A DNA stretch of 64,000 nucleotides from an uncultured Gemmatimonadaceae bacterium (lineage in GTDB: Bacteria; Gemmatimonadota; Gemmatimonadetes; Gemmatimonadales; Gemmatimonadaceae), in contig CAWHHI010000012.1 of the NCBI GenBank assembly GCA_963829055.1, positions 224,001 through 288,000 of the forward strand, written 5' to 3'. The notes under the pieces were generated by a model that worked only from the letters and a program-made list of their open reading frames with translations, had not been told where the DNA came from and made no database searches. The translations under genes and the position numbers were made by a program. Shown piece by piece: positions 1-64,000 of the stretch. How positions within the stretch are numbered: the stretch's first letter is position 1; every line of letters begins with the position of its first letter.

Positions 1-492
1 CAGCGCCCGACGCCATTCCCCACGATGTCGATCCGTGACAACGTCGCCGCGGGGCTGCAGATCCTCGGAAGCAAGCGCCCTTCCCGAAGCGAGACTGACG
101 GCATCGTCGAGGACGCGCTCAAGCGCACGGCGCTGTGGGACGAAGTGAGCACGCGTCTCAGGGACAGCGCCGTTGGCCTCTCGGGCGGTCAACAACAACG
201 TCTGTGCATCGCACGCGCGCTCGCCACGCGACCCGCGGTGCTCCTGCTCGATGAGCCAACGGCGTCGCTCGATCCGATCAGCACGCAGAAGGTCGAGGAG
301 CTCGTCTACGAGCTGCGTCGCGACATGACGGTCGTGATCGTCACCCACAACATGCAGCAGGCGGCCCGCGTGTCGGACCGGACGGCATTCATGCTGAGCG
401 GCGAGCTGGTGGAGTTCGCGCCGACGAACGCGCTGTTCACCACGCCGTCGGATTCGCGGACGGAAGCGTACATCACGGGACGGTTCGGGTGA
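1..492 (+). CDS. pstB: Phosphate ABC transporter ATP-binding protein (5'-truncated by window edge)
   Basis: Open from base 1 (QRPTPFPTM...); [13 protein letters not shown] signature, LLLDEPT Walker [11 protein letters not shown], ends YITGRFG as in PstB. Confidence 0.95.
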
Positions 493-503
493 CGTCATCG
501 TTA

Positions 504-614
504 GGGACATCGGGACCGGGGACCGGGGACTCGGCGAAAGCACGGTCGTGCCGCGCGCCGCAGCGCTGCGAGCGGCTTTCGCCGAGTCCCCAGTCCCCAA
601 TCCCCAGTCCCCAG
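504..614. repeat. Palindromic element with heptamer (GGGGACY / RTCCCCA) tandem arms
   Basis: Perfect 17-bp inverted repeat GGGGACTCGGCGAAAGC (525-541) / GCTTTCGCCGAGTCCCC (575-591); inner palindrome CGCAGCGCTGCG (559-570); flanked by GGGACCG repeats and (A/G)TCCCCA repeats. Confidence 0.85.
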
Positions 615-1372
615 CCCACCCTGGCACCATCGCCGCGCGCGATTTCTCGTTCTGGTACGGCGCGAAACAGGCCCTCTTCGATGTCAACCTGACGATTCCG
701 TCGCGCGCCGTGACCGCGCTCATCGGGCCGTCGGGCTGCGGCAAGTCCACGTTCCTGCGCTCCATCAATCGTCTCAACGCGCTGATTCCCGGAGCGAAGC
801 ACTCCGGAGCCATCGAGCTCGATGGCGAAGACGTGTACGGGCAGGCCATGACCGCCGTCGCCCTTCGACAGCGCGTGGGAATGGTATTCCAACGCTGGAA
901 TCCGTTTCCCAAATCCATCTACGACAACGTCGCGTACGGCCCCCGCATCAACGGCGGTGCCTCACGCGCCGAGATCGATGAGATCGTCGAGCAGTCGTTG
1001 CGGCGCGCCGCGTTATGGGACGAAGTGAAGGACCGGCTCCGCCAGAGCGCGTTAGGTCTCTCGGGCGGGCAGCAGCAACGACTGTGCATCGCGCGAGCGC
1101 TCGCGAATGAGCCGGAGGTGCTGCTGCTCGACGAGCCCGCGAGTGCGCTCGATCCGATCGCGACGCAGAAGATCGAGGAGCTGCTCTACGAGCTCCGTTC
1201 CGAGTTGACCATTGTCATCGTGACCCACAACATGCAGCAGGCGGCTCGCGTCTCGGACCACACCGCCTTCTTCTACCTCGGACGGCTCGTCGAAGTGAAC
1301 GAGACCGGACGGCTGTTCACGACCCCGCGCGAGGAGCGCACCGAGGCGTACATCACTGGGAGATTCGGATGA
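548..1372 (+). CDS. pstB: Phosphate ABC transporter ATP-binding protein, second copy (start uncertain)
   Basis: GPSGCGKST Walker [21 protein letters not shown]-terminal YITGRFG. Confidence 0.95.
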
Positions 1373-2088
1373 GTCCCGAGGCCGCTGGCTTTCGTCATTT
1401 CCACGATCAGCTGCGAACGCTCAAGGAGCGCCTGCTCGACATGTCCGCCCGCGCCGAGGAGCTGGTCGATCTCGCGGTCGAGTCGCTGCTCACCCGCGAC
1501 AAAGACAAGGCGGACACCGTCATCAGTGGCGATCACGAGCTCGACATGATGGAGCTGGAGTGCGAGAACCTCGCCGTGTCGCTGCTCGCGCTCCAGCAGC
1601 CAATGGGGCGTGATCTCCGCTTCATCATCAGCGCCATCAAGATCACGAGCGACCTCGAGCGCGTTGGAGACCACGCGGTGAACATTGCCCAGTCCGCGCT
1701 GCGTCTCATCGCGCTGCACGTCGAGATTACGCCGACGCCTGAGATCGAGGATATGGCGCGGCGGTCTCGCGGCATGCTCGCCCAGGCGCTCGACGCGTTC
1801 ATCCGTGCTGACGGTGCCGTCGGTCGCGAGGTGTGCCGAGCGGATGACGCCGTCGATGCCCTGCACGACTCGGTCTTCCGTATCCTGCTGACTCACATGA
1901 TGGCCGACGCCCGCACGATCACCCCGTCGCTGGAGTTGTTGCTCGTGAGCCGCAACCTCGAGCGCGTCGCCGACCTCGCCACGAACATCGGCGAAGATGC
2001 GGTTTTCCTAGCCGAGGGGAAGCAGATCAAGCATCATTATGAGGAGCAGCAGCGCGACCGCGCTGTCATCCCTCAACCGACTGGTTAG
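1369..2088 (+). CDS. phoU: Phosphate signalling protein PhoU
   Basis: [23 protein letters not shown] and [13 protein letters not shown] motifs; ATGA overlap with pstB. Confidence 0.95.
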
Positions 2089-3726
2089 GTGGCCCTCCCA
2101 GCGCTCTCTCGATCGTCCGAAACTTCCACACGATCTCCGCGAGCCGAGCAGGACGCGCGGCTCGCAGCAATCGACATCGGCTCGAATTCCATCCGGCAGA
2201 TCGTTGCCGATGTGTCGCCGACCGGCTCCATCCGCGTCGTCGACGAGATGAAGGCCGCGCCGCGACTCGGTGCCGGCCTCCGCGAGACGGGGCTCCTCAG
2301 TGAGACGTCGATGCGTAAGGCGCTCGAGGCGCTGACGCGCATGGCGACGCTCGCTCGGCAATTGGGCGCGACGCGTATCGAGGCCGTCGCGACCAGTGCC
2401 GTGCGCGACGCCGCCAATGGGCTCACGTTCCTCGAGCTCGTTCGCTCCGAGACCGGGCTCAAGGTGAAGGTGCTTCGTGGCGAGGAGGAAGCACGCCTCT
2501 CGTTCCGGAGCGCGCTCGCCCACTTCGAGATGGGCGTCGGACGCGCGGTCGTCATGGACATCGGCGGTGGCTCGTTGGAGCTCGCCCTGAGCGCCGATGG
2601 ACTGCTCGAGCGCCTGATCTCACTCCCATTCGGGGCGATTCGCCTGACGGAGGAGTTCCTGGCGCCTGGCACGCGGCGCAAGGGAGTACGAAAGCTGCGC
2701 GCCGCGATCCGCGACGATATCCGGAGGACGCTGCCCGTCCGTGATTGGCGCGGCGCACAGGTCATCGGCTCTGGTGGGACATTCACGAACCTCGCCGGCA
2801 TCTACCTCAACCGGCAAGGCGTGCAGACCGCGCGCACCACCCACGGGACGCGGCTGCCTCGCGTGGAGCTCGAGCACATTCTCGACATGCTGCAGGACAT
2901 GTCGCCGGAGCAGCGCACCGCGGTCCCCGGCCTGAACCCGGGCCGCGCGGACATCATCGTCGCGGGATTCGCCGTTGCGGCGGAAGTCCTCGCTCGGCTC
3001 GAGTCGCGCGAGGTGATCGTATCCGCCTACGGCATCCGCGAGGGGCTGCTGCTCGAGACCGCGCGCGTCGTGCCCACGTTCTCCGACCGCGGCGAAGCGC
3101 GCGAGCGCTCGGTCCGGGAGTTCGCCGAGCGTTGCCACTACGAAGAACCGCACGCGCGACACGTCCAGCGATTGTCGCTGCAACTGTTCGACGCCATCGG
3201 ACCGCGCATCGGCCTGACGGCAGTTGACCGACAGATCCTCGCCGACGCGGCGTTGCTCCACGACGTCGGCTACCACATCAACTACGAGAAGCATCACAAG
3301 CACTCGTACCACCTGATCATCCACGCCGACATGTTAGGCATGTCGCCGGAGGAACAGGTCGCGATCGCAAACGTGGCGCGCTACCACCGCGGCGCGGCGC
3401 CGAAGCGAAAGCATCCGAACTTCGGCATGCTCGATCGTGGATTGCGCCGGCGCATTCGCAAGCTCGCGGCGCTTCTTCGCGTCGCGGATGGATTCGACCG
3501 GGGTCACATCGGGGCTGTCGATCGCGTGAAGGTGCGCTGGCTCGATCGCGCGCTGCGCATCACACCGAGCGCCAATCGACGAGCGCAGTCACTGCGTCTC
3601 GATCTCTGGGGCGCGAGCCGCAAGGCAGAACTGCTCGCGAGGATCGTGCAGATCCCCGTCGAGATCGTGGCGCCCGACGGCACGGTGATCTCGCAAGAGC
3701 AGACGGACGAGCAGGCCGCCGACTGA
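2089..3726 (+). CDS. ppx: Exopolyphosphatase Ppx/GppA with C-terminal HD domain
   Basis: AAIDIGSNS, ATSAVRDA, DIGGGSLE, YGIREG and LLHDVG motifs. Confidence 0.93.
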   Translation: MALPALSRSSETSTRSPRAEQDARLAAIDIGSNSIRQIVADVSPTGSIRVVDEMKAAPRLGAGLRETGLLSETSMRKALEALTRMATLARQLGATRIEAVATSAVRDAANGLTFLELVRSETGLKVKVLRGEEEARLSFRSALAHFEMGVGRAVVMDIGGGSLELALSADGLLERLISLPFGAIRLTEEFLAPGTRRKGVRKLRAAIRDDIRRTLPVRDWRGAQVIGSGGTFTNLAGIYLNRQGVQTARTTHGTRLPRVELEHILDMLQDMSPEQRTAVPGLNPGRADIIVAGFAVAAEVLARLESREVIVSAYGIREGLLLETARVVPTFSDRGEARERSVREFAERCHYEEPHARHVQRLSLQLFDAIGPRIGLTAVDRQILADAALLHDVGYHINYEKHHKHSYHLIIHADMLGMSPEEQVAIANVARYHRGAAPKRKHPNFGMLDRGLRRRIRKLAALLRVADGFDRGHIGAVDRVKVRWLDRALRITPSANRRAQSLRLDLWGASRKAELLARIVQIPVEIVAPDGTVISQEQTDEQAAD

Positions 3727-3777
3727 GTTTTCGCCGCGCCTAACGTCGTGCGGCTCGATCGGCGTCGTTGAGCAGCG

Positions 3778-5931
3778 TCAGGCGCTGTTAGGCACCCGCT
3801 CGGTTCGTTGGACCGTCTCGGGCGTGCGCGATGCGGCGCGCTCAGGTACCTCGAGCCCCCATGGGTCTCGCAGGAGCACGCGATGCGTTCCCCGCTCCAC
3901 GCCGTCGCCAGGTGTGCGCTGCTCGTAACCGCCGTCAGGCCTGAGCTCCCACGCCTGACGGTTGTCGGCAAGACACGTTTCCAGCACGCCGCGCAGACGC
4001 GGGTGCAGTGCCTTGTCGACCACGGGCGCCACCGCTTCCACCCGGCGATCGAGGTTGCGCGGCATCCAGTCCGCTGAGCCGATGAAGTACTCGTCATCGC
4101 CGCTGTTGGCGAAGTAGAACACGCGCGAATGCTCGAGAAAACGACCGACGATGCTGATCACGCGAATGCGTTCGCTCACATCGGGCACACCGGGACGCAG
4201 GCAGCAGATGCCGCGAACGATGAGGTCGATCTCCACTCCCGCCTGCGACGCCTCGTACAGCGCCGCGATGATTCCCGGATCGACGAGTGCGTTCATCTTG
4301 GCGATGATTCGCGCCGGTCGCCCGTCGCGCGCCGCATTCGCTTCGTTGCCGATCAGTTCCAGAAAGCGATCGCGCATGTTGCCAGGCGCGATCAGCAGCT
4401 TGCGATACACCCGTTGCCGCGAGAAGCCCGTCAACGAGTTGAAGAGGTCACTCAGGTCGGCGCCGATCGACGGACTCGCCGTGAACAGACCGATGTCCGT
4501 GTACGTCCGCGCCGTCTTCGTGTTGTAGTTGCCAGTACCGATGTGGACGTAGCGGCGAATGCCATCCGCCTCGCGGCGAACGACCAGCGCGACCTTCGAG
4601 TGCGTCTTGAGCCCAGGGAGCCCGTAGGCGACGTGCACGCCGAAGTTTTCCAGGGTCCGCGCCCACGTGATGTTGTTCGCCTCGTCGAAGCGCGCTTGCA
4701 GCTCGACGAGTACCGCGACCTGCTTGCCGCGTTGCGCAGCCTCCGTGAGCGCGCGCACGATCGCCGTGTCGCCGGACGTGCGGTACAGCGTGAGCTTGAT
4801 CGCGAGCACGTGGTCGTCACGCGCTGCCGCCTCGAGAAACTGCTCCACCGTCGCGGCGAAGGACTCGAATGGATGGTGCACGAGCAGGTCATGTTCGCGA
4901 ATCACATCGAAGATCGATCGCGTCGTGTCTCGCACGGCGAGCGGCACCGTCGGCACGAGCATCGGGTCGCGGAGCTCCGGAATGTCGAGCATCGCGATCG
5001 CCATGAGGTCGCCCAGCTCCAGCAACGGGCCACCGTCATAGACATCGCGTTCCGCGAGCACGATCCCGGGCAACGCTTCGCTCTCGCGCAGCTCCTCGAG
5101 GATGAGCGCGCGTATGTGTGCCGGCATTCCGTCCTGCACTTCGAGCCGCACCACTTCGCCGAACCGACGCTGGAACACCTGCTCCTCGATCATCGCCAGC
5201 AGGTCCTCCGGCTCGTCGACAGTCTTGTCCAGCTCGAGGTCCGAGTAGCGCGTGACCTTGAACGCCCACCAACCGAGGACCTGCATGCCGGGGAACAACG
5301 ACCCGAGGTTCGCGCCGATGACCTCCTCGAGTGATACGAACTGATTCCCGCGGCCGAACGGCACCCAGCGCGGAAGACTCTTCGGCACCTTCACACGCGC
5401 GAAGTGGTCGACGCCTCGATCCGGATCGCGGATCTCGACCGCGAGCGACAACGAGAGATTCGAGACGTATGGGAACGGATGCCCCGGGTCGACCGCGAGG
5501 GGCGTGAGCACCGGAAACACCTCGGACTCGAAGAACACGTCGACGGTATTCCACTCGCTCGACGTTAGGTCGTTCATGTGCACGAGTCGGATGCCCTTCT
5601 CATCCAGCGCTGGCAACACGCGTTGATGGAGGCACTCGTGCGCGCGCGCGAGAAGCTCGCGAACCCGGCGCTCGATCGCGTCCAGCTGCGCCTGCGCGCT
5701 CAATCCGTCTGCGGGAACCGCCGTCACCCCAGCCGCGACCTGTCGTCGCAGACCGGCAACGCGCACCATGTAGAACTCGTCGAGATTCGTGCTGAAGATC
5801 GAAAGGAACTTCAGCCGCTCCAGCAGCGGGTTGCGCTCGTCGAACGCCTCGTGGAGTACGCGCGCATTGAACTCGAGCCAACTGAGCTCGCGGTTGAAGA
5901 ACAGCGCTGGTGGAAGGGAATCGTGAGGCAT
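3778..5931 (-). CDS. ppk1: Polyphosphate kinase 1
   Basis: FNRELSWLEFNARVL, NLDEFYMVRV, KTHSK, GRFLEHSR, SADWMPRNLDRRVE; start set at ATG 5931. Confidence 0.96.
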   Translation of the reverse strand: MPHDSLPPALFFNRELSWLEFNARVLHEAFDERNPLLERLKFLSIFSTNLDEFYMVRVAGLRRQVAAGVTAVPADGLSAQAQLDAIERRVRELLARAHECLHQRVLPALDEKGIRLVHMNDLTSSEWNTVDVFFESEVFPVLTPLAVDPGHPFPYVSNLSLSLAVEIRDPDRGVDHFARVKVPKSLPRWVPFGRGNQFVSLEEVIGANLGSLFPGMQVLGWWAFKVTRYSDLELDKTVDEPEDLLAMIEEQVFQRRFGEVVRLEVQDGMPAHIRALILEELRESEALPGIVLAERDVYDGGPLLELGDLMAIAMLDIPELRDPMLVPTVPLAVRDTTRSIFDVIREHDLLVHHPFESFAATVEQFLEAAARDDHVLAIKLTLYRTSGDTAIVRALTEAAQRGKQVAVLVELQARFDEANNITWARTLENFGVHVAYGLPGLKTHSKVALVVRREADGIRRYVHIGTGNYNTKTARTYTDIGLFTASPSIGADLSDLFNSLTGFSRQRVYRKLLIAPGNMRDRFLELIGNEANAARDGRPARIIAKMNALVDPGIIAALYEASQAGVEIDLIVRGICCLRPGVPDVSERIRVISIVGRFLEHSRVFYFANSGDDEYFIGSADWMPRNLDRRVEAVAPVVDKALHPRLRGVLETCLADNRQAWELRPDGGYEQRTPGDGVERGTHRVLLRDPWGLEVPERAASRTPETVQRTERVPNSA

Positions 5932-6062
5932 ACCGAGGGGCGAAATGAGCTTCGAAACACCTGCGAACACGTATGCGGTCAGCCCGAAAAAAACGCCCGG
6001 CATGTGCGGGCGCGGGTGTTCATCTCAACCGACCGCGAATCGGCCCACGCGCCACGAAGCTG

Positions 6063-7115
6063 TCACAGCCGGATAAAATGCGAGAGCACAAAATACGACA
6101 ACGCAGCGATGAGCGCCGCAGCGGGGATCGTCATGATCCATGCCCAGACGATGCGACCCGCGACGCCCCAGCGAACGGCGGACAGCCCGTTCGTCGCGCC
6201 AACCCCGACGATAGCCCCCGTAATGGTGTGCGTGGTGCTGACCGGAATTCCGAGTTTCGTCGCCACGAGAATGGCGAACGCGCCGCCCGTCTCCGCGCAG
6301 AAGCCACCAACCGGTCGCAGCTTCGTGATCCGGTTGCCCATCGTGTGCACGATTCGCCAGCCGCCCAGGAGTGTGCCCAGCGCGATACAGCTGTACGCGC
6401 CGATCTCCACCCAGTACGGCACCGCACCCTCCGGGTTAGGCAGGTAGAAGAGGCCCAGCAATCCGGTCTGGCCGCGAAACAATTCCTGCGTGTGCGACGC
6501 GCCGAGCAGCCCGACGATGATGCCCATCGTCTTCTGCGCGTCGTTGGCGCCGTGCGAGAACGAGAAGAGGCCCGAGCTCACGAGCTGCGCCACACGGAAC
6601 ACTCTGTCCACACGCGCCGGCGCCGCGCGCTGAAAGATCCAGTACACCGCGACCATCAGCACGAAGCCCGCAGCAAGCCCGATCAGCGGCGACAGGGCGA
6701 TGAACTCGAGCGTCTTGATCCACTTGTCGCCCCACAGAATCGCGCTCCACCCGGCCTTCGTCACCGCCGCGCCAGCGTAGCCGCCGATCAGTGCGTGCGA
6801 GGAGCTCGACGGAAGTCCGTACGCCCAGGTGATGAGGTTCCACGCGATCGCACCGAGTAGCGCCGCGAGAATGACGGTCGGGTCGACGATCGCCTGATCG
6901 ATCATCCCGCTCTGCACCGTCTTGGCGACCGCGGTGCCAACGACGAACGCCGCCGAGAAGTTGAAGAACGCGGCCCAGACGACGGCGGCGAACGGATTCA
7001 GCACGCGCGTCCCGACGATTGTGGCGATCGAGTTCGCCGAATCGTGAAAGCCGTTGATGAAGTCGAACGCGAACCCGATCAGGACGATGACGACGACGTA
7101 CGCCATCGGACTCAC
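6063..7115 (-). CDS. pit: Inorganic phosphate transporter, PiT family
   Basis: GFHDSANSIAT, GLPSSSSHALIGG, HGANDAQK, PVSTTH; GTG start overlaps upstream TGA. Confidence 0.93.
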   Translation of the reverse strand: MSPMAYVVVIVLIGFAFDFINGFHDSANSIATIVGTRVLNPFAAVVWAAFFNFSAAFVVGTAVAKTVQSGMIDQAIVDPTVILAALLGAIAWNLITWAYGLPSSSSHALIGGYAGAAVTKAGWSAILWGDKWIKTLEFIALSPLIGLAAGFVLMVAVYWIFQRAAPARVDRVFRVAQLVSSGLFSFSHGANDAQKTMGIIVGLLGASHTQELFRGQTGLLGLFYLPNPEGAVPYWVEIGAYSCIALGTLLGGWRIVHTMGNRITKLRPVGGFCAETGGAFAILVATKLGIPVSTTHTITGAIVGVGATNGLSAVRWGVAGRIVWAWIMTIPAAALIAALSYFVLSHFIRL

Positions 7116-7723
7116 GAATTCTTGAGCGAGATACTCTCCAGCACGTGGCCGACGCCCTGACACTGATCCAGCGTTTCCTCGAGCGTGTCGTACATCTCCT
7201 TCCACTTCACGACCTCGAGCGCGTCCGGCGTGCCGCGGAACAGCTCACCGACGGCATCCTGATAGATCGCGTCGCCTTCCTCTTCCAGCTTCTTGATCTC
7301 GCGACTCTTCTCGGCGACGACAGCCGGCTGCTTGATCGCGGCGACCGCTGCCTGGATGTGGTCGGCGGCCCGTGAGATCGTTTCCGAAAGCTTCTGCGCC
7401 GGCTTCCGTGATTCCGTGATGTGGAACATCGCGACGCGACGTGCGGTGCCATCGATCAGGTCGATGACATCGTCGAGCTCCGTTGCCAGCAGATGGATGT
7501 CTTCACGATCGATCGGTGTGACGAAGCTTCGATCGATCCGCGCCCGCACGTCGTTCGTGAGGACGTCAGCCTCGTGCTCGACCGTCTTGATCGCGGCGAC
7601 GTACTGATCGAGGCGATCGGGCTCGTTGAGCAGGCAATTGAGCAGCCGCGCTGCTTCCTTCAGGCGCTTGGCGAGTTCGTTGAACAGAACGAAAAAGCCT
7701 TCGTCGCGTGGAATGAGACGCAC
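7112..7723 (-). CDS. DUF47 / PhoU-like Pit accessory protein
   Basis: IKTVEHEAD, FVTPIDREDI, LEEEGD, KWKEMY; directly upstream of pit. Confidence 0.88.
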   Translation of the reverse strand: MRLIPRDEGFFVLFNELAKRLKEAARLLNCLLNEPDRLDQYVAAIKTVEHEADVLTNDVRARIDRSFVTPIDREDIHLLATELDDVIDLIDGTARRVAMFHITESRKPAQKLSETISRAADHIQAAVAAIKQPAVVAEKSREIKKLEEEGDAIYQDAVGELFRGTPDALEVVKWKEMYDTLEETLDQCQGVGHVLESISLKNS

Positions 7724-7785
7724 GGGGTTTCGTCGGAGGTGGCCGAGGCCACGCGGCGTCCTCGGCTTCGCCGTGGCGCGGGCTT

Positions 7786-7803
7786 CGTGACGTGATCGCG
7801 ACA
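7786..7803 (-). promoter_or_regulatory. Candidate Pho-box-like direct repeat upstream of DUF47-pit
   Basis: Minus strand TGTCGCGATCACGTCAC has two GTC(G/A)C units 11 bp apart; phosphate-gene context. Confidence 0.3.
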
Positions 7804-7873
7804 AAGATAGCCACCCCGTGTTCGGGCGCGCCAGCAGTGACGCGGTCTCATCACTGGAGGGATCAGGCGTCGA

Positions 7874-8149
7874 TCAGAAGGCAACGCCCCGAGCAATGCC
7901 TGCGGCTTTCTGGGGATTCCGCTGCGCGGGCGGTCGCGCGGTATGACACAGCCGTTCGAGCCCGGGCCAGTCCATCATGGCCCAGTCATCCGGGTAAGAA
8001 GCGAGGGATCGCGTCGCGTCACGCGAAAAAAAATACAGCCAGCTGTCAGCATCCTCGCCAGAAAGCTGCTTTGGAGCGACGTCGCCGGTCAGCTCGTACA
8101 CTTGCCAGTTCACCCCGTCGGAGTCGATGAACTTTCTAGTGACGGTCAC
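7874..8149 (-). CDS. Small hypothetical protein (91 aa)
   Basis: GGAG RBS before GTG; Trp-rich pattern RxFxDxxGxxWxV...WLxF...PxxW. Confidence 0.7.
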   Translation of the reverse strand: MTVTRKFIDSDGVNWQVYELTGDVAPKQLSGEDADSWLYFFSRDATRSLASYPDDWAMMDWPGLERLCHTARPPAQRNPQKAAGIARGVAF

Positions 8150-8321
8150 TGCGCTCCTCCTCGAAGGTCCAAGCGACCTAATGCACTCACCGTGCCCACC
8201 AGTGGTGAATCTTCCCGACCGCGGGTGATCGATGCAATGCGCGCGAAGGTGCCGTCAGCGATCGTTACAGCCACTGTTACGAAACCGAGACACCGCGCCG
8301 CTTGACGCGGTGAGTTCGCGA

Positions 8322-9272
8322 TCAGTACGCGGAGCCGCTGCCCGTCTTCGCGTCGGCCGTCGCGCACGCCCCTGACGCACACCGTTCGGTGTGCATCTGC
8401 GGTGACGCGAGGAGCTCACGCATGGGGAGCGGCCCGCGCCCGAGGCATTGCGCCATCGCCACACCACTCGACGTCCCGATGCGTGTGGCGCCGTTCGCTA
8501 TCATGCGCAACGCCGTTGCACAGTCACGAACGCCGCCCGACGCCTTGACGCCTAACGCGTCACCCACCACGAGTCGCATGAGCGCCACCGCCTCGGCGGT
8601 CGCCCCGCCGGCAGCGTGGAAACCCGTGCTCGTCTTCACATAGTTCGCCCCCACCTCGCGGGCGAGCGCGCTGGCTTTGATGATCTCCACGGGCGTGAGG
8701 TGCGCGGACTCGATGATCACCTTGACGAGCACTCCACCAGCCGCACGCACAACGGCGGCAATGTCATCGGCGACGTGGTTCCAGTCACCACTCTTGATGT
8801 GGCCGACCGTGGCTACCATGTCGATTTCCGTGGCGCCTTGGCGGATGGCCAGCGATGCCTCCGCAGCCTTGATCTCGGACTGGTTCGCGCCTAACGGGAA
8901 ACCGACCACGGTCGCGAGCGCGACGCGGCTGCCCTTGAGCCGCTCGGCGCAGCGCGGTACCCACACCGGGTTGACGCACACGGCCGCGAACTCGTACTCC
9001 ATCGCCTCGGCGCAGAGTTGGTCGATCTCCGCCAGCGTCGTCTCCGCCTTGAGCATCGTGTGATCGATGAACTCGGCGATCCGCGCATTGTCGCGGACGT
9101 AACGCACACCCGGGGACGCAGTCGCAACGGCGGAAGGGGCCGGCGCGGAGACCGCGTGCGGCAGCGCGAACGAAGGTGCCGACTCGCGACGGACGGCCAC
9201 CTCATCCGCTCGCGCCAACTCTCGCGCAACCTTCGCCGCCAGCGCATCGAGATCGATGCCGCGCTGGCTCAT
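8322..9272 (-). CDS. deoC: Deoxyribose-phosphate aldolase with N-terminal extension (putative encapsulation peptide) and Cys-containing C-tail
   Basis: IDHTMLK, VVGFPLG, GATEIDMV, KVIIE, VKTSTG (Schiff-base Lys), VKASGG, RIGTSSG, terminal Tyr. Confidence 0.93.
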   Translation of the reverse strand: MSQRGIDLDALAAKVARELARADEVAVRRESAPSFALPHAVSAPAPSAVATASPGVRYVRDNARIAEFIDHTMLKAETTLAEIDQLCAEAMEYEFAAVCVNPVWVPRCAERLKGSRVALATVVGFPLGANQSEIKAAEASLAIRQGATEIDMVATVGHIKSGDWNHVADDIAAVVRAAGGVLVKVIIESAHLTPVEIIKASALAREVGANYVKTSTGFHAAGGATAEAVALMRLVVGDALGVKASGGVRDCATALRMIANGATRIGTSSGVAMAQCLGRGPLPMRELLASPQMHTERCASGACATADAKTGSGSAY

Positions 9273-9556
9273 CCCTGCCCCGCGTTCCGGTCGATGTGAA
9301 CCTGGTCGACGACGCCGACCACGACCGCCTGGACTGGAATCTTCGTGTCCTTGAACAGCGCTCGCGCGGCGTTGCCCTCCTGAACGATCAGGACCTTCTC
9401 GCCGACCCCAACGCCAATCACGTCGAGCGCGATCACGTCCCCTCCCTCCTCGCGATCATCGAGATCGAGACGCCTCACGAGCAGCAGTTTCTTTTGACCG
9501 AGATGCTCGTGACGATGCGTGGACACCACGTCACCGATGACGCGCGCGAGGTACAC
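9269..9556 (-). CDS. EutN/CcmL family microcompartment vertex protein (BMC-P)
   Basis: MYLARVIGDVVST...LLLVR...IALDVIGVGVGEKVL...VVVGVVD pattern. Confidence 0.9.
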   Translation of the reverse strand: MYLARVIGDVVSTHRHEHLGQKKLLLVRRLDLDDREEGGDVIALDVIGVGVGEKVLIVQEGNAARALFKDTKIPVQAVVVGVVDQVHIDRNAGQG

Positions 9557-9558
9557 TG

Positions 9559-9903
9559 TCAGCCGTCTCTGTTGGTGTTGCCCGGACGGGGCGGCCGCGG
9601 AGCGTCCTCGATGTCTTCGGCGCACAAGCGGCGGCCACCGGCGACGTTCACCCAGTCGACCTTGCCGACGATGCCGGCGTCGACGGCGGCGAACGAATTC
9701 TCGAGCGTCAGCGCTGCCTCACGCGACGTGATGAAGTAGACGATCTCGTCGGGCCCCACACCGACGCGGTCGACAGCGACGATCGGCCTGCCAACAGCGA
9801 CTCCGTTGGTCGCGATCGGCTGAATCCATTGCAGCGGGACCGACGTCAACGTGTCCTGCTTGACCGTCGCGACGACGCGACCCACGACCTTGGCGAGTTG
9901 CAC
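9559..9903 (-). CDS. EutN/CcmL family microcompartment vertex protein (BMC-P) with C-terminal tail
   Basis: MQLAKVVGRVVATVK...VAVDRVGVGPDEIV...VDAGIVGKVD pattern. Confidence 0.9.
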   Translation of the reverse strand: MQLAKVVGRVVATVKQDTLTSVPLQWIQPIATNGVAVGRPIVAVDRVGVGPDEIVYFITSREAALTLENSFAAVDAGIVGKVDWVNVAGGRRLCAEDIEDAPRPPRPGNTNRDG

Positions 9904-9934
9904 GCCGCAAAGATACGCCTGTTGCGATCTGGCT

Positions 9935-10708
9935 CTAGGGGGTCCAGACCCCGCGGGCGTCGGAGACGAGCGTTCGGCGCGTCACGAGATCCTTGTTCTC
10001 GAAGAGCTTGATCAGGACAGCGCCGGCTACGAATCCGCCCACGTGTGCCCATACGGCCACGCCGCCGGAGATTTCAGGGCTCACCGGATTGAGCTGCGGG
10101 AGCGCCGTCAGCAGCTGCATCCCGAACCACCAGAGCAGCGCGACCCACGCCGGCAGTGGAATGAACTTGAAGAAGATGATGAAGAAGAAAAAGTATTTCA
10201 CGCGAACGCGCGGATAGAGCACGAGGTAGGCTCCGAGGATCCCTGAGATCGCTCCCGATGCGCCGACAGTCGGCACGGGTGAGGTGGGATCCACGAGTAC
10301 GTGCGTGCCGGCGGCGGCGAGGCCGCAGACGATGTAGAACACGAGAAAACGGAACCGCCCCATGCTGTCTTCGACGTTGTTGCCGAAGACCCAGAAGTAG
10401 ACCGCGTTTCCGAGCAGGTGCCCCCAGCTCGCATGCAGGAACATGGAGATCAGCGGCGTGAACACATTGATCTGGTTGTTGTCGATCGTGCACGCCAATC
10501 CCAAACCGATCGGGACCGCAAAGCCGATAGGCCTGCCATGCGTCAGCTCAGCCGGAACGAGGCCGTAGTCGCATACCGACACCGCGAGCCGATACGCATC
10601 GAGCCCAGCGCCCTGAAACAGGACCCACATTGCCACCGTCACGGCCAGCAGCGCGTAGGTGACGACGGGTGTGCGAATGGTCGGGTTTTCGTCGCTGATC
10701 GGAATCAT
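9935..10708 (-). CDS. Rhomboid family intramembrane serine protease
   Basis: SMFLHASWGHLLGN, VGASGAISG (catalytic Ser), AHVGGF (catalytic His). Confidence 0.9.
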   Translation of the reverse strand: MIPISDENPTIRTPVVTYALLAVTVAMWVLFQGAGLDAYRLAVSVCDYGLVPAELTHGRPIGFAVPIGLGLACTIDNNQINVFTPLISMFLHASWGHLLGNAVYFWVFGNNVEDSMGRFRFLVFYIVCGLAAAGTHVLVDPTSPVPTVGASGAISGILGAYLVLYPRVRVKYFFFFIIFFKFIPLPAWVALLWWFGMQLLTALPQLNPVSPEISGGVAVWAHVGGFVAGAVLIKLFENKDLVTRRTLVSDARGVWTP

Positions 10709-10927
10709 CGCGAGGTCATAGGCGAAGGAACGACGATATGAGCCGAGCCTGGCGTACCGGGTGTCATGGAAGACTGCCAACGACGGGCGGCATCCACTTG
10801 GTATCGCGCACAATGCTGCCAAAGTGACGCGCCTTTCGGGCCCTGACCTTGCTCATTGACCCACCCACGAGCGGGCACACCACGTCGCGCCGCTCGAAAT
10901 GGGTTTTTCATTCCGTGCGAGGGCGCA

Positions 10928-12865
10928 ATGGCAGATAAGGTAATTGGCATTGATCTCGGCACTACGAACTCGGTGGTTGCGGTGATGGAGGGCGGAGACC
11001 CCGTCGTCATCCCGAACTCGGAGGGTGGTCGTACGACGCCGTCGGTCGTCGGCTTTACGAAGGACGGAGAGCGCCTCGTCGGTCAGATCGCCAAGCGACA
11101 GGCCGTCACGAATCCGCAGAACACGGTGTTCTCGATCAAGCGATTCATGGGGCGGAAGATTGGCGAGGTGGCGGACGAGATCAAACGCGTCCCGTACAAA
11201 GTGCTGTCCGGCGGAAACGACGTCGCAAACGTCGAGGTCCAGGGCAAGCGGTATTCGCCGCCCGAGGTCTCGGCGATGATCCTGCAAAAGATGAAGCAGA
11301 CCGCCGAGGATTACCTCGGACACTCGGTCTCGAAGGCAGTGATCACGGTGCCGGCGTACTTCAATGACTCGCAGCGTCAGGCAACGAAGGACGCTGGCAA
11401 GATCGCGGGCCTCGATGTGCTTCGTATCATCAACGAGCCGACGGCTGCGGCACTGGCCTACGGCCTGGATAAGAAAAAGGATGAGAAGGTCGCCGTATTT
11501 GATCTTGGCGGCGGCACTTACGATATATCAGTTCTAGAACTTTATGATGTCGAAGGATCCCGGCAGTTCGAAGTGAAGTCGACGAACGGTGATACGCACC
11601 TGGGCGGCGACGACTTCGACCAGCGGGTCATTGACTGGCTCGTGAGCGAGTTCAAGCGTGATCAGGGCATCGACCTCTCGAAGGACCCGATGGCGCTCCA
11701 GCGCCTCAAGGAGGCTGGCGAGAAGGCGAAGATGGAGCTCTCCTCCACGCAGCAGACCGACATCAACCTGCCGTTCATCACGGCGGATCAGTCCGGACCG
11801 AAGCACCTCAACTATTCGCTCTCCCGGGCGAAGTTCGAGCAGCTGGTCGACGACCTGATCCAGCGCACCATCCCGCCGATGAAGCAGGCACTCAAGGATG
11901 CGGGCCTCGAGCCGAAGGACATTGACGAGGTCCTCCTCGTCGGCGGCTCGACGCGCATTCCGAAGATCCAGGCGATCGTCAAGGAGTTTTTCGGCAAGGA
12001 GCCCAACAAGGGCGTGAACCCGGACGAAGTCGTGGCCATTGGTGCCGCGGTTCAGGGTGCCGTTTTGACGGGCGAGCAGAAGGACGTTCTGCTCCTCGAC
12101 GTAACGCCGCTGTCGCTCGGCATCGAGACGCTCGGTGGTGTCACGACCGTGCTCATTCCGCGGAACACGACGATTCCGACGAAGAAGTCGGAGGTGTTCT
12201 CTACCGCCGATGACAATCAGACGACCGTCGAGATCCACGTACTCCAGGGCGAGCGCGAGCTCGCGACGTACAACAAGACGATCGGCAAATTCCAGCTCAC
12301 CGGAATTCCACCCGCCCCGCGCGGCATGCCGCAGGTCGAGGTCACGTTCGACATTGACGCGAACGGCATTCTGCACGTGACGGCGAAGGACAAGGCGACT
12401 GGCAAGGAGCAGAAGATTCGCGTCGAGGCGTCCAGCGGTTTGTCGGACAGCGAGATCAAGCGAATGGTCGATGACGCCGAGAAGAACGCGGCGGCCGACA
12501 AGACGCGCCGCGAGGAGATCGACACGCGCAACCGCCTCGACAGCCTGACGTACGAAGTCGAGAAGAACTCGAAGGAATGGTCGGATCGCCTGTCGCCGGA
12601 GCTCAAGACTCGTCTCGACGGCGCCGTCGAGCGGGCTCGCAAGGCGCTCCGCGGCGACGATATGGCCGAGATCCGCGCGGCACAGGAAGAGCTGACCGCG
12701 GCGTTCCAGGAGGCTGGGCGGTCGTTCTACGCACAGCAGCAAGAGTCGTCGCCACCGCCAGGCGCTGAGCCAACGGGCGAGCCCACCGCGGGCGCGACGT
12801 CGCAGCAGAAAGCCGACGATGTAGTCGAAGCCGACTACGAGATCGTCGACGAAGGCAAGAAGTAG
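10928..12865 (+). CDS. dnaK: Molecular chaperone DnaK
   Basis: [30 protein letters not shown], acidic DADYE-type tail. Confidence 0.98.
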
Positions 12866-13000
12866 CGAAGTAGTTACCGAACATTCAGCTTGACGCGTCC
12901 AGCTTACACAGTCACCAGTCCGGACGCGGCAATCATGCTCGAGCAAAGCGTGGGGCCGGGCAGCTTCGCCGGCCCCCGCATTGCATCAACGGCTTCGACC

Positions 13001-13119
13001 GGAAACTCTTCGACAGGTGTCGGTGTCCTACGGAAGGCAGGCGCCTTCGCGGCATGGCTTTTCCGCAAGACTAGCCTCGACGGCGAGCGTACCGAACCTC
13101 TACATTCCGATCAGTCAAG
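13001..13119 (+). promoter_or_regulatory. Candidate ECF-sigma promoter(s) for degP
   Basis: GGAAAC(13001)...TGTC and GAACCT(13094)-N15-TCAAG; resembles sigmaE-type sites typical of htrA genes. Confidence 0.25.
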
Positions 13120-13135
13120 CAAGGATCAAAGGCCT

Positions 13136-14695
13136 ATGTCGTCTCGCACTCTTGCACGCGCGCGATTCGGTGCTGCCGTGGCGATCGCTTTCGCTGCCGG
13201 TATCATGTTCGCGTCCGGTTTCGACCTCACCCGCTTCGGGTATGCGCAGTCGCGCACCGTCGCCGCGAAACCGACGGTTCAGGAAGTCAAGTCCATCTCC
13301 GACGCCAGCAACGCGTTCGTCTCGATTGCCGAGCACGTAACGCCTGCCGTGGTGTCGATTCAGGCGGAGCGCGATGCGCGCACACGCACGCAGCGTTCGC
13401 CGCGACGCAACGCGCCGCCCGGCCTCGAGGATTTCTTCCAGCAGTTCGATCCGCGCCAGCAGCAGGCGCAGGAAGCCAGTGGCTCGGGCTTCATTGTGTC
13501 GAAGGATGGCTACATCCTCACGAACAACCACGTGGTCGAGAACTTCGACCGGCTGAACGTGACGTTGACCGACCACCGCGTCTTCAAGGCGAAGGTCGTC
13601 GGACGCGATCCGAGCACCGACGTCGCCGTCATCAAGATCGAGGGCAAGGATCTCCCGACCGCGACGTTAGGCAACGATGACGGCACGCGCGTCGGCGAAT
13701 GGGTTCTCGCGATCGGCAATCCGCTCGGCTTCGACTTCACCGTGACGGCCGGCATTGTGAGCGCGAAGGGCCGTGGTGGCGCGGAGCTCCAGGGCCTGAG
13801 CCGCGATGCGTACTCGATCACCGACTTCATTCAGACCGACGCGGCCATCAACCCGGGCAACTCCGGCGGACCGCTGGTCAACAATCGAGGCGAGGTGATC
13901 GGCATGAACAGCGCGATCGCGAGCCAGACCGGCTACTACTCCGGCTATGGGTTCGCGATTCCGATCACGCTCGCGAAGCAGGTCATGGACGACATCGTCG
14001 AGCACGGCGAGGTGCGACGCGCGGTGATCGGCGTCCAGATCTCGGCGGTGAGTCAGGAAGACGCCACGGTGGCGGGCCTCAAGGACATTTCTGGCGTGCT
14101 CGTTGGCGGGTACAGCGACGACAACAGCCCGGCGCGCGCCGCCGGCCTCGAGGCCGGCGACGTCATCATCGCCGCCGATGGCAAGCCGACTGATCGCGTG
14201 AGCACGCTGCAGCGCATCATCCGCAGCCACGAGCCGGGCGAGACCGTGACGCTCGACGTCATGCGCTACGGCACGAAGAAGACGTTCCGCGTGAAGCTCG
14301 GAAAGGCTCCGACGGAAGCGCAGGTCGCTTCGCGTGACGCTGACGGCGATTCCGCCGCTCCGGTACGCGGCATTTCCTACGACAAGCTCGGCGTGACCGT
14401 CGAGGCGCTGACACCGGAGTTCCAGCGTGCAAAGCGGCTGAACAGCGATCGGCAAGGTGTTCGAGTGGTTGACATTGACGCGGCTGGAGCTGCCCGTGGA
14501 CGGCTCTTCCCGAATGACGTGATCACCGCGGTGCTGTACCCCGCGCCGCGCAAAGACGTCCGAACGGTCGAAGACCTGCAGTCGGTGCTCTCGCGCGCGA
14601 AGGACGGCGACATCGTGAGTCTGCAGGTGTTCAACCCGGACGCCCAGCAGGCCGCGACGCGAGTGGTTAACATCAAGGTCGGCAGCAACAAGTAA
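13136..14695 (+). CDS. degP: DegP/HtrA (Do family) serine protease with two PDZ domains
   Basis: GSGFIV, TNNHVV, DVAV, QTDAAINPGNSGGPL; N-terminal signal/TM segment. Confidence 0.9.
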   Translation: MSSRTLARARFGAAVAIAFAAGIMFASGFDLTRFGYAQSRTVAAKPTVQEVKSISDASNAFVSIAEHVTPAVVSIQAERDARTRTQRSPRRNAPPGLEDFFQQFDPRQQQAQEASGSGFIVSKDGYILTNNHVVENFDRLNVTLTDHRVFKAKVVGRDPSTDVAVIKIEGKDLPTATLGNDDGTRVGEWVLAIGNPLGFDFTVTAGIVSAKGRGGAELQGLSRDAYSITDFIQTDAAINPGNSGGPLVNNRGEVIGMNSAIASQTGYYSGYGFAIPITLAKQVMDDIVEHGEVRRAVIGVQISAVSQEDATVAGLKDISGVLVGGYSDDNSPARAAGLEAGDVIIAADGKPTDRVSTLQRIIRSHEPGETVTLDVMRYGTKKTFRVKLGKAPTEAQVASRDADGDSAAPVRGISYDKLGVTVEALTPEFQRAKRLNSDRQGVRVVDIDAAGAARGRLFPNDVITAVLYPAPRKDVRTVEDLQSVLSRAKDGDIVSLQVFNPDAQQAATRVVNIKVGSNK

Positions 14696-14713
14696 GTTTT
14701 CGGGTCGATCGAG

Positions 14714-14746
14714 CAAACGGGGCGATCGCACTGATCGCCCCGTTTG
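14714..14746. terminator. Intrinsic terminator hairpin after degP
   Basis: CAAACGGGGCGATC-GCACT-GATCGCCCCGTTTG, 14-bp perfect stem. Confidence 0.8.
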
Positions 14747-14759
14747 ACGTTTCAACCCT

Positions 14760-14841
14760 GCGGAAGTGGCGGAATTGGTAGACGCGCTGGACTTAGGATC
14801 CAGTGGGGCAACCCGTCCGGGTTCGAGTCCCGGCTTTCGCA
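14760..14841 (+). tRNA. tRNA-Leu, anticodon TAG (CCA not encoded)
   Basis: Acceptor GCGGAAG/CTTTCGC, D-loop GGAATTGGTAGAC, anticodon arm CTGGA-CTTAGGA-TCCAG, long variable arm GGGCAACCC, T-loop GTTCGAG. Confidence 0.96.
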
Positions 14842-15115
14842 TCGTCAGACAGCGTAACCGGTCGTTAGGCATCCCGCGCGCCGACGCCTGCGCCGGTTGA
14901 GGCAGGCCGATGGGTTAGATGGTCGAGCAGGTTGTGATGAGCTCGCACGTCGGGCCAATGTTCAGATCGCAATCGCACGCCTCGTGACCCTGCGAGCCCG
15001 GATGCATCAGAACGCCTCCGGCCGAGTCCAGCCCGAGTGACACGCCCTGACGTGGACGCGGTGCGGACGCCATCTTACTGAGCGCGTTACGAAGGCAAGT
15101 TGGAAGGAGGTGCAC

Positions 15116-15295
15116 ATGCATTGTATTCGCATACTCGGTCGCGAATTCGTCCGATCCGATGAAGGGATCGCCGTTACCGAGTACGGGCTCCTGGTAGCCC
15201 TGGTCGCCGTTCTGCTCATTGGCGTGGTAACGCTCTTCGGCTCGAGCATTCGGAGCTGGTTCGCCGATAAGACATCGCAGATCACGACGGTCTAG
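15116..15295 (+). CDS. Flp family type IVb pilin, copy 1 (59 aa)
   Basis: GGAGG RBS; leader, G|IAVTEY motif, hydrophobic helix. Confidence 0.9.
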   Translation: MHCIRILGREFVRSDEGIAVTEYGLLVALVAVLLIGVVTLFGSSIRSWFADKTSQITTV

Positions 15296-15312
15296 CTTCG
15301 CGGGGGTGGTGT

Positions 15313-15348
15313 CGGGCGCTTGGGCCGATCCGGCTCGAGCGCCCGTTT
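15313..15348 (+). terminator. Hairpin after pilin 1
   Basis: CGGGCGCTTGGGCCG-ATC-CGGCTCGAGCGCCCG (two G-U pairs) followed by TTT. Confidence 0.7.
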
Positions 15349-15727
15349 GCGTCTCGGTACGCGGGCCGGACCTCGATCACCAGCTGCTCGTTAGGTACGC
15401 CGCTGCACAGCGCGTCGATCTTGCTCCTGCGCCGGCTTGCATTGCACGAGGCGCCAGTGTGTGTCGCAGCCTGGCGACAATCGTCGGGCGGCCGCAGCAC
15501 GACCGCGGCGTAACATCCGCGGTTGCGTGCGAATCCGCGGGCATAACGAGCGCGCACACAGTCCCCCGCCGTTCGGAACGCCGCGTGCCTTATCGCAGGG
15601 CGTCGCCGCGATCGGGCCGAATCATGAACGAACTGTCATGAACCCGTAACACTTTCCCGGGTTACAGACCCGCCCGGAATAGCTATCCTGCCTGCTGAGT
15701 GAGTGACCCCTAATATTGGAGATCCCA

Positions 15728-15907
15728 ATGAACCGCATTCGCACCGCTGTCCGGAACTTCGCGCAGGCAGATGAGGGCATCGCCGTCACGGAATACGGGT
15801 TGCTCGTCGCCCTGGTGGCCGTCCTGCTGATCGGCGTCGTCACGGTGTTCGGCTCGAGCATCAAGAGCTGGTTCGCCGCTCGTACGAGCCAGATCACCAC
15901 CGTCTAG
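15728..15907 (+). CDS. Flp family type IVb pilin, copy 2 (59 aa)
   Basis: GGAG RBS; DEG|IAVTEYGLLVALVAVLLIG. Confidence 0.9.
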   Translation: MNRIRTAVRNFAQADEGIAVTEYGLLVALVAVLLIGVVTVFGSSIKSWFAARTSQITTV

Positions 15908-15940
15908 CCGCGAATGGACTCGAACCGCGACGGAGTGACG

Positions 15941-16120
15941 GTGGATCGACTTCGTACACATGCCGTCCGGTTCGCGCTCGATGACGACGGTATCGCGGTT
16001 ACGGAGTACGGGCTGTTGGTGGCCCTGGTGGCCGTGCTGCTGATCGGGGTGGTCACGATTTTCGCTTCCAGCATCAAGAGCTGGTTCGCGGATCGGACGA
16101 GCCAGATCACGACCGTTTAG
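15941..16120 (+). CDS. Flp family type IVb pilin, copy 3 (59 aa)
   Basis: GGAG RBS then GTG; DDG|IAVTEYGLLVALVAVLLIG. Confidence 0.88.
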   Translation: MDRLRTHAVRFALDDDGIAVTEYGLLVALVAVLLIGVVTIFASSIKSWFADRTSQITTV

Positions 16121-16139
16121 ACTCCGGTGGGAGTGGGTT

Positions 16140-16172
16140 GGGGCGCTCGGGCCGATTCGGCCCGAGCGCCCC
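16140..16172. terminator. Hairpin after pilin 3, between convergent genes
   Basis: Perfect 15-bp stem GGGGCGCTCGGGCCG-ATT-CGGCCCGAGCGCCCC. Confidence 0.75.
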
Positions 16173-16211
16173 GCTCGCATCCCGGTACGCGAGACCGAGC
16201 GCCGGCGGCGC

Positions 16212-17789
16212 CTACCACAGACTGTTCCGGCTTCGCGTCGTGGTACGCCGCCGCGGCAGCAACGCGCCCATGATCCCGCGCGCAACTACGGCGGCCACCG
16301 TTCGCGTAAGCGGTGAGTTCACGACCTTCTCGAATGCGCTCGGCTCTGGCTTGGGCGTCCGCCCACCCGTGCGTGCGGCGGGCGGAGCGCCGGGAGGTTG
16401 GGCTCCCCCATCAGTCGCGCCCGCAGCGGCCTGCGCCGCTCCTCCGGCAATCCGCTTCGCGAGCAGCTCGCGCGCGCTCTCGCGATCGATGGGCGTCGCA
16501 TACTCCTTGACCTGCGCGGACGACGACAGGCGCTGTGACATTTCACTGTCGGTCAGCGGACCCATTCGGCCAGCGGGCGGAACCAGTCGAGTCGCGAACG
16601 GTTGCGTCGGTGCCCCGTTAGGTGACAGCACCGTCACGAACGCGTCGCCGATGCCTAACGTCGTCAACGTCTCCTCGATGTCGTAGAACGACGTCTTGGG
16701 AAACGTGCGCGCGGCCGCCTTGAGCGCTTTGTCGTCATCCGCCGTGAACGCACGCAACGCGTGCTGCACGCGGTTGCCCAGCTGCGCGAGCACGTCCCCC
16801 GGGATGTCCTTTGGGCTCTGCGTAATGAAGAAGATGCCGACGCCCTTCGAGCGGATGAGGCGCACGACCTTCTCGACTTCGTCGAGCAGGGCCTTCGTCG
16901 CGCCGTCGAACAGCAGATGCGCCTCGTCGAAGAAGAACACGAGCTTGGGCTTGTCGATATCGCCCACTTCCGGCAGGTGGTTGTAGAGCGACGCGAGCAT
17001 CCACAGCATGAACGTCGAGAACAGCGCCGGTTTGTCCTGCACGTCGCTCAACTCGAGAATACTGACGAGACCGCGGCCGTCGCGCTCCGTCTGCATGAGG
17101 TCATCGATCTCGAACTCCGGCTCGCCGAAGAACGCCTCGGCTCCCTGCTGCTCGAGCTCCACCATCTCGCGCAGCAGCACGCCCACAGTTTGTTTGGACA
17201 TGCCGCCGTAGTCCTTGAGCTCCGCTGCCCCGTCCCCCGCGAGGTACTGCAGGACCGCGCGAAGGTCGGAGAAGTCGAGGAGCGCGAGGCCCTTGTCGTC
17301 GCAGTACTTGAAGACGAGGCTCAGGACGCTCGTCTGCGTGTCGTTGAGCCCGAGGACCTTGGAGAGCAGCAGCGGTCCGAACGACGAAACCGTCGCGCGA
17401 AGCTGCGCGCCTTTCTTTCCGGTGAGACTCAGGAACTCCACGGGAAACGCGGCCGGATTCCACTCGAAGCCGGTATCCTTGAGGCGCTGTGTGATTCGAT
17501 CGTTAGGCACGCCGGGAGCGCCGACGCCGGACAGGTCGCCTTTCACATCGGACAGGAACACGGGCACACCGGCGCGCGACAGTTGTTCGGCGACCAGCTG
17601 CAACGTTCGCGTCTTCCCGGTTCCGGTGGCGCCCGCGATGAGACCGTGGCGGTTGAGCATCGCGAGCGGCATCTGGACGATCGGCTCCGGATGACACTCG
17701 GCACCGTCGAGTACCGCGCCCAATGTGATGGCGCCGCTCCCCGCGCTCGCGTATGCCTTTCTCGCTGCCTCGATGATCTCCGCCCGCAT
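16212..17789 (-). CDS. HerA-like P-loop ATPase (YjgR/DUF853 family)
   Basis: NRHGLIAGATGTGKT, DVKGDLSG, FFFDEAHLLF, RLIRSKGVG, QLGNRVQHALRAF. Confidence 0.88.
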   Translation of the reverse strand: MRAEIIEAARKAYASAGSGAITLGAVLDGAECHPEPIVQMPLAMLNRHGLIAGATGTGKTRTLQLVAEQLSRAGVPVFLSDVKGDLSGVGAPGVPNDRITQRLKDTGFEWNPAAFPVEFLSLTGKKGAQLRATVSSFGPLLLSKVLGLNDTQTSVLSLVFKYCDDKGLALLDFSDLRAVLQYLAGDGAAELKDYGGMSKQTVGVLLREMVELEQQGAEAFFGEPEFEIDDLMQTERDGRGLVSILELSDVQDKPALFSTFMLWMLASLYNHLPEVGDIDKPKLVFFFDEAHLLFDGATKALLDEVEKVVRLIRSKGVGIFFITQSPKDIPGDVLAQLGNRVQHALRAFTADDDKALKAAARTFPKTSFYDIEETLTTLGIGDAFVTVLSPNGAPTQPFATRLVPPAGRMGPLTDSEMSQRLSSSAQVKEYATPIDRESARELLAKRIAGGAAQAAAGATDGGAQPPGAPPAARTGGRTPKPEPSAFEKVVNSPLTRTVAAVVARGIMGALLPRRRTTTRSRNSLW

Positions 17790-17944
17790 CCACTGGACTC
17801 CGTTTCGTGGTGCGCACACTCTAGCACTGGTGCGCCACGACCGGGAGATGCGGCGCGGTCGAACCGGCACTAGATTCGAAATCGGCGTCGCGCGCGGCGC
17901 GATCCTTCCGCCGTCGCCCGAGGAATTTCAGGACCCGAGGCCAT

Positions 17945-18404
17945 ATGCGACCACTTCTGTCGATCCTTCTCGCCCTGCCGCTTGGCGCCTGCTACCGCTA
18001 CCAGCCCATTGATTCCTGCCGCTGGCGCTATCGGGCAGGAAGTGAACATTGAACTCAGCGATCGCGGCACGGTTTCGATGAGCCAGGCGTTGGGACCTAG
18101 CGTCACGGTAGTCGAAGGCACACTGCGCTCCGCTGACTCGGCTGCGGTTACGGTGTCGCTGTCCAAGGTGTTCCGGCGTGGCGATCGCGAGCCGACGGAC
18201 TATATCGGAGAGACAGTCACGTTCCAGCCTGGAGACATCCGCGCCGTGTCCGTGCGCCAGCTCTCCCGTTCACGAACGGTGTTGTTCGCCGGCGGGACGG
18301 CTGCGATCGCCGTCGCTGCGGCCGCGGCGATCGTCAACGCGAACGGCCAGGCCCAGGGCGACGGACCCATCAAACCCACGCCCGCCACGTCGCGATCGCC
18401 CTGA
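17945..18404 (+). CDS. Hypothetical lipoprotein (apparent frameshift near 18010)
   Basis: ATG 17945 gives MRPLLSILLALPLGA|C (lipobox); the body continues in ORF 17982..18404 with a C-terminal hydrophobic helix. Confidence 0.65.
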
Positions 18405-18539
18405 CCTTCGGCGACTCGGAGCGTTCGCGGACGCATTACGAACCGAGGTTCAAGCCGCGACCATACTCTCGATGCACGATGCGAACGGGGCGGCCCAGCT
18501 GGGCCGCCCCGTCGTATCAGGACTGATCGTGGTCTTCAC

Positions 18540-19925
18540 TCATGGCTTGCAGACCGGATCACCTGTGATCTCCGGATTCGCCCGCCGCTCGCTGATTGGG
18601 ATCGGGAACAGACAGCCCGGCTGCTTACGCGTCGTCGAATTGGCGAGCCATCGCGATTCCCCCTCGAGTCCGATGCCGCCGGTCGTAACGCCGAAACGAT
18701 ACATGTCGCTCAGACGTCTCCCCTGAAAGATCAGGTTGATCCGCCGAGCATAATTCAGCAACTGAATCCGAGTTGGTCCTGTCCCGGCGTAGGGCGCCAT
18801 CCCGTCGAGCACTCGGATAGCATTGAAGTTGGCATCGAAGCCGGCGTTGTTGCCTTGCGCAAGCGCAACCTCGGCAAGAATGAGATGCATCTCGCGCTTC
18901 GAAACCTGGACCATCGGCGGGTTGTTCCCATCCTCGGCCTGGGCGACGATCGCGATCATCTTCTGAGCGGTCAGGTCCGGTCCTCCTGTCACCGGATCTT
19001 TCGCCGTCACCGCGACGAGGTGGAAGTCGTCGGGGTCGAGCGACGCGAGGTCGGGGGCCACCGCCAGTTCGCCGCGGTTGTTGAATTCGAAACCGAAGCC
19101 GCCTCCCGAGCCATCGCCGGCATTCTGATTCGTGGTCACGATCGAGTACAAGAAATCTCCCGGCATGAGCGGGAGCGCCGCAGTGGCGTCGGCCGCGGCG
19201 CCGGCGTCGTTCACCAACGGATTCGCGGGGACTGTGCCCGGCGGGTTGAGCTTCTGCCAGATCGCCTTCGACATCTTGACTCGAGCACGCAAGCCGAGCA
19301 CCACACCGCGGTTCGAGCCGGTGGGTCCGAGCGCGAGGGCGCGATCCAGCCACTTGGTCGCCGAGTCGTACATGATCGACATGTTCTGCTCGCCGATATT
19401 CTTCCCGGCAGTCTGCCGGTCGGAGATCGGCGTGTCGTCCCACACGTCGGCGATGGTCGTGTAGATGATCGCGCCGTTCACATATGCCCGTATGAGCAGC
19501 GACTCGTCCTGCAGCTTTTGATCTTTGGCGAACTGCTCGAGCTTCGCGATCGATTGCTCGGCGAGCCACCGTGCTTCGCCCACGTTGAAGAACGCGGCGT
19601 CCGGGTACTCGTTGTTCGGATCCCCGATGCCGCCGTTGTCCAGCTGACCGTATGCGTCGCGCGAACCGACCCAGATCGACTCGTCGGTTGCCGCCGTGTA
19701 CGGCGTGAGCGCCGACGAAACGGCGCGCGCTACGGCATTCTCGGCACCGATTACGATCGGAGCGGCCGCCGTCGGATTGCTGAGGGCCGCGTCACCAACA
19801 TTGTTCGGATTCTCGACGTCGAGGATGTTGCCGCACGCGGCCACGAGCACCGCGCTTGCAACGACTGCCAGCGCAGTGCGCGCGCGGAGCGGCGGCATCC
19901 CGTCGGAAAGGCTTCGAAGTTTCAT
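18540..19925 (-). CDS. SusD/RagB-like outer-membrane nutrient-binding lipoprotein
   Basis: VLVAA|C lipobox, LDVENPN, EMHLILAE, RRINLIFQGRRLSDMYRF, FPIPISE..ANP; follows a SusC-type receptor. Confidence 0.85.
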   Translation of the reverse strand: MKLRSLSDGMPPLRARTALAVVASAVLVAACGNILDVENPNNVGDAALSNPTAAAPIVIGAENAVARAVSSALTPYTAATDESIWVGSRDAYGQLDNGGIGDPNNEYPDAAFFNVGEARWLAEQSIAKLEQFAKDQKLQDESLLIRAYVNGAIIYTTIADVWDDTPISDRQTAGKNIGEQNMSIMYDSATKWLDRALALGPTGSNRGVVLGLRARVKMSKAIWQKLNPPGTVPANPLVNDAGAAADATAALPLMPGDFLYSIVTTNQNAGDGSGGGFGFEFNNRGELAVAPDLASLDPDDFHLVAVTAKDPVTGGPDLTAQKMIAIVAQAEDGNNPPMVQVSKREMHLILAEVALAQGNNAGFDANFNAIRVLDGMAPYAGTGPTRIQLLNYARRINLIFQGRRLSDMYRFGVTTGGIGLEGESRWLANSTTRKQPGCLFPIPISERRANPEITGDPVCKP

Positions 19926-19938
19926 GAGTGGGCTCTCC

Positions 19939-22900
19939 TTAGTAGCCGAGGCGGATGGAAAGCCCGACGCGGCGCGGGATCGGCAGGTTGAACGAATCGA
20001 CGGCGTCGAGGTAGTTCGAGTCGCGTCCACCACCGAGCGTGCGCCCGATGGCGTTCACCTCGGGGTCGGTGCCGACGTACTTCGTCCACAACGCGATGTT
20101 GCGCCCACTCAGCGTCAGCGCGAGATCTCGCGCGCCGACTCGGGCAGCGAATTTGTTCGGCGCCGTGTAGGTGATGCTCAGCTCGCGCCATCGTACGAAA
20201 TCCGCCGGCGAGTTCTGATTGAGACCATCGTACGGCGTGAGCGCGGCGAGACTGTAGACCCATTCCTTCGCCGCGGCGAGCCGCTGATCGACCGTGCTCG
20301 CGGGATTCTGGAGCGTCGCTCCAACGCGCGCGGACGCGGAGGTATTCCTCGCTCGCGTGCTCGCGTTCCGAAAGCCGCACGTGAGGCAGGTATAGGTGTA
20401 ATTCCCGCCCTTGTACTCGAACAGCGTATAGACGCGCCAGTTGCGGAACAACGTCAACGTTCCGCCCCACGCACCCGTGTAGTCGGGCGTCGGCTTCCCG
20501 AGGTCGGAATTCAGCCCGTTCTCGAGCAGGATGACGTTGCCGCTGAACAGATCGTTGAGGCTCCGCGGTGAGCCAAGAAACGTGCGAACCTGAGCTTCGG
20601 TGTCGGGTGCCCCATCGCCGTTGAAATCGTATGGAAGCTCACCGGCCTTCAGGCAGTTGGCGGACTGGCCGCCGCCACACGGCTGAAGAAGCTTCGCACC
20701 GAACAAGTGCCCGGGGTCGTAGCCCTCTCGCAGGAAGTTGCGATAACGCGGGTAGGAACCGCTCACTTTGAGCTCGGAAGCCCCACCGAGGCTGGTGATC
20801 TCCTGGTGCAGGAAGGCACCGTTGACGAACAGGTCGGCGTTTACGTTGGGCCGGTTCACCACGAGGCCGCGGAGCGAGAACTCCACGCCGTGCGCTTTCA
20901 TCTGCCCGATGTTCGAGAGTTGTCGCGTCTGGAAACCGCCCGAGAGGGGGTACTGCTTCTCGACGAGCAGGTCGTCGACGACGCGGTTCCAGTAGGTGGC
21001 CTGCAGACCAACGCGGTCACCCCAGAAGCCCGCCTCGAACCCAGCTTCGATTTCCGTCGAGACCTCGGGCTTGAGGTCGGGATTGCCGAGGTTGTCCGGC
21101 ACCAGGCCCGGAGCCCGACGCCCCACTGATGGCCTTGAATGTCGTCAGCCTGTCGAACGCGCCCGGCTGACGCCCCGACGTGCCGTAGGCGCCGCGCAAC
21201 CGCAGCGACGAGAAACCAGGCAGGTCCCAGCCCGCGTGATCGGTCGGAACTACGGAGAGGCTGACCTTCGGGTAGAGGACGCCACCAGCGTTTTCGCCGA
21301 ATGTGCTCGCGTAGTCATAGCGCGCGCCGACGGTCGCGAACACCCAGTTTTCCCAACCGAGTTGCTCCTGCGCGAAGAAACCGCCGTTGACGGTCTGCTC
21401 GATGCGGTCGTAGACGACCGGCTCCTCGCCCGCGCTCGCGACCGCAATCCCAGGACCCGGGAAGTTGTGGCTGAACCCACCCGGCTGCGTGATGCGCGAG
21501 ATGAATCCCTGCGCGCCGACGACGAACGACGAGTTGATGCGGGACGTGAAGTCACGCGACCAATTCGCCTTCGCGTCGAGTGTGATCTCACGATCGTTGC
21601 GGTCCTGGACCGTTTTCGCACCTAACGTGTCGTTGTTCGTGATCTGGTCGACGTTGTACAGGAATTCCTGGAAGCTGCTATTCTGCGAGCTCGTGTAGTC
21701 GACACCTACCGTGGTCGTGATGTTCAGCGACGCGAGCGGTGAGTACTGCGCATCGATTCCCGAGATGTAGCGGTCGACACCCTGCTTCGTGAGGATGCCC
21801 TGTAGCTCGTTCGGTGAGCCGAATGTGCCCTGCACGCCGTAGGCGTTGCCCGGCCCCTTGCACTTGCCCGGGGATGCGATGCCCAGGTTGGGATCGGTGC
21901 GGTCCGGATCGGAGTTTCTGCAGTTGGCGAGGTCCGGCTTGCCGAACAACGCCTGTGTGATCGGGCTGATAGATGTTGTTGGAGTTCTGGGGCGTCTCGA
22001 GGCGACTGTTCGTGTACGCGCCGCGGCCGGTGATCCGCAGCTTGCTGGTCGGCACCATGCTGACGTTGATCGTGCCCTGGGCGCGCTTGCTCAGGTCATG
22101 CGCCGGACCGATCGTCTGCCCGCCCCACGGACCATCCTCGTCGTAGTAGCGGCCAGACACGAAGTAGGTGAGTCCGCCGGCACCGCCGTTGAGCGACGCC
22201 GACACGGTGGAAGCCCTTCCCGTCTCGAACAGATTCGCGAGAAGCGGTTCGGCGAACGGCTGGAACGGCGTGATCGTTTGCCCCCAGAACTTACTGAGGG
22301 AATCCGCCTGCCCCTGGCGTAGGGCGTAGCCCCAGTTCGGCTCGAGGCGCCCGGTGGGGTACTTGATCGCCTCCTGCGCGAGGTTGAAGTCCCAGCGGGC
22401 GGCACCAGTCGTTCCCTTCTTGGTGAAGATCTGGATGACGCCGTTGGACGCCTCGGTGCCATAGAGCGTCGCTGCGGCGGCGCCCTTCAGCACTTCGATG
22501 CGTTCAATGGATGCCGGATCGATGTCGTCGAGGCGCGACGGCGAGCCGCCGCCGCCCGCGCCAATGTTGAAGCTGAAGTCGCCCGATGAGTTGATGCGGA
22601 CGCCGTCGACGAAGATGATCGGCTCGTTCGACTGCGAGAGCGATGCGTTACCCCGGATGCGGATACGCGCCCCTTCGCCCGTCATACCGCTCGATGGCAG
22701 GCCGACGAGTCCCGGCTCCTTTCCCTGAAGAAGCTCCGATGGCGTATTGATCGGCGCGTACTTCGGCGGTTCGATGTTTCCGATCGTGTTGCCGAGCTTC
22801 TTCACTTCAACGGCGCCACCGGTGCCTGTGGTGACGACGGCCTCGAGCTGAAGCACCGACTGGCTGATTTCGAAGTCGGCCGTCTTGATCTGGCCCGCGG

Positions 22901-23198
22901 TAACGACAACGGTGCGGTTTGATGGCGTGAACCCAACAAGACGAATGCGCAGCTCTACAGTCCTCGCGGGCACGTTCGTGATGCGGTACTGGCCTCGCCC
23001 GTTCGTGGCAGCTCCGATATTCGCGCCCGTGACGCCGACCTGGACGCCCTCGAGCGGACGGCCGGTGCCCGCTTCGCGTATCGTCCCCTCGATTGTACCG
23101 ACGCCGGTCGCTTGCTGCGCGAACAGAGTCGGTGGCAGTGCCATTGTGATCGCGACTGCAACGACGCTCGTTATCCGCTGACGAAATCGCCCTCTCAT
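19939..23198 (-). CDS. SusC/RagA-type TonB-dependent receptor (two apparent frameshifts, near 21118 and 21968)
   Basis: N-terminal carboxypeptidase-like domain, plug motif IERIEVLKGAAAATLYGTEASNGVIQIFTK, NLGNPDLKPE, terminal Tyr; split over ORFs 21678..23285, 21017..21949 and 19939..21126. Confidence 0.88.
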
Positions 23199-23465
23199 GA
23201 GTTCCTCCCGCTTCGTGGGTGCCTTACACTGAACGGTACGGCCGGTCGGATGGCTGATCCGACACATCGAGCGCGCGTCATTCAATCAACGCCAACACAG
23301 CGGACGGTCATGACGCACAAGGAGTCGGGCTGATTCTCTTATCGTCTTACCATTTCGGTATCGATCACTCGTGGCGTGCCGCACTGACTCGGCACCACGC
23401 ACGCCTGTGACGAAACGTGACAACGGCGGGCTGGGTCGTTCGTACACGCTTTCGGGCGTAGCTTT

Positions 23466-23493
23466 ATTACGATGGCGCTCGACGGCTTGTCAA
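23466..23493 (-). promoter_or_regulatory. Candidate sigma70 promoter for susC
   Basis: Minus strand TTGACA (23493-23488), 16-nt spacer, CGTAAT; locally AT-rich. Confidence 0.4.
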
Positions 23494-23738
23494 TAACGCC
23501 CTCTTTTTGCTTTACCCGCCGCGACACTAGGCCGGTGACCCGCATGAGTCTCGCGCCGTATGGCGGGATCGCTGGAGTGCCGCAGCAGTGAGATCCGTTG
23601 GGCGGCTCCAACACCGCAGCTGCGGGTGCTCGCCGACGGATCGGCAGCGAGCCCCCCGCGTCGGTCGACGGGTTGCCGCGCACGCACGACGCACGCCCAC
23701 GTTAGGCGTCGCGATCTGGTCACGCCCACGCTCACATA

Positions 23739-25208
23739 ATGCGTATTGTTGTCATTGGCTCGGGGTTCGGTGGTCTCAGCGCCGCGATACGGCTGCAGGC
23801 CCAGGGGCACGAAGTCGTCATCCTCGAGAAGCGCGATCGGGCCGGTGGCCGGGCCTATGTCTTTCGCCAGAATGGCTTCACGTTCGACGCCGGCCCGACC
23901 ATCCTCACCGCGCCGGCCATGATCGACGAGCTGTTCGCGCTCGCCGGCCGGCAGACATCAGAGGCAGTTCGACTCGTACGGCTCGATCCCTACTACAACG
24001 TGCGTTTCGAAGACGGGGCCGTGTTCCGGTACACGGGGGACTCGGAGCAGCTACGCGCCGAAGTTCGCCGGTTCAGGGGGAGCGACGTCGATGGGTACGA
24101 TCGATTCAGCGTCGCCGCTCAACGCATTTTCGATGCGGCCTTTCCGCTCGTCGACCAGCCGTTCACGACGGTCACGGACATGATGCGCGTACTCCCGGAG
24201 CTCGTCCGCCTCCGCGCTGACCGTTCCGTCGCTCGCGTCGCGGAACGCTACTTCTCGGACGAGCGCTTGCGGCAGGTGTTCAGCTTTCACCCGCTCCTCA
24301 TCGGTGGGAATCCGTTCCACAGCTCGTCGATCTACGCGCTCATTCACGTACTCGAAAAACGATGGGGTGTCTGGTTCGCCATGGGAGGCACGGGCGCCCT
24401 CGTCGACGCGCTCGTGCGGCTGTTCACGGATCTCGGCGGCGAGATCCGGTTCGATGCGGAGGTCGGTGGGATAGACGTCGATCTTGTGACGCGCCGCGCC
24501 CGCGGAGTGACGCTGGTTGACGGTGAACGGCTGACCGCCGATGCGGTAGTGAGCAACGCCAATGTCGCGTTCACCTATCGGCGACTCGTGCCGGCCGCCG
24601 CGCGAAAGGTGAACACGGATCGCCGCATCGATGGCCTGCGGTACTCGATGTCGCTGTTCGTCATCTACTTCGGTACCGATCGACGCTACGAGGACATCGC
24701 GCATCACGAGATCCTCATGGGGCCGCGCTATAAGGGTCTGCTCGGCGACATCTTCGACCGGAAGACGCTCGCGGACGATTTCTCGCTCTACCTGCATCGT
24801 CCGACGGCGACGGACACGTCGCTCGCGCCGCCGGGCTGCGACAGCTGGTACGTGCTGTCGCCCGTTCCGCACCTGGGCGGTCGCACCGACTGGGCGCAGG
24901 CGTCCGCGCCGTATCGCGACGCGATCATCCGCTACCTGGAACAGCGCTATCTGCCGGGACTGAGCCGTCACATCGTCGCCGAGCAGCGAGTGGATCCGCG
25001 GTACTTCCACGAGACGTTGAACAGTCACCTCGGGAGTGCGTTCTCCGTCGAACCGACGCTGACGCAGTCGGCGTGGTTCCGTCCTCACAACAAGAGCGAG
25101 GATGTTCCCAACCTCTATCTGGTTGGCGCCGGAACGCATCCCGGCGCCGGCGTGCCCGGTGTTCTCAGCTCGGGAAAGATCGTCGCGGACATGATCGGTC
25201 GCGTATGA
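23739..25208 (+). CDS. crtI: Phytoene desaturase
   Basis: VVIGSGFGGL, LEKRDRAGGRA, FDAGPT, EPTLTQSAWFRPHN, GAGTHPGAGVPGV. Confidence 0.92.
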   Translation: MRIVVIGSGFGGLSAAIRLQAQGHEVVILEKRDRAGGRAYVFRQNGFTFDAGPTILTAPAMIDELFALAGRQTSEAVRLVRLDPYYNVRFEDGAVFRYTGDSEQLRAEVRRFRGSDVDGYDRFSVAAQRIFDAAFPLVDQPFTTVTDMMRVLPELVRLRADRSVARVAERYFSDERLRQVFSFHPLLIGGNPFHSSSIYALIHVLEKRWGVWFAMGGTGALVDALVRLFTDLGGEIRFDAEVGGIDVDLVTRRARGVTLVDGERLTADAVVSNANVAFTYRRLVPAAARKVNTDRRIDGLRYSMSLFVIYFGTDRRYEDIAHHEILMGPRYKGLLGDIFDRKTLADDFSLYLHRPTATDTSLAPPGCDSWYVLSPVPHLGGRTDWAQASAPYRDAIIRYLEQRYLPGLSRHIVAEQRVDPRYFHETLNSHLGSAFSVEPTLTQSAWFRPHNKSEDVPNLYLVGAGTHPGAGVPGVLSSGKIVADMIGRV

Positions 25209-25312
25209 CTGATCGCATCAGCGGCGATCCTCGGCTGCGACGAGTCCGCGTTAGGTGATGTCGTAGCGGACCAGCCGCGCAGTGGTCACGGCGCCGTCGC
25301 CGGCGCCGTTCG

Positions 25313-25882
25313 CTAGAACGCGACGCCGATCAGGAACCTCGCGGTGCCGTACACGAACGGCGCGCTGTCGAACGCATCGGCGTCGCCGAGGATCCGTTTC
25401 GCACCGAGACCACTGCCGACGTAGAAGCGCCGGCCGCGACCAAGCAGCCAGTTGTAATCGACGTAAACAGCGATCGACGGGCTGGTCTCGTCGACCAGCG
25501 ATTCGACTCCGTTCTCCGTGACGTGCTCGCGAGTGTTCACCGCGCCTAACCCGAGACCGACGGCAAATGCACGCGGCGCTTCTTCGTTCGGGTACAGGCG
25601 CCCCTTCACCTCGAAGCTCGAGCGCGTATAGTCGCTCGGGGAGAAGTAGCTGAAGTTCGCGCCAACGGAGAACGCTCCCTGGATCGCCTGCTCCGCTTCG
25701 ATCGCGACGACCTCGAATGGAATGCCGAGCGGATTGATGGCGAAGACGTGCGTTCTATTGGGATGCCAGACGAACCGCACCCGCGCTCGAGAAAACTAGC
25801 GATGTGCTGCGCGAGACAGGGCAAGGACACGGATGCGGCGCGACGCGCGCACCCGCGCGGCAGTGTGTGAGGAGCCGCTCAT
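25313..25882 (-). CDS. Small outer-membrane beta-barrel protein (5' end uncertain, probably frameshifted)
   Basis: Alternating beta-strand pattern (YVDYNWLLG, FYVGSGLG), ends IGVAF; the clean ORF is 25313..25780. Confidence 0.55.
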
Positions 25883-26003
25883 GGAGTCGGGTTGGTGCCC
25901 TTCCGGCCGCGGGTTAGGTTTCCGCTCGCGGCCGGGAGCCGGCCCACCATCGAACGACGCGGCGCTGCCCGGCGCCAGCGACATCCATTACGTGCCTCTC
26001 GTC

Positions 26004-27242
26004 ATGAACATCGAGATCACTCCAAAGAAGAGCGACGGCGTCGAACGCCTCCTGCAGATCTCGGTGCCGATCGAGACCGTCCGGGCCGCCGAGGACAAAG
26101 CCGCACGACGCTACGCGACCAGCGTTCGGCTCCCGGGGTTCCGCCCGGGCAAAGCGCCACCGGCGATGGTCAAGAAGAAGTTCGCCGATGCGATTCGGCA
26201 GGAGACGCTCGAGAGCCTTGTCCAGGAGGCCTACAAGGAAGTCCTCGAGCGCGAGCAGCTGAAGCTCGCGTCGCAACCGCACGTGCACGACGTGAAGTTC
26301 GGCGAGAACGAGCCGCTGACGTTCGAGCTTCACCTGGAGGTGCGGCCTGACATTCCACTCGCCCGCACGCAGGGCTTCCGCGTTCAACGCACCGAGCGCA
26401 CGGTCACGGACGAACAGGTCCGCGACCAGATCGAACAGCTACGCGATCAGCGGGCGACGTGGGCGCCGGTCGAGGACCGCGCCGCGCCGGGTGACATGGT
26501 CAACGTGGTGCTCGCGACCGCGGACGAAACCGGAGCCATGCCCGAGGGCAAGCCGTATCCACTCGTCCTTGGCGCTGGTCAGGCGATCGCTGGGATCGAA
26601 GAGCTGATCATGGAAGCCAGGCCCGGCGAGACCGTCGAGCGGCCCGTGCAATGGCCCGAGGATTTTCCGGACGAGGCGCAGCGCTCGCAGATGAAGACCG
26701 TGCGCGTCACGGTGCAGGATGTGAAGCGCAAGACCGTGCCCGAACTCGACGATGCCTTCGCGCGCGAGGTCGGTGACTTCGACTCGATGGACGCGCTCAC
26801 GAAAGCGGTGCGCGACGACCTCGAAGCGAACGCAGAGCGCGAGACGGAATCGGAAATCCGTCAGCGCCTGCTCGATGACATCATCGGCGCGAATCCGTTC
26901 GAGGTCCCGCCGAGCTGGGTCAGTCAGCTCGTGGAGGCGTACGGGAACGCCTACCAGGTTCCGGAGAGCGAGAAGGAAAAGTTCGCGGCGGAGTTCCGCC
27001 CGATGGCGGAGCGTCAGGTCCGTCGCGATCTCGTGATCGACACGGTGGCGGAGCGCGAGAACCTAACGGCAACGGAAGCGGATCTCGACGATCGCATCGC
27101 CGAAACAGCGTCGAAGCGCGGCGCGGATCCGGGACAGCTCTACGCGTCGCTGCAAAAGGCAGGGCGTCTCAAGGAGCTCGAGCGATCGATCACCGAAGAC
27201 AAGGTCTTCAAGTGGCTCCTCGAGAGGAACACGGTTGAATGA
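26004..27242 (+). CDS. tig: Trigger factor
   Basis: LPGFRPGKAP ribosome-binding motif, PELDDAFA; upstream of clpP. Confidence 0.95.
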   Translation: MNIEITPKKSDGVERLLQISVPIETVRAAEDKAARRYATSVRLPGFRPGKAPPAMVKKKFADAIRQETLESLVQEAYKEVLEREQLKLASQPHVHDVKFGENEPLTFELHLEVRPDIPLARTQGFRVQRTERTVTDEQVRDQIEQLRDQRATWAPVEDRAAPGDMVNVVLATADETGAMPEGKPYPLVLGAGQAIAGIEELIMEARPGETVERPVQWPEDFPDEAQRSQMKTVRVTVQDVKRKTVPELDDAFAREVGDFDSMDALTKAVRDDLEANAERETESEIRQRLLDDIIGANPFEVPPSWVSQLVEAYGNAYQVPESEKEKFAAEFRPMAERQVRRDLVIDTVAERENLTATEADLDDRIAETASKRGADPGQLYASLQKAGRLKELERSITEDKVFKWLLERNTVE

Positions 27243-27250
27243 TGATCAAG

Positions 27251-27358
27251 AGCGCTGGTGGCTGGGTGTGGGTGCTGGTGGCTGGGTGACGCTGAGTGGA
27301 CCACTTAGCTAGCACCGAGCATCACCCAGCACCGAGCACGAGCACCAAGCCACCAGCT
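27251..27358. repeat. Palindromic GCTGG(G)T / ACC(C)AGC repeat element, copy A
   Basis: Left arm GCTGGTGGCTGGGTGTGGGTGCTGGTGGCTGGGTGACGCTGAGTGG; right arm ...CCACTTAGC...ATCACCCAGCACC...CCACCAGC. Confidence 0.8.
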
Positions 27359-27395
27359 TGCAGTTGAGTAGATCTTTCACTTTTCAGGAAGGCCT

Positions 27396-28025
27396 ATGCC
27401 GACGATTTATCCTCCGTACGTCATCGAGCGCTCCAGCCGTGGCGAGCGCACGTACGACATCTTCTCGCGGCTCCTCATGGACCGCATCATCTTCCTCGGC
27501 ACGCCGATCAACGATGACGTCGCGAACATCGTGATCGCGCAGCTGTTGTTTCTCGAGGCGGATAACGCGGAGAAAGACATCCACCTCTATATCAACTCGC
27601 CAGGCGGCAGCGTATCGGCCGGTCTCGCGATCTACGACACGATGCAGTGGATGAAGTCGCCGGTGAACACGATCTGCATGGGGCTCGCGGCCAGCATGGG
27701 CGCGTTCCTGCTGGCGGCCGGTCGCAACGGCAAGCGTTCGGCGCTTCCGCACTCGCGCATTATGATTCACCAGCCGTCCGGTGGTGCGCAGGGCACGGCG
27801 GCGGACATCGAGATTCAGGCCCGCGAGATCATCTATCTCCGCGGCAAGATGAACGACCTCATGGCGAAGCACACCGGCCGCCCGGTCGAGCAGATCGAGC
27901 GCGACATTGACCGCGATCGATTCATGTCGGCCGACGAAGCCAAGTCGTACGGCATCGTGGATCACGTGATCTCGCATCGCGGTGAGCTCGTCGAGCCGTC
28001 GAAACAGCCGTCGATGACTTTGTGA
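27396..28025 (+). CDS. clpP: ATP-dependent Clp protease proteolytic subunit
   Basis: [22 protein letters not shown] (Ser), IMIHQP (His), DRDRFM. Confidence 0.97.
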
Positions 28026-28030
28026 TGTGA

Positions 28031-28077
28031 AGGGGTGTCGGCTCGTGAATTTGTTCACAAGCGGCACCCCTGATTTT
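28031..28077 (+). terminator. Hairpin between clpP and clpX
   Basis: AGGGGTGTCG-GCTCGTGAA...TTCACAAGC-GGCACCCCT followed by GATTTT. Confidence 0.55.
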
Positions 28078-28160
28078 GCTTGACCCCATGCGGGGACGTC
28101 TATTAGCTATCCCCAGCCACCCGCCTCAGCGCGGTGTGGAATCCCGTATCACGGACCTCC

Positions 28161-29411
<1,251 letters not shown>

Positions 29412-29418
29412 CAAGAGG

Positions 29419-29553
29419 CAAGCTGGTAGCTGGGTGGTCGTGCTTGTTGCTGGGTGATAGCTGGGTGGGGCGGGGTCGAGTCGACTCCGCCCTTTTCTAT
29501 CCAGCCACACCCAGCGTCACCCAGCCACCAGCACGACCACCCAGCAACAAGCG
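29419..29553. repeat. Palindromic GCTGG(G)T / ACC(C)AGC repeat element, copy B
   Basis: Arms GCTGGTAGCTGGGTGGTCGTGCTTGTTGCTGGGTGA and TCACCCAGCCACCAGCACGACCACCCAGCAACAAGC around the hairpin GGGCGGGGTCGA-G-TCGACTCCGCCC. Confidence 0.82.
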
Positions 29554-29594
29554 CCCTTTGTCGCTGCAACCCGGCAACGCGGTACATTACGTCC

Positions 29595-32141
29595 ATGGCT
29601 CTGATCCTTACCCGCGACGCCGAGCGCTTCGAGGTACCCGACCGGCTTCCGGTGCTCCCGCTCCGCGACGTCGTGGTGTTTCCGTACGTCGTCATGCCGC
29701 TGCTCATCGGGCGCGCGCATTCCCTCGCCGCCGTCGACTCGGCAGCGGACGACGGCAACGTCGTGCTGCTCGTGGCGCAGCGGAACGCGGACCAGCAGGA
29801 CCCCGCGGCTGGTGACCTCTTCCGTATCGGTGTGGTCGCGCGCCTCATGCAGGTCGTGCGTCTGCCCAACGGCACCACGAAGATCCTCGTCGAGGGCATC
29901 GCCCGCGCGCGGGTCACGCGCTACGCCACCAGCGGCGGAACGTTGCGCGCGACGATCGCGCCGGAGCCGTTCGTGGACCCGGCGGAACCCGGCGAAAACT
30001 CGGCCCTCGGCCGCCGCGTGTTGTCGCTGTTCGAGGAGTACGTCTCCTTGCACCGGCGCATCCCGGCCGAAGTCGTGACGCTGGTGCAGGCAACCGCTTC
30101 GGAAGAGCGGCAGGCGTGCGCGGTATCCGCGCACCTGGCAGTCCGGCACGACGTGCGGCAGACCTTGCTGGAAGCACCGACCCTCCCCGCCCTGCTCTCC
30201 CAACTCGCGCAGCTTCTGGCAGCCGAGATCGAGATTCTACGCCTGGAGCGGAAGATCGAGGACGACGTCCGCGGCTCGCTGTTCCAGAATCAGCGCGAGT
30301 TCTACCTGCAGGAACAGCTGAAGGCCATTCACCGGGAGCTCGGTCAGGACGACGATGACTTCGGTGACCTGGAAACGGCCATCGAGAAGAAAGCGCTCCC
30401 GGAGCCGGTGCAGGCGCGCGCGTACCGCGAGCTCAGAAAGCTCCGGCGCATGTCGCCGCTGTCACCGGAGGCGACGGTCGCGCGCAACTTCGTCGACTGG
30501 GTGCTCGCGCTTCCATGGACAGAGCGGACGGACGACGCACTCGACGTCGCGAAAGCCCGCGTCGTGCTCGACGAGGACCACTACGGACTCGCCGAGGTGA
30601 AGGAGCGGATTCTCGACTACATCGCCGTGCTGTCGCTCGTCGGGAAGCTCGAGGGCCCCATCCTCTGCCTCGTCGGCCCCCCGGGCGTCGGCAAGACATC
30701 ACTCGGCCGCTCGGTCGCACGTGCACTCGGACGGCGGTTCGCGCGAATGTCGTTAGGCGGCGTGCGCGACGAAGCGGAGATCCGCGGCCACCGGCGCACG
30801 TATATCGGCGCGATGCCCGGGCGCGTGATTCAGGCAATGCGGCGAGCCGAGGTGGTGAACCCCGTCATCCTGCTCGACGAGATCGACAAGCTCGGGCAGG
30901 ACTACCGTGGTGATCCGGCGTCGGCGCTGCTGGAGGTACTCGATCCCGAGCAGAACCGCACGTTCAGCGATCACTACCTCGAGGTCGATTACGACCTGTC
31001 GCACGTTCTGTTCATCACGACGGCGAATTCCCTGGGCACGATTCCCGAGCCGCTCCGCGATCGCATGGAGATCATCCGGCTGCCCGGGTATCTCGACACG
31101 GAGAAGCAGGCGATCGCGCGACAGTTCCTGATCCCGAAGCAGATCCGTCAGAACGGACTCGATCCCGCCGCCGTGACGTTCGAGCCGGAAGCCGTGTCGT
31201 CGATCATCCATCGCTACACGCGCGAGGCTGGCGTTCGCGATCTGGAGCGGCGGCTCGCGCGCGTGGCCCGCAAGCTCGCACGGCGACGTGCCGAGACATC
31301 GGCAGCGCCAATCGCGAACGCCGCTCCGGAGTCGGACGCGGCCGTGAGCCAGGCGACGGTCCCGCCCGCGACGGCGAAACGGTCGCGCTCGAAGAAGGCC
31401 GCCAACGCCAACAGCGAGCCTGAAGCAGCTCCCGCGCCCGTCGCCGTCGCGCAGTCCGTAGGGCCCGACGATCTTCGCGCACTGCTTGGCGTCGCTCCGT
31501 ACGATCCTGACGATATGTCGCTCGACGACAAGGTCGGGGTGGCGACGGGCCTCGCCTACACGTCCGTGGGCGGAGAGACGCTGGAGATCGAGGTGTCCGT
31601 CGTCCGAGGACGCGGCAAGGTGCAGCTCACGGGCACGTTAGGCGACGTCATGAAGGAGTCGGCCACGGCCGCCTTGAGCTACGCGCGTTCGCGGGCCGCC
31701 GCGTTAGGCATCGATCGTGACTTCCATCGCAGCCGCGACCTGCACGTGCACATCCCCGCCGGCGCGACGCCGAAAGACGGCCCGTCGGCGGGCATCGCGA
31801 TCGCGACGGCGGTCATCAGCGCGCTCACCGGGCGGCCGGTTCGTGGTGACACCGCGATGACGGGAGAGATCACGCTGCGAGGGCGCGTGCTCCCGATCGG
31901 CGGCCTCAAGGAAAAATCCGTGGCGGCGCATCGCAATGGCATCGCCAACGTGATCATTCCGTACGGCAACGCGCGTGAGCTCGAGGAGTTGCCCGACGAG
32001 GTCCGTTCGGCGGTGCACTTTCATCCGGTGCGCACCATGGACGAAGTGATGGCGCTCGTGCTGCGCGGCGTCGCCACACCGCTGCCGGAACTGCCCGTCG
32101 CGAGCACGGTTGCCGCCGTCCCCTCCGCGGTGACACACTGA
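29595..32141 (+). CDS. lon: ATP-dependent protease La (Lon)
   Basis: [31 protein letters not shown] (Ser), GGLKEK (Lys). Confidence 0.97.
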
Positions 32142-32818
32142 TGTCGTCCGATACGGGCACCGACCCGCTCGTCATCCGCGACCTGAAGTTTCTCGGGCCG
32201 ATGGCGACCGTGGACGGCTGGCGGCCGACAACGACACTGCCGGAAGTCGCGTTCGCTGGACGCTCGAACGTCGGCAAGTCGTCGCTGCTGAACAAGCTCG
32301 TGCGTCGAAAGGCGTTCGCTCGAGTCAGCCGCACGCCCGGCCGAACGCGCGAGATCAACTTCTTCGAAGTGAATGGGCAGTTCGTGTTCGCGGACCTTCC
32401 CGGGTACGGATACGCCCGGATCTCGAAAGAACGCCGCGCCGAGTGGCGTCCGCTGATCGAGTCGTACCTGCGACGGTCGCCAAACCTGCGCGGTGTGGTC
32501 CAGCTCATCGACGTCCGACGGGAACCAAGCGACGATGATCTGCAGATGCTCGACTTTCTCGCTGAGGTCGGCGTCCCTACCATCGTTGCCGTGACGAAGG
32601 TCGACAAGCTATCGACCGCAGCGGCCGCGGCGCGCGTCAGCGAGATCACGATCGCGTTAGGTCTCGACGGCGATCAGGTGATTCCGTTCAGTGCGCACAC
32701 CGGCCTTGGCCGCGACGAGCTCGCCACTGCCATCGTGTCGCTGATGCAGTCGTCGTCCGACGAGGACGCGGGCGAGCCACCGGAACCACAGGAACCACAG
32801 GAACCGGAGTTGGCGTGA
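32141..32818 (+). CDS. engB: Ribosome biogenesis GTPase YihA/YsxC
   Basis: GRSNVGKSS, TPGRT, DLPGYG, TKVDK; follows lon. Confidence 0.93.
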   Translation: MSSDTGTDPLVIRDLKFLGPMATVDGWRPTTTLPEVAFAGRSNVGKSSLLNKLVRRKAFARVSRTPGRTREINFFEVNGQFVFADLPGYGYARISKERRAEWRPLIESYLRRSPNLRGVVQLIDVRREPSDDDLQMLDFLAEVGVPTIVAVTKVDKLSTAAAAARVSEITIALGLDGDQVIPFSAHTGLGRDELATAIVSLMQSSSDEDAGEPPEPQEPQEPELA

Positions 32819-33525
32819 TGGCACGGGCGGCATTGCACCGGTTTGCGTTGCTTGCCACGTCGTTCTCGGGGCTCTTCGGCTGCACCAGCACCGCCGGCAC
32901 GCCGGCGCCATCGTCGGGAGTACCATCGCCGGTCGCGTCCGCAGCCGATACCTCGCGCGCCCAGCGCCGAGGTCCGAACGACCCGGTGTCGGCGCAGGAG
33001 GTCCCACCCGGATTCGGCACGCTCCGCCAGGACGACGTGTCTCTCCGCATCCGGAGCTCCAGCCTGCAGGTCCGCGCGACGCCGCTGGATGAGTTCGTCA
33101 TCCGGCTGCTCTCGCCCGATTCGTATCGAGCGATGTCCGAGCTCAGGCGCAGCAAGAGCGACGCGATCGCCCAGGTCGCGCGTCGCAACGGGGCGCGCGA
33201 CGTGAGCGTGTGGTACGTCTCGTTCTTCGCCGTGGAGCGTGGGGAAACTCGATTCAGTCCCCGTGAGTTCATCATCACGAACGTTGGCAGGGACTTTCGG
33301 CCGCTCGACGTCCTCCCGTTGACGCCAGGCTTCGGCGAACAACGCCTTGCACAGAACGGCCGGCAGGATGCGCTGTACGTGTTCGATGGTCAGCTCGATG
33401 TGCAGCAACCGCTCACGGTGTCCTACACGACGGAGCGCAACGACGACTGGGCGAGCATCCTGCCGCGCATCGAGCGCGAGCGCTCGCTCGTGAAGAGTCG
33501 AGCATCCGCCGGACGCGCTCCGTGA
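32815..33525 (+). CDS. Hypothetical lipoprotein
   Basis: Signal peptide with LFG|C lipobox; GTGA overlap with engB. Confidence 0.7.
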   Translation: MMARAALHRFALLATSFSGLFGCTSTAGTPAPSSGVPSPVASAADTSRAQRRGPNDPVSAQEVPPGFGTLRQDDVSLRIRSSSLQVRATPLDEFVIRLLSPDSYRAMSELRRSKSDAIAQVARRNGARDVSVWYVSFFAVERGETRFSPREFIITNVGRDFRPLDVLPLTPGFGEQRLAQNGRQDALYVFDGQLDVQQPLTVSYTTERNDDWASILPRIERERSLVKSRASAGRAP

Positions 33526-33620
33526 CGGCCAGCCGTCGTTCGCCTCGCCTTGGGACTCGTTAGGATACGTGACGAGTCGTTAGGTTACTCCGATCCCCCA
33601 GCACTTCCGGGACTGTCGCC

Positions 33621-34480
33621 ATGGTACTTCGTCCTCTTCGCGCGCTTCCGCCGCGCTCCGATGTCGCGCTCGCCGACGCCTGGCTCGAGGAGCTCGCCGG
33701 CGCACTCGCCGACCCGCGGTGCGACCGCGCCCTGTTCTGCCGGCGGACGCTGGCCGAGTTGGCGTACCCGCAGTACGCCGCCAACTGGGACACCGCGGTC
33801 GCCGACGCGTCACTGCCTGTCGCCACGCGCCTCGCGCTCAGTGCCCTCGACCCGCGCAACATCACGCTCGAGCCGGAATACTACGCCGAGTGCGACGACG
33901 CGAAGTTCCAGGCCGTCAAGCCATTGTTGTGGCTCTGGTACTCGTTCGATCGCCTACCCATCGGCGGGCAGAACGTCGATCTCGGGATCAAACTCCGCCG
34001 ATTGCTCGCGCCGTACATCTTCAAGCGCTGCGGCGCGAACTTCAAAGCGTTCCAGAACGTCGAGTTCTCGTTCGGCTACAACATCGAGGCTGGCGACAAC
34101 GTGGTGGTGCACCGCCACGTGCTGCTCGACGATCGCGGCGGCATCGTGATGGGGAACAACGTTTCCATCAGCGACTACGCCAACATCTACAGCCACACGC
34201 ACAGCATCGTCGATCAGCGAGACGTCACCAACGCGGTGACCGTCCTCGACGACGGCGTGCGCATCACGTACCACGCGACGGTGCTCGCGGGCGTACACGT
34301 GGCTGAACAGGGCATGGTGGGCGCCATGGCGGTGGCGACGAAGGACGTGCGCGGCTACCACGTCTACGTCGGGCATCCCGGCGAAGAGCGTGCGCGTGAA
34401 GCCGAACGCGCCTCACGAGTCGACGCGCGTGACGAGCGTGCGCGGTTCGGCCGCCGGGCGACGGCGGCAGCAACGGGTAG
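33621..34480 (+). CDS. Left-handed beta-helix (hexapeptide) acyltransferase (apparent frameshift near 34372, possibly a second near 34456)
   Basis: GYNIEAGDNVVV, IVMGNNVSI, LDDGVRI, VGAMAVATKDV; the expected GIPAK appears in the shifted frame. Confidence 0.75.
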
Positions 34481-34497
34481 CCGACGGGACCAGCCGA

Positions 34498-34962
34498 TCA
34501 GATCACGCGCAGCACGTCCTCGGCTGGCCCGGCATCGCCGGTGCCTAACAAGATCTGGATGTGGGACAGCGCCTCGCGCTCCCGCGGCCACGTGAAGCGA
34601 GTGGATGCGTCCGCCAGCGTGAGCCATTCGTGACGCTGGTGTTCGTCGCCGAGCTTGACGTCGCTCGTCTCGCTCACGAACGCGGCGAACACGACCGCCA
34701 TCTGCACGACGCCAAGGGCGTGCAGGTAGAACGGCTGACAGGTGATGCTGTAGAGCCGATCGATCGTGAGCCCAGTCTCCTCGCGCACTTCACGGACGGC
34801 GGCGTCCTCGGGCCGCTCGCCGGTCTCCATGCGCCCGTGCACGGTCTCCCACGACGCGGGGCAGCGGGTATTCAGCCCGCGCTGGAGCGCGAGGACGAGC
34901 CAGTCGGGGCGATACGGGCGGATGACGTACACGTCCACGACGCCGACGCGAATTTCAGTCAT
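34498..34962 (-). CDS. NUDIX hydrolase
   Basis: Nudix box GRMETGERPEDAAVREVREETGL. Confidence 0.88.
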   Translation of the reverse strand: MTEIRVGVVDVYVIRPYRPDWLVLALQRGLNTRCPASWETVHGRMETGERPEDAAVREVREETGLTIDRLYSITCQPFYLHALGVVQMAVVFAAFVSETSDVKLGDEHQRHEWLTLADASTRFTWPREREALSHIQILLGTGDAGPAEDVLRVI

Positions 34963-35001
34963 TCGCGTAAGCTATCAGCGATCGACGTATGAGCTGCTCG
35001 C

Positions 35002-37242
35002 CTACGCTTTCATCTTCAACAACGCACGCAGTCGCGCACTGAGCGCACGTGGGCGGAACGGCTTCGTCAGAAAATCGTTTGCGCCCGTCTCGAACACGCG
35101 CACCTCGTTCTCTTCGTCGCCCTTCGCCGTCAGCACGATCACCGGCAACTTCGCGGTCGACGGACGGGCGCGCAGGTGACTCAACACGCCGTAGCCATCG
35201 AGACGCGGCAGATTGAGGTCGAGCACGATCACATCGGGCGCGCTTCGATCGACCTCATCGAGCGCGGCAACGCCGTCAGCGGCTTCGACGACGGTGAACC
35301 CGTCCCGCTCGAGCAGGTCACGCAGCACGCGACGGAGCGGCTCCTCATCCTCGACGAGCAGCACCGTCTTCTTGCCGTTGAACGTCTCGTCGAACAGGTC
35401 GTCGAGCAGCTGTAGCGCGTCGTCGGGAATGGCCGCTGGCCTGACGACACCATTGCGAGCCGGAGTCCGCGTGGACTTCGTTGTCCCCGAGTCCTGCCGG
35501 CCACGTCCCGTATCGCGATTGTCGTCGCGAGGCGCGGGAGCGCGACGCACCGGCGTCTCGGTCGGCGGCTCGACGACGCGGAGCAGCTCGTCGAGTGTTG
35601 TTTCTCCTGACCGCACATGCTCGACGCCCGACTCCCACAGCGTCTTCATCCCGCTCGCGCGCGCCGACTCGGCAAGCACGTCGGCGGTTTCGCCGTCGGC
35701 AATGAGCCGCTCGAGATCGCTGTTGACGGTGAGCACTTCCATCACCGCCATTCGACCGCGGTACCCGGTCTGCGAACATTCGGGACAGCCGACCGCCTTG
35801 AACAGCGTCATGCCGTGCGGAAGCCACCGGCGCATCCGCTCGGACACCGGATCGTTCGATTCCTGCCGGCACACCGTGCACAGGCGACGGAACAGCCGCT
35901 GCGCGACGACGCCCTTGAGCGCCGCAGCGATCTTGTAGCCGTCCACGCCGATGTCCACGAGACGTGCGATGGAGCTCGCGGCGTCGATGGTGTGAAGCGT
36001 CGACAACACCAGGTGGCCCGTGAGCGACGCCTGCACGGCGATGGACGCGGTCTCCTTGTCACGGATCTCACCGACGAGAATGACGTCCGGATCCTGACGC
36101 AGGATGGACCGCAGCGCGTTCGCGAAGTTGAGCCCGGCCTTCTCGTTCACCTGCACCTGCACGATGCCCTGCAGCTTGTACTCGACGGGATCTTCGACCG
36201 TCACGATGTTGACGGCGCGCTGCTGAATCTGGCGGAGCGCGGAGTACAGCGTGGTGGTCTTGCCGGAACCAGTGGGCCCGGTGACGAGCACGATGCCTTC
36301 ACGAAGGTTCACGAGCTCGTTGAGTCGCCGACCCTCGTCGGCGAGCAAGCCAAGACTGTCGAGCGACAGCACGGTCGAGCGGCTGTCGAGAATTCGGATG
36401 ACGACCTTCTCGCCGTACGACGCCGGCAGCGTCGACACACGCAGATCGACGCGCGTCCCGTTCACCGACACGCGCGCGCGACCGTCCTGCGGGCGCAGGC
36501 GATCGGCGATGTCCATCTGCGCCATGATCTTGATGCGCGACACCAGCGGCAGGCCGGCGGCGCGCGGCAGCGTCATCGTCTCGCGAAGCACGCCGTCGAT
36601 GCGGTAGCGAACCGCGACGCCACCCTCCTCGGGCTCGAGGTGGATGTCGCTCGCGCGCGTCGTGATCGCTTCGGCAATGATGTGATCGACGAGCCGAATG
36701 ACCGGCCGTTCCGACGCGCGATCGGCCGAGAGGTTGAAGTCCTCGTCGTCTCCCGTTTCGGCGATGGTGTCGATGTCATAGCGACCGGCGACGCCCGCGA
36801 GAATGTTCTCGACAGCCGTCTCGGGCTGGTAGAGCTCATCGATGCGGGTGGCGATGGCCCCCGGAGCCGCGAGCTGCATACGCACTGTACGGCCGGTCGC
36901 GAACGCGAGCATCCGCTCACAGTCGAGGTCATGCGGATCGGCCGTGGCGATGTCGAGCGCGGAGTCCGAGACGGCGAGCGGTACGATGCGATACTTGCGC
37001 GCCAGCGACTCGGGGACGACCTCGCGCGCTTGCGACGTGGACACCGCGAGGTCGGCGAGCTTCATCCGAAATCGCGACGCGAGCGCTTTCAGAATCGCAT
37101 CGTCGGCGACGGAGCCTCCGCGAACCGCTGCGTCCCAGTAGCTCTCGGTGTCCTGCTGCTTCAGCTGTTCGAATAGGTCGCGCGCAATGAGCCCCTCGAG
37201 CGTCGGGAGCAGCCATTCATCGCGCACAGGGCGGTGGGCCAT
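35002..37242 (-). CDS. GspE/PilB family secretion/pilus ATPase with C-terminal receiver domain
   Basis: ASDIHLEP, PQDGR, GPTGSGKTTT, TVEDPVE, LRQDPDVILVGEIRD, TGHLVLSTLH, tetracysteine motif; REC domain VEDE..D(LNLP)..T..K(PF). Confidence 0.92.
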   Translation of the reverse strand: MAHRPVRDEWLLPTLEGLIARDLFEQLKQQDTESYWDAAVRGGSVADDAILKALASRFRMKLADLAVSTSQAREVVPESLARKYRIVPLAVSDSALDIATADPHDLDCERMLAFATGRTVRMQLAAPGAIATRIDELYQPETAVENILAGVAGRYDIDTIAETGDDEDFNLSADRASERPVIRLVDHIIAEAITTRASDIHLEPEEGGVAVRYRIDGVLRETMTLPRAAGLPLVSRIKIMAQMDIADRLRPQDGRARVSVNGTRVDLRVSTLPASYGEKVVIRILDSRSTVLSLDSLGLLADEGRRLNELVNLREGIVLVTGPTGSGKTTTLYSALRQIQQRAVNIVTVEDPVEYKLQGIVQVQVNEKAGLNFANALRSILRQDPDVILVGEIRDKETASIAVQASLTGHLVLSTLHTIDAASSIARLVDIGVDGYKIAAALKGVVAQRLFRRLCTVCRQESNDPVSERMRRWLPHGMTLFKAVGCPECSQTGYRGRMAVMEVLTVNSDLERLIADGETADVLAESARASGMKTLWESGVEHVRSGETTLDELLRVVEPPTETPVRRAPAPRDDNRDTGRGRQDSGTTKSTRTPARNGVVRPAAIPDDALQLLDDLFDETFNGKKTVLLVEDEEPLRRVLRDLLERDGFTVVEAADGVAALDEVDRSAPDVIVLDLNLPRLDGYGVLSHLRARPSTAKLPVIVLTAKGDEENEVRVFETGANDFLTKPFRPRALSARLRALLKMKA

Positions 37243-37308
37243 TTTGCGTTGCGGGCTCGTTCGTGATGCGGCTTGGGCGCACCGCACCAAGTCCGCGGCC
37301 CGCCGCTG

Positions 37309-39402
37309 CTACAGAATCGACCAGAAGTCTCTAATCACGTCGACGGAGAACGTCCATCGTCCGTCACGGAATCCTTTCGCGACATCGAATCGCAGGAGGT
37401 CGAAGACGGTCAACACGCCGATCCCCACCGCCGGGTACCACCCTGCTCCCCGCCCGCCCGGATCCGCGTTCTCGACCCGCGCGAGATAGGCGGTATGCGC
37501 GAACGGAGCGAGCGTCGCCGAGCGCCCCGTATTCCCATACCGACCGAGCGAGACTGACGGAAACGGAATGGAGAACCGCGTCTCGACACGCTGGCTCGCA
37601 CCGAACCGTCCGACGAGCTCATGGAACTCGTAGCCCGGCGCCGTGGTCGGCCCGCCCAGATAGACGAACTCCTGTGGCGGAAGGTCAGGGCCAATCGCAC
37701 CGGCGGCGGAAGTCCGCAGGACGACCCGCGTGCGACCGATGGGACGCTCTCCCTGGAGGCCCACCCAGCCACGCCCGAACGTCATTTTTGCGCCGCCGCC
37801 GGCGGTATCGACCGTGGCGCGTGTCGCTCGCGCTTCGCCCCCAAGCCGCACCTCGAAGCCGCCCACGCTCAGAGCCGTGGGGCGTTCGAATGAAAGCACG
37901 GCGCGAGGACCGTGGAGCTTCCAGGCGGCGATCGTAGGCTCGTATTGGCCCGACGCCGGGGTCGCATTGACCTCGAGGCGGTCCTGCCATTCATAGCCGC
38001 CGGTCAGCCGCCAGCGGCCTCCCGCGCGGTTCCCGAGATCGAGCGTCAGTGAGCCGCCCCGGGTGTCATACGGGTCGGTGTAGTCGCTTCCGAACTCCTG
38101 GGCAGCAATGGTATTTCGGAGCAACGAGGTCTCGGGCTCGTCGCCCGCGTCGCGGAACGAGCGGAACAACCGAAGCTGTAGGCCGCTGGCGTTTGCCCGC
38201 TCCCACCCGAGGACGAATTCGCCTTTCGGCTCGTGGTCATCGAAGCCGAAACGGCCGGACACTCGTGAGTAGACGCCGTCTCCGAATCGTTTTCCGACGC
38301 CAACCCCGAGCGCGAGCCCCTCCACCCGGTTCACGCGCGCGAACTCGGAAATCGACCTCGCGCTCAACGACGTCTCTCGAGTCCTGGCGAGTGCACTCGC
38401 GCGCACGAGCGAGCGTGCCTCTTCCTGCACGCGCCGGACGTCTTCGTCGGTCACGGCTCGAACGTCCGGCGGAAGCGAATCGAGGATCCGTCCCTTCCAC
38501 ACGTGCGCGCGTTGCTCGGCGCGCGGCGCCTGCACGATCTCCGGTCCCGTGAACTGCGCCGGACTGAACCCCTTGTTCACCTGATAGCAACAGATCTCCC
38601 ACCGCCCGCGGATGATGCCGCGTGCGGGATAATCGAGCCACGAGCCCGTTCGACGGATCTCGATCTCCTGCCGGCGCGGGAGCCAGAAGCGATTCTCGAT
38701 GAGGGCGTTCTCGAGCACGATCGACACGTCTTCGAGCTGCTTGTCGATGAGCGCGGCGCGCGTGAAGCTGAACGCCATGCGGACGACGGTCGCCTGCTCG
38801 CGATCGATGTAGACAGCCCCCACCGCCGCCGGCACACGGTCGTCCTTGGGGCGTACTCGCACTTCGAGAACATCGATGGCGCGATCCGGTAGCTGGATGC
38901 GAAGCGAATCGCTGATCGCGTAGTCGTACGCCGCGAGTCCACGGGACGACAGCGGGTGAGGCACGTCCCTCACCTCGTCGCCATCGCCCAGCCGCATGAT
39001 GTTCGGAAAGTTGTTCTGGACGATGCCGAGGTGGTCGCGGTGGTAGTTGATGTCCGTCGGCAGTAACAGCGTGTCGCGCCGCCCGACGATCCGCTGCTTG
39101 CTGAGGTCGGGCGAGCGCCAATAAACTTCCAGCGCGAGCTCGTCGGCTTTCACGATCTTCGGCGGCTCGGGAAATCCCTCACCAACTTGCGCGAGGAACG
39201 TCAGGTAGCCGTGCGCGGCCGCCTGGTAATCCACGAGCGCCGTATCGGCCAGTTGCGCCGCTCGGCGCGCGGTTGCGCGCTCGACGAGGGCACGAGTTCG
39301 CGCGTCGTTCCACGTTTGAGCCGCCACCGCGCTCGGCGCGAGTGCGACAACCCCTGACGACACCAGAACCGCGGCGGTCAGCGCCGCGAGAGCCCGAAGC
39401 AT
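37309..39402 (-). CDS. Outer-membrane protein with C-terminal beta-barrel (Omp85/surface-antigen-like)
   Basis: Signal peptide AAA|Q, RVNRVEGL, PPQEFVYLGG..PGY, LLRFDVAKG; family assignment inferred. Confidence 0.6.
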   Translation of the reverse strand: MLRALAALTAAVLVSSGVVALAPSAVAAQTWNDARTRALVERATARRAAQLADTALVDYQAAAHGYLTFLAQVGEGFPEPPKIVKADELALEVYWRSPDLSKQRIVGRRDTLLLPTDINYHRDHLGIVQNNFPNIMRLGDGDEVRDVPHPLSSRGLAAYDYAISDSLRIQLPDRAIDVLEVRVRPKDDRVPAAVGAVYIDREQATVVRMAFSFTRAALIDKQLEDVSIVLENALIENRFWLPRRQEIEIRRTGSWLDYPARGIIRGRWEICCYQVNKGFSPAQFTGPEIVQAPRAEQRAHVWKGRILDSLPPDVRAVTDEDVRRVQEEARSLVRASALARTRETSLSARSISEFARVNRVEGLALGVGVGKRFGDGVYSRVSGRFGFDDHEPKGEFVLGWERANASGLQLRLFRSFRDAGDEPETSLLRNTIAAQEFGSDYTDPYDTRGGSLTLDLGNRAGGRWRLTGGYEWQDRLEVNATPASGQYEPTIAAWKLHGPRAVLSFERPTALSVGGFEVRLGGEARATRATVDTAGGGAKMTFGRGWVGLQGERPIGRTRVVLRTSAAGAIGPDLPPQEFVYLGGPTTAPGYEFHELVGRFGASQRVETRFSIPFPSVSLGRYGNTGRSATLAPFAHTAYLARVENADPGGRGAGWYPAVGIGVLTVFDLLRFDVAKGFRDGRWTFSVDVIRDFWSIL

Positions 39403-39498
39403 GATTGCCGAATATCGCCGACGTCAGAGGCGCCTACAAGCGTCGTCCCACCTCCAGCACGCGCGGGTTCATGCTGCCCGACCAGCAACGGACCGCGC

Positions 39499-40981
39499 GT
39501 GACGTTCGATCGATTTCGTGACCTCTCCAGAACGGCCGGCCTCGTCCCCGTCTGGCGCGAGATTCTGCTCGACACGGACACACCGGTCTCGGCCTTCGCG
39601 AAGCTGCGGCGCGGTCAGTTCGCGTTCCTGCTCGAGTCGGCTCCCGCCGGGAGCGAGACATGGTCCCGCTACACGTTCATGGGAACCGAGCCGCGAGCCG
39701 CCTGGCGATTGCGCGATGGCAACGTGGAAGATTGGACCGCGGAGCGCGGTTGGCATGCGCAACGCCAAACCGTTGATGCGCTCGCCGATCTGGAACGCAT
39801 CGTGACGGAATACGCCCCGGCCGACGTGCCCGAGCTCGGCGCGTTCTGGGGCGGGGCCGTCGGCTACTTCGGCTACGATGTCGTTCGCGAGATAGAGCAC
39901 CTGCCCTCGCCGCCACCGAGAGGCGTGAACGCGCCCGACGCGCTGTTCGTGCTGACAGGTGCCGTCGTCATCATCGACAACTTGCGAGCCCAGGCACGCA
40001 TCGTGGTTGGCGTTCCTGTGCCTCCGAACATGTCGGACGAAGCGCTGCGAGCCGCCTATCGACGTCGCACAGCGCGAGATCGATGACATTGAGCATCGGT
40101 TCCGACAACCGCTGCCGCTCCCACCGCTGCGCCTCGATCGCGGTGCCGCCGCGGTCGTCGGCGAATCGAATTACGAGCGGGAGAAATTTCTCGCCGACGT
40201 CGAGCGCATTCGCGAGTACATCTTCGCCGGCGATTGCTTTCAGGCGTTGCTGTCGCGCCGCATCCGCGTCGCACACGATTTTCCGTCGGACTCGCTCTAT
40301 CGCGCGCTGCGCGCGCTCAACCCGTCGCCGTACATGTATCACCTCGTGCTCGACGGGCTGGAGCTCGTCGGCAGCTCACCGGAGTTGCTCGTTCGCGTCG
40401 CCGATGGTCGGGTCACGGTGCGCCCCATCGCCGGCACGCGCCCCCGCGGCGCGACCGCGCCCGAAGACGAGCGTCTCGCGGCCGAGCTTCTCGCCGATGA
40501 GAAGGAACGTGCGGAGCACGTGATGCTCGTGGACCTCGGTCGCAACGACGTCGGACGCGTAGCGCGGTACGGCTCCGTGTCGGTGACGGAGTTGATGCGC
40601 ATCGAGCGGTACTCGCACGTGCTGCACATCGTGAGTCAGGTCGAGGGCGAGTTGCGCGAGGGCGTCACCGGCCTCGATGTATTTCGCGCGACGTTCCCGG
40701 CGGGCACGATGACGGGAGCACCCAAGGTTCGCGCCATGGAGATCATCGACGAGATGGAGCCTGAGCGACGCGGCCCGTACGCGGGCGCGGTCGGATACAT
40801 CGCCGCCGGCGCCCAGCGCATGGATCTGGCGATCACGATTCGCACCTGCGTCATCGCCGACGGCGTGGCGTCGGTGCAGACCGGCGCCGGCATCGTCGCC
40901 GACTCGGTGCCGGAGCGCGAGTGGGAGGAGACCGAGAACAAGGCTCGGGCTCTGCTCACGGCCATCGGTCAGATCCGCTAG
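39499..40981 (+). CDS. trpE: Anthranilate synthase component I (apparent frameshift near 40060)
   Basis: TPVSAF, FLLES, NPSPYM, PIAGTRPRG, KERAEHVMLVDLGRND, GAPKVRAM. Confidence 0.9.
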
Positions 40982-40990
40982 CTTCTGCGC

Positions 40991-42583
40991 ATGGCGTTTC
41001 GGCTCGTCAGTCCAGACGGCGATCAGGTGTTCGAGCTGCGCCGCGGAGCGGCGTTGACGGTGGGACGCGCGCTCACGAGCGACGTCCCACTGCTCGACCC
41101 CACCGTATCCCGCCGGCACGCGTCGCTCGTCGCGGACGAGGCGGGCATCGAGCTCAACGACCTCGGCTCGAGCAACGGCACGTTCGTGAACGGCGCGCGC
41201 GTGGAGCACGCGCGCGTGTCTCCGGGCGACGTGCTGACGTTTGGCAAGCTGTCGTTCAACGTCAATCAGATCGAAGCGTCGGAGAACGGAGGTGACGGGC
41301 ACAGCTCGCGCTTCGCGCCAACCATCGTGCGGCAACGCGCGGTGCCTGACGCGCAACAGGCATTCGCCGACGCGTTGCGAGCGAGCGGCTCGCAGGCGGT
41401 GGTGGACGAGACGGCCATCGTCCTGTCCGAAGAGCAACGCATTCGTCAGAAGCTCGCGTTGCTGCTCGAGGTGTCGAAGGCGCTCACGCGCGCGCCGGAT
41501 GTCGTCACGCTGCTCGAGAAGATCGCCGAGATGGTGTTCCAGATCCTGGACGTCGATCGTTTCTCGATCCTTCTCCTCGACGAATCGGGCGACCTCATTC
41601 CCAGCATTGCCCGCGACAGGAGCGGCGCAAATCTTGGACGGACAGTGCCGCTGTCCATCGCTCGAAAGGCCATCGAGGAGAAGATCGCGATTCTGTCCGA
41701 CAACGCGCCGGAAGATCTGCGCTTCGCGGGCCAGTCGATCGTGCATCAGCAGGTCCGGTCCGCGGTCTGCGCACCGCTGATCGGGACCGAGAGCCGCGTG
41801 GTGGGCGTGCTGTACGTCGACAGCCTGACGAGCGCCCATCGCTTCAACGAGGATGACCTCGACTTCGTGGTCGCGTTCTCCGGCATCGTCGCCGTCGCAA
41901 TCGAGAACAGCCGCTTCGCCGAGCGTATCCGGCACGAGACGGTCGTGCGCAGCAACTTCGAGCGGTTCTTCAGCCCTGGGATGGCCGCGCGGATCGCCGG
42001 ATCGCCGGACGCCATCGCGTTAGGTGGCGAGCGACGATCCGTGGCCGTGTTGTTCGCGGACATCCGCAACTTCACGCCGCTCTCGGCCACCATGAGCCCG
42101 GATCAGACGGCACTGCTGCTGACGGAGTTCTTCACCGAGATGGTCGAGTGCGTGTTCAAGCACGGCGGTACGCTCGACAAGTTCATCGGCGATGCGGTCA
42201 TGGCCCAGTGGGGCGCGCCCATCACCGAGCTGGATGACGCCGATCGCGCGCTCGACGCGGCCGTCGACATGATGCGGTCGCTCGACGGTCTCAACATCCG
42301 CTGGCGCGAGCAGAAGCGTCCCGAGCTTCAGGTGGGGATCGGTCTCAATTACGGCGAAGCGTTCGCCGGTAACATCGGGTCGGAACGGCGACTGGAGTTC
42401 ACGGTCATCGGCGACACGGTGAACACCGCGAGCCGGTTGTGCGCGTGGGCCGAGGGTGGCGAGATCCTGCTGTCGCAGGCGTTCCGAGAGGCGCTCACGC
42501 GTCCGCACCCGCTCGTCGAGCGAACGCCGCTGTCGCTTCGTGGAAAGACCGAGCCGGTGGTCGTCTACCGAGCTCTCGCCTGA
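40991..42583 (+). CDS. FHA-GAF-class III adenylate cyclase
   Basis: FHA (VGR, VSRRHA, SSNGTFVNG), GAF (SAVCAPL, GVLYVDS), cyclase (FADIRNFT, DKFIGDAVM, TVIGDTVNTASRL). Confidence 0.9.
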   Translation: MAFRLVSPDGDQVFELRRGAALTVGRALTSDVPLLDPTVSRRHASLVADEAGIELNDLGSSNGTFVNGARVEHARVSPGDVLTFGKLSFNVNQIEASENGGDGHSSRFAPTIVRQRAVPDAQQAFADALRASGSQAVVDETAIVLSEEQRIRQKLALLLEVSKALTRAPDVVTLLEKIAEMVFQILDVDRFSILLLDESGDLIPSIARDRSGANLGRTVPLSIARKAIEEKIAILSDNAPEDLRFAGQSIVHQQVRSAVCAPLIGTESRVVGVLYVDSLTSAHRFNEDDLDFVVAFSGIVAVAIENSRFAERIRHETVVRSNFERFFSPGMAARIAGSPDAIALGGERRSVAVLFADIRNFTPLSATMSPDQTALLLTEFFTEMVECVFKHGGTLDKFIGDAVMAQWGAPITELDDADRALDAAVDMMRSLDGLNIRWREQKRPELQVGIGLNYGEAFAGNIGSERRLEFTVIGDTVNTASRLCAWAEGGEILLSQAFREALTRPHPLVERTPLSLRGKTEPVVVYRALA

Positions 42584-42587
42584 CCGC

Positions 42588-43356
42588 ATGACGCAGGCAC
42601 CCGCCGGCTACACGCGGTTCGTGCTCTCCGGCGCCGACGTCGTCGCGCTCGGCACCTGCGCGGACGCCGTTAGGCACGCGATCGGCGAGCGATCGCTGTA
42701 CGCGTACGCGGCCGCGCACCCGGCGCGACGCGAGTTGCGTGGCCGCGGCGCCGCCTACGCGGTTCCCCTCCCCGACGGTCAGACGCGCGTCGTCGTGCGA
42801 CATTCCCGCCACGGCGGCTTGCTCGCTCCCGTCACCGGCGATCGTTTCCTGCCACCGACGCGGGCGCCTCACGAGTTGAAAACGGCGCTGCGGCTCACCG
42901 ACTCGGGCGTCGCCACGCCGGAGGTGATCGCGTATGCCACGTATCCAGCCGGCACGCTCCTGCGGCGCAGCGACGTGGCCACCCGCGAGGTCGTCGGGGG
43001 ATCGGACCTGGGCGCCGTGCTGGCTGGCGGCGATGCCGCCGGACGCGCGTGCATCGGTCTGGACCGCGACGGCGGAGCTGCTGCACGCGCTCGAGCGTGC
43101 CGGCGCGCGGCATCCGGATCTGAACGTCGGGAACGTACTCATCGTCGAGAATGGCGACGGATCGCGCCGAGCACTCGTCCTCGACGTCGATCGAATGGTG
43201 TTCGGGCGCGCGAACGACCGTCGAATCGGCGCGGCGAACATCGCGCGCCTCGTGCGCTCGCTGCGGAAGCTCCGCTCGCAGAGGCGCCTAACGGTCACCG
43301 ACGACGAGATGGAGAAGCTCGCGGTGCTCGCGACGAAACGAGGTAACCAGGAGTGA
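42588..43356 (+). CDS. Kdo/LPS kinase family protein (apparent frameshift near 43050)
   Basis: GRG, VRHSRHGG, RAPHE, HPDLNVGNVL, VLDVDR, ANIARLVRSLRK; upstream of a GT9 gene. Confidence 0.8.
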
Positions 43357-44416
43357 CGCGGGAAACGCGCGCAACGCCGGCGCTCGAGCGCATCTGCATC
43401 GTGATGATGAGCGCAGTCGGCGATGCCGTTCACGTGCTGCCGGTCATCAACGCGCTCAAGCGCCACCGCCCATCGTCGCACATCACGTGGGTCCTTCAGC
43501 CTGGTCCGGCGACGCTCGTGCGCGGTCACCCCGCGATCGATGACATCATCCTGTTCGATCGGTCGAAGGGGATTCGGGCGTTCCTCGACGTTCGGCAGCG
43601 CACTCGCCACGCGGCGGTTCGACGTCGTGCTCGCACTGCAGGTCTACTTCAAGGCCGGCGTCGTGACGAGCTTCACGCACGCCGACGTGAAGCTCGGATT
43701 CGATCGTGCGCGGGCGCGCGATTTCAACTGGGCCTTTACCAATCGCAAGATCCCGCCGCACCACGCCGGCCAACACGTGCAGGATCAGTACTTCGAGTTT
43801 CTCACTGCGCTCGGCGTCCCGCACGAACCGGTGACGTGGAACCTCGGGCCGTGGCCGCTCGGAGCGCGCGTGGCAGCGTGACTTCTTCGCGCCGCTCACG
43901 CGCCCCGTTGCCGCCATCGTTGTCGCCACGAGCAAGCCGCAGAAAGACTGGCTCCCGGAGCGATGGGCCGAGGTGGTGGACGAGCTGTACGAAGCGCACG
44001 GGCTTCAGCCGGTTCTGGTCGGCGGCCGGTCGCCGCGCGAGGTCCACGCCGAGTCGGTGATCATGGAGCGGGCGCGCCACAAACCCGTGTCGGCGTTGGG
44101 CAGCGGCCTGCGCAATCTCGTGGGCATTCTGGACGGCGCCGCACTCGTACTCGCGCCGGACACGGGTCCGCTGCACATGGCCGTCGCACTCGACCGGCCC
44201 GTCGTTAGTCTGATCGGCTACACGAACCCGAAACGCACCGGGCCGTACCGACGCTTCCACGATCTCATTGTCGATGCGTACGGTGATCCCGGCGAGGACT
44301 ACCCGCTGTCGATGGAGACGCGCCTCGACCGCATGCCACGCATCACGGTACGCGACGTCATGGCGAAGGTCGAGCTGTGGCGGGCGCGTTATGCATCGCT
44401 GACGCTGACTCGGTGA
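43353..44416 (+). CDS. GT9 family LPS heptosyltransferase (apparent frameshifts near 43595 and 43860)
   Basis: SAVGDAVHVLP, FDVVLALQ, KDWLPERW, PDTGPLHMAVA, spread over three frames. Confidence 0.82.
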
Positions 44417-45016
44417 TCGGCCCGAACCGATACTCGACCCCGAGCTGCGCCATGAGCCGCACCATCAGGCCTAACGCGAGCCCCATCACGGCGAAATAGT
44501 CGCCGTCCACGCGCTCGACGATCGTCGCGCCGAATCCCTGAATGCCGTACGCGCCCGCCTTGTCCATCGGTTCGCGCGTCGCGATGTAGCGCGTGATGTC
44601 ATCGTCGGTCAGGCGTCGGAACGTGACATCCACCGACTCGACGCCCGAAACGAGTCGACCGCCCCGTGCCACGGCGACTGCGGTGAGCACCACATGCGTG
44701 CGCCCGGACAACCGACGCAGCATCACCGCGGCGTCGCGCTCGTCACGCGGCTTTCCGAGAATGTCGCCGTCGACGACGACGATCGTGTCCGCACCGATGA
44801 CCACCGCATCGTGTTCGAGCTCCGCGACCGCGGTCGTTTTCTCGCGCGCGAGACGTTCGGCGTGCGCGCCGAGGTATTTCGCCCGCGTAAGCGCGTCTCG
44901 TCGATGTCGGCAGCGCGTACGGCATGTCGGACACCAATCAGCGTCAGGAGCTCGCGACGCCTTGGCGAGGATGACGCGAGGACGACTCGTGGACCGCTCA
45001 GCGGTTGCTCAGTCAT
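44358..45016 (-). CDS. maf: Maf family nucleotide pyrophosphatase (apparent frameshift near 44885)
   Basis: [34 protein letters not shown]. Confidence 0.88.
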
Positions 45017-45464
45017 CGCTCGAGCCACAACGTGACCGGTCCATCGTTCACGAGCTCCACATCCATCATGGCGCCGAACTCTCCGGTTTCCACGTGAAGA
45101 CCGCCGGAACGAAGCAATGCGATGAAACGCTCGTACAGCGGAATCGCCAGCTCCGGCCGCGCGGCGTCGATGAAGCTCGGGCGCCTCCCCTTCCGCGAGT
45201 CCCCGTAGAGCGTGAACTGCGAGACCACGAGTACCGACCCAGCGACGTCCGCGAGCGCTAGGTTCATCTTGTCCTCCGCATCCGCGAACAGGCGGAGACC
45301 TGTTACCTTCTCCGCCATCCACGTGCAATGGTCGTCGGTGTCGGTGGCGGTGAATCCCACGAGCAGTACGTACCCGCGCTCGATTCGACCGCTGACGCGT
45401 GGCGCGCTGCGGTCTCACGAATCCGGACTTCGGCCCTGCTCACACGTTGCAAGAGCACACGCAT
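45013..45464 (-). CDS. dtd: D-aminoacyl-tRNA deacylase (apparent frameshift(s) near 45380-45405)
   Basis: [36 protein letters not shown]. Confidence 0.9.
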
Positions 45465-45784
45465 ACGGTCTCGCCCTTCTGGTCCTGTGCAGCATCTTTG
45501 TGTCCTGGAACCGCAACGCAAAACGGCCCGGGTGCCGGATTCCGCTCCTCCCCCGGCGGCCCGAATACTGCTTGCGACGCCAGTAGCTCGCCATTCCGAC
45601 ACTCGGGAAATTGGGGAGATGTCGCCCGAGGTGGCCACGCTTTCGCGATGCTCTCGCGCATGGCTGTACCATGAGAGCGCCCCGTTAGCCTACCAGGACA
45701 CAGAGTCCGCCCTTCAGGACGAGACCAGCGAGCTCTATGGCGCACGGCGGCGATTGGGTGGCTAGCAACATCGACGGGGAGGCG

Positions 45785-47207
45785 ATGGCCGAGGCGGCGG
45801 CGCACACGCCTGGTGCCCCCGCCCGCGACGGTGTTGCCACGCCGCCGTCCACCTCAGAGGCCGGGCCGTTCAAGACATCCCGGTTGTCATCGAGTGACCT
45901 GGCGCGCCTCATCGTGCGCGGCGGTGTCTGGTCGCTCATCATTTCCGCGAGCGGCGCGGCGCTCTCGCTCGGCGTCCATCTCATACTGGCGCGCGTACTT
46001 GGAAGCGAAGAATACGGACGCTACGTGTTCGCGCTCGCGTGGATGAACGTCCTGTTGCTGGTAGGAAAATTCGAGCTCGACACGGCGTCGGTTCGGTTCG
46101 TGGGCGCGTATTCGGGAACCGATCAATGGGCGTTTCTGCGCGGGTTCCTCACTCGAAGCTCCCAGATCGTCTTCCTCATGTCGGTCGGGATCATGCTGGC
46201 CAGCGCGGTGCTGATCGGCGTACTGATGGGCCAATTCGAGCGCGGTACAGCCCTCAGCTTTCTCGCGGCGAGCCTGCTCCTCCCCGTGTCGGCCATGGGG
46301 CAGCTCAAGGCCAGCGCACTCCAGGGATTCAAGCACGTCGTGCGCTCGCAGGCGCCGAGCATGGTCGTTCGGCCGGTGGTATTCGTTCTCGGCATTGTTG
46401 TCTTGCACTATGGCTTCCAGCGCTCCGTGAGCGCTCCTGTTGCCATTCTCCTACAATTTGCCGCAACGACTGTTGCGCTGGTTCTGACGATCTGGTTTCT
46501 CCAGACCGTGATGCCGGATCGCCTGCGGCAGGCGACTGAAGCGTTCGACACGCGCTATTGGATGAAGACGGCCGCGGGACTGCTCGTCATCTCCGGTGGG
46601 CAGACCATCCTCTCTACAAACGCGGACGTCCTGGTCGTGGGGAGCTTGCTCGGTCCCGAGCTCGCCGGGCGCTACGGGGCCGCGAGCCAGCTCGCATCCG
46701 CGGTGAGCTTTGGCGTGTCGGCGATCTCGTTCATCGCCTTGCCCTTCATTGCCGACCTGTACGCGCGTCAGGCAATGGGGCAACTGCAAGCGTTGATCAG
46801 CCACGTCGCGCGGCTGGCGTTGATCCTGTCGGTACCGGTGCTCGTCGTGCTCGTCGTCGGTGCGCGACCCGTGATGTCGGCATTCGGGCCCGTCGTTCGC
46901 CGACGCATCATGGCTCCTCGTACTGCTCGGATTCGACCAGCTGATCGGCGCGCTGTTCGGCATCGCCGGATATCTGCTGGTCATGACGGGCCATCAGGTC
47001 ACAGCCGCGCGCGTCATCGTCGGCTGCGCGGTTCTCAACCTGCTCCTGACGTTCGTGCTCACGCCGTGGCTCGGCACCATGGGCGCCGGCCTGGCAACGA
47101 CGCTCACGACACTCGCCCGGTGCTATCTCCTCGTGACGCGGATGCGCTCGGCGCTCGGCCTGAGCCTGTCGCCGTGGGCATCCCGAACAGCGGCGCCCGC
47201 TGCGTAG
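45785..47207 (+). CDS. MOP/Wzx-type oligosaccharide flippase (apparent frameshift near 46893)
   Basis: LARVLGSEEYG, many TM helices, AGRYGAASQLA, LTPWLGTMGAGLAT. Confidence 0.8.
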
Positions 47208-47262
47208 TCCCGTGGCGCCGTCCGCCTAACGGTGGACGGGCGCCATGCCGCGCGATATCGCG

Positions 47263-49089
<1,827 letters not shown>

Positions 49090-49110
49090 GGTACGTTGAG
49101 CTAGAGTGAC

Positions 49111-50481
49111 TCAGGCAGTGAGCGCATCGAGCGGTTCGCGCGAGCGCGCGACGAGTGCACGCGCCGCGTCCACCGACGGCGCCTCGGCAATGACGCGCAC
49201 GATTGGTTCCGTTCCTGACGGGCGGATGTGGACCCAGCTGTCCGGCCAGGACAGTCGAAGTCCGTCCTGCGTGTCGACGTGTGCCCCGGTAAATGTCTTC
49301 CGTAGTGCTTCGTACACCGCATCCAGCGCGACGGGTGGACGATCGAGCTTGTCCTTCACGATCGCGTAACGCGGGTACTGAGAGACGATCTCCGACAGCG
49401 TTTCTTCACCTTCCGACAGCAACTGCAGCACCAGCGCGGCGGCCAACGGCGCATCCCGCCCAAGGTGCAACTCGGGCAGGATCACGCCACCGTTGCCCTC
49501 GCCACCGACAACGGCCTTCTCGTCGCGCATACGAATCGCGACGTTCACCTCGCCCACCGGCGCCCTGACGACTCGGCCGCCAGCCCTCGCCGCAATGTCG
49601 TCGACAATCCGACTCGTCGAGAGATTCGTTACAACCGTGCCCGGCCGCTGCGAGAGCACGACTCGGGCCGCAAGCGCGAGCGTGTAATCCTCGCCAATCG
49701 CGACCCCACCGTTGGCCACCAGCGCGAGTCGGTCGACGTCAGGGTCAACCGCGAAACCCACGTCCGCACCGGAGCTCGCGACGAGTCGCTCCAACTCCCC
49801 CAGGTTCTCCGGAACTGGTTCGGGCGGGCGTGGAAAGCGACCGTCCGGCTCGAGGTTAATGACCGTGACCTGGCAGCCCAGTCGTTCCAGCAGCGCCGGC
49901 ATGATCACCGCGCCGGCCCCTCGGCAGCAGTCCAGCGCCACCCGAAGCTTTCTCGCGCGAATGCGCGCCCCGTCGATCATCGGCAGCGCGAGAACGGCAT
50001 CGATGTGGCGCAACGGAGCTTCGTCGTCGGCTTCAACGAGGCCCAGCCGCTCCCAGGTCGCACGGGCGAACGGCTGACCGACCAGTGAACGCATGGCTGT
50101 CCCTTCGATCGCATCGAGGAACAGGCCCGTGGAGCCCACGAACTTGAGCGCGTTCCACTCGATCGGGTTGTGGCTGGCCGAGATCATGAGGCCGCCGCCA
50201 GCGTGATGGTGTTCGACAGCGAGCTGACAGGTTGGGGTCGTTGTAAGCCCCAGATCGATCACGCGGACGCCGACGGACTGGAGGGCGGCAATGACGCAGC
50301 GATGGAACATGGGGCCCGAGACGCGGCTGTCCCGACCGACCACGACCGGTTTCGTGCGGTCGGCCGCGGCCACCCAAGCCCCGAACGCTGAGGCATAGCT
50401 CGTTACGACTTCCGGAGTTAGGCCAGCACCAACGCGCCCGCGGATTCCCGAAACGCTCACCATCAACTGTTCAGCCGCCAT
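49111..50481 (-). CDS. glmM: Phosphohexomutase, probably phosphoglucosamine mutase
   Basis: SASHNP phosphoserine, DPDVDR, GGEGNGG, RPSGTEP; upstream of glmS. Confidence 0.82.
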   Translation of the reverse strand: MAAEQLMVSVSGIRGRVGAGLTPEVVTSYASAFGAWVAAADRTKPVVVGRDSRVSGPMFHRCVIAALQSVGVRVIDLGLTTTPTCQLAVEHHHAGGGLMISASHNPIEWNALKFVGSTGLFLDAIEGTAMRSLVGQPFARATWERLGLVEADDEAPLRHIDAVLALPMIDGARIRARKLRVALDCCRGAGAVIMPALLERLGCQVTVINLEPDGRFPRPPEPVPENLGELERLVASSGADVGFAVDPDVDRLALVANGGVAIGEDYTLALAARVVLSQRPGTVVTNLSTSRIVDDIAARAGGRVVRAPVGEVNVAIRMRDEKAVVGGEGNGGVILPELHLGRDAPLAAALVLQLLSEGEETLSEIVSQYPRYAIVKDKLDRPPVALDAVYEALRKTFTGAHVDTQDGLRLSWPDSWVHIRPSGTEPIVRVIAEAPSVDAARALVARSREPLDALTA

Positions 50482-50713
50482 TCGCCCTCCAATGCAATGT
50501 CGCAAAGGTAGTGGGCACCGGGGGGTGGGCAAGCGCGAATCCAAGCCACGTCCAGGTCGATTCCGGCCACGGTGACTGTGCTCCGCGTGTGTCGTCTCCA
50601 TCGAGCAGCTGGGCACGCCAGTAGCGTCGCCCATCGTCGCGTCACACCGGAGGAACGTCCTGTCTTCGTCGTCGCTCGGAGCGCGAGCGTCGCGACTCCC
50701 CTTTCGCTGGAAG

Positions 50714-52405
50714 ATGGCTGGGGTCAGCGCGGCCGCGGTGCTGCTCACGCTGATCGTCGTTCTCTTGCCAGTCTACACGCGCTCGCGCGACAACCTCGCG
50801 GAAGTGCATGGCCAGCGACTCGCCGCCATCGCGCGCAGCACGAGCGTGGCGATCTCGGCGGACTCGCTCGACGTCATCGCGCAGCCGGGCGGGCAGAACA
50901 CCGAAGCGTTCATCGCGACACGCGCGGCGCTGAAGCGGCTCTGGTCTGTCAACGGCGGTGACGTGAGCGAGCTGGCGAATGGGATCGCGGTCATCCGTCG
51001 CACCGGGAACGGGTACCGGTACCTTGCGCACTCCTCATGGAATGCCGGGCAACCGCAGTACACCACGGGCTGGCTTCCCCCCGACTCGCTGGTTGACGCA
51101 CTACGCGGCGGACGCGGCGGCGTGAGTCCGCTGGTACGTGATGACGCCGGTGAGCTGCTCACCGCCGCGGCACCCGTCAACCGCGCCGACGGCTCGGTCG
51201 CCGGTTTCGTGATCACCACCATGCGTGCGGACGTCTTCCTGAGCGAGATCCGGAGCACGCTCATCCGCTTCACGATCTATCCGCTGCTGGCGTTCCTCCT
51301 TCCCGTCGCGCTGTCCTTCTGGGCTGCGTCGCGCCTAACGCGCGGCATCGACGCCGTGGCCGCGCATGCGGACGCCGTCGCGCGTGGCGGGCTCCGCCGC
51401 GAGCTCGGCTTCACGTCGGGCGACGAAGTCGGGCGACTTGCGGATTCGGTCCGCCGGATGACGTCGAGCCTCCGCTCGCTCCTGCGCGACATCGACGGCG
51501 GTGCCGGCGAGGTCGCCGCGACGGCCGAGCAGCTCGCGTCAGGCGCGCAGCAGATGAGCGCCAGCACGGAGCAGGTTGCTGGGGCGGCGCACTCCATCGC
51601 GGAGTCCGTCGGCACGCAGACGCGCGGCATCGGCGCGGTGGCGGCCGGCTCATCACGTCTCGCCGAGCGTGCGTCACGTGTGGCCGACCACGCGCGCAGT
51701 GCTCAACGAGCGGGCGATTCTGTCGTGACATCCGCCCGTCGCGGGGCACAATCGGCGGCAGAGGCCCTCGAGAGCATGGCGTCGATCAGCGCCGTGACGA
51801 ACGAGGCGGTCCCGGTAGTCGCCGAGCTCGGCGAAAAGTCACAGAGGATCGGCAAGATGACCGACACGATTGGGGCGATCGCGCGTCAGACGAATCTCCT
51901 CGCGCTCAACGCCGCGATCGAGGCGGCGAGAGCTGGCGAGCACGGCAAGGGTTTCGCAGTCGTCGCGGATGAAGTGCGCAAGCTCGCCGGCGAGAGCGCA
52001 CGCGCGCTCGATACGATTCGCAAGCTCGCCGGCGAGATGCGCAGCGCTTCGCTCCGCACCGCGGAGCGCATCGCCCTCGTCAGCGATCGCGTGACGAACG
52101 GCGAGTCGGTCATTCGCACCTCGGCCGCATCGCTGACGCGCATCTCGACCGAGATCGAGAGCAGCCGCGACGCGATCGCGCTCATCGTCGATGCGAGCGA
52201 CGCGCAGCGCGAGGAAGCGGACGCGCTCGCCCGGGAGATCGAGGCGATTGCCGCGGTCGCCGACCAGAACGCGGCGACGTCGCAGGAAGTGAGTGCGGTC
52301 GTGCAGCAGCAGACCGCATCGATGACCCATGTCTCCGAATCCAGCCAACACCTGGCGGAGATCGCGAATCGCCTCAAAGGTGCGATGACGCGCTTCGAGC
52401 TATAA
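50714..52405 (+). CDS. Methyl-accepting chemotaxis protein (true start may be further upstream)
   Basis: Two TMs, HAMP (DEVGRLA), [34 protein letters not shown]. Confidence 0.93.
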
Positions 52406-52416
52406 GCTTCTCGGCC

Positions 52417-53887
52417 GTGAGTGATCCTCTCGGCCTCCTCCCAATTGCTGTTGCCGCCGGCGGCGGACACGTCGACGGTTTCGAAGCGCAGCAACTCGTC
52501 GCGGCAGGGCTTACCCTGCTCCAGCGATGCGCGCCACTCGTGCGCGCGTTGCAGCGTCGCCGCTCCGCGATTTTACTGCCGACGTCGCCCGCGTTCGTGA
52601 CGGCGCTCGCGGCTTCCGAAGGGCGTGGTGCGGTTCTCATCAACCCGCTCGCGTCCGCTCCCGAGGTGGCGTATCAGATCGCCGACGCGAGCGTCGGCGC
52701 GGTGTTCACGACCGCGGATCTCGCGCGCCGCGTACCCGATCACGTTCCCCGTGTGCTGCTCGACGACGCGCCGCGAACGGCGCGCTTCGTCGCGGACGCT
52801 GGCTCTCGCGACGTGGATCTCGGGTCGCATCACGGCCTGACGTTGGAAGGCGATGCGGACGCGGTCGGCGCGAAGGAGGAGGCGGCGATCGTCTACACGT
52901 CCGCGTTGGCCGGTACGTTGTTAGGCGCGTCACTGACGCATCACAACTTGCTCTCGAACGCGCGTGCCACCATGACCGCGGCGGCAATGACACGCGACAG
53001 CCACGCTCTCGCCGTCCTGCCCTTCGCTCACTTGTTCGGCCTCGTCGTATCGGGAGCGGCGCCGCTGTTGGCGGGCGGCCGCGTGACGACGATGGCCCGC
53101 TTCAACCCCGGACGCGCGATCGAGCTGCTGGAGAGCGAGTCGATCTCGGAGCTGGTCGCGGTGCCGTCCGTTTTCGCGGCTATCGTCGCACTCCTCGACC
53201 GACGGAACGCACCACTACGAGGCGAGCGCCTCCGGCTCTGCATCTGCGGCGGCGCGCCGCTCGACGTCGCACTCCAGGACCGGTGGTATGACGTGACGGG
53301 GACCGAGCTGCGACAGGGGTACGGTCTCACAGAAGCTGGGCCGGTCTGCCTGTTCAACCGTGTCGATCAGCCGAACCGGCGCGGCACGTTAGGCGTTCCC
53401 TTCCCCGGCGTCCGCGTTTCCGTCCGGGCGGATGCCGGCGGCGCGGAGCTACCGCCGGATGTCGAAGGTGAGATCTGCATCGCGGGACCTAACGTGTTCG
53501 CCGGCTACGTGAACGCGGCCGCCCACCCCGTCAGGCCGGACGATCCCTGGAGCGCGGGGTTGCGACCGCGATGGTGAGTGGCTCCGCACCGGGGACCGCG
53601 GTGTTCGGAACGGCGATGGCACCGTTTCGTTTCGCGGCGTGCTCAAGCCGATGTTCACGCGAAACGGGTTCAACGTCTACCCGCGGGAGCTGGAACGCGT
53701 GGTCGGGGCGATGCCGGGCGTGCGCAGCGTGCGCGTGATCCCAATTCCCGACCCGCTTCGCGAGAACGACATCACCCTCGAGATCGAGGGCGACGTCACG
53801 GAGGCGGACGTGAAGGCATGGTGTGACGTACAGCTCGCCGCGTACAAGCGACCGTCCGCCATCACCGTTCTCGCCAGCATCGCCTAA
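52417..53887 (+). CDS. AMP-binding (acyl-CoA synthetase-like) protein (apparent frameshift near 53570)
   Basis: LPFAHLFG, GGAP, GYGLTE, GEICIAGPNVFAGY, WLRTGD, GFNVYPRELE, AAYKRP. Confidence 0.8.
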
Positions 53888-53905
53888 CGCCGGACGACCT
53901 TCGGC

Positions 53906-54964
53906 TCAGTGGGCCAGGGCGCCGGTCGGCGACAGATCGATCGCGCCCGAGTCGAGCGCCTCGAAGAACGCCGCGACACAGATCGGGTCGAACTGTGTCC
54001 CGCTGCACCGTCGCAGCTCAGCCAGGGTGTCCTGGAGTGGAACTCCCGGGCGGTACGGGCGAACGCTGGTCATCGCGTCGAACGTATCGGCGACGGCCGC
54101 AATGCGAGCTTCGAGCGGAATCGCGTCTCCACTCATGCCATCGGGGATTCCGCTCCCATCGTACTTCTCGTGGTGCCAGCGCACGATGTTGAGCGCCATC
54201 GGCATGTCTCCGAGGAGTGGCGAGAGGATGCGCCAACCGACGATTGGATGCGTCATGATGTGGTCGTACTCGACGTCGGTCAGCGGGCCGGGCTTGTTCA
54301 ACACCGCTTCGCGGACGCCGATCTTGCCGATGTCGTGGACCCGTCCGCCAATCTCGATCTCGCGGAGCGCATCCGGGCTCATGCCGATCGCCTGAGCGAT
54401 CGCGACCGAATAGCGACTGACGCGTAACGAGTGGCCGTGCGTGTACGTGTCCTTGACTTCGAGCGCGTCGGCCAGCGATTGAATGCTGGCGAGAAAGAAC
54501 GCTTCCAGGCGGTGTGCCTGCTCCGCGACACGCGCTTCGAGACTCTGCTGATAGCCGCGGTTTTCGAGAATCAGTCGCCGCTTCTCGAGTGCCTGACGCA
54601 CTCGCGCTCGAACCTCGTCGAGGTGGAACGGCTTCGTCAGATAATCCATCGCGCCTACCGCCAGCGCGCTGACCGCGGTTGCCACATCTGCAACAGCGGT
54701 GATCATGATGATGGCCGTATCGGGGTGCCGCTCGCGAGCTTCGCGCAGCAGGCCCATCCCATCCAGCTCGGGCATGTGGAGATCCGACAGGAGCAGCGTC
54801 GGTCGCACACTCTCCAGCAGATCGAGTGCAACGCGGCCGTTGGGGGCCTCGTGACACGAGAACCCCTCCCCCTGCATGAGCCGCACGAGCACTCGGCGCA
54901 GGTGAGCCTCGTCGTCGGCGACTACGCAGTGCAGCGCCGTTCCCGTCGAATTATCTTGACCCAT
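53906..54964 (-). CDS. Response regulator with HD-GYP phosphodiesterase domain (RpfG-like)
   Basis: REC (ADDE, DLHMP, TKPF), HDIGKIG, HHEKYDGSGIP, DTFDAMTSVRPYR. Confidence 0.9.
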   Translation of the reverse strand: MGQDNSTGTALHCVVADDEAHLRRVLVRLMQGEGFSCHEAPNGRVALDLLESVRPTLLLSDLHMPELDGMGLLREARERHPDTAIIMITAVADVATAVSALAVGAMDYLTKPFHLDEVRARVRQALEKRRLILENRGYQQSLEARVAEQAHRLEAFFLASIQSLADALEVKDTYTHGHSLRVSRYSVAIAQAIGMSPDALREIEIGGRVHDIGKIGVREAVLNKPGPLTDVEYDHIMTHPIVGWRILSPLLGDMPMALNIVRWHHEKYDGSGIPDGMSGDAIPLEARIAAVADTFDAMTSVRPYRPGVPLQDTLAELRRCSGTQFDPICVAAFFEALDSGAIDLSPTGALAH

Positions 54965-54988
54965 TCACCACCCGGACAGAGCAAACGA

Positions 54989-56158
54989 ATGACGCGCGTT
55001 TTCGACGAGGACCTCGACGCAGGATTCGCCACGCGGGCCATCCATGCCGGACAGCGACCAGAGCCGCTCGCCGGCGCGATCATGACGCCGCTGTACCTGA
55101 CGTCCACCTACGTGCAGGATGGACTCGGAAAAAACAAAGGCTACGAATACGCGCGCGGCAAGAACCCAACGCGCGAGGCGCTCGAGCGCAACGTCGCCGC
55201 CCTGGAAGGTGGCCGCCATGGTTTCGCGTTCGCGAGCGGCATGGGCTGTCTCGACTCGATCATGAAGCTGTTCCGATCGGGAGATCACATCGTCTGCGGC
55301 GAGAACGTGTACGGCGGAACGTCACGGTTGTTCGATCGCATTCTCGTCAATCTCGGCCTGCGATTCACGTACGTGGATACGCGCTACGCCGATCGCGTCG
55401 TGGATGCGGTGACTCCGGAAACCAGGGCTATCCTCGTCGAGACGCCCACGAATCCGATGATGTGGATCGCAGACCTCGCTGCGATGAAAGAGATCGCGGC
55501 CCGCGCCAATGCCCTGCTCATCGTCGACAATACGTTCGCCACGCCGTACTTCCAGCAACCGCTCGACTTCGGCGCCGACATCGTATATCACTCGACGACC
55601 AAGTATCTCAACGGGCACAGCGACATGATCGGCGGTATCGCGGTCGTGCGCGATGATGATCTCGCCGCCAAGCTGCAGTTCATTCACAACGCTGCCGGCG
55701 CCGTCGCCGGCCCGTTCGACGCCTGGCTCGCGTTGCGCGGCACTAAGACGCTGCACCTGCGCATGCGCCAGCATGACGCGAACGGACGCCAGATCGCGAC
55801 GTGGCTCGCCGCACGGTTCGGAGAGGAGCGCGTCATCTACCCTGGGCTGCCCTCGCATCCACAGCACGAGCTGGCGTGTCGCCAGATGAAGGGGTTCGGC
55901 GGAATGATCTCGCTGGACCTCGAGACGAGAGAACGCGCCGCGCGTGTCCTCGATCGCGTGAAGGTGTTCGCGCTCGCCGAGTCACTTGGTGGCGTCGAGA
56001 GTCTCATCTGCCTTCCGGCCGCGATGACACACGCCTCGGTGCCACCTGAACGTCGCGCGCGCATCGGCATCGGCGAGGGGCTGATTCGCCTCTCCTGCGG
56101 CGTCGAGGATCCAGAGGACCTGATGGCCGACTTGGAGCAGGCATTCGAGGGGCTTTAA
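54989..56158 (+). CDS. Cystathionine gamma-synthase/lyase family PLP enzyme
   Basis: YARGKNPT, FASGMG, ETPTNP, DNTFATP, HSTTKYLNGHSD, AESLGGVESL. Confidence 0.92.
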   Translation: MTRVFDEDLDAGFATRAIHAGQRPEPLAGAIMTPLYLTSTYVQDGLGKNKGYEYARGKNPTREALERNVAALEGGRHGFAFASGMGCLDSIMKLFRSGDHIVCGENVYGGTSRLFDRILVNLGLRFTYVDTRYADRVVDAVTPETRAILVETPTNPMMWIADLAAMKEIAARANALLIVDNTFATPYFQQPLDFGADIVYHSTTKYLNGHSDMIGGIAVVRDDDLAAKLQFIHNAAGAVAGPFDAWLALRGTKTLHLRMRQHDANGRQIATWLAARFGEERVIYPGLPSHPQHELACRQMKGFGGMISLDLETRERAARVLDRVKVFALAESLGGVESLICLPAAMTHASVPPERRARIGIGEGLIRLSCGVEDPEDLMADLEQAFEGL

Positions 56159-56261
56159 CAACGCGCGGTGGCGGGTGGGCGCTTGTTGTTTGATGCTGGC
56201 TCGCCCCCGTGCCTCAGCATACCTTCGATCGGGCGGACACTTCAGGCGCGAGTCCGCCGTA

Positions 56262-56308
56262 GGGACTGGGTCTCGACTACCCGTCCCCTGTAACAAGTCC
56301 CCAGTCCC
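56262..56308. repeat. Short relic of the GGGACTG / CAGTCCC heptamer palindromic element
   Basis: GGGACTGGG ... GTCCCCTG..AAGTCCCCAGTCCC; same units as at 504-614. Confidence 0.55.
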
Positions 56309-56316
56309 ACGTCTCT

Positions 56317-57288
56317 ATGGCTGACCGCAAAGTCCTCACCCAGATCTCCTCGACGGCCTGGGAGCACGCGGCTGATCGGGCCGCCCTGAACAGCCTTCGC
56401 GCCATTCCCGGCTTCGACGAAGTCGTGCGGAAGATCGCCGGCTTCTTCGGCGAGAAAGGCGTTCGCCAGCTCTTTCTCGCGAACGCGGTGCTCGTCGGAC
56501 CGAAGCAGCGCCCTGCCTTGAACGCATTGTATGGCGAAGTCGTCGAGACGTTGGACTGGCCGGAACGCCCCGACCTGTACGTGTCGCAAACACCGTTCGT
56601 GAACGCCGCCGCCGTCGGCTTCGACAAGCCGTTCATCGTCCTCAACTCGGCCACCATCGCGCTGCTCGACAAGGAAGAGCGTCGCGACATCCTTGGCCAC
56701 GAGTTGGGTCACATCATGAGCGGCCACACGACCTACACGACCATCGCGATCATCATCATGACGGTCGGGCTGCGTAACCTGCCCTTCCTCGCTGGCATGG
56801 CCCTGCTGCCGTTCCAGCTCGCGTTGCTCGAGTGGTATCGCAAGGCGGAGCTCTCGGCTGATCGCGCGGGGCTGCTCGCGACGCAGGATCTCGACGTCTC
56901 GATGCGCACCTTCCTGAAAATGGCTGGCGGCGGACCGGGCGACGACGAGATCAGCCTCGAGGCGTTCCTCGAGCAGGCCGAGACGTACGAGACCCAGGGC
57001 GATCTCGCGGATCGCGTCTGGCAGGTGATCAATACCGCGTTCAAGACCCACCCGTTCGGCACGGTGCGCGCGGCCGAGCTGCAGCGTTGGGTAAAGAGCG
57101 GGCAGTACGACGCGATTCTCAACGGCGACTATCCGCGGCGCGGCGACACGGGCGCGAAGTTGAGCGACGACTACGTCGATGCGGCTGGCTACTATGGGAA
57201 CCAGGCGCGCGAGGCAATGTCGCAGGTTGGCGACGTCCTCGCCCGCGCGCGCGACGCGTTCAACAGCGCGTTCAGAACGGAACCGTGA
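56317..57288 (+). CDS. M48 family zinc metallopeptidase
   Basis: NAAAVG, HELGH, AELSADR, THP. Confidence 0.88.
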   Translation: MADRKVLTQISSTAWEHAADRAALNSLRAIPGFDEVVRKIAGFFGEKGVRQLFLANAVLVGPKQRPALNALYGEVVETLDWPERPDLYVSQTPFVNAAAVGFDKPFIVLNSATIALLDKEERRDILGHELGHIMSGHTTYTTIAIIIMTVGLRNLPFLAGMALLPFQLALLEWYRKAELSADRAGLLATQDLDVSMRTFLKMAGGGPGDDEISLEAFLEQAETYETQGDLADRVWQVINTAFKTHPFGTVRAAELQRWVKSGQYDAILNGDYPRRGDTGAKLSDDYVDAAGYYGNQAREAMSQVGDVLARARDAFNSAFRTEP

Positions 57289-58573
57289 AGGCACTGATTG
57301 TCGGCGGGGGCGGTCGTGAGCACGCCCTCGCCTGGAAGCTGAAGCGGGACGACCCCACAATCGAGCTCCTCGCTGCGCCGGGCAACCCGGGCATCGCGGA
57401 GCTCGCGCGTTGTGTGGCGGTATCAGCGACGGACGTCACGCGGATTGTGGACCTCGCGGCGCAGGAACGCGTCGACCTCGTGGTCGTGGGGCCGGAAGCA
57501 CCATTAGCCGCCGGGCTCGCGGACGCGCTGTGCGGGCGCGGCCTTCCGGTGTTCGGGCCGTCGGCTGCGGCGGCTCGTATCGAGACCTCGAAGCGGTTCG
57601 CGAAAGAGGTCATGGCCGACGCAGGCGTTCCCACGGCGCGCGCGTCGCATCACTCGGAAGTCGACTCGGCGCGTCGCGCCGTCGCCGACTTCGGTGCACC
57701 GGTGGTCATCAAGGCGACGGGCCTGGCGTCGGGAAAGGGCGTCGTCGTCTGTGAGTCGGTCGACGCAGGCCTACGCCGCGGTCGACCGCATGCTGCGGGA
57801 CGGCGCGTTAGGCGATGCCGGCAACGAAATCCTCGTCGAGGAGTTCATGGAGGGCGAGGAGCTGTCGCTCTTCGCGCTGACGGACGGCGAGCGGTACCTG
57901 ACGATGATCCCCGTGCAGGACCACAAGCGGTTGTTCGCCGGAGACGCCGGTCCAAATACCGGGGGGATGGGCGCCTACGCGCCCGTCGCCGTCGGCACCG
58001 ATGCGCTCGTTAGGCAGGCGGGCGCGCGGATCATCGAACCGACGCTCGCGGCGCTGCGCGAGCGTGGCGCGTCGTTCAGTGGTCTGCTGTACGCGGGACT
58101 CATGCTGACCGACGAGGGCCCGAAGGTCGTCGAGTTCAACTGCCGCTTCGGCGATCCCGAGACACAGGCGATTCTGCCCACTCATGCGCAGCTCGCTATT
58201 GGACGCGTTCGTCGCGGTCGCGTCAGGCGACGGGCTTTCGGGAATGGACCCGTTCGACTGGAGTGAGCAGTTCGCGGTCACGACCGTTCTCGCCGCGCCC
58301 GGATATCCTGATGCCCCGGCTACCGGCGACCGCATCACGCTCCCGGAGCAGCACGGGGACGTCATCGTATTCCATGCCGGCACGAGCCGCGACCGCGACG
58401 GCGCGCTGGTGACGGCCGGCGGACGCGTGCTCGCCGCGACAGGCGTGGCGGCTTCGTTCGACGTCGCACAGCGCGCAAGCGTGGAGTACGCGGAGGCGGT
58501 GCAGTTCACCGGCAAGCAGTACCGTGCCGACATCGGCTGGCGAGAGTCAGCCCGACGTGCCCGAGCTACCTGA
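57285..58573 (+). CDS. purD: Phosphoribosylamine-glycine ligase (apparent frameshifts near 57765 and 58180)
   Basis: GGGGREHAL, APGNPG, VGPEAPL, QDHKR, NTGGMGAY, EFNCRFGDPE, FHAGT, YRADIG. Confidence 0.93.
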
Positions 58574-59384
58574 AACGGAGACGATCGCGCGTGACCTCGA
58601 CCGCGCGATCTCCGGCAGCACGATCAGCGACGTCCGGGTCACGCGACCCGACGTCCTGCGGGAAGTGGATCCGGCCGAACTGCAACGTCGCATCGTGGGG
58701 ACCGTCATCGAGCACTCGTGGCGGCGCGCGAAGCTCGTCGTGCTCGATTTGTCGTCCGGCGACCGCATCGTAGTGCAGCCGCGATTCACCGGCGCCCTGC
58801 TCGTCGATGATGGGAATCTCCCCGAGAGCGAGCGACGCTACTCCACGATCGAGTTCGTCCTCGGTGATGGGCGGTCGCTTCATTATCGAGACATCCGCCG
58901 CCTCGGCACGGTCAGCCTGATGGACGACGGCCGCTTCTCGCGGTACTCCGCGGCGCTCGGCATGGAGCCGTTGGACCCAGCCTTTACCGCCGAGCGACTG
59001 TCGGCCATTCTTCGGGCTTCGCGACAAGCAGTGAAGCGAGTGTTGATGGACCAACGTCGAGTCGTTGGAGTGGGAAACATTTACGCGAACGAAGTGCTCT
59101 GGCGTACGGGCATCGATCCCTCACGGTCGGCGGCGACCCTGTCGCCGATCGAGGCGGAGCATTTGCACCACGAGCTTCGCAACGTACTCCATGCGGCGGT
59201 CGATGCCCGTGGTACGAGCTTTCGCGATTACCGTGACGCATCTGGCCAGCGCGGTTCGTTCGCCGAGCAACTCGACGCCTACGGGCGCGAGGGCGAGCCG
59301 TGTCGGCGCTGCGGACGCCGCCTCTTCGTCACGCACGAGATCGACGGGCGCTCCACGGTGTTCTGTTGGTCATGCCAGCGCTGA
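58557..59384 (+). CDS. mutM: Formamidopyrimidine-DNA glycosylase
   Basis: (M)PELPE N-terminus, RRAK, GVGNIYANE, C-terminal zinc finger CRRC..CWSC. Confidence 0.92.
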   Translation: MPELPETETIARDLDRAISGSTISDVRVTRPDVLREVDPAELQRRIVGTVIEHSWRRAKLVVLDLSSGDRIVVQPRFTGALLVDDGNLPESERRYSTIEFVLGDGRSLHYRDIRRLGTVSLMDDGRFSRYSAALGMEPLDPAFTAERLSAILRASRQAVKRVLMDQRRVVGVGNIYANEVLWRTGIDPSRSAATLSPIEAEHLHHELRNVLHAAVDARGTSFRDYRDASGQRGSFAEQLDAYGREGEPCRRCGRRLFVTHEIDGRSTVFCWSCQR

Positions 59385-60479
59385 GAGCGTCGCGGCGCGA
59401 GCCCACGTCGGACGCGGAGCTCGCGCGCATGCGCGGCGTGGTTCGCGAGGGAGCGCAGGACCGCCCTGGCATTTACCGCATGCTGTCGGCCGACGGCGAG
59501 GTGGTATACGTCGGCAAATCGAAGCGCGTTCGGACTCGGCTCCTGAGCTACTTCCGCTGTGCGTATCCCGAGGACAAGGGTGCGCGCATTCTTCGCGAAG
59601 CTTCGACGATCGACTGGGAGTACACGCCGAGCGAGTTCTCCGCGCTGCTCACGGAATTGCGCCTGATCAAGCGATTGCGACCGCGCTTCAACGTCGCGAT
59701 GAAACGCGACGCGCGTCACTATGCCTTCATCAAGCTGAGTCGCGGCGCCGCACCCAAGCTCCTGGTGGTTCGCGGGGCCGGGAGTGAAGACGGCGGGATC
59801 TACTACGGTCCGTTCGTGGGTGCGCAACGCATCGGAGACGCGGTGCGCGAGCTGAGCGATGCGCTCGGATTGCGCGACTGCTCGCTGGACCAGAAGATGT
59901 ACTTCGCGGACCAGGCTGACTTGTTCGGAACGCCGACGCGCACTCCGGGTTGCATCAGGCACGAAGTCCGGAAATGTCTCGGTCCCTGCGTTGCCGCTTG
60001 CACGCTGAGCGCGTACATGGAGCGCGTGAAGATGGCTCGTGCGTTCCTCGATGGCGCCGACGACGGACCGATTGAACGGCTTCGCGCGGACATGCAGGGC
60101 GCGAGTGAGCGCATGGAGTTCGAACGCGCCGGGTCGTTACGAGACAAGCTGCACCGCCTGGAGGAGCTCCGCGAACAGTTCGGGAGGCTGCGGTTCGCAG
60201 TCGAAACGTTGTCGTTTCTTTACACGGTCCGCGGGCACGAAGGCGAGGACCGGTTGTATTTGATTCGGCGCGGGCGCGTGAGGGCCGAGCTGCCGACACC
60301 GCGCACGGCGAAAGACCGCCGGTCGGTAGACGAGTTGGTGCAGTCGGTCTACTCGCAAGTCAGAACGGAAGAGCTCGTCGGTCCCCACCCACGAGATCGA
60401 TGAGCTGTTGCTGCTGTCGTCATGGTTCAGAAGAAACCCAGCAGAGCTCGATAACACTCGCCCTGCCGAACGCGGTTAA
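59372..60479 (+). CDS. Cho/UvrC N-terminal-like GIY-YIG nuclease (apparent frameshift near 60370)
   Basis: PGIYRM..VYVGKS..R..SY, PRFN, YYGPF, Cys cluster (C..C..CLGPC), UVR motif FERAGSLRD. Confidence 0.8.
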
Positions 60480-60614
60480 ATGGTGTAGTATCCGTCTAAC
60501 CGCGACTGACAACTGGCGCCGCCCATCGTGCTTAAGGTGGCCAGTGTCTTGCACATTCGCTCGAAGCACGCCGCGCCGCCGACGGTTCGTGGCCCCTAGC
60601 TCCGGGAGTAAGCG

Positions 60615-60833
60615 ATGACGACCTCTTGGCAACCGACGACCCTCGTCCAGTGCATCAGCGTGCGACCGTGGCTGACGTACCCCGGTTGCGACGAGCCCGG
60701 TGGGTGTCATGACCTCACCTTGGGCCGCATCTACGAGATGCTGGGCATCGAGGCGAGCGGATCGTTCTACCGCATCGTCGACGATTCCGGCGAAGACTAC
60801 CTGTACCCTGCTTCGCACTTTCGAGTCGTCTGA
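60615..60833 (+). CDS. Small hypothetical protein (72 aa)
   Basis: GGGAG RBS; LTLGRIYE..RIVDDSGEDYLYP pattern. Confidence 0.65.
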   Translation: MTTSWQPTTLVQCISVRPWLTYPGCDEPGGCHDLTLGRIYEMLGIEASGSFYRIVDDSGEDYLYPASHFRVV

Positions 60834-60851
60834 GCGCGACTCAGCGGGCTC

Positions 60852-61346
60852 CTAGGCGAGTAGCGGTATCAGCTCTGCCTTCGCCCGCCCGCCCGCGATC
60901 GTGAGTCGAGCAACGCTCGGCGTGAGATCGAACCGCCGGGGACCCGCAGCACCAGGATTGAGCGCGAGCCGGCCGCCTGCACCGGCGATCAGCGGTCGAT
61001 GGGTGTGCCCAAATACTACGACGTCAGCACTGTAACGCTCCAGTAGCTTCACCGGCGTCGGAGACCCGACCTCGTGTCCGTGGCTCACGTGAATCGAAAC
61101 GCCACCTATGGTCAGCTCGATCGACTGTGAGAGGCGGGGGTCACCGGGGGCATCCGTATTTCCATAGACCGCGCGAATCGGCGCGATGAGCGCCAACTCG
61201 TCGAGCACGTCGTCGCCGCCAACGTCGCCGGCGTGAAGGATCATCTCGACGCCCGCGAGCGCAGTATGAACGTCGGCTCTCACGAGACCGTGCGTGTCGG
61301 AGATGATGCCAATGACGCGCGGCTCCTCCGCACCCGAATCGCTCAT
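60852..61346 (-). CDS. YfcE/MJ0936 family metallophosphoesterase
   Basis: SDTHG, HAGD, GNTD, HGH, GHTH, NPG. Confidence 0.88.
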   Translation of the reverse strand: MSDSGAEEPRVIGIISDTHGLVRADVHTALAGVEMILHAGDVGGDDVLDELALIAPIRAVYGNTDAPGDPRLSQSIELTIGGVSIHVSHGHEVGSPTPVKLLERYSADVVVFGHTHRPLIAGAGGRLALNPGAAGPRRFDLTPSVARLTIAGGRAKAELIPLLA

Positions 61347-61954
61347 TCGCTGGACTCGCTCCCCCACCGCGGGACCAGCGCCTGTTCGACGCCGAGTTGA
61401 TCGAGCACGCGACCGACGATGAAATCGACCAGGTCTCCGATCGTGCGCGGACGGTGATAGAACCCCGGTGACGCCGGAAGAATGACAGCGCCGGCCCGCG
61501 TCAACGTCATCATGTTCTCGAGGTGGATGGCGCTGTACGGCGACTCGCGCGGCACGAGAATGAGTCGGCGCCGTTCCTTGAGCGTCACGTCGGCGGCACG
61601 CTCCACGAGCGATCGTGACGCACCGACCGCGATCGCCGACATGGTGCCCATCGAACACGGGCAGATGACCATCCCGGCCGACAATGCCGACCCGGACGCC
61701 GGCGCTGCGCCACGATCGCGATCATCGTACACGCGGACGACCGTATCCCAGCCGGCGGCCCCTACACGTTCACGCAGCGCCGCGACCGATTCGATGTCCA
61801 TCTCGGTCTTGAGCAGACGCACGCCGTGATCGGACACGATCAATGACACGCGTTGCTGGCGCTCCACCAGCGCCTCGATCAGTCGCACCGCGTACGGCGC
61901 ACCCGAGGCACCGGTGACCGCCACAATGATCGGGCGATCGGCAGCAGCCGTCAT
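61343..61954 (-). CDS. ubiX: Flavin prenyltransferase
   Basis: TGASGA, ASGS, PCSMGT, RAADVTLKERR, PRESP, PGFYHRP. Confidence 0.93.
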   Translation of the reverse strand: MTAAADRPIIVAVTGASGAPYAVRLIEALVERQQRVSLIVSDHGVRLLKTEMDIESVAALRERVGAAGWDTVVRVYDDRDRGAAPASGSALSAGMVICPCSMGTMSAIAVGASRSLVERAADVTLKERRRLILVPRESPYSAIHLENMMTLTRAGAVILPASPGFYHRPRTIGDLVDFIVGRVLDQLGVEQALVPRWGSESSE

Positions 61955-62850
61955 CGCACCAGGCGTTCGGCGAGCACGAAGCCGAAAAACGTTAGGCTGA
62001 TGACGCCGTTCATGGTGAAGAAGGCGGCGTCGAGCCGCGACAGGTCATCCCCCCGGACGAGTGAGTGCTCGTAGAGGAGGAGGGCGGCGGCGACGGCCAC
62101 GCCGGCCGCGTACAACCAACCGACCGGCACCGCAGTCCCCACAGCCGCGAGCGCGACGATCGTGAGCACGTGCAACCCGCGCGCGATGGCGAGCGCGCCG
62201 CGCCGGCCGAACACGACCGGCACGGAATGTAGACGCTCGGCGCGATCGAACTCTTCATCTTGCAGCGCGTACAGGATATCGAAGCCGGCAGTCCACGACG
62301 AGACGCCAAGTGCCAGGGCAATGAGCATCCACCACGGCGTGCTCCATCCCCCCGCGACGGCGAGATAGCCACCGACCGGAGCAATCGCGAGACCGATACC
62401 CAGCACGATGTGTGACCAGTGCGTGAACCGCTTGGTGTAGCTGTACCACAACACCCAGCCTAACGCGATTGGACTGAGCACCGCACACAGCGGGTTGAGG
62501 CGCCACGCGGCGAACACGAAGACGATGCTCGCGAGGACGACGGCGAGCGTCGCCTCACGGACGCCAAGCAGCCCACTCGGAAGCTCGCGCCGCGCCGTGC
62601 GCGGATTCTTCGCGTCGATCTGTCGGTCCACGATGCGGTTGAAACCCATCGCGGCGAACCGGGCGGCGGTGAACGCGATGACGATCCACGCGACCTCGGC
62701 GACCGTGACGCGTCGCGTGAAGCTCGCCAGCGTCGCGCCCACGAGCGCGAATGGCAGTGCGAACACCGTGTGCGGCAGCTTCACGAAGTTCACGTATCGC
62801 ACGAGCCGTGAGCCGCCGTCGAACGTCTGTCCTTCCCGCGGTCGCATCAT
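61951..62850 (-). CDS. UbiA family prenyltransferase (MqnP-like)
   Basis: [49 protein letters not shown]. Confidence 0.85.
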
Positions 62851-64000
62851 TCCCCTCGCCCTCCGCCACCAAACCGTGAAACGACATCGCTGAGTGAGCT
62901 CGCCGAACCCTCGAGCGCATGCGCCGTCTCGCGCAGTTGCTCGGTGAGCGACCGTTGATGATGCATTGCGCGCGTGGCCTCGTCGGCGGCTCCGGACGAC
63001 GCGTCCGCCGCATCGGCCACCAGCGCCGACGCCTCATTCACCTGCCTAACGAGCGCATCCTGCCGTTCCGACGCTCGCAGTACCGCGTCGGCGAGCGCCA
63101 ACGTGCGGCGCGCGTCCTGCTCGATCGATTGAAAGACGCCGACCGCTTCGCGCATGACCTGCTCGCCGCGCTTCACCGCCGATTCCATGCGCGCCACCCG
63201 TCCCGACGCATCCTCGATGCGGTCGGTCATCTCGCGCACCAGTACCTCGATGCGCCCCACCGACCCGCCACTCTGCATCGCCAGCTTCCCAACCTCTTCT
63301 GCCACCACCGCGAAGCCTCGCCCGGCTTCGCCGGCGCGCGCTGCCTCGATCGACGCGTTGAGCGCCAGCAAATTGGTTTGTCGGCCGATGTCGCCCACGA
63401 CCGTCGTCACGTCGCCGATCGCGCCTGACGACGTGCGCAACGCATCCATACGCTCGACGAGATCGCGGGCCAGCTCGGCGAGTTCGGTGACAGCGGTCAT
63501 CGCGGAGGCGGCACGGCCAACGCCGAGCTGCGCGCTGGCCTCCACTTTCGCGGAGATCTCGCGCGACTCGCGCGCGGACGCATGCGTGGCGGCGGCGGCC
63601 TCATCGAGTTGCGTCGCGGCGAGGCGAATCTGTCGCGCGGCATCCATGCTGCGCGCGACGCCGCCCGTCACGCCAGTGAGTTGTGTCGTGACCCGGCCTG
63701 CACCGTCGGCGACAGTCGCGCCAATGCGCGCGACATCCGACGACGCGCCCAGCACCTGGGTAGCAGTTTTCTTCGTTTCGCCAATGAGCCCACCGACTTC
63801 GCGCAACGCGGCAGCGATGTCTGCGCGGCCGGCAACGTCGTCATCGCCCTGGAGGAGAACGGCCCAGTCGCCGCGTCGCACCGCGCCCGCGAGCTGCTCG
63901 AGCAGCGCCAGCGGCCGCGACATGATCGCGTTCAGCCTAACGACGAACCACGCGATGGCGGCGAAGGACAATATCCACGCAATCACGAGCTCGATCGGTC
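62847..64000 (-). CDS. Methyl-accepting chemotaxis protein (5' end beyond window)
   Basis: [30 protein letters not shown]. Confidence 0.9.

What the first reader, a model, noticed from the sequence alone, without database searches (positions are those of the whole stretch)
499..63941. Dispersed non-palindromic motif (C)GTTAGG(Y) that overrides codon usage: candidate undescribed DNA-level signal
Seen: 47 copies by hand count. GTTAGG on + (29): 500, 1051, 2084, 3333, 3787, 5564, 6435, 13666, 14864, 15390, 16617, 17502, 23701, 25250, 25913, 30752, 31637, 31703, 32656, 33559, 33579, 42019, 42669, 50417, 52920, 53388, 57807, 58009, 61991. CCTAAC on + (18): 3739, 8551, 8890, 16654, 21621, 25545, 27062, 34544, 43287, 44470, 47225, 47975, 51334, 53488, 53883, 62459, 63045, 63936. 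About 38 extend to CGTTAGG; a mononucleotide model at about 67% GC predicts roughly 7. I saw only about 5 GTTAG(A/C/T) near-variants. Inside genes it appears in several frames and both orientations: TTA-GGN (Leu-Gly in lon, deoC, glmS, degP), CTA-ACN (tig, ppk1, glmM), CCT-AAC, and GTT-AGG (purD, MCP). It therefore imposes TTA, CTA and AGG codons that are otherwise scarce here. Established: frame-independent enrichment is how Neisseria DUS, Pasteurellaceae USS, Chi and cyanobacterial HIP1 behave, and GTTAGGY also fits the integron core GTTRRRY. Inference: a protein-recognised site for DNA uptake, recombination/repair, nucleoid organisation or DNA modification. The weak strand bias argues against Chi or KOPS. 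I do not recognise a described function for it.
Basis: partly seen in the sequence, partly recalled or inferred. Interest (0 to 1): 0.88.

Follow-up and report, generated by a model that had tools for sequence, protein, structure and literature searches.

The report
Hyper-abundant integron-core DNA word, Gemmatimonadaceae
This soil bacterium and about a third of the genera in its family carry the eight-letter DNA word CGTTAGGC thousands of times, written into ordinary genes against their own codon habits, much like the self-tags that some bacteria use to take up their own kind's DNA; the word is also the recombination core of the family's integron gene cassettes, and what reads it is unknown.

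Summary
GTTAGG occurs 47 times in the window at the listed positions, against 5.7 expected.

Genome-wide, the full word is CGTTAGGC. It has 5004 copies in 7.78 Mb against about 20-260 expected, and it is the top 8-mer. Its properties:
- It lies on both strands and shows no replication polarity.
- It is 15-33 times over a synonymous-codon shuffle.
- It holds 68% of all TTA codons.
- It fills 20-46% of the places where the protein sequence allows it.
- It is spaced more evenly than chance, and one copy suppresses others within about 300-400 bp.
- It is kept about twice as well as its flanks between species.

It is enriched in 27 of 77 genera of Gemmatimonadaceae, with at least 7 gains or losses on a tree, and is almost confined to that family.

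The same 8-mer ends the attC sites of the order's integrons. IntI scores over its cut-off in 88 of 151 family genomes, but its presence does not track the genome-wide word.

Best reading (0.45): a DUS/USS-like signal spread by biased DNA uptake or transfer. A comEA-pilB-pilT-pilC operon is present.

Tested and not supported: Chi/KOPS, Vsr/Dcm repair, four methylase families, a conserved MmeI-like enzyme, ComEA and IntI. I found no description in print.

The parts
500..505 (+). motif copy, intergenic (CGTTAGGG)
1051..1056 (+). motif copy in pstB, sense, GCG TTA GGT (A-L-G)
2084..2089 (+). motif copy at phoU end/intergenic; kept in G002 and G005
3333..3338 (+). motif copy in ppx, sense, ATG TTA GGC; relatives have CTC/CTG
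3739..3744 (-). motif copy, intergenic ppx/ppk1 (convergent 3' ends)
3787..3792 (+). motif copy in ppk1, antisense, read CCT AAC (P-N)
5564..5569 (+). motif copy in ppk1, antisense, read CTA ACG (L-T)
6435..6440 (+). motif copy in pitA, antisense CCT AAC; kept in G001, G002, G005
8551..8556 (-). motif copy in deoC-like gene, sense GCG TTA GGC; G000-specific
8890..8895 (-). motif copy in deoC-like gene, sense CCG TTA GGC; kept in all 4 relatives
13666..13671 (+). motif copy in degP, sense ACG TTA GGC; relatives have CTC/CTT
14864..14869 (+). motif copy, intergenic after degP
15390..15395 (+). motif copy, intergenic
16617..16622 (+). motif copy in herA-like gene, antisense CCT AAC; kept in all 4 relatives
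16654..16659 (-). motif copy in herA-like gene, sense ACG TTA GGC; kept in 3 of 4 relatives
17502..17507 (+). motif copy in herA-like gene, antisense CCT AAC; kept in all 4
21621..21626 (-). motif copy near split TonB-receptor genes
23701..23706 (+). motif copy, intergenic
25250..25255 (+). motif copy, intergenic
25545..25550 (-). motif copy in 155-aa ORF, sense GGG TTA GGC
25913..25918 (+). motif copy in tig, sense GGG TTA GGT; kept in all 4
27062..27067 (-). motif copy in tig, antisense CTA ACG; kept in all 4
30752..30757 (+). motif copy in lon, sense TCG TTA GGC; kept in all 4 and in L001
31637..31642 (+). motif copy in lon, sense ACG TTA GGC; kept in all 4 and in L001
31703..31708 (+). motif copy in lon, sense GCG TTA GGC; G000-specific (relatives CTC/CTG/TTG)
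32656..32661 (+). motif copy in engB, sense GCG TTA GGT; kept in 3 of 4
33559..33564 (+). motif copy, intergenic
33579..33584 (+). motif copy, intergenic, 20 bp from the previous one (rare close pair)
34544..34549 (-). motif copy in 324-aa ORF, antisense CTA ACA
42019..42024 (+). motif copy in FHA-GAF-cyclase gene, sense GCG TTA GGT; relatives CTC
42669..42674 (+). motif copy, intergenic
43287..43292 (-). motif copy in 107-aa ORF, antisense CTA ACG
44470..44475 (-). motif copy in maf, sense GCG TTA GGC
47225..47230 (-). motif copy in polysaccharide-synthesis gene, antisense CCT AAC
47975..47980 (-). motif copy in glmS, sense ACG TTA GGC; kept in G001, G002
50417..50422 (+). motif copy upstream of glmM call (AGTTAGGC)
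51334..51339 (-). motif copy in MCP gene, antisense CTA ACG
52920..52925 (+). motif copy in AMP-ligase gene, sense TTG TTA GGC; relatives CTC
53388..53393 (+). motif copy in AMP-ligase gene, sense ACG TTA GGC; relatives CTC
53488..53493 (-). motif copy in AMP-ligase gene, antisense CCT AAC; kept in 3 of 3
53883..53888 (-). motif copy, intergenic
57807..57812 (+). motif copy in purD fragment, sense GCG TTA GGC
58009..58014 (+). motif copy in purD fragment, sense GTT AGG (V-R)
61991..61996 (+). motif copy in ubiA, antisense CTA ACG
62459..62464 (-). motif copy in ubiA, sense GCG TTA GGC
63045..63050 (-). motif copy in the last gene of the window (runs off the end)
63936..63941 (-). motif copy in the last gene of the window

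Best explanation
CGTTAGGC (core GTTAGG, flanks C/T and C/T/G) is a lineage-wide 'self' word of many Gemmatimonadaceae. It has been driven to thousands of copies by a process that favours DNA segments carrying at least one copy.

The best-supported process is biased DNA uptake or transfer followed by homologous recombination, that is, molecular drive as for the DUS of Neisseriaceae and the USS of Pasteurellaceae.

Inferred steps:
1. A surface or periplasmic component of the type IV pilus/ComEA uptake machine prefers double-stranded DNA bearing the word.
2. Alleles that carry it are imported and recombined more often than alleles that lack it.
3. The word therefore spreads into every place where the protein tolerates it, mostly by synonymous CTC-to-TTA, Pro CCT or CTA changes, and above all into 3' intergenic DNA.
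4. A second copy within a few hundred bases adds little, which yields even spacing.

Shown here: the statistics, the codon override, the spacing, the maintenance between species, the patchy clade-wise distribution, and the presence of an uptake-type gene set.

Inferred only: that uptake is the biased step, and what the receptor is.
For: - Excess. 5004 copies against 102-258 expected (Markov orders 1-3). It is the top 8-mer under each model. With the word masked from the background, 19-57 are expected.
- No polarity. Strands 2547/2457. GC skew rho 0.06, p 0.24; 616/569 in positive-skew windows and 734/732 in negative-skew windows.
- Frames. All four stop-free frames are used, and 1769 of 5004 copies lie outside called genes.
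- Codon null. Codon shuffles give 53.5 and 102.9 against 1748 and 1502 observed.
- Occupancy of synonymous opportunities: [ATSP]LG 22%, [RGSC]LT 20%, xPN[AGVDE] 46%, xVR[LPHQR] 10%. TTA is 19.7% of Leu codons before Gly when the previous base is G, and 0.1-0.5% otherwise.
- Density per kb: convergent spacers 1.07, tandem 0.86, genes 0.56, divergent (promoter) spacers 0.47.
- Spacing. Gaps of 50 bp or less are 1.3% against 4.5% expected. The hazard rises from 0.26 per kb below 50 bp to a plateau of 1.0-1.2 per kb from about 400 bp. This is an interference that a site-autonomous mutational bias would not give.
- Maintenance and turnover. The core is conserved between congeners at 48-61% of aligned sites, against 25-30% of phase-matched flanking hexamers, in 7 of 8 comparisons. 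Of 23 site clusters aligned in five species, 7 are shared by all, 6 are G000-only, 5 are limited to a three-species group, and 5 show other patterns.
- Distribution. 27 of 77 family genera by my reading. The word is almost absent outside the family. It is clade-wise, but the tree needs at least 7 changes.
- Machinery. A comEA-pilB-pilT-pilC operon. ComEC in 5 of 5 genomes, an HHH_3 ComEA-type domain in 5 of 5, secretin in 5 of 5 and PilT in 151 of 151.
- Precedent. The three known hyper-abundant short words are all now tied to transformation. HIP1 is reported to enhance transformation and to correlate with type IV pilus and ComEA genes (PMC13756078, abstract and discussion read).
Against: - No uptake experiment exists, and no competence is reported for the phylum. 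The search lists no paper joining Gemmatimonadota with uptake sequences or competence.
- The uptake genes are just as present in word-poor genomes, so they do not explain who has the word.
- No receptor was identified. ComEA diverges fast everywhere, with no jump at the rich/poor boundary: 71-73% identity rich-rich against 48-54% rich-poor, while PilB is 96% against 85-88%.
- In G000 itself pilB and pilC read in several frames. These are either assembly indels or broken genes.
- Unlike Neisseria DUS, there are no inverted pairs forming terminators.
- No variant 'dialect' was seen in the one word-poor relative sampled (80 kb of G008).
- The exact identity with the integron core site is unexplained by plain uptake drive.
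- Selection for an in-place function would give the same conservation and spacing.
Confidence: 0.45

Rival explanations
1. In-place function under selection. The word is the binding site of an abundant chromosomal protein (nucleoid organisation, condensin-type loading, or a 'self' mark read by a defence or repair system). Each copy is kept because it works where it sits, as Xu et al. argued for HIP1.
For: - Sites are conserved about twice as well as phase-matched flanks.
- Spacing is even, with a 300-400 bp exclusion range.
- Density is similar on all 20 contigs, 0.48-0.80 per kb.
- HIP1 was interpreted this way from conservation and periodicity (PMC5861425, abstract read).
Against: - Half of the sites turn over between congeners.
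- Sister clades of one genus, about 86% identical in PilB, live with 4-66 copies against 3244-4141. The function would therefore have to be dispensable.
- Density varies 25-fold among carriers.
- No candidate binding protein was identified.
Confidence: 0.2
2. Sequence-directed repair or gene-conversion bias inside the cell, without uptake. A nicking or mismatch-correcting enzyme converts near-variants to the word, as VSP repair does and as was once proposed for HIP1.
For: - The enrichment is far stronger than weak per-site selection usually gives.
- Most gains are synonymous two-step changes, CTC to TTA. The non-word orthologue is GCTCGG in 21 of the roughly 80 non-word orthologous cores tallied.
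Against: - One-letter variants of the core are not depleted. Observed over expected is 0.65-3.2 for all but one of 18.
- Vsr was not found in the word-rich G066 and G254 (96% and 98% complete) and was present only in the word-poor G343.
- C5 methylase was not found in the same two rich genomes.
- A site-autonomous conversion does not predict suppression of neighbours within 300-400 bp.
Confidence: 0.12
3. Methylation-linked word of the HIP1 type. The word is the target of a conserved methyltransferase, and methylated copies mark kin DNA for transformation, restriction evasion or defence.
For: - A large (about 1050-1130 aa) MmeI-like type IIG methylase with Eco57I, MmeI_Mtase and MmeI_hel domains, followed in G066 by an SNF2 helicase.
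- It is conserved in 144 of 151 family genomes, including 108 of 108 high-quality ones. That is unusual for a restriction enzyme.
- Recalled, not tested: enzymes of this family read short asymmetric words with an adenine next to the 3' end. The complement of the core fits that form.
Against: - The enzyme is intact in rich and poor genomes alike.
- No alignment column separates 24 rich from 18 poor genomes. The best difference in frequency is 0.49, and R-R, P-P and R-P identities are alike in every 100-residue block.
- The beta-class N6/N4 methylase was found in 57 of 151 genomes and was not found in G000, G001, G004, G014, G066 or G166.
- The Dam class occurs in only 2 of 5 rich genomes.
- C5 methylase was found in neither of the 2 rich genomes searched.
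Confidence: 0.1
4. Direct integron or tyrosine-recombinase link. The copies are sites for IntI or a Xer/IntI relative. They could be landing pads of the attG kind, decoys, or sites of a domesticated recombinase.
For: - The 8-mer equals the 3' end of the attC repeats in cassette arrays of the same order. In L081, 23 copies lie on one strand within 20 kb; L082 and L083 are similar. The same holds for G000's own integron at C20:200-208 kb.
- GTTRRRY is the core shared by attI and attC, with TAG usual at positions 3-5 (PMC8876359, passages read).
- IntI is over its cut-off in 88 of 151 family genomes.
Against: - IntI presence does not track the word. It is present in many poor genomes, and was not found at E 1e-40 in the rich G004, G010 and G065, while G014 shows only a short fragment.
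- Dispersed copies have no conserved flanks beyond 8-10 bp.
- There is no excess of inverted partners at attC distances: 43 -+ pairs against 27-39 in the other orientation classes at 78-120 bp.
- Thousands of recombination-competent sites inside essential genes should be selected against.
Confidence: 0.1
5. A polar chromosome word of the Chi or KOPS type, or remnants of a mobile element (MITE, REP or decayed attC).
For: It is an 8-letter asymmetric, over-represented word, as those are.
Against: - There is no strand skew with GC skew.
- The enrichment, 20- to 250-fold, is far above what I recall for Chi.
- Flanks are not conserved.
- 65% of copies lie inside housekeeping genes in four frames.
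Confidence: 0.03

Closest known systems
DNA uptake sequences: DUS of Neisseriaceae and USS of Pasteurellaceae (DUES)
   Same: - A short asymmetric word at about one copy per 0.8-1.6 kb.
- Both strands are used equally, and copies lie inside genes in several frames at the cost of codon usage.
- It is richer in 3' intergenic DNA.
- Spacing is more even than chance.
- It is shared by related genera.
- Type IV pilus, ComEA and ComEC genes are present.

   Different: - 8 letters, with no extended flanking consensus.
- No terminator-forming inverted pairs.
- One identical word across at least 27 genera, with on/off clades instead of dialects.
- A different phylum (Gemmatimonadota, soil).
- No uptake experiment and no known receptor.
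- The word coincides with the integron core.
HIP1 (GCGATCGC) of cyanobacteria
   Same: - An octamer 15- to 300-fold over-represented.
- It is conserved between genomes and patchy across a large clade.
- Its function has long been unknown and is now linked to transformation.
(PMC5861425 abstract; PMC13756078 abstract and discussion.)
   Different: - HIP1 is a palindrome with two known cognate methylases.
- Here the word is asymmetric, and no co-varying methylase was found.
Integron core site GTTRRRY (R' box of attC, R box of attI)
   Same: - Letter-for-letter match.
- CGTTAGGC is the actual 3' end of attC repeats in arrays of this order and of this genome.
- The consensus and the usual TAG come from PMC8876359.
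   Different: - Dispersed copies lack the R''-L''...L'-R' hairpin context.
- They are not in arrays and sit inside housekeeping genes.
- They do not depend on intI being present.
Chi and KOPS/SRS polar octamers
   Same: Asymmetric, over-represented 8-letter words read on double-stranded DNA by translocating machines.
   Different: - Those are co-oriented with replication, but this word is not.
- Its excess is much larger.

Membership tests
DNA uptake sequence (DUS/USS type) | Short specific word hugely over-represented genome-wide | tested here: met
   5004 copies against 19-258 expected. It is the top 8-mer.
DNA uptake sequence (DUS/USS type) | Both orientations equally, no replication or transcription polarity | tested here: met
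   Strands 2547/2457. GC skew rho 0.06. Sense 1748 against antisense 1502.
DNA uptake sequence (DUS/USS type) | More even spacing than random | tested here: met
   The hazard is 0.26 per kb below 50 bp against 1.0-1.2 per kb from 400 bp.
DNA uptake sequence (DUS/USS type) | DNA uptake machinery encoded (type IV pilus, ComEA, ComEC) | tested here: met
   A comEA-pilB-pilT-pilC operon, ComEC, secretin and PilT. They are also present in word-poor genomes. DprA was not searched. In G000, pilB and pilC are frameshifted.
DNA uptake sequence (DUS/USS type) | Rarity in recently acquired DNA | tested here: inconclusive
   Three stretches of 31-48 kb are free of the word. They lie at contig ends, have 66-73% GC and carry fragmented housekeeping genes, so they look mis-assembled rather than like islands. 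Smaller gaps hold ordinary genes.
DNA uptake sequence (DUS/USS type) | Competent cells prefer DNA carrying the word; a specific receptor exists | not testable with these tools
   This needs an uptake or transformation assay. No receptor candidate emerged.
HIP1-type methylase-linked word | Palindromic word | tested here: not met
   CGTTAGGC is not its own reverse complement.
HIP1-type methylase-linked word | Cognate methyltransferase(s) co-occurring with the word | tested here: not met
   The C5, beta and Dam classes were not found in several rich genomes. The one universal MmeI-like enzyme is equally present in poor genomes, with no discriminating residue. The methylation state itself was not tested.
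Integron attC site | R' core GTTRRRY at the 3' end | tested here: met
   GTTAGGC fits. It is identical to attC ends in L081-L083 and at C20 of G000.
Integron attC site | Imperfect inverted repeat R''-L''...L'-R' of 50-150 nt, in same-strand arrays beside intI | tested here: not met
   There is no flank conservation and no excess of inverted partners at 50-130 bp. Only the C20:200-208 kb locus is a real array.
Chi / KOPS polar words | Strand skew following replication direction | tested here: not met
   616/569 and 734/732 in windows of opposite GC skew.
VSP (Vsr/Dcm) repair-driven word | Vsr endonuclease with C5 methylase; depletion of the T-variant | tested here: not met
   Vsr and C5 methylase were not found in rich G066 and G254. 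Transition variants are not depleted.
MITE / REP element | Conserved sequence beyond the core, intergenic location | tested here: not met
   Flanks are at background composition beyond +/-2. 65% of copies lie in genes.

The most novel reading that the evidence does not exclude
The word that these bacteria use to recognise DNA worth importing is the integron recombination core itself. An uptake or transfer system in Gemmatimonadaceae prefers DNA bearing the attC/attI R-box. That would couple natural transformation to the capture of gene cassettes, in a family where 58% of sampled genomes encode IntI. As a by-product it would have driven the R-box into thousands of chromosomal positions.

The abundant attC copies could have been the seed for the specificity. 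That would explain why the same 8-mer appears in at least 7 separate transitions on the tree.
Probability: 0.15. Interest if true: 0.92.

Novelty: new variant of a known kind. Interest (0 to 1): 0.78.

Why it matters
If the reading holds, this is a further lineage, after Neisseriaceae, Pasteurellaceae and (recently argued) cyanobacteria, with a genome-wide DNA self-tag. It sits in one of the most abundant yet least tractable soil phyla.

Practical consequences:
- Adding CGTTAGGC to donor DNA is a cheap, testable way to try to make Gemmatimonadaceae transformable.
- The word is a sharp marker for binning and for spotting foreign or chimeric contigs. It exposed three suspect stretches in this assembly.

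Conceptual consequences:
One genus holds species with 3244-4141 copies and species with 4-66.
- The identity with the integron core raises a new question about links between transformation and cassette capture. A 2025 paper shows that transformation feeds cassettes to chromosomal integrons (PMC12614218, passages read).

Tried and rejected
- Chi/KOPS: no GC-skew polarity.
- Inverted-pair terminators: no excess in any orientation class at short range.
- MITE or attC remnants: no flank conservation.
- 'Dialects' in word-poor kin: 80 kb of G008 shows no hyper-abundant 8-mer. Only one poor genome was sampled.
- Word-free stretches as genomic islands: the three largest carry fragmented housekeeping genes at contig ends and look chimeric. 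Seven smaller gaps carry ordinary genes, plus one plasmid-type RPA gene. No conclusion on horizontal transfer was drawn.
- Vsr and C5 methylase: not found in the rich genomes of genus g56.
- ComEC, ComEA domain, secretin, PilT: present everywhere, so not discriminating.
- ComEA as the specificity determinant: fast-evolving everywhere, with no jump between rich and poor.
- Beta-class N6/N4 methylase: if anything commoner in poor genomes.
- Dam class: in 2 of 5 rich genomes.
- MmeI-like type IIG enzyme: it looked promising, being in 5 of 5 rich genomes from 4 genera. It proved to be a family-wide core gene, in 144 of 151 genomes, with no residue separating 24 rich from 18 poor.
- IntI presence: unrelated to the word load.
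- Literature: the word itself returns only primers. No paper joins Gemmatimonadota with uptake sequences or competence.
- Not used: complex prediction, structure prediction, and the read-laying tools.

Full report
OBSERVATION

GTTAGG occurs 47 times in the window (29 on +, 18 on -) at every listed coordinate. Dinucleotide-preserving shuffles give 5.73 +/- 2.51, and 0 of 100 reach 47. 38 copies extend to CGTTAGG, and only 5 GTTAG are followed by another letter. The window is a run of housekeeping genes: pstB, phoU, ppx, ppk1, dnaK, degP, tig, clpP, clpX, lon, engB, glmS, glmM, an MCP gene, purD, fpg and ubiA. Two details differ. The MCP copy is read CTA-ACG rather than GTT-AGG, and the 'glmM' copy lies outside my gene call.

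THE WORD GENOME-WIDE

The window lies in a 7.78-Mb, 20-contig, 66.6% GC assembly. Its best-matching named relatives are Gemmatimonadaceae metagenome bins (Lon 87% identical).

- GTTAGG occurs 7103 times. Position -1 is C in 90% of copies and position +6 is C in 79% (T in 12%). Beyond that the flanks are at background composition.
- The unit is therefore CGTTAGGC. It has 5004 copies against 131, 102 and 258 expected under Markov orders 1-3. It is the most over-represented 8-mer under each model.
- With the word masked from the background, the expectation falls to 19-57.
- All 20 contigs carry it at 0.48-0.80 copies per kb.
- One-letter variants of the inner six letters sit near expectation, at 0.65-3.2 times. 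The exception is CGTTATGC, with 583 copies (11 times expectation); its logo adds CG upstream. Variants at the two outer letters are themselves enriched 9- to 65-fold.

IT IS A DNA-LEVEL SIGNAL

I used my own crude gene caller: 6875 genes covering 74.6% of the genome. The assembly has many frameshifted genes, so these numbers are approximate.

- Frames. The word contains a stop codon in one frame of each strand. All four remaining frames are used: 1306 and 437 sense, 593 and 899 antisense. 1769 copies lie outside called genes.
- Codon null. Twenty synonymous-codon shuffles give 53.5 +/- 6.3 sense and 102.9 +/- 7.6 antisense copies, against 1748 and 1502 observed.
- Rare codons. 68% of all TTA, 20% of CTA, 15% of CCT and 9% of AGG codons lie inside the word.
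- Occupancy. Where the protein allows the word synonymously, the 8-mer is present in 22% of [ATSP]-L-G, 20% of [RGSC]-L-T, 46% of x-P-N-[AGVDE] and 10% of x-V-R-[LPHQR] sites.
- Context. TTA is 19.7% of Leu codons before Gly when the preceding base is G, and 0.1-0.5% otherwise.
- Polarity. The orientation of copies is unrelated to GC skew: rho 0.06, p 0.24, over 381 windows of 20 kb; 616/569 and 734/732 in windows of opposite skew. GC skew itself does track gene orientation (rho 0.40).
- Intergenic density. The order per kb is convergent 1.07, tandem 0.86, genes 0.56, divergent 0.47.

SPACING

Copies avoid each other. Gaps of 50 bp or less make up 1.3% of 7083 gaps, against 4.5% for an exponential distribution. 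The chance of meeting the next copy rises from 0.26 per kb below 50 bp to a plateau of 1.0-1.2 per kb from about 400 bp. There is no excess of inverted pairs. A bias acting on each site alone would not produce this interference. A process in which one copy per few-hundred-base segment suffices would.

MAINTENANCE AND TURNOVER

I aligned the window to its syntenic regions in four congeners, which are about 80% identical at the DNA level.

- The six-letter core is intact at 48-61% of aligned sites. Phase-matched flanking hexamers are intact at 25-30%. This holds in 7 of 8 comparisons.
- The exception is G000 to G004 (29% against 27%). G004 has half the word density.
- Of 23 site clusters aligned in all five species, 7 are shared by all, 6 are G000-only, 5 are limited to G001+G002+G005, 3 are in all but G004, and 2 show other patterns.
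- Where a species lacks the word, the orthologous core is most often GCTCGG (21 of about 80). The protein (Leu-Gly) is kept and the difference is CTC against TTA.

The word is thus both actively kept and still being gained or lost.

DISTRIBUTION

- Family sample. In 401 genomes of the family, counts are bimodal (the tally includes unpublished genomes G013, G051, G052, G150, G264, G282 and G309). By my reading, 27 of 77 genera have at least one genome with at least twice the reversed-word control. Counts reach 7821 in 6.1 Mb (G205). The rest carry 0-60 copies, fewer than the control.
- Split genus. In genus g56, six species have 3244-4141 copies and eight have 4-66. The rich species form a tight subclade (PilB 96% identical among them, 85-88% to the poor ones).
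- Phylum sample. In 301 genomes, enrichment outside the family appears only in one genus of a sister family, g110, at up to 1061 copies against 271 control. One genome of a third family, G030, has 345 against 147.
- Intermediate densities. A 60-kb sample of G014 has one core per 560 bp with the same flanks. A 100-kb sample of G010 has 13 dispersed copies with the same flanks.
- Tree. I built a maximum-likelihood tree of PilB+PilT+PilC (1391 columns, 60 genomes chosen by me: 26 rich, 9 intermediate, 25 poor). One clade supported at 99% has 17 rows from 11 genera, all rich or intermediate. The other rich lineages nest among poor ones. At least 7 changes are needed between rich and poor, or 11 if intermediates count as carriers. 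The label is clustered (0 of 500 shuffles as low). The tree rests on pilus genes, which could themselves be transferred.

THE INTEGRON COINCIDENCE

In word-poor relatives most copies sit in same-strand runs every 400-1300 bp, at the end of a conserved repeat of about 30 nt. L081 has 23 such copies on one strand in 20 kb; L082 and L083 are similar. These are integron cassette arrays, and the 8-mer is the R' core of attC plus the preceding C.

The 7-bp core GTTRRRY is shared by attI and attC. Strand exchange falls between its first and second bases, and TAG is usual at positions 3-5 (PMC8876359, passages read).

G000 has its own intI (C20:208041-208958, 265.7 bits, just over the 265-bit cut-off). 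Beside it lies a small array whose attC-like sites end in the word. One has an inverse core 83 bp upstream.

IntI is remarkably common in the family. It is over the cut-off in 88 of 151 genomes. For comparison, a review gives 20% for complete integrons in Gammaproteobacteria (PMC8618304, passage read).

IntI presence does not follow the genome-wide word. Many poor genomes have it. It was not found in the rich G004, G010 and G065, and G014 shows only a fragment. The dispersed copies lack any attC context.

A chance match of the family's hyper-abundant 8-mer to the exact attC end used in the same order is very unlikely, but I could not establish the link.

- Uptake genes exist. A conserved operon comEA-pilB-pilT-pilC is present in rich and poor genomes alike.
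- ComEC is in 5 of 5 genomes, the ComEA-type domain in 5 of 5, secretin in 5 of 5 and PilT in 151 of 151. None of these discriminates.
- ComEA evolves fast, but evenly across the rich/poor boundary.
- Vsr and C5 methylase were not found in two rich genomes of 96% and 98% completeness.
- The beta-class methylase is in 57 of 151 genomes and was not found in G000, G001, G004, G014, G066 or G166. The Dam class is in 2 of 5 rich genomes.
- An MmeI-like type IIG enzyme with an adjacent SNF2 helicase was present in 5 of 5 rich genomes. It proved to be a family-wide core gene, in 144 of 151 genomes. It is intact in 24 rich, 3 intermediate and 18 poor genomes. No residue or region separates the groups.

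READING

The statistics match the known uptake-signal words point by point. The third known hyper-abundant word, HIP1, has recently been tied to transformation and to type IV pilus and ComEA genes (PMC13756078, abstract and discussion read).

I therefore rank biased uptake or transfer with recombination first (0.45). Behind it come an in-place binding function (0.20), an internal repair bias (0.12), a methylation-linked word (0.10), a direct recombinase role (0.10), and Chi/KOPS or mobile-element remnants (0.03).

The boldest reading still open is that the uptake signal is the integron core itself. Transformation is known to feed cassettes to chromosomal integrons (PMC12614218, passages read).

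NOVELTY

- Full-text searches for the word returned only primers.
- Searches joining Gemmatimonadota with uptake sequences or competence found nothing.
- A search on uptake sequences, HIP1 and molecular drive found no description of this word.
- Integrons in the phylum are known.
- Earlier notes of this scan on other genomes report the same word and the same comparison. They are not independent evidence. I read them only after forming my own reading.

LIMITS

- The gene calls are my own.
- G000 has many frameshifted genes and probably three chimeric stretches.
- The genomes on the tree were chosen by me from those with a full-length PilT hit.
- Genus-level tallies were read by eye.
- Only about a dozen candidate gene families were tested.

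Noticed in passing
G000 C6:6854-55038, C6:591809-623330, C11:0-44055 (outside the window): Three stretches of 31-48 kb almost free of the word (no core copy inside any; in the case of C11, one copy at 7377 splits the stretch in two). All lie at contig ends, have GC of 66-73%, and carry housekeeping genes (aroC, trp operon, ftsK, def/fmt), many in fragments. They are probably chimeric joins or mis-binned DNA in this assembly.
   Followed up: partly
window 34550-42018: The longest word-free gap in the window (7.5 kb). It holds a PilB/MshE-type ATPase fused to a receiver domain (35005-37227), a DUF5686-like protein, a chorismate-binding enzyme and the start of an FHA-GAF-cyclase gene.
   Followed up: no
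G000 genome-wide; e.g. k-mers GTCATTCCGAGCG / AGTCGAGGAAT: A second, unrelated repeat family (686 copies of an 11-mer seed, short conserved core). It tops the max-order Markov lists for 8- to 10-mers and is probably a REP-like element.
   Followed up: partly
G000 genome-wide: CGTTATGC, with CG often upstream, is a second dispersed variant. It has 583 copies, 11 times expectation, and differs from the main word by one letter of the core.
   Followed up: partly
G000 C8:73509-76755; L222:7040-12501 (G066): A large MmeI-like type IIG methylase (Eco57I, MmeI_Mtase and MmeI_hel domains), followed in G066 by an SNF2 helicase with DrmD-, BrxH- and DpdE-like hits. The methylase is a vertically conserved core gene, found in 144 of 151 family genomes. 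That is odd for a restriction-modification enzyme, and its target is unknown.
   Followed up: partly
G000 C12:489440-494800; L152:4974-10066 (G066): A conserved operon comEA-pilB-pilT-pilC. ComEA is physically linked to the pilus motor genes, which suggests a competence pilus across the family. In G000, pilB and pilC read in several frames.
   Followed up: partly
family-wide; G000 C20:200430-208958: The integron integrase is over its curated cut-off in 88 of 151 Gemmatimonadaceae genomes. G000 carries intI with a small same-strand cassette array on its 3' side.
   Followed up: partly
window 57751-58266, 19942-23144, 44361-44804 and elsewhere: Several genes are truncated or split (purD, a TonB-dependent receptor, maf, uvrC). 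The same is seen for pilB, pilC and the MmeI-like gene elsewhere in the genome. The assembly seems to carry many indel errors.
   Followed up: no
C5 and beta-class N6/N4 DNA methylases appear to be rarer in word-rich than in word-poor genomes. This is a trend read by eye and was not tested on the tree.
   Followed up: no
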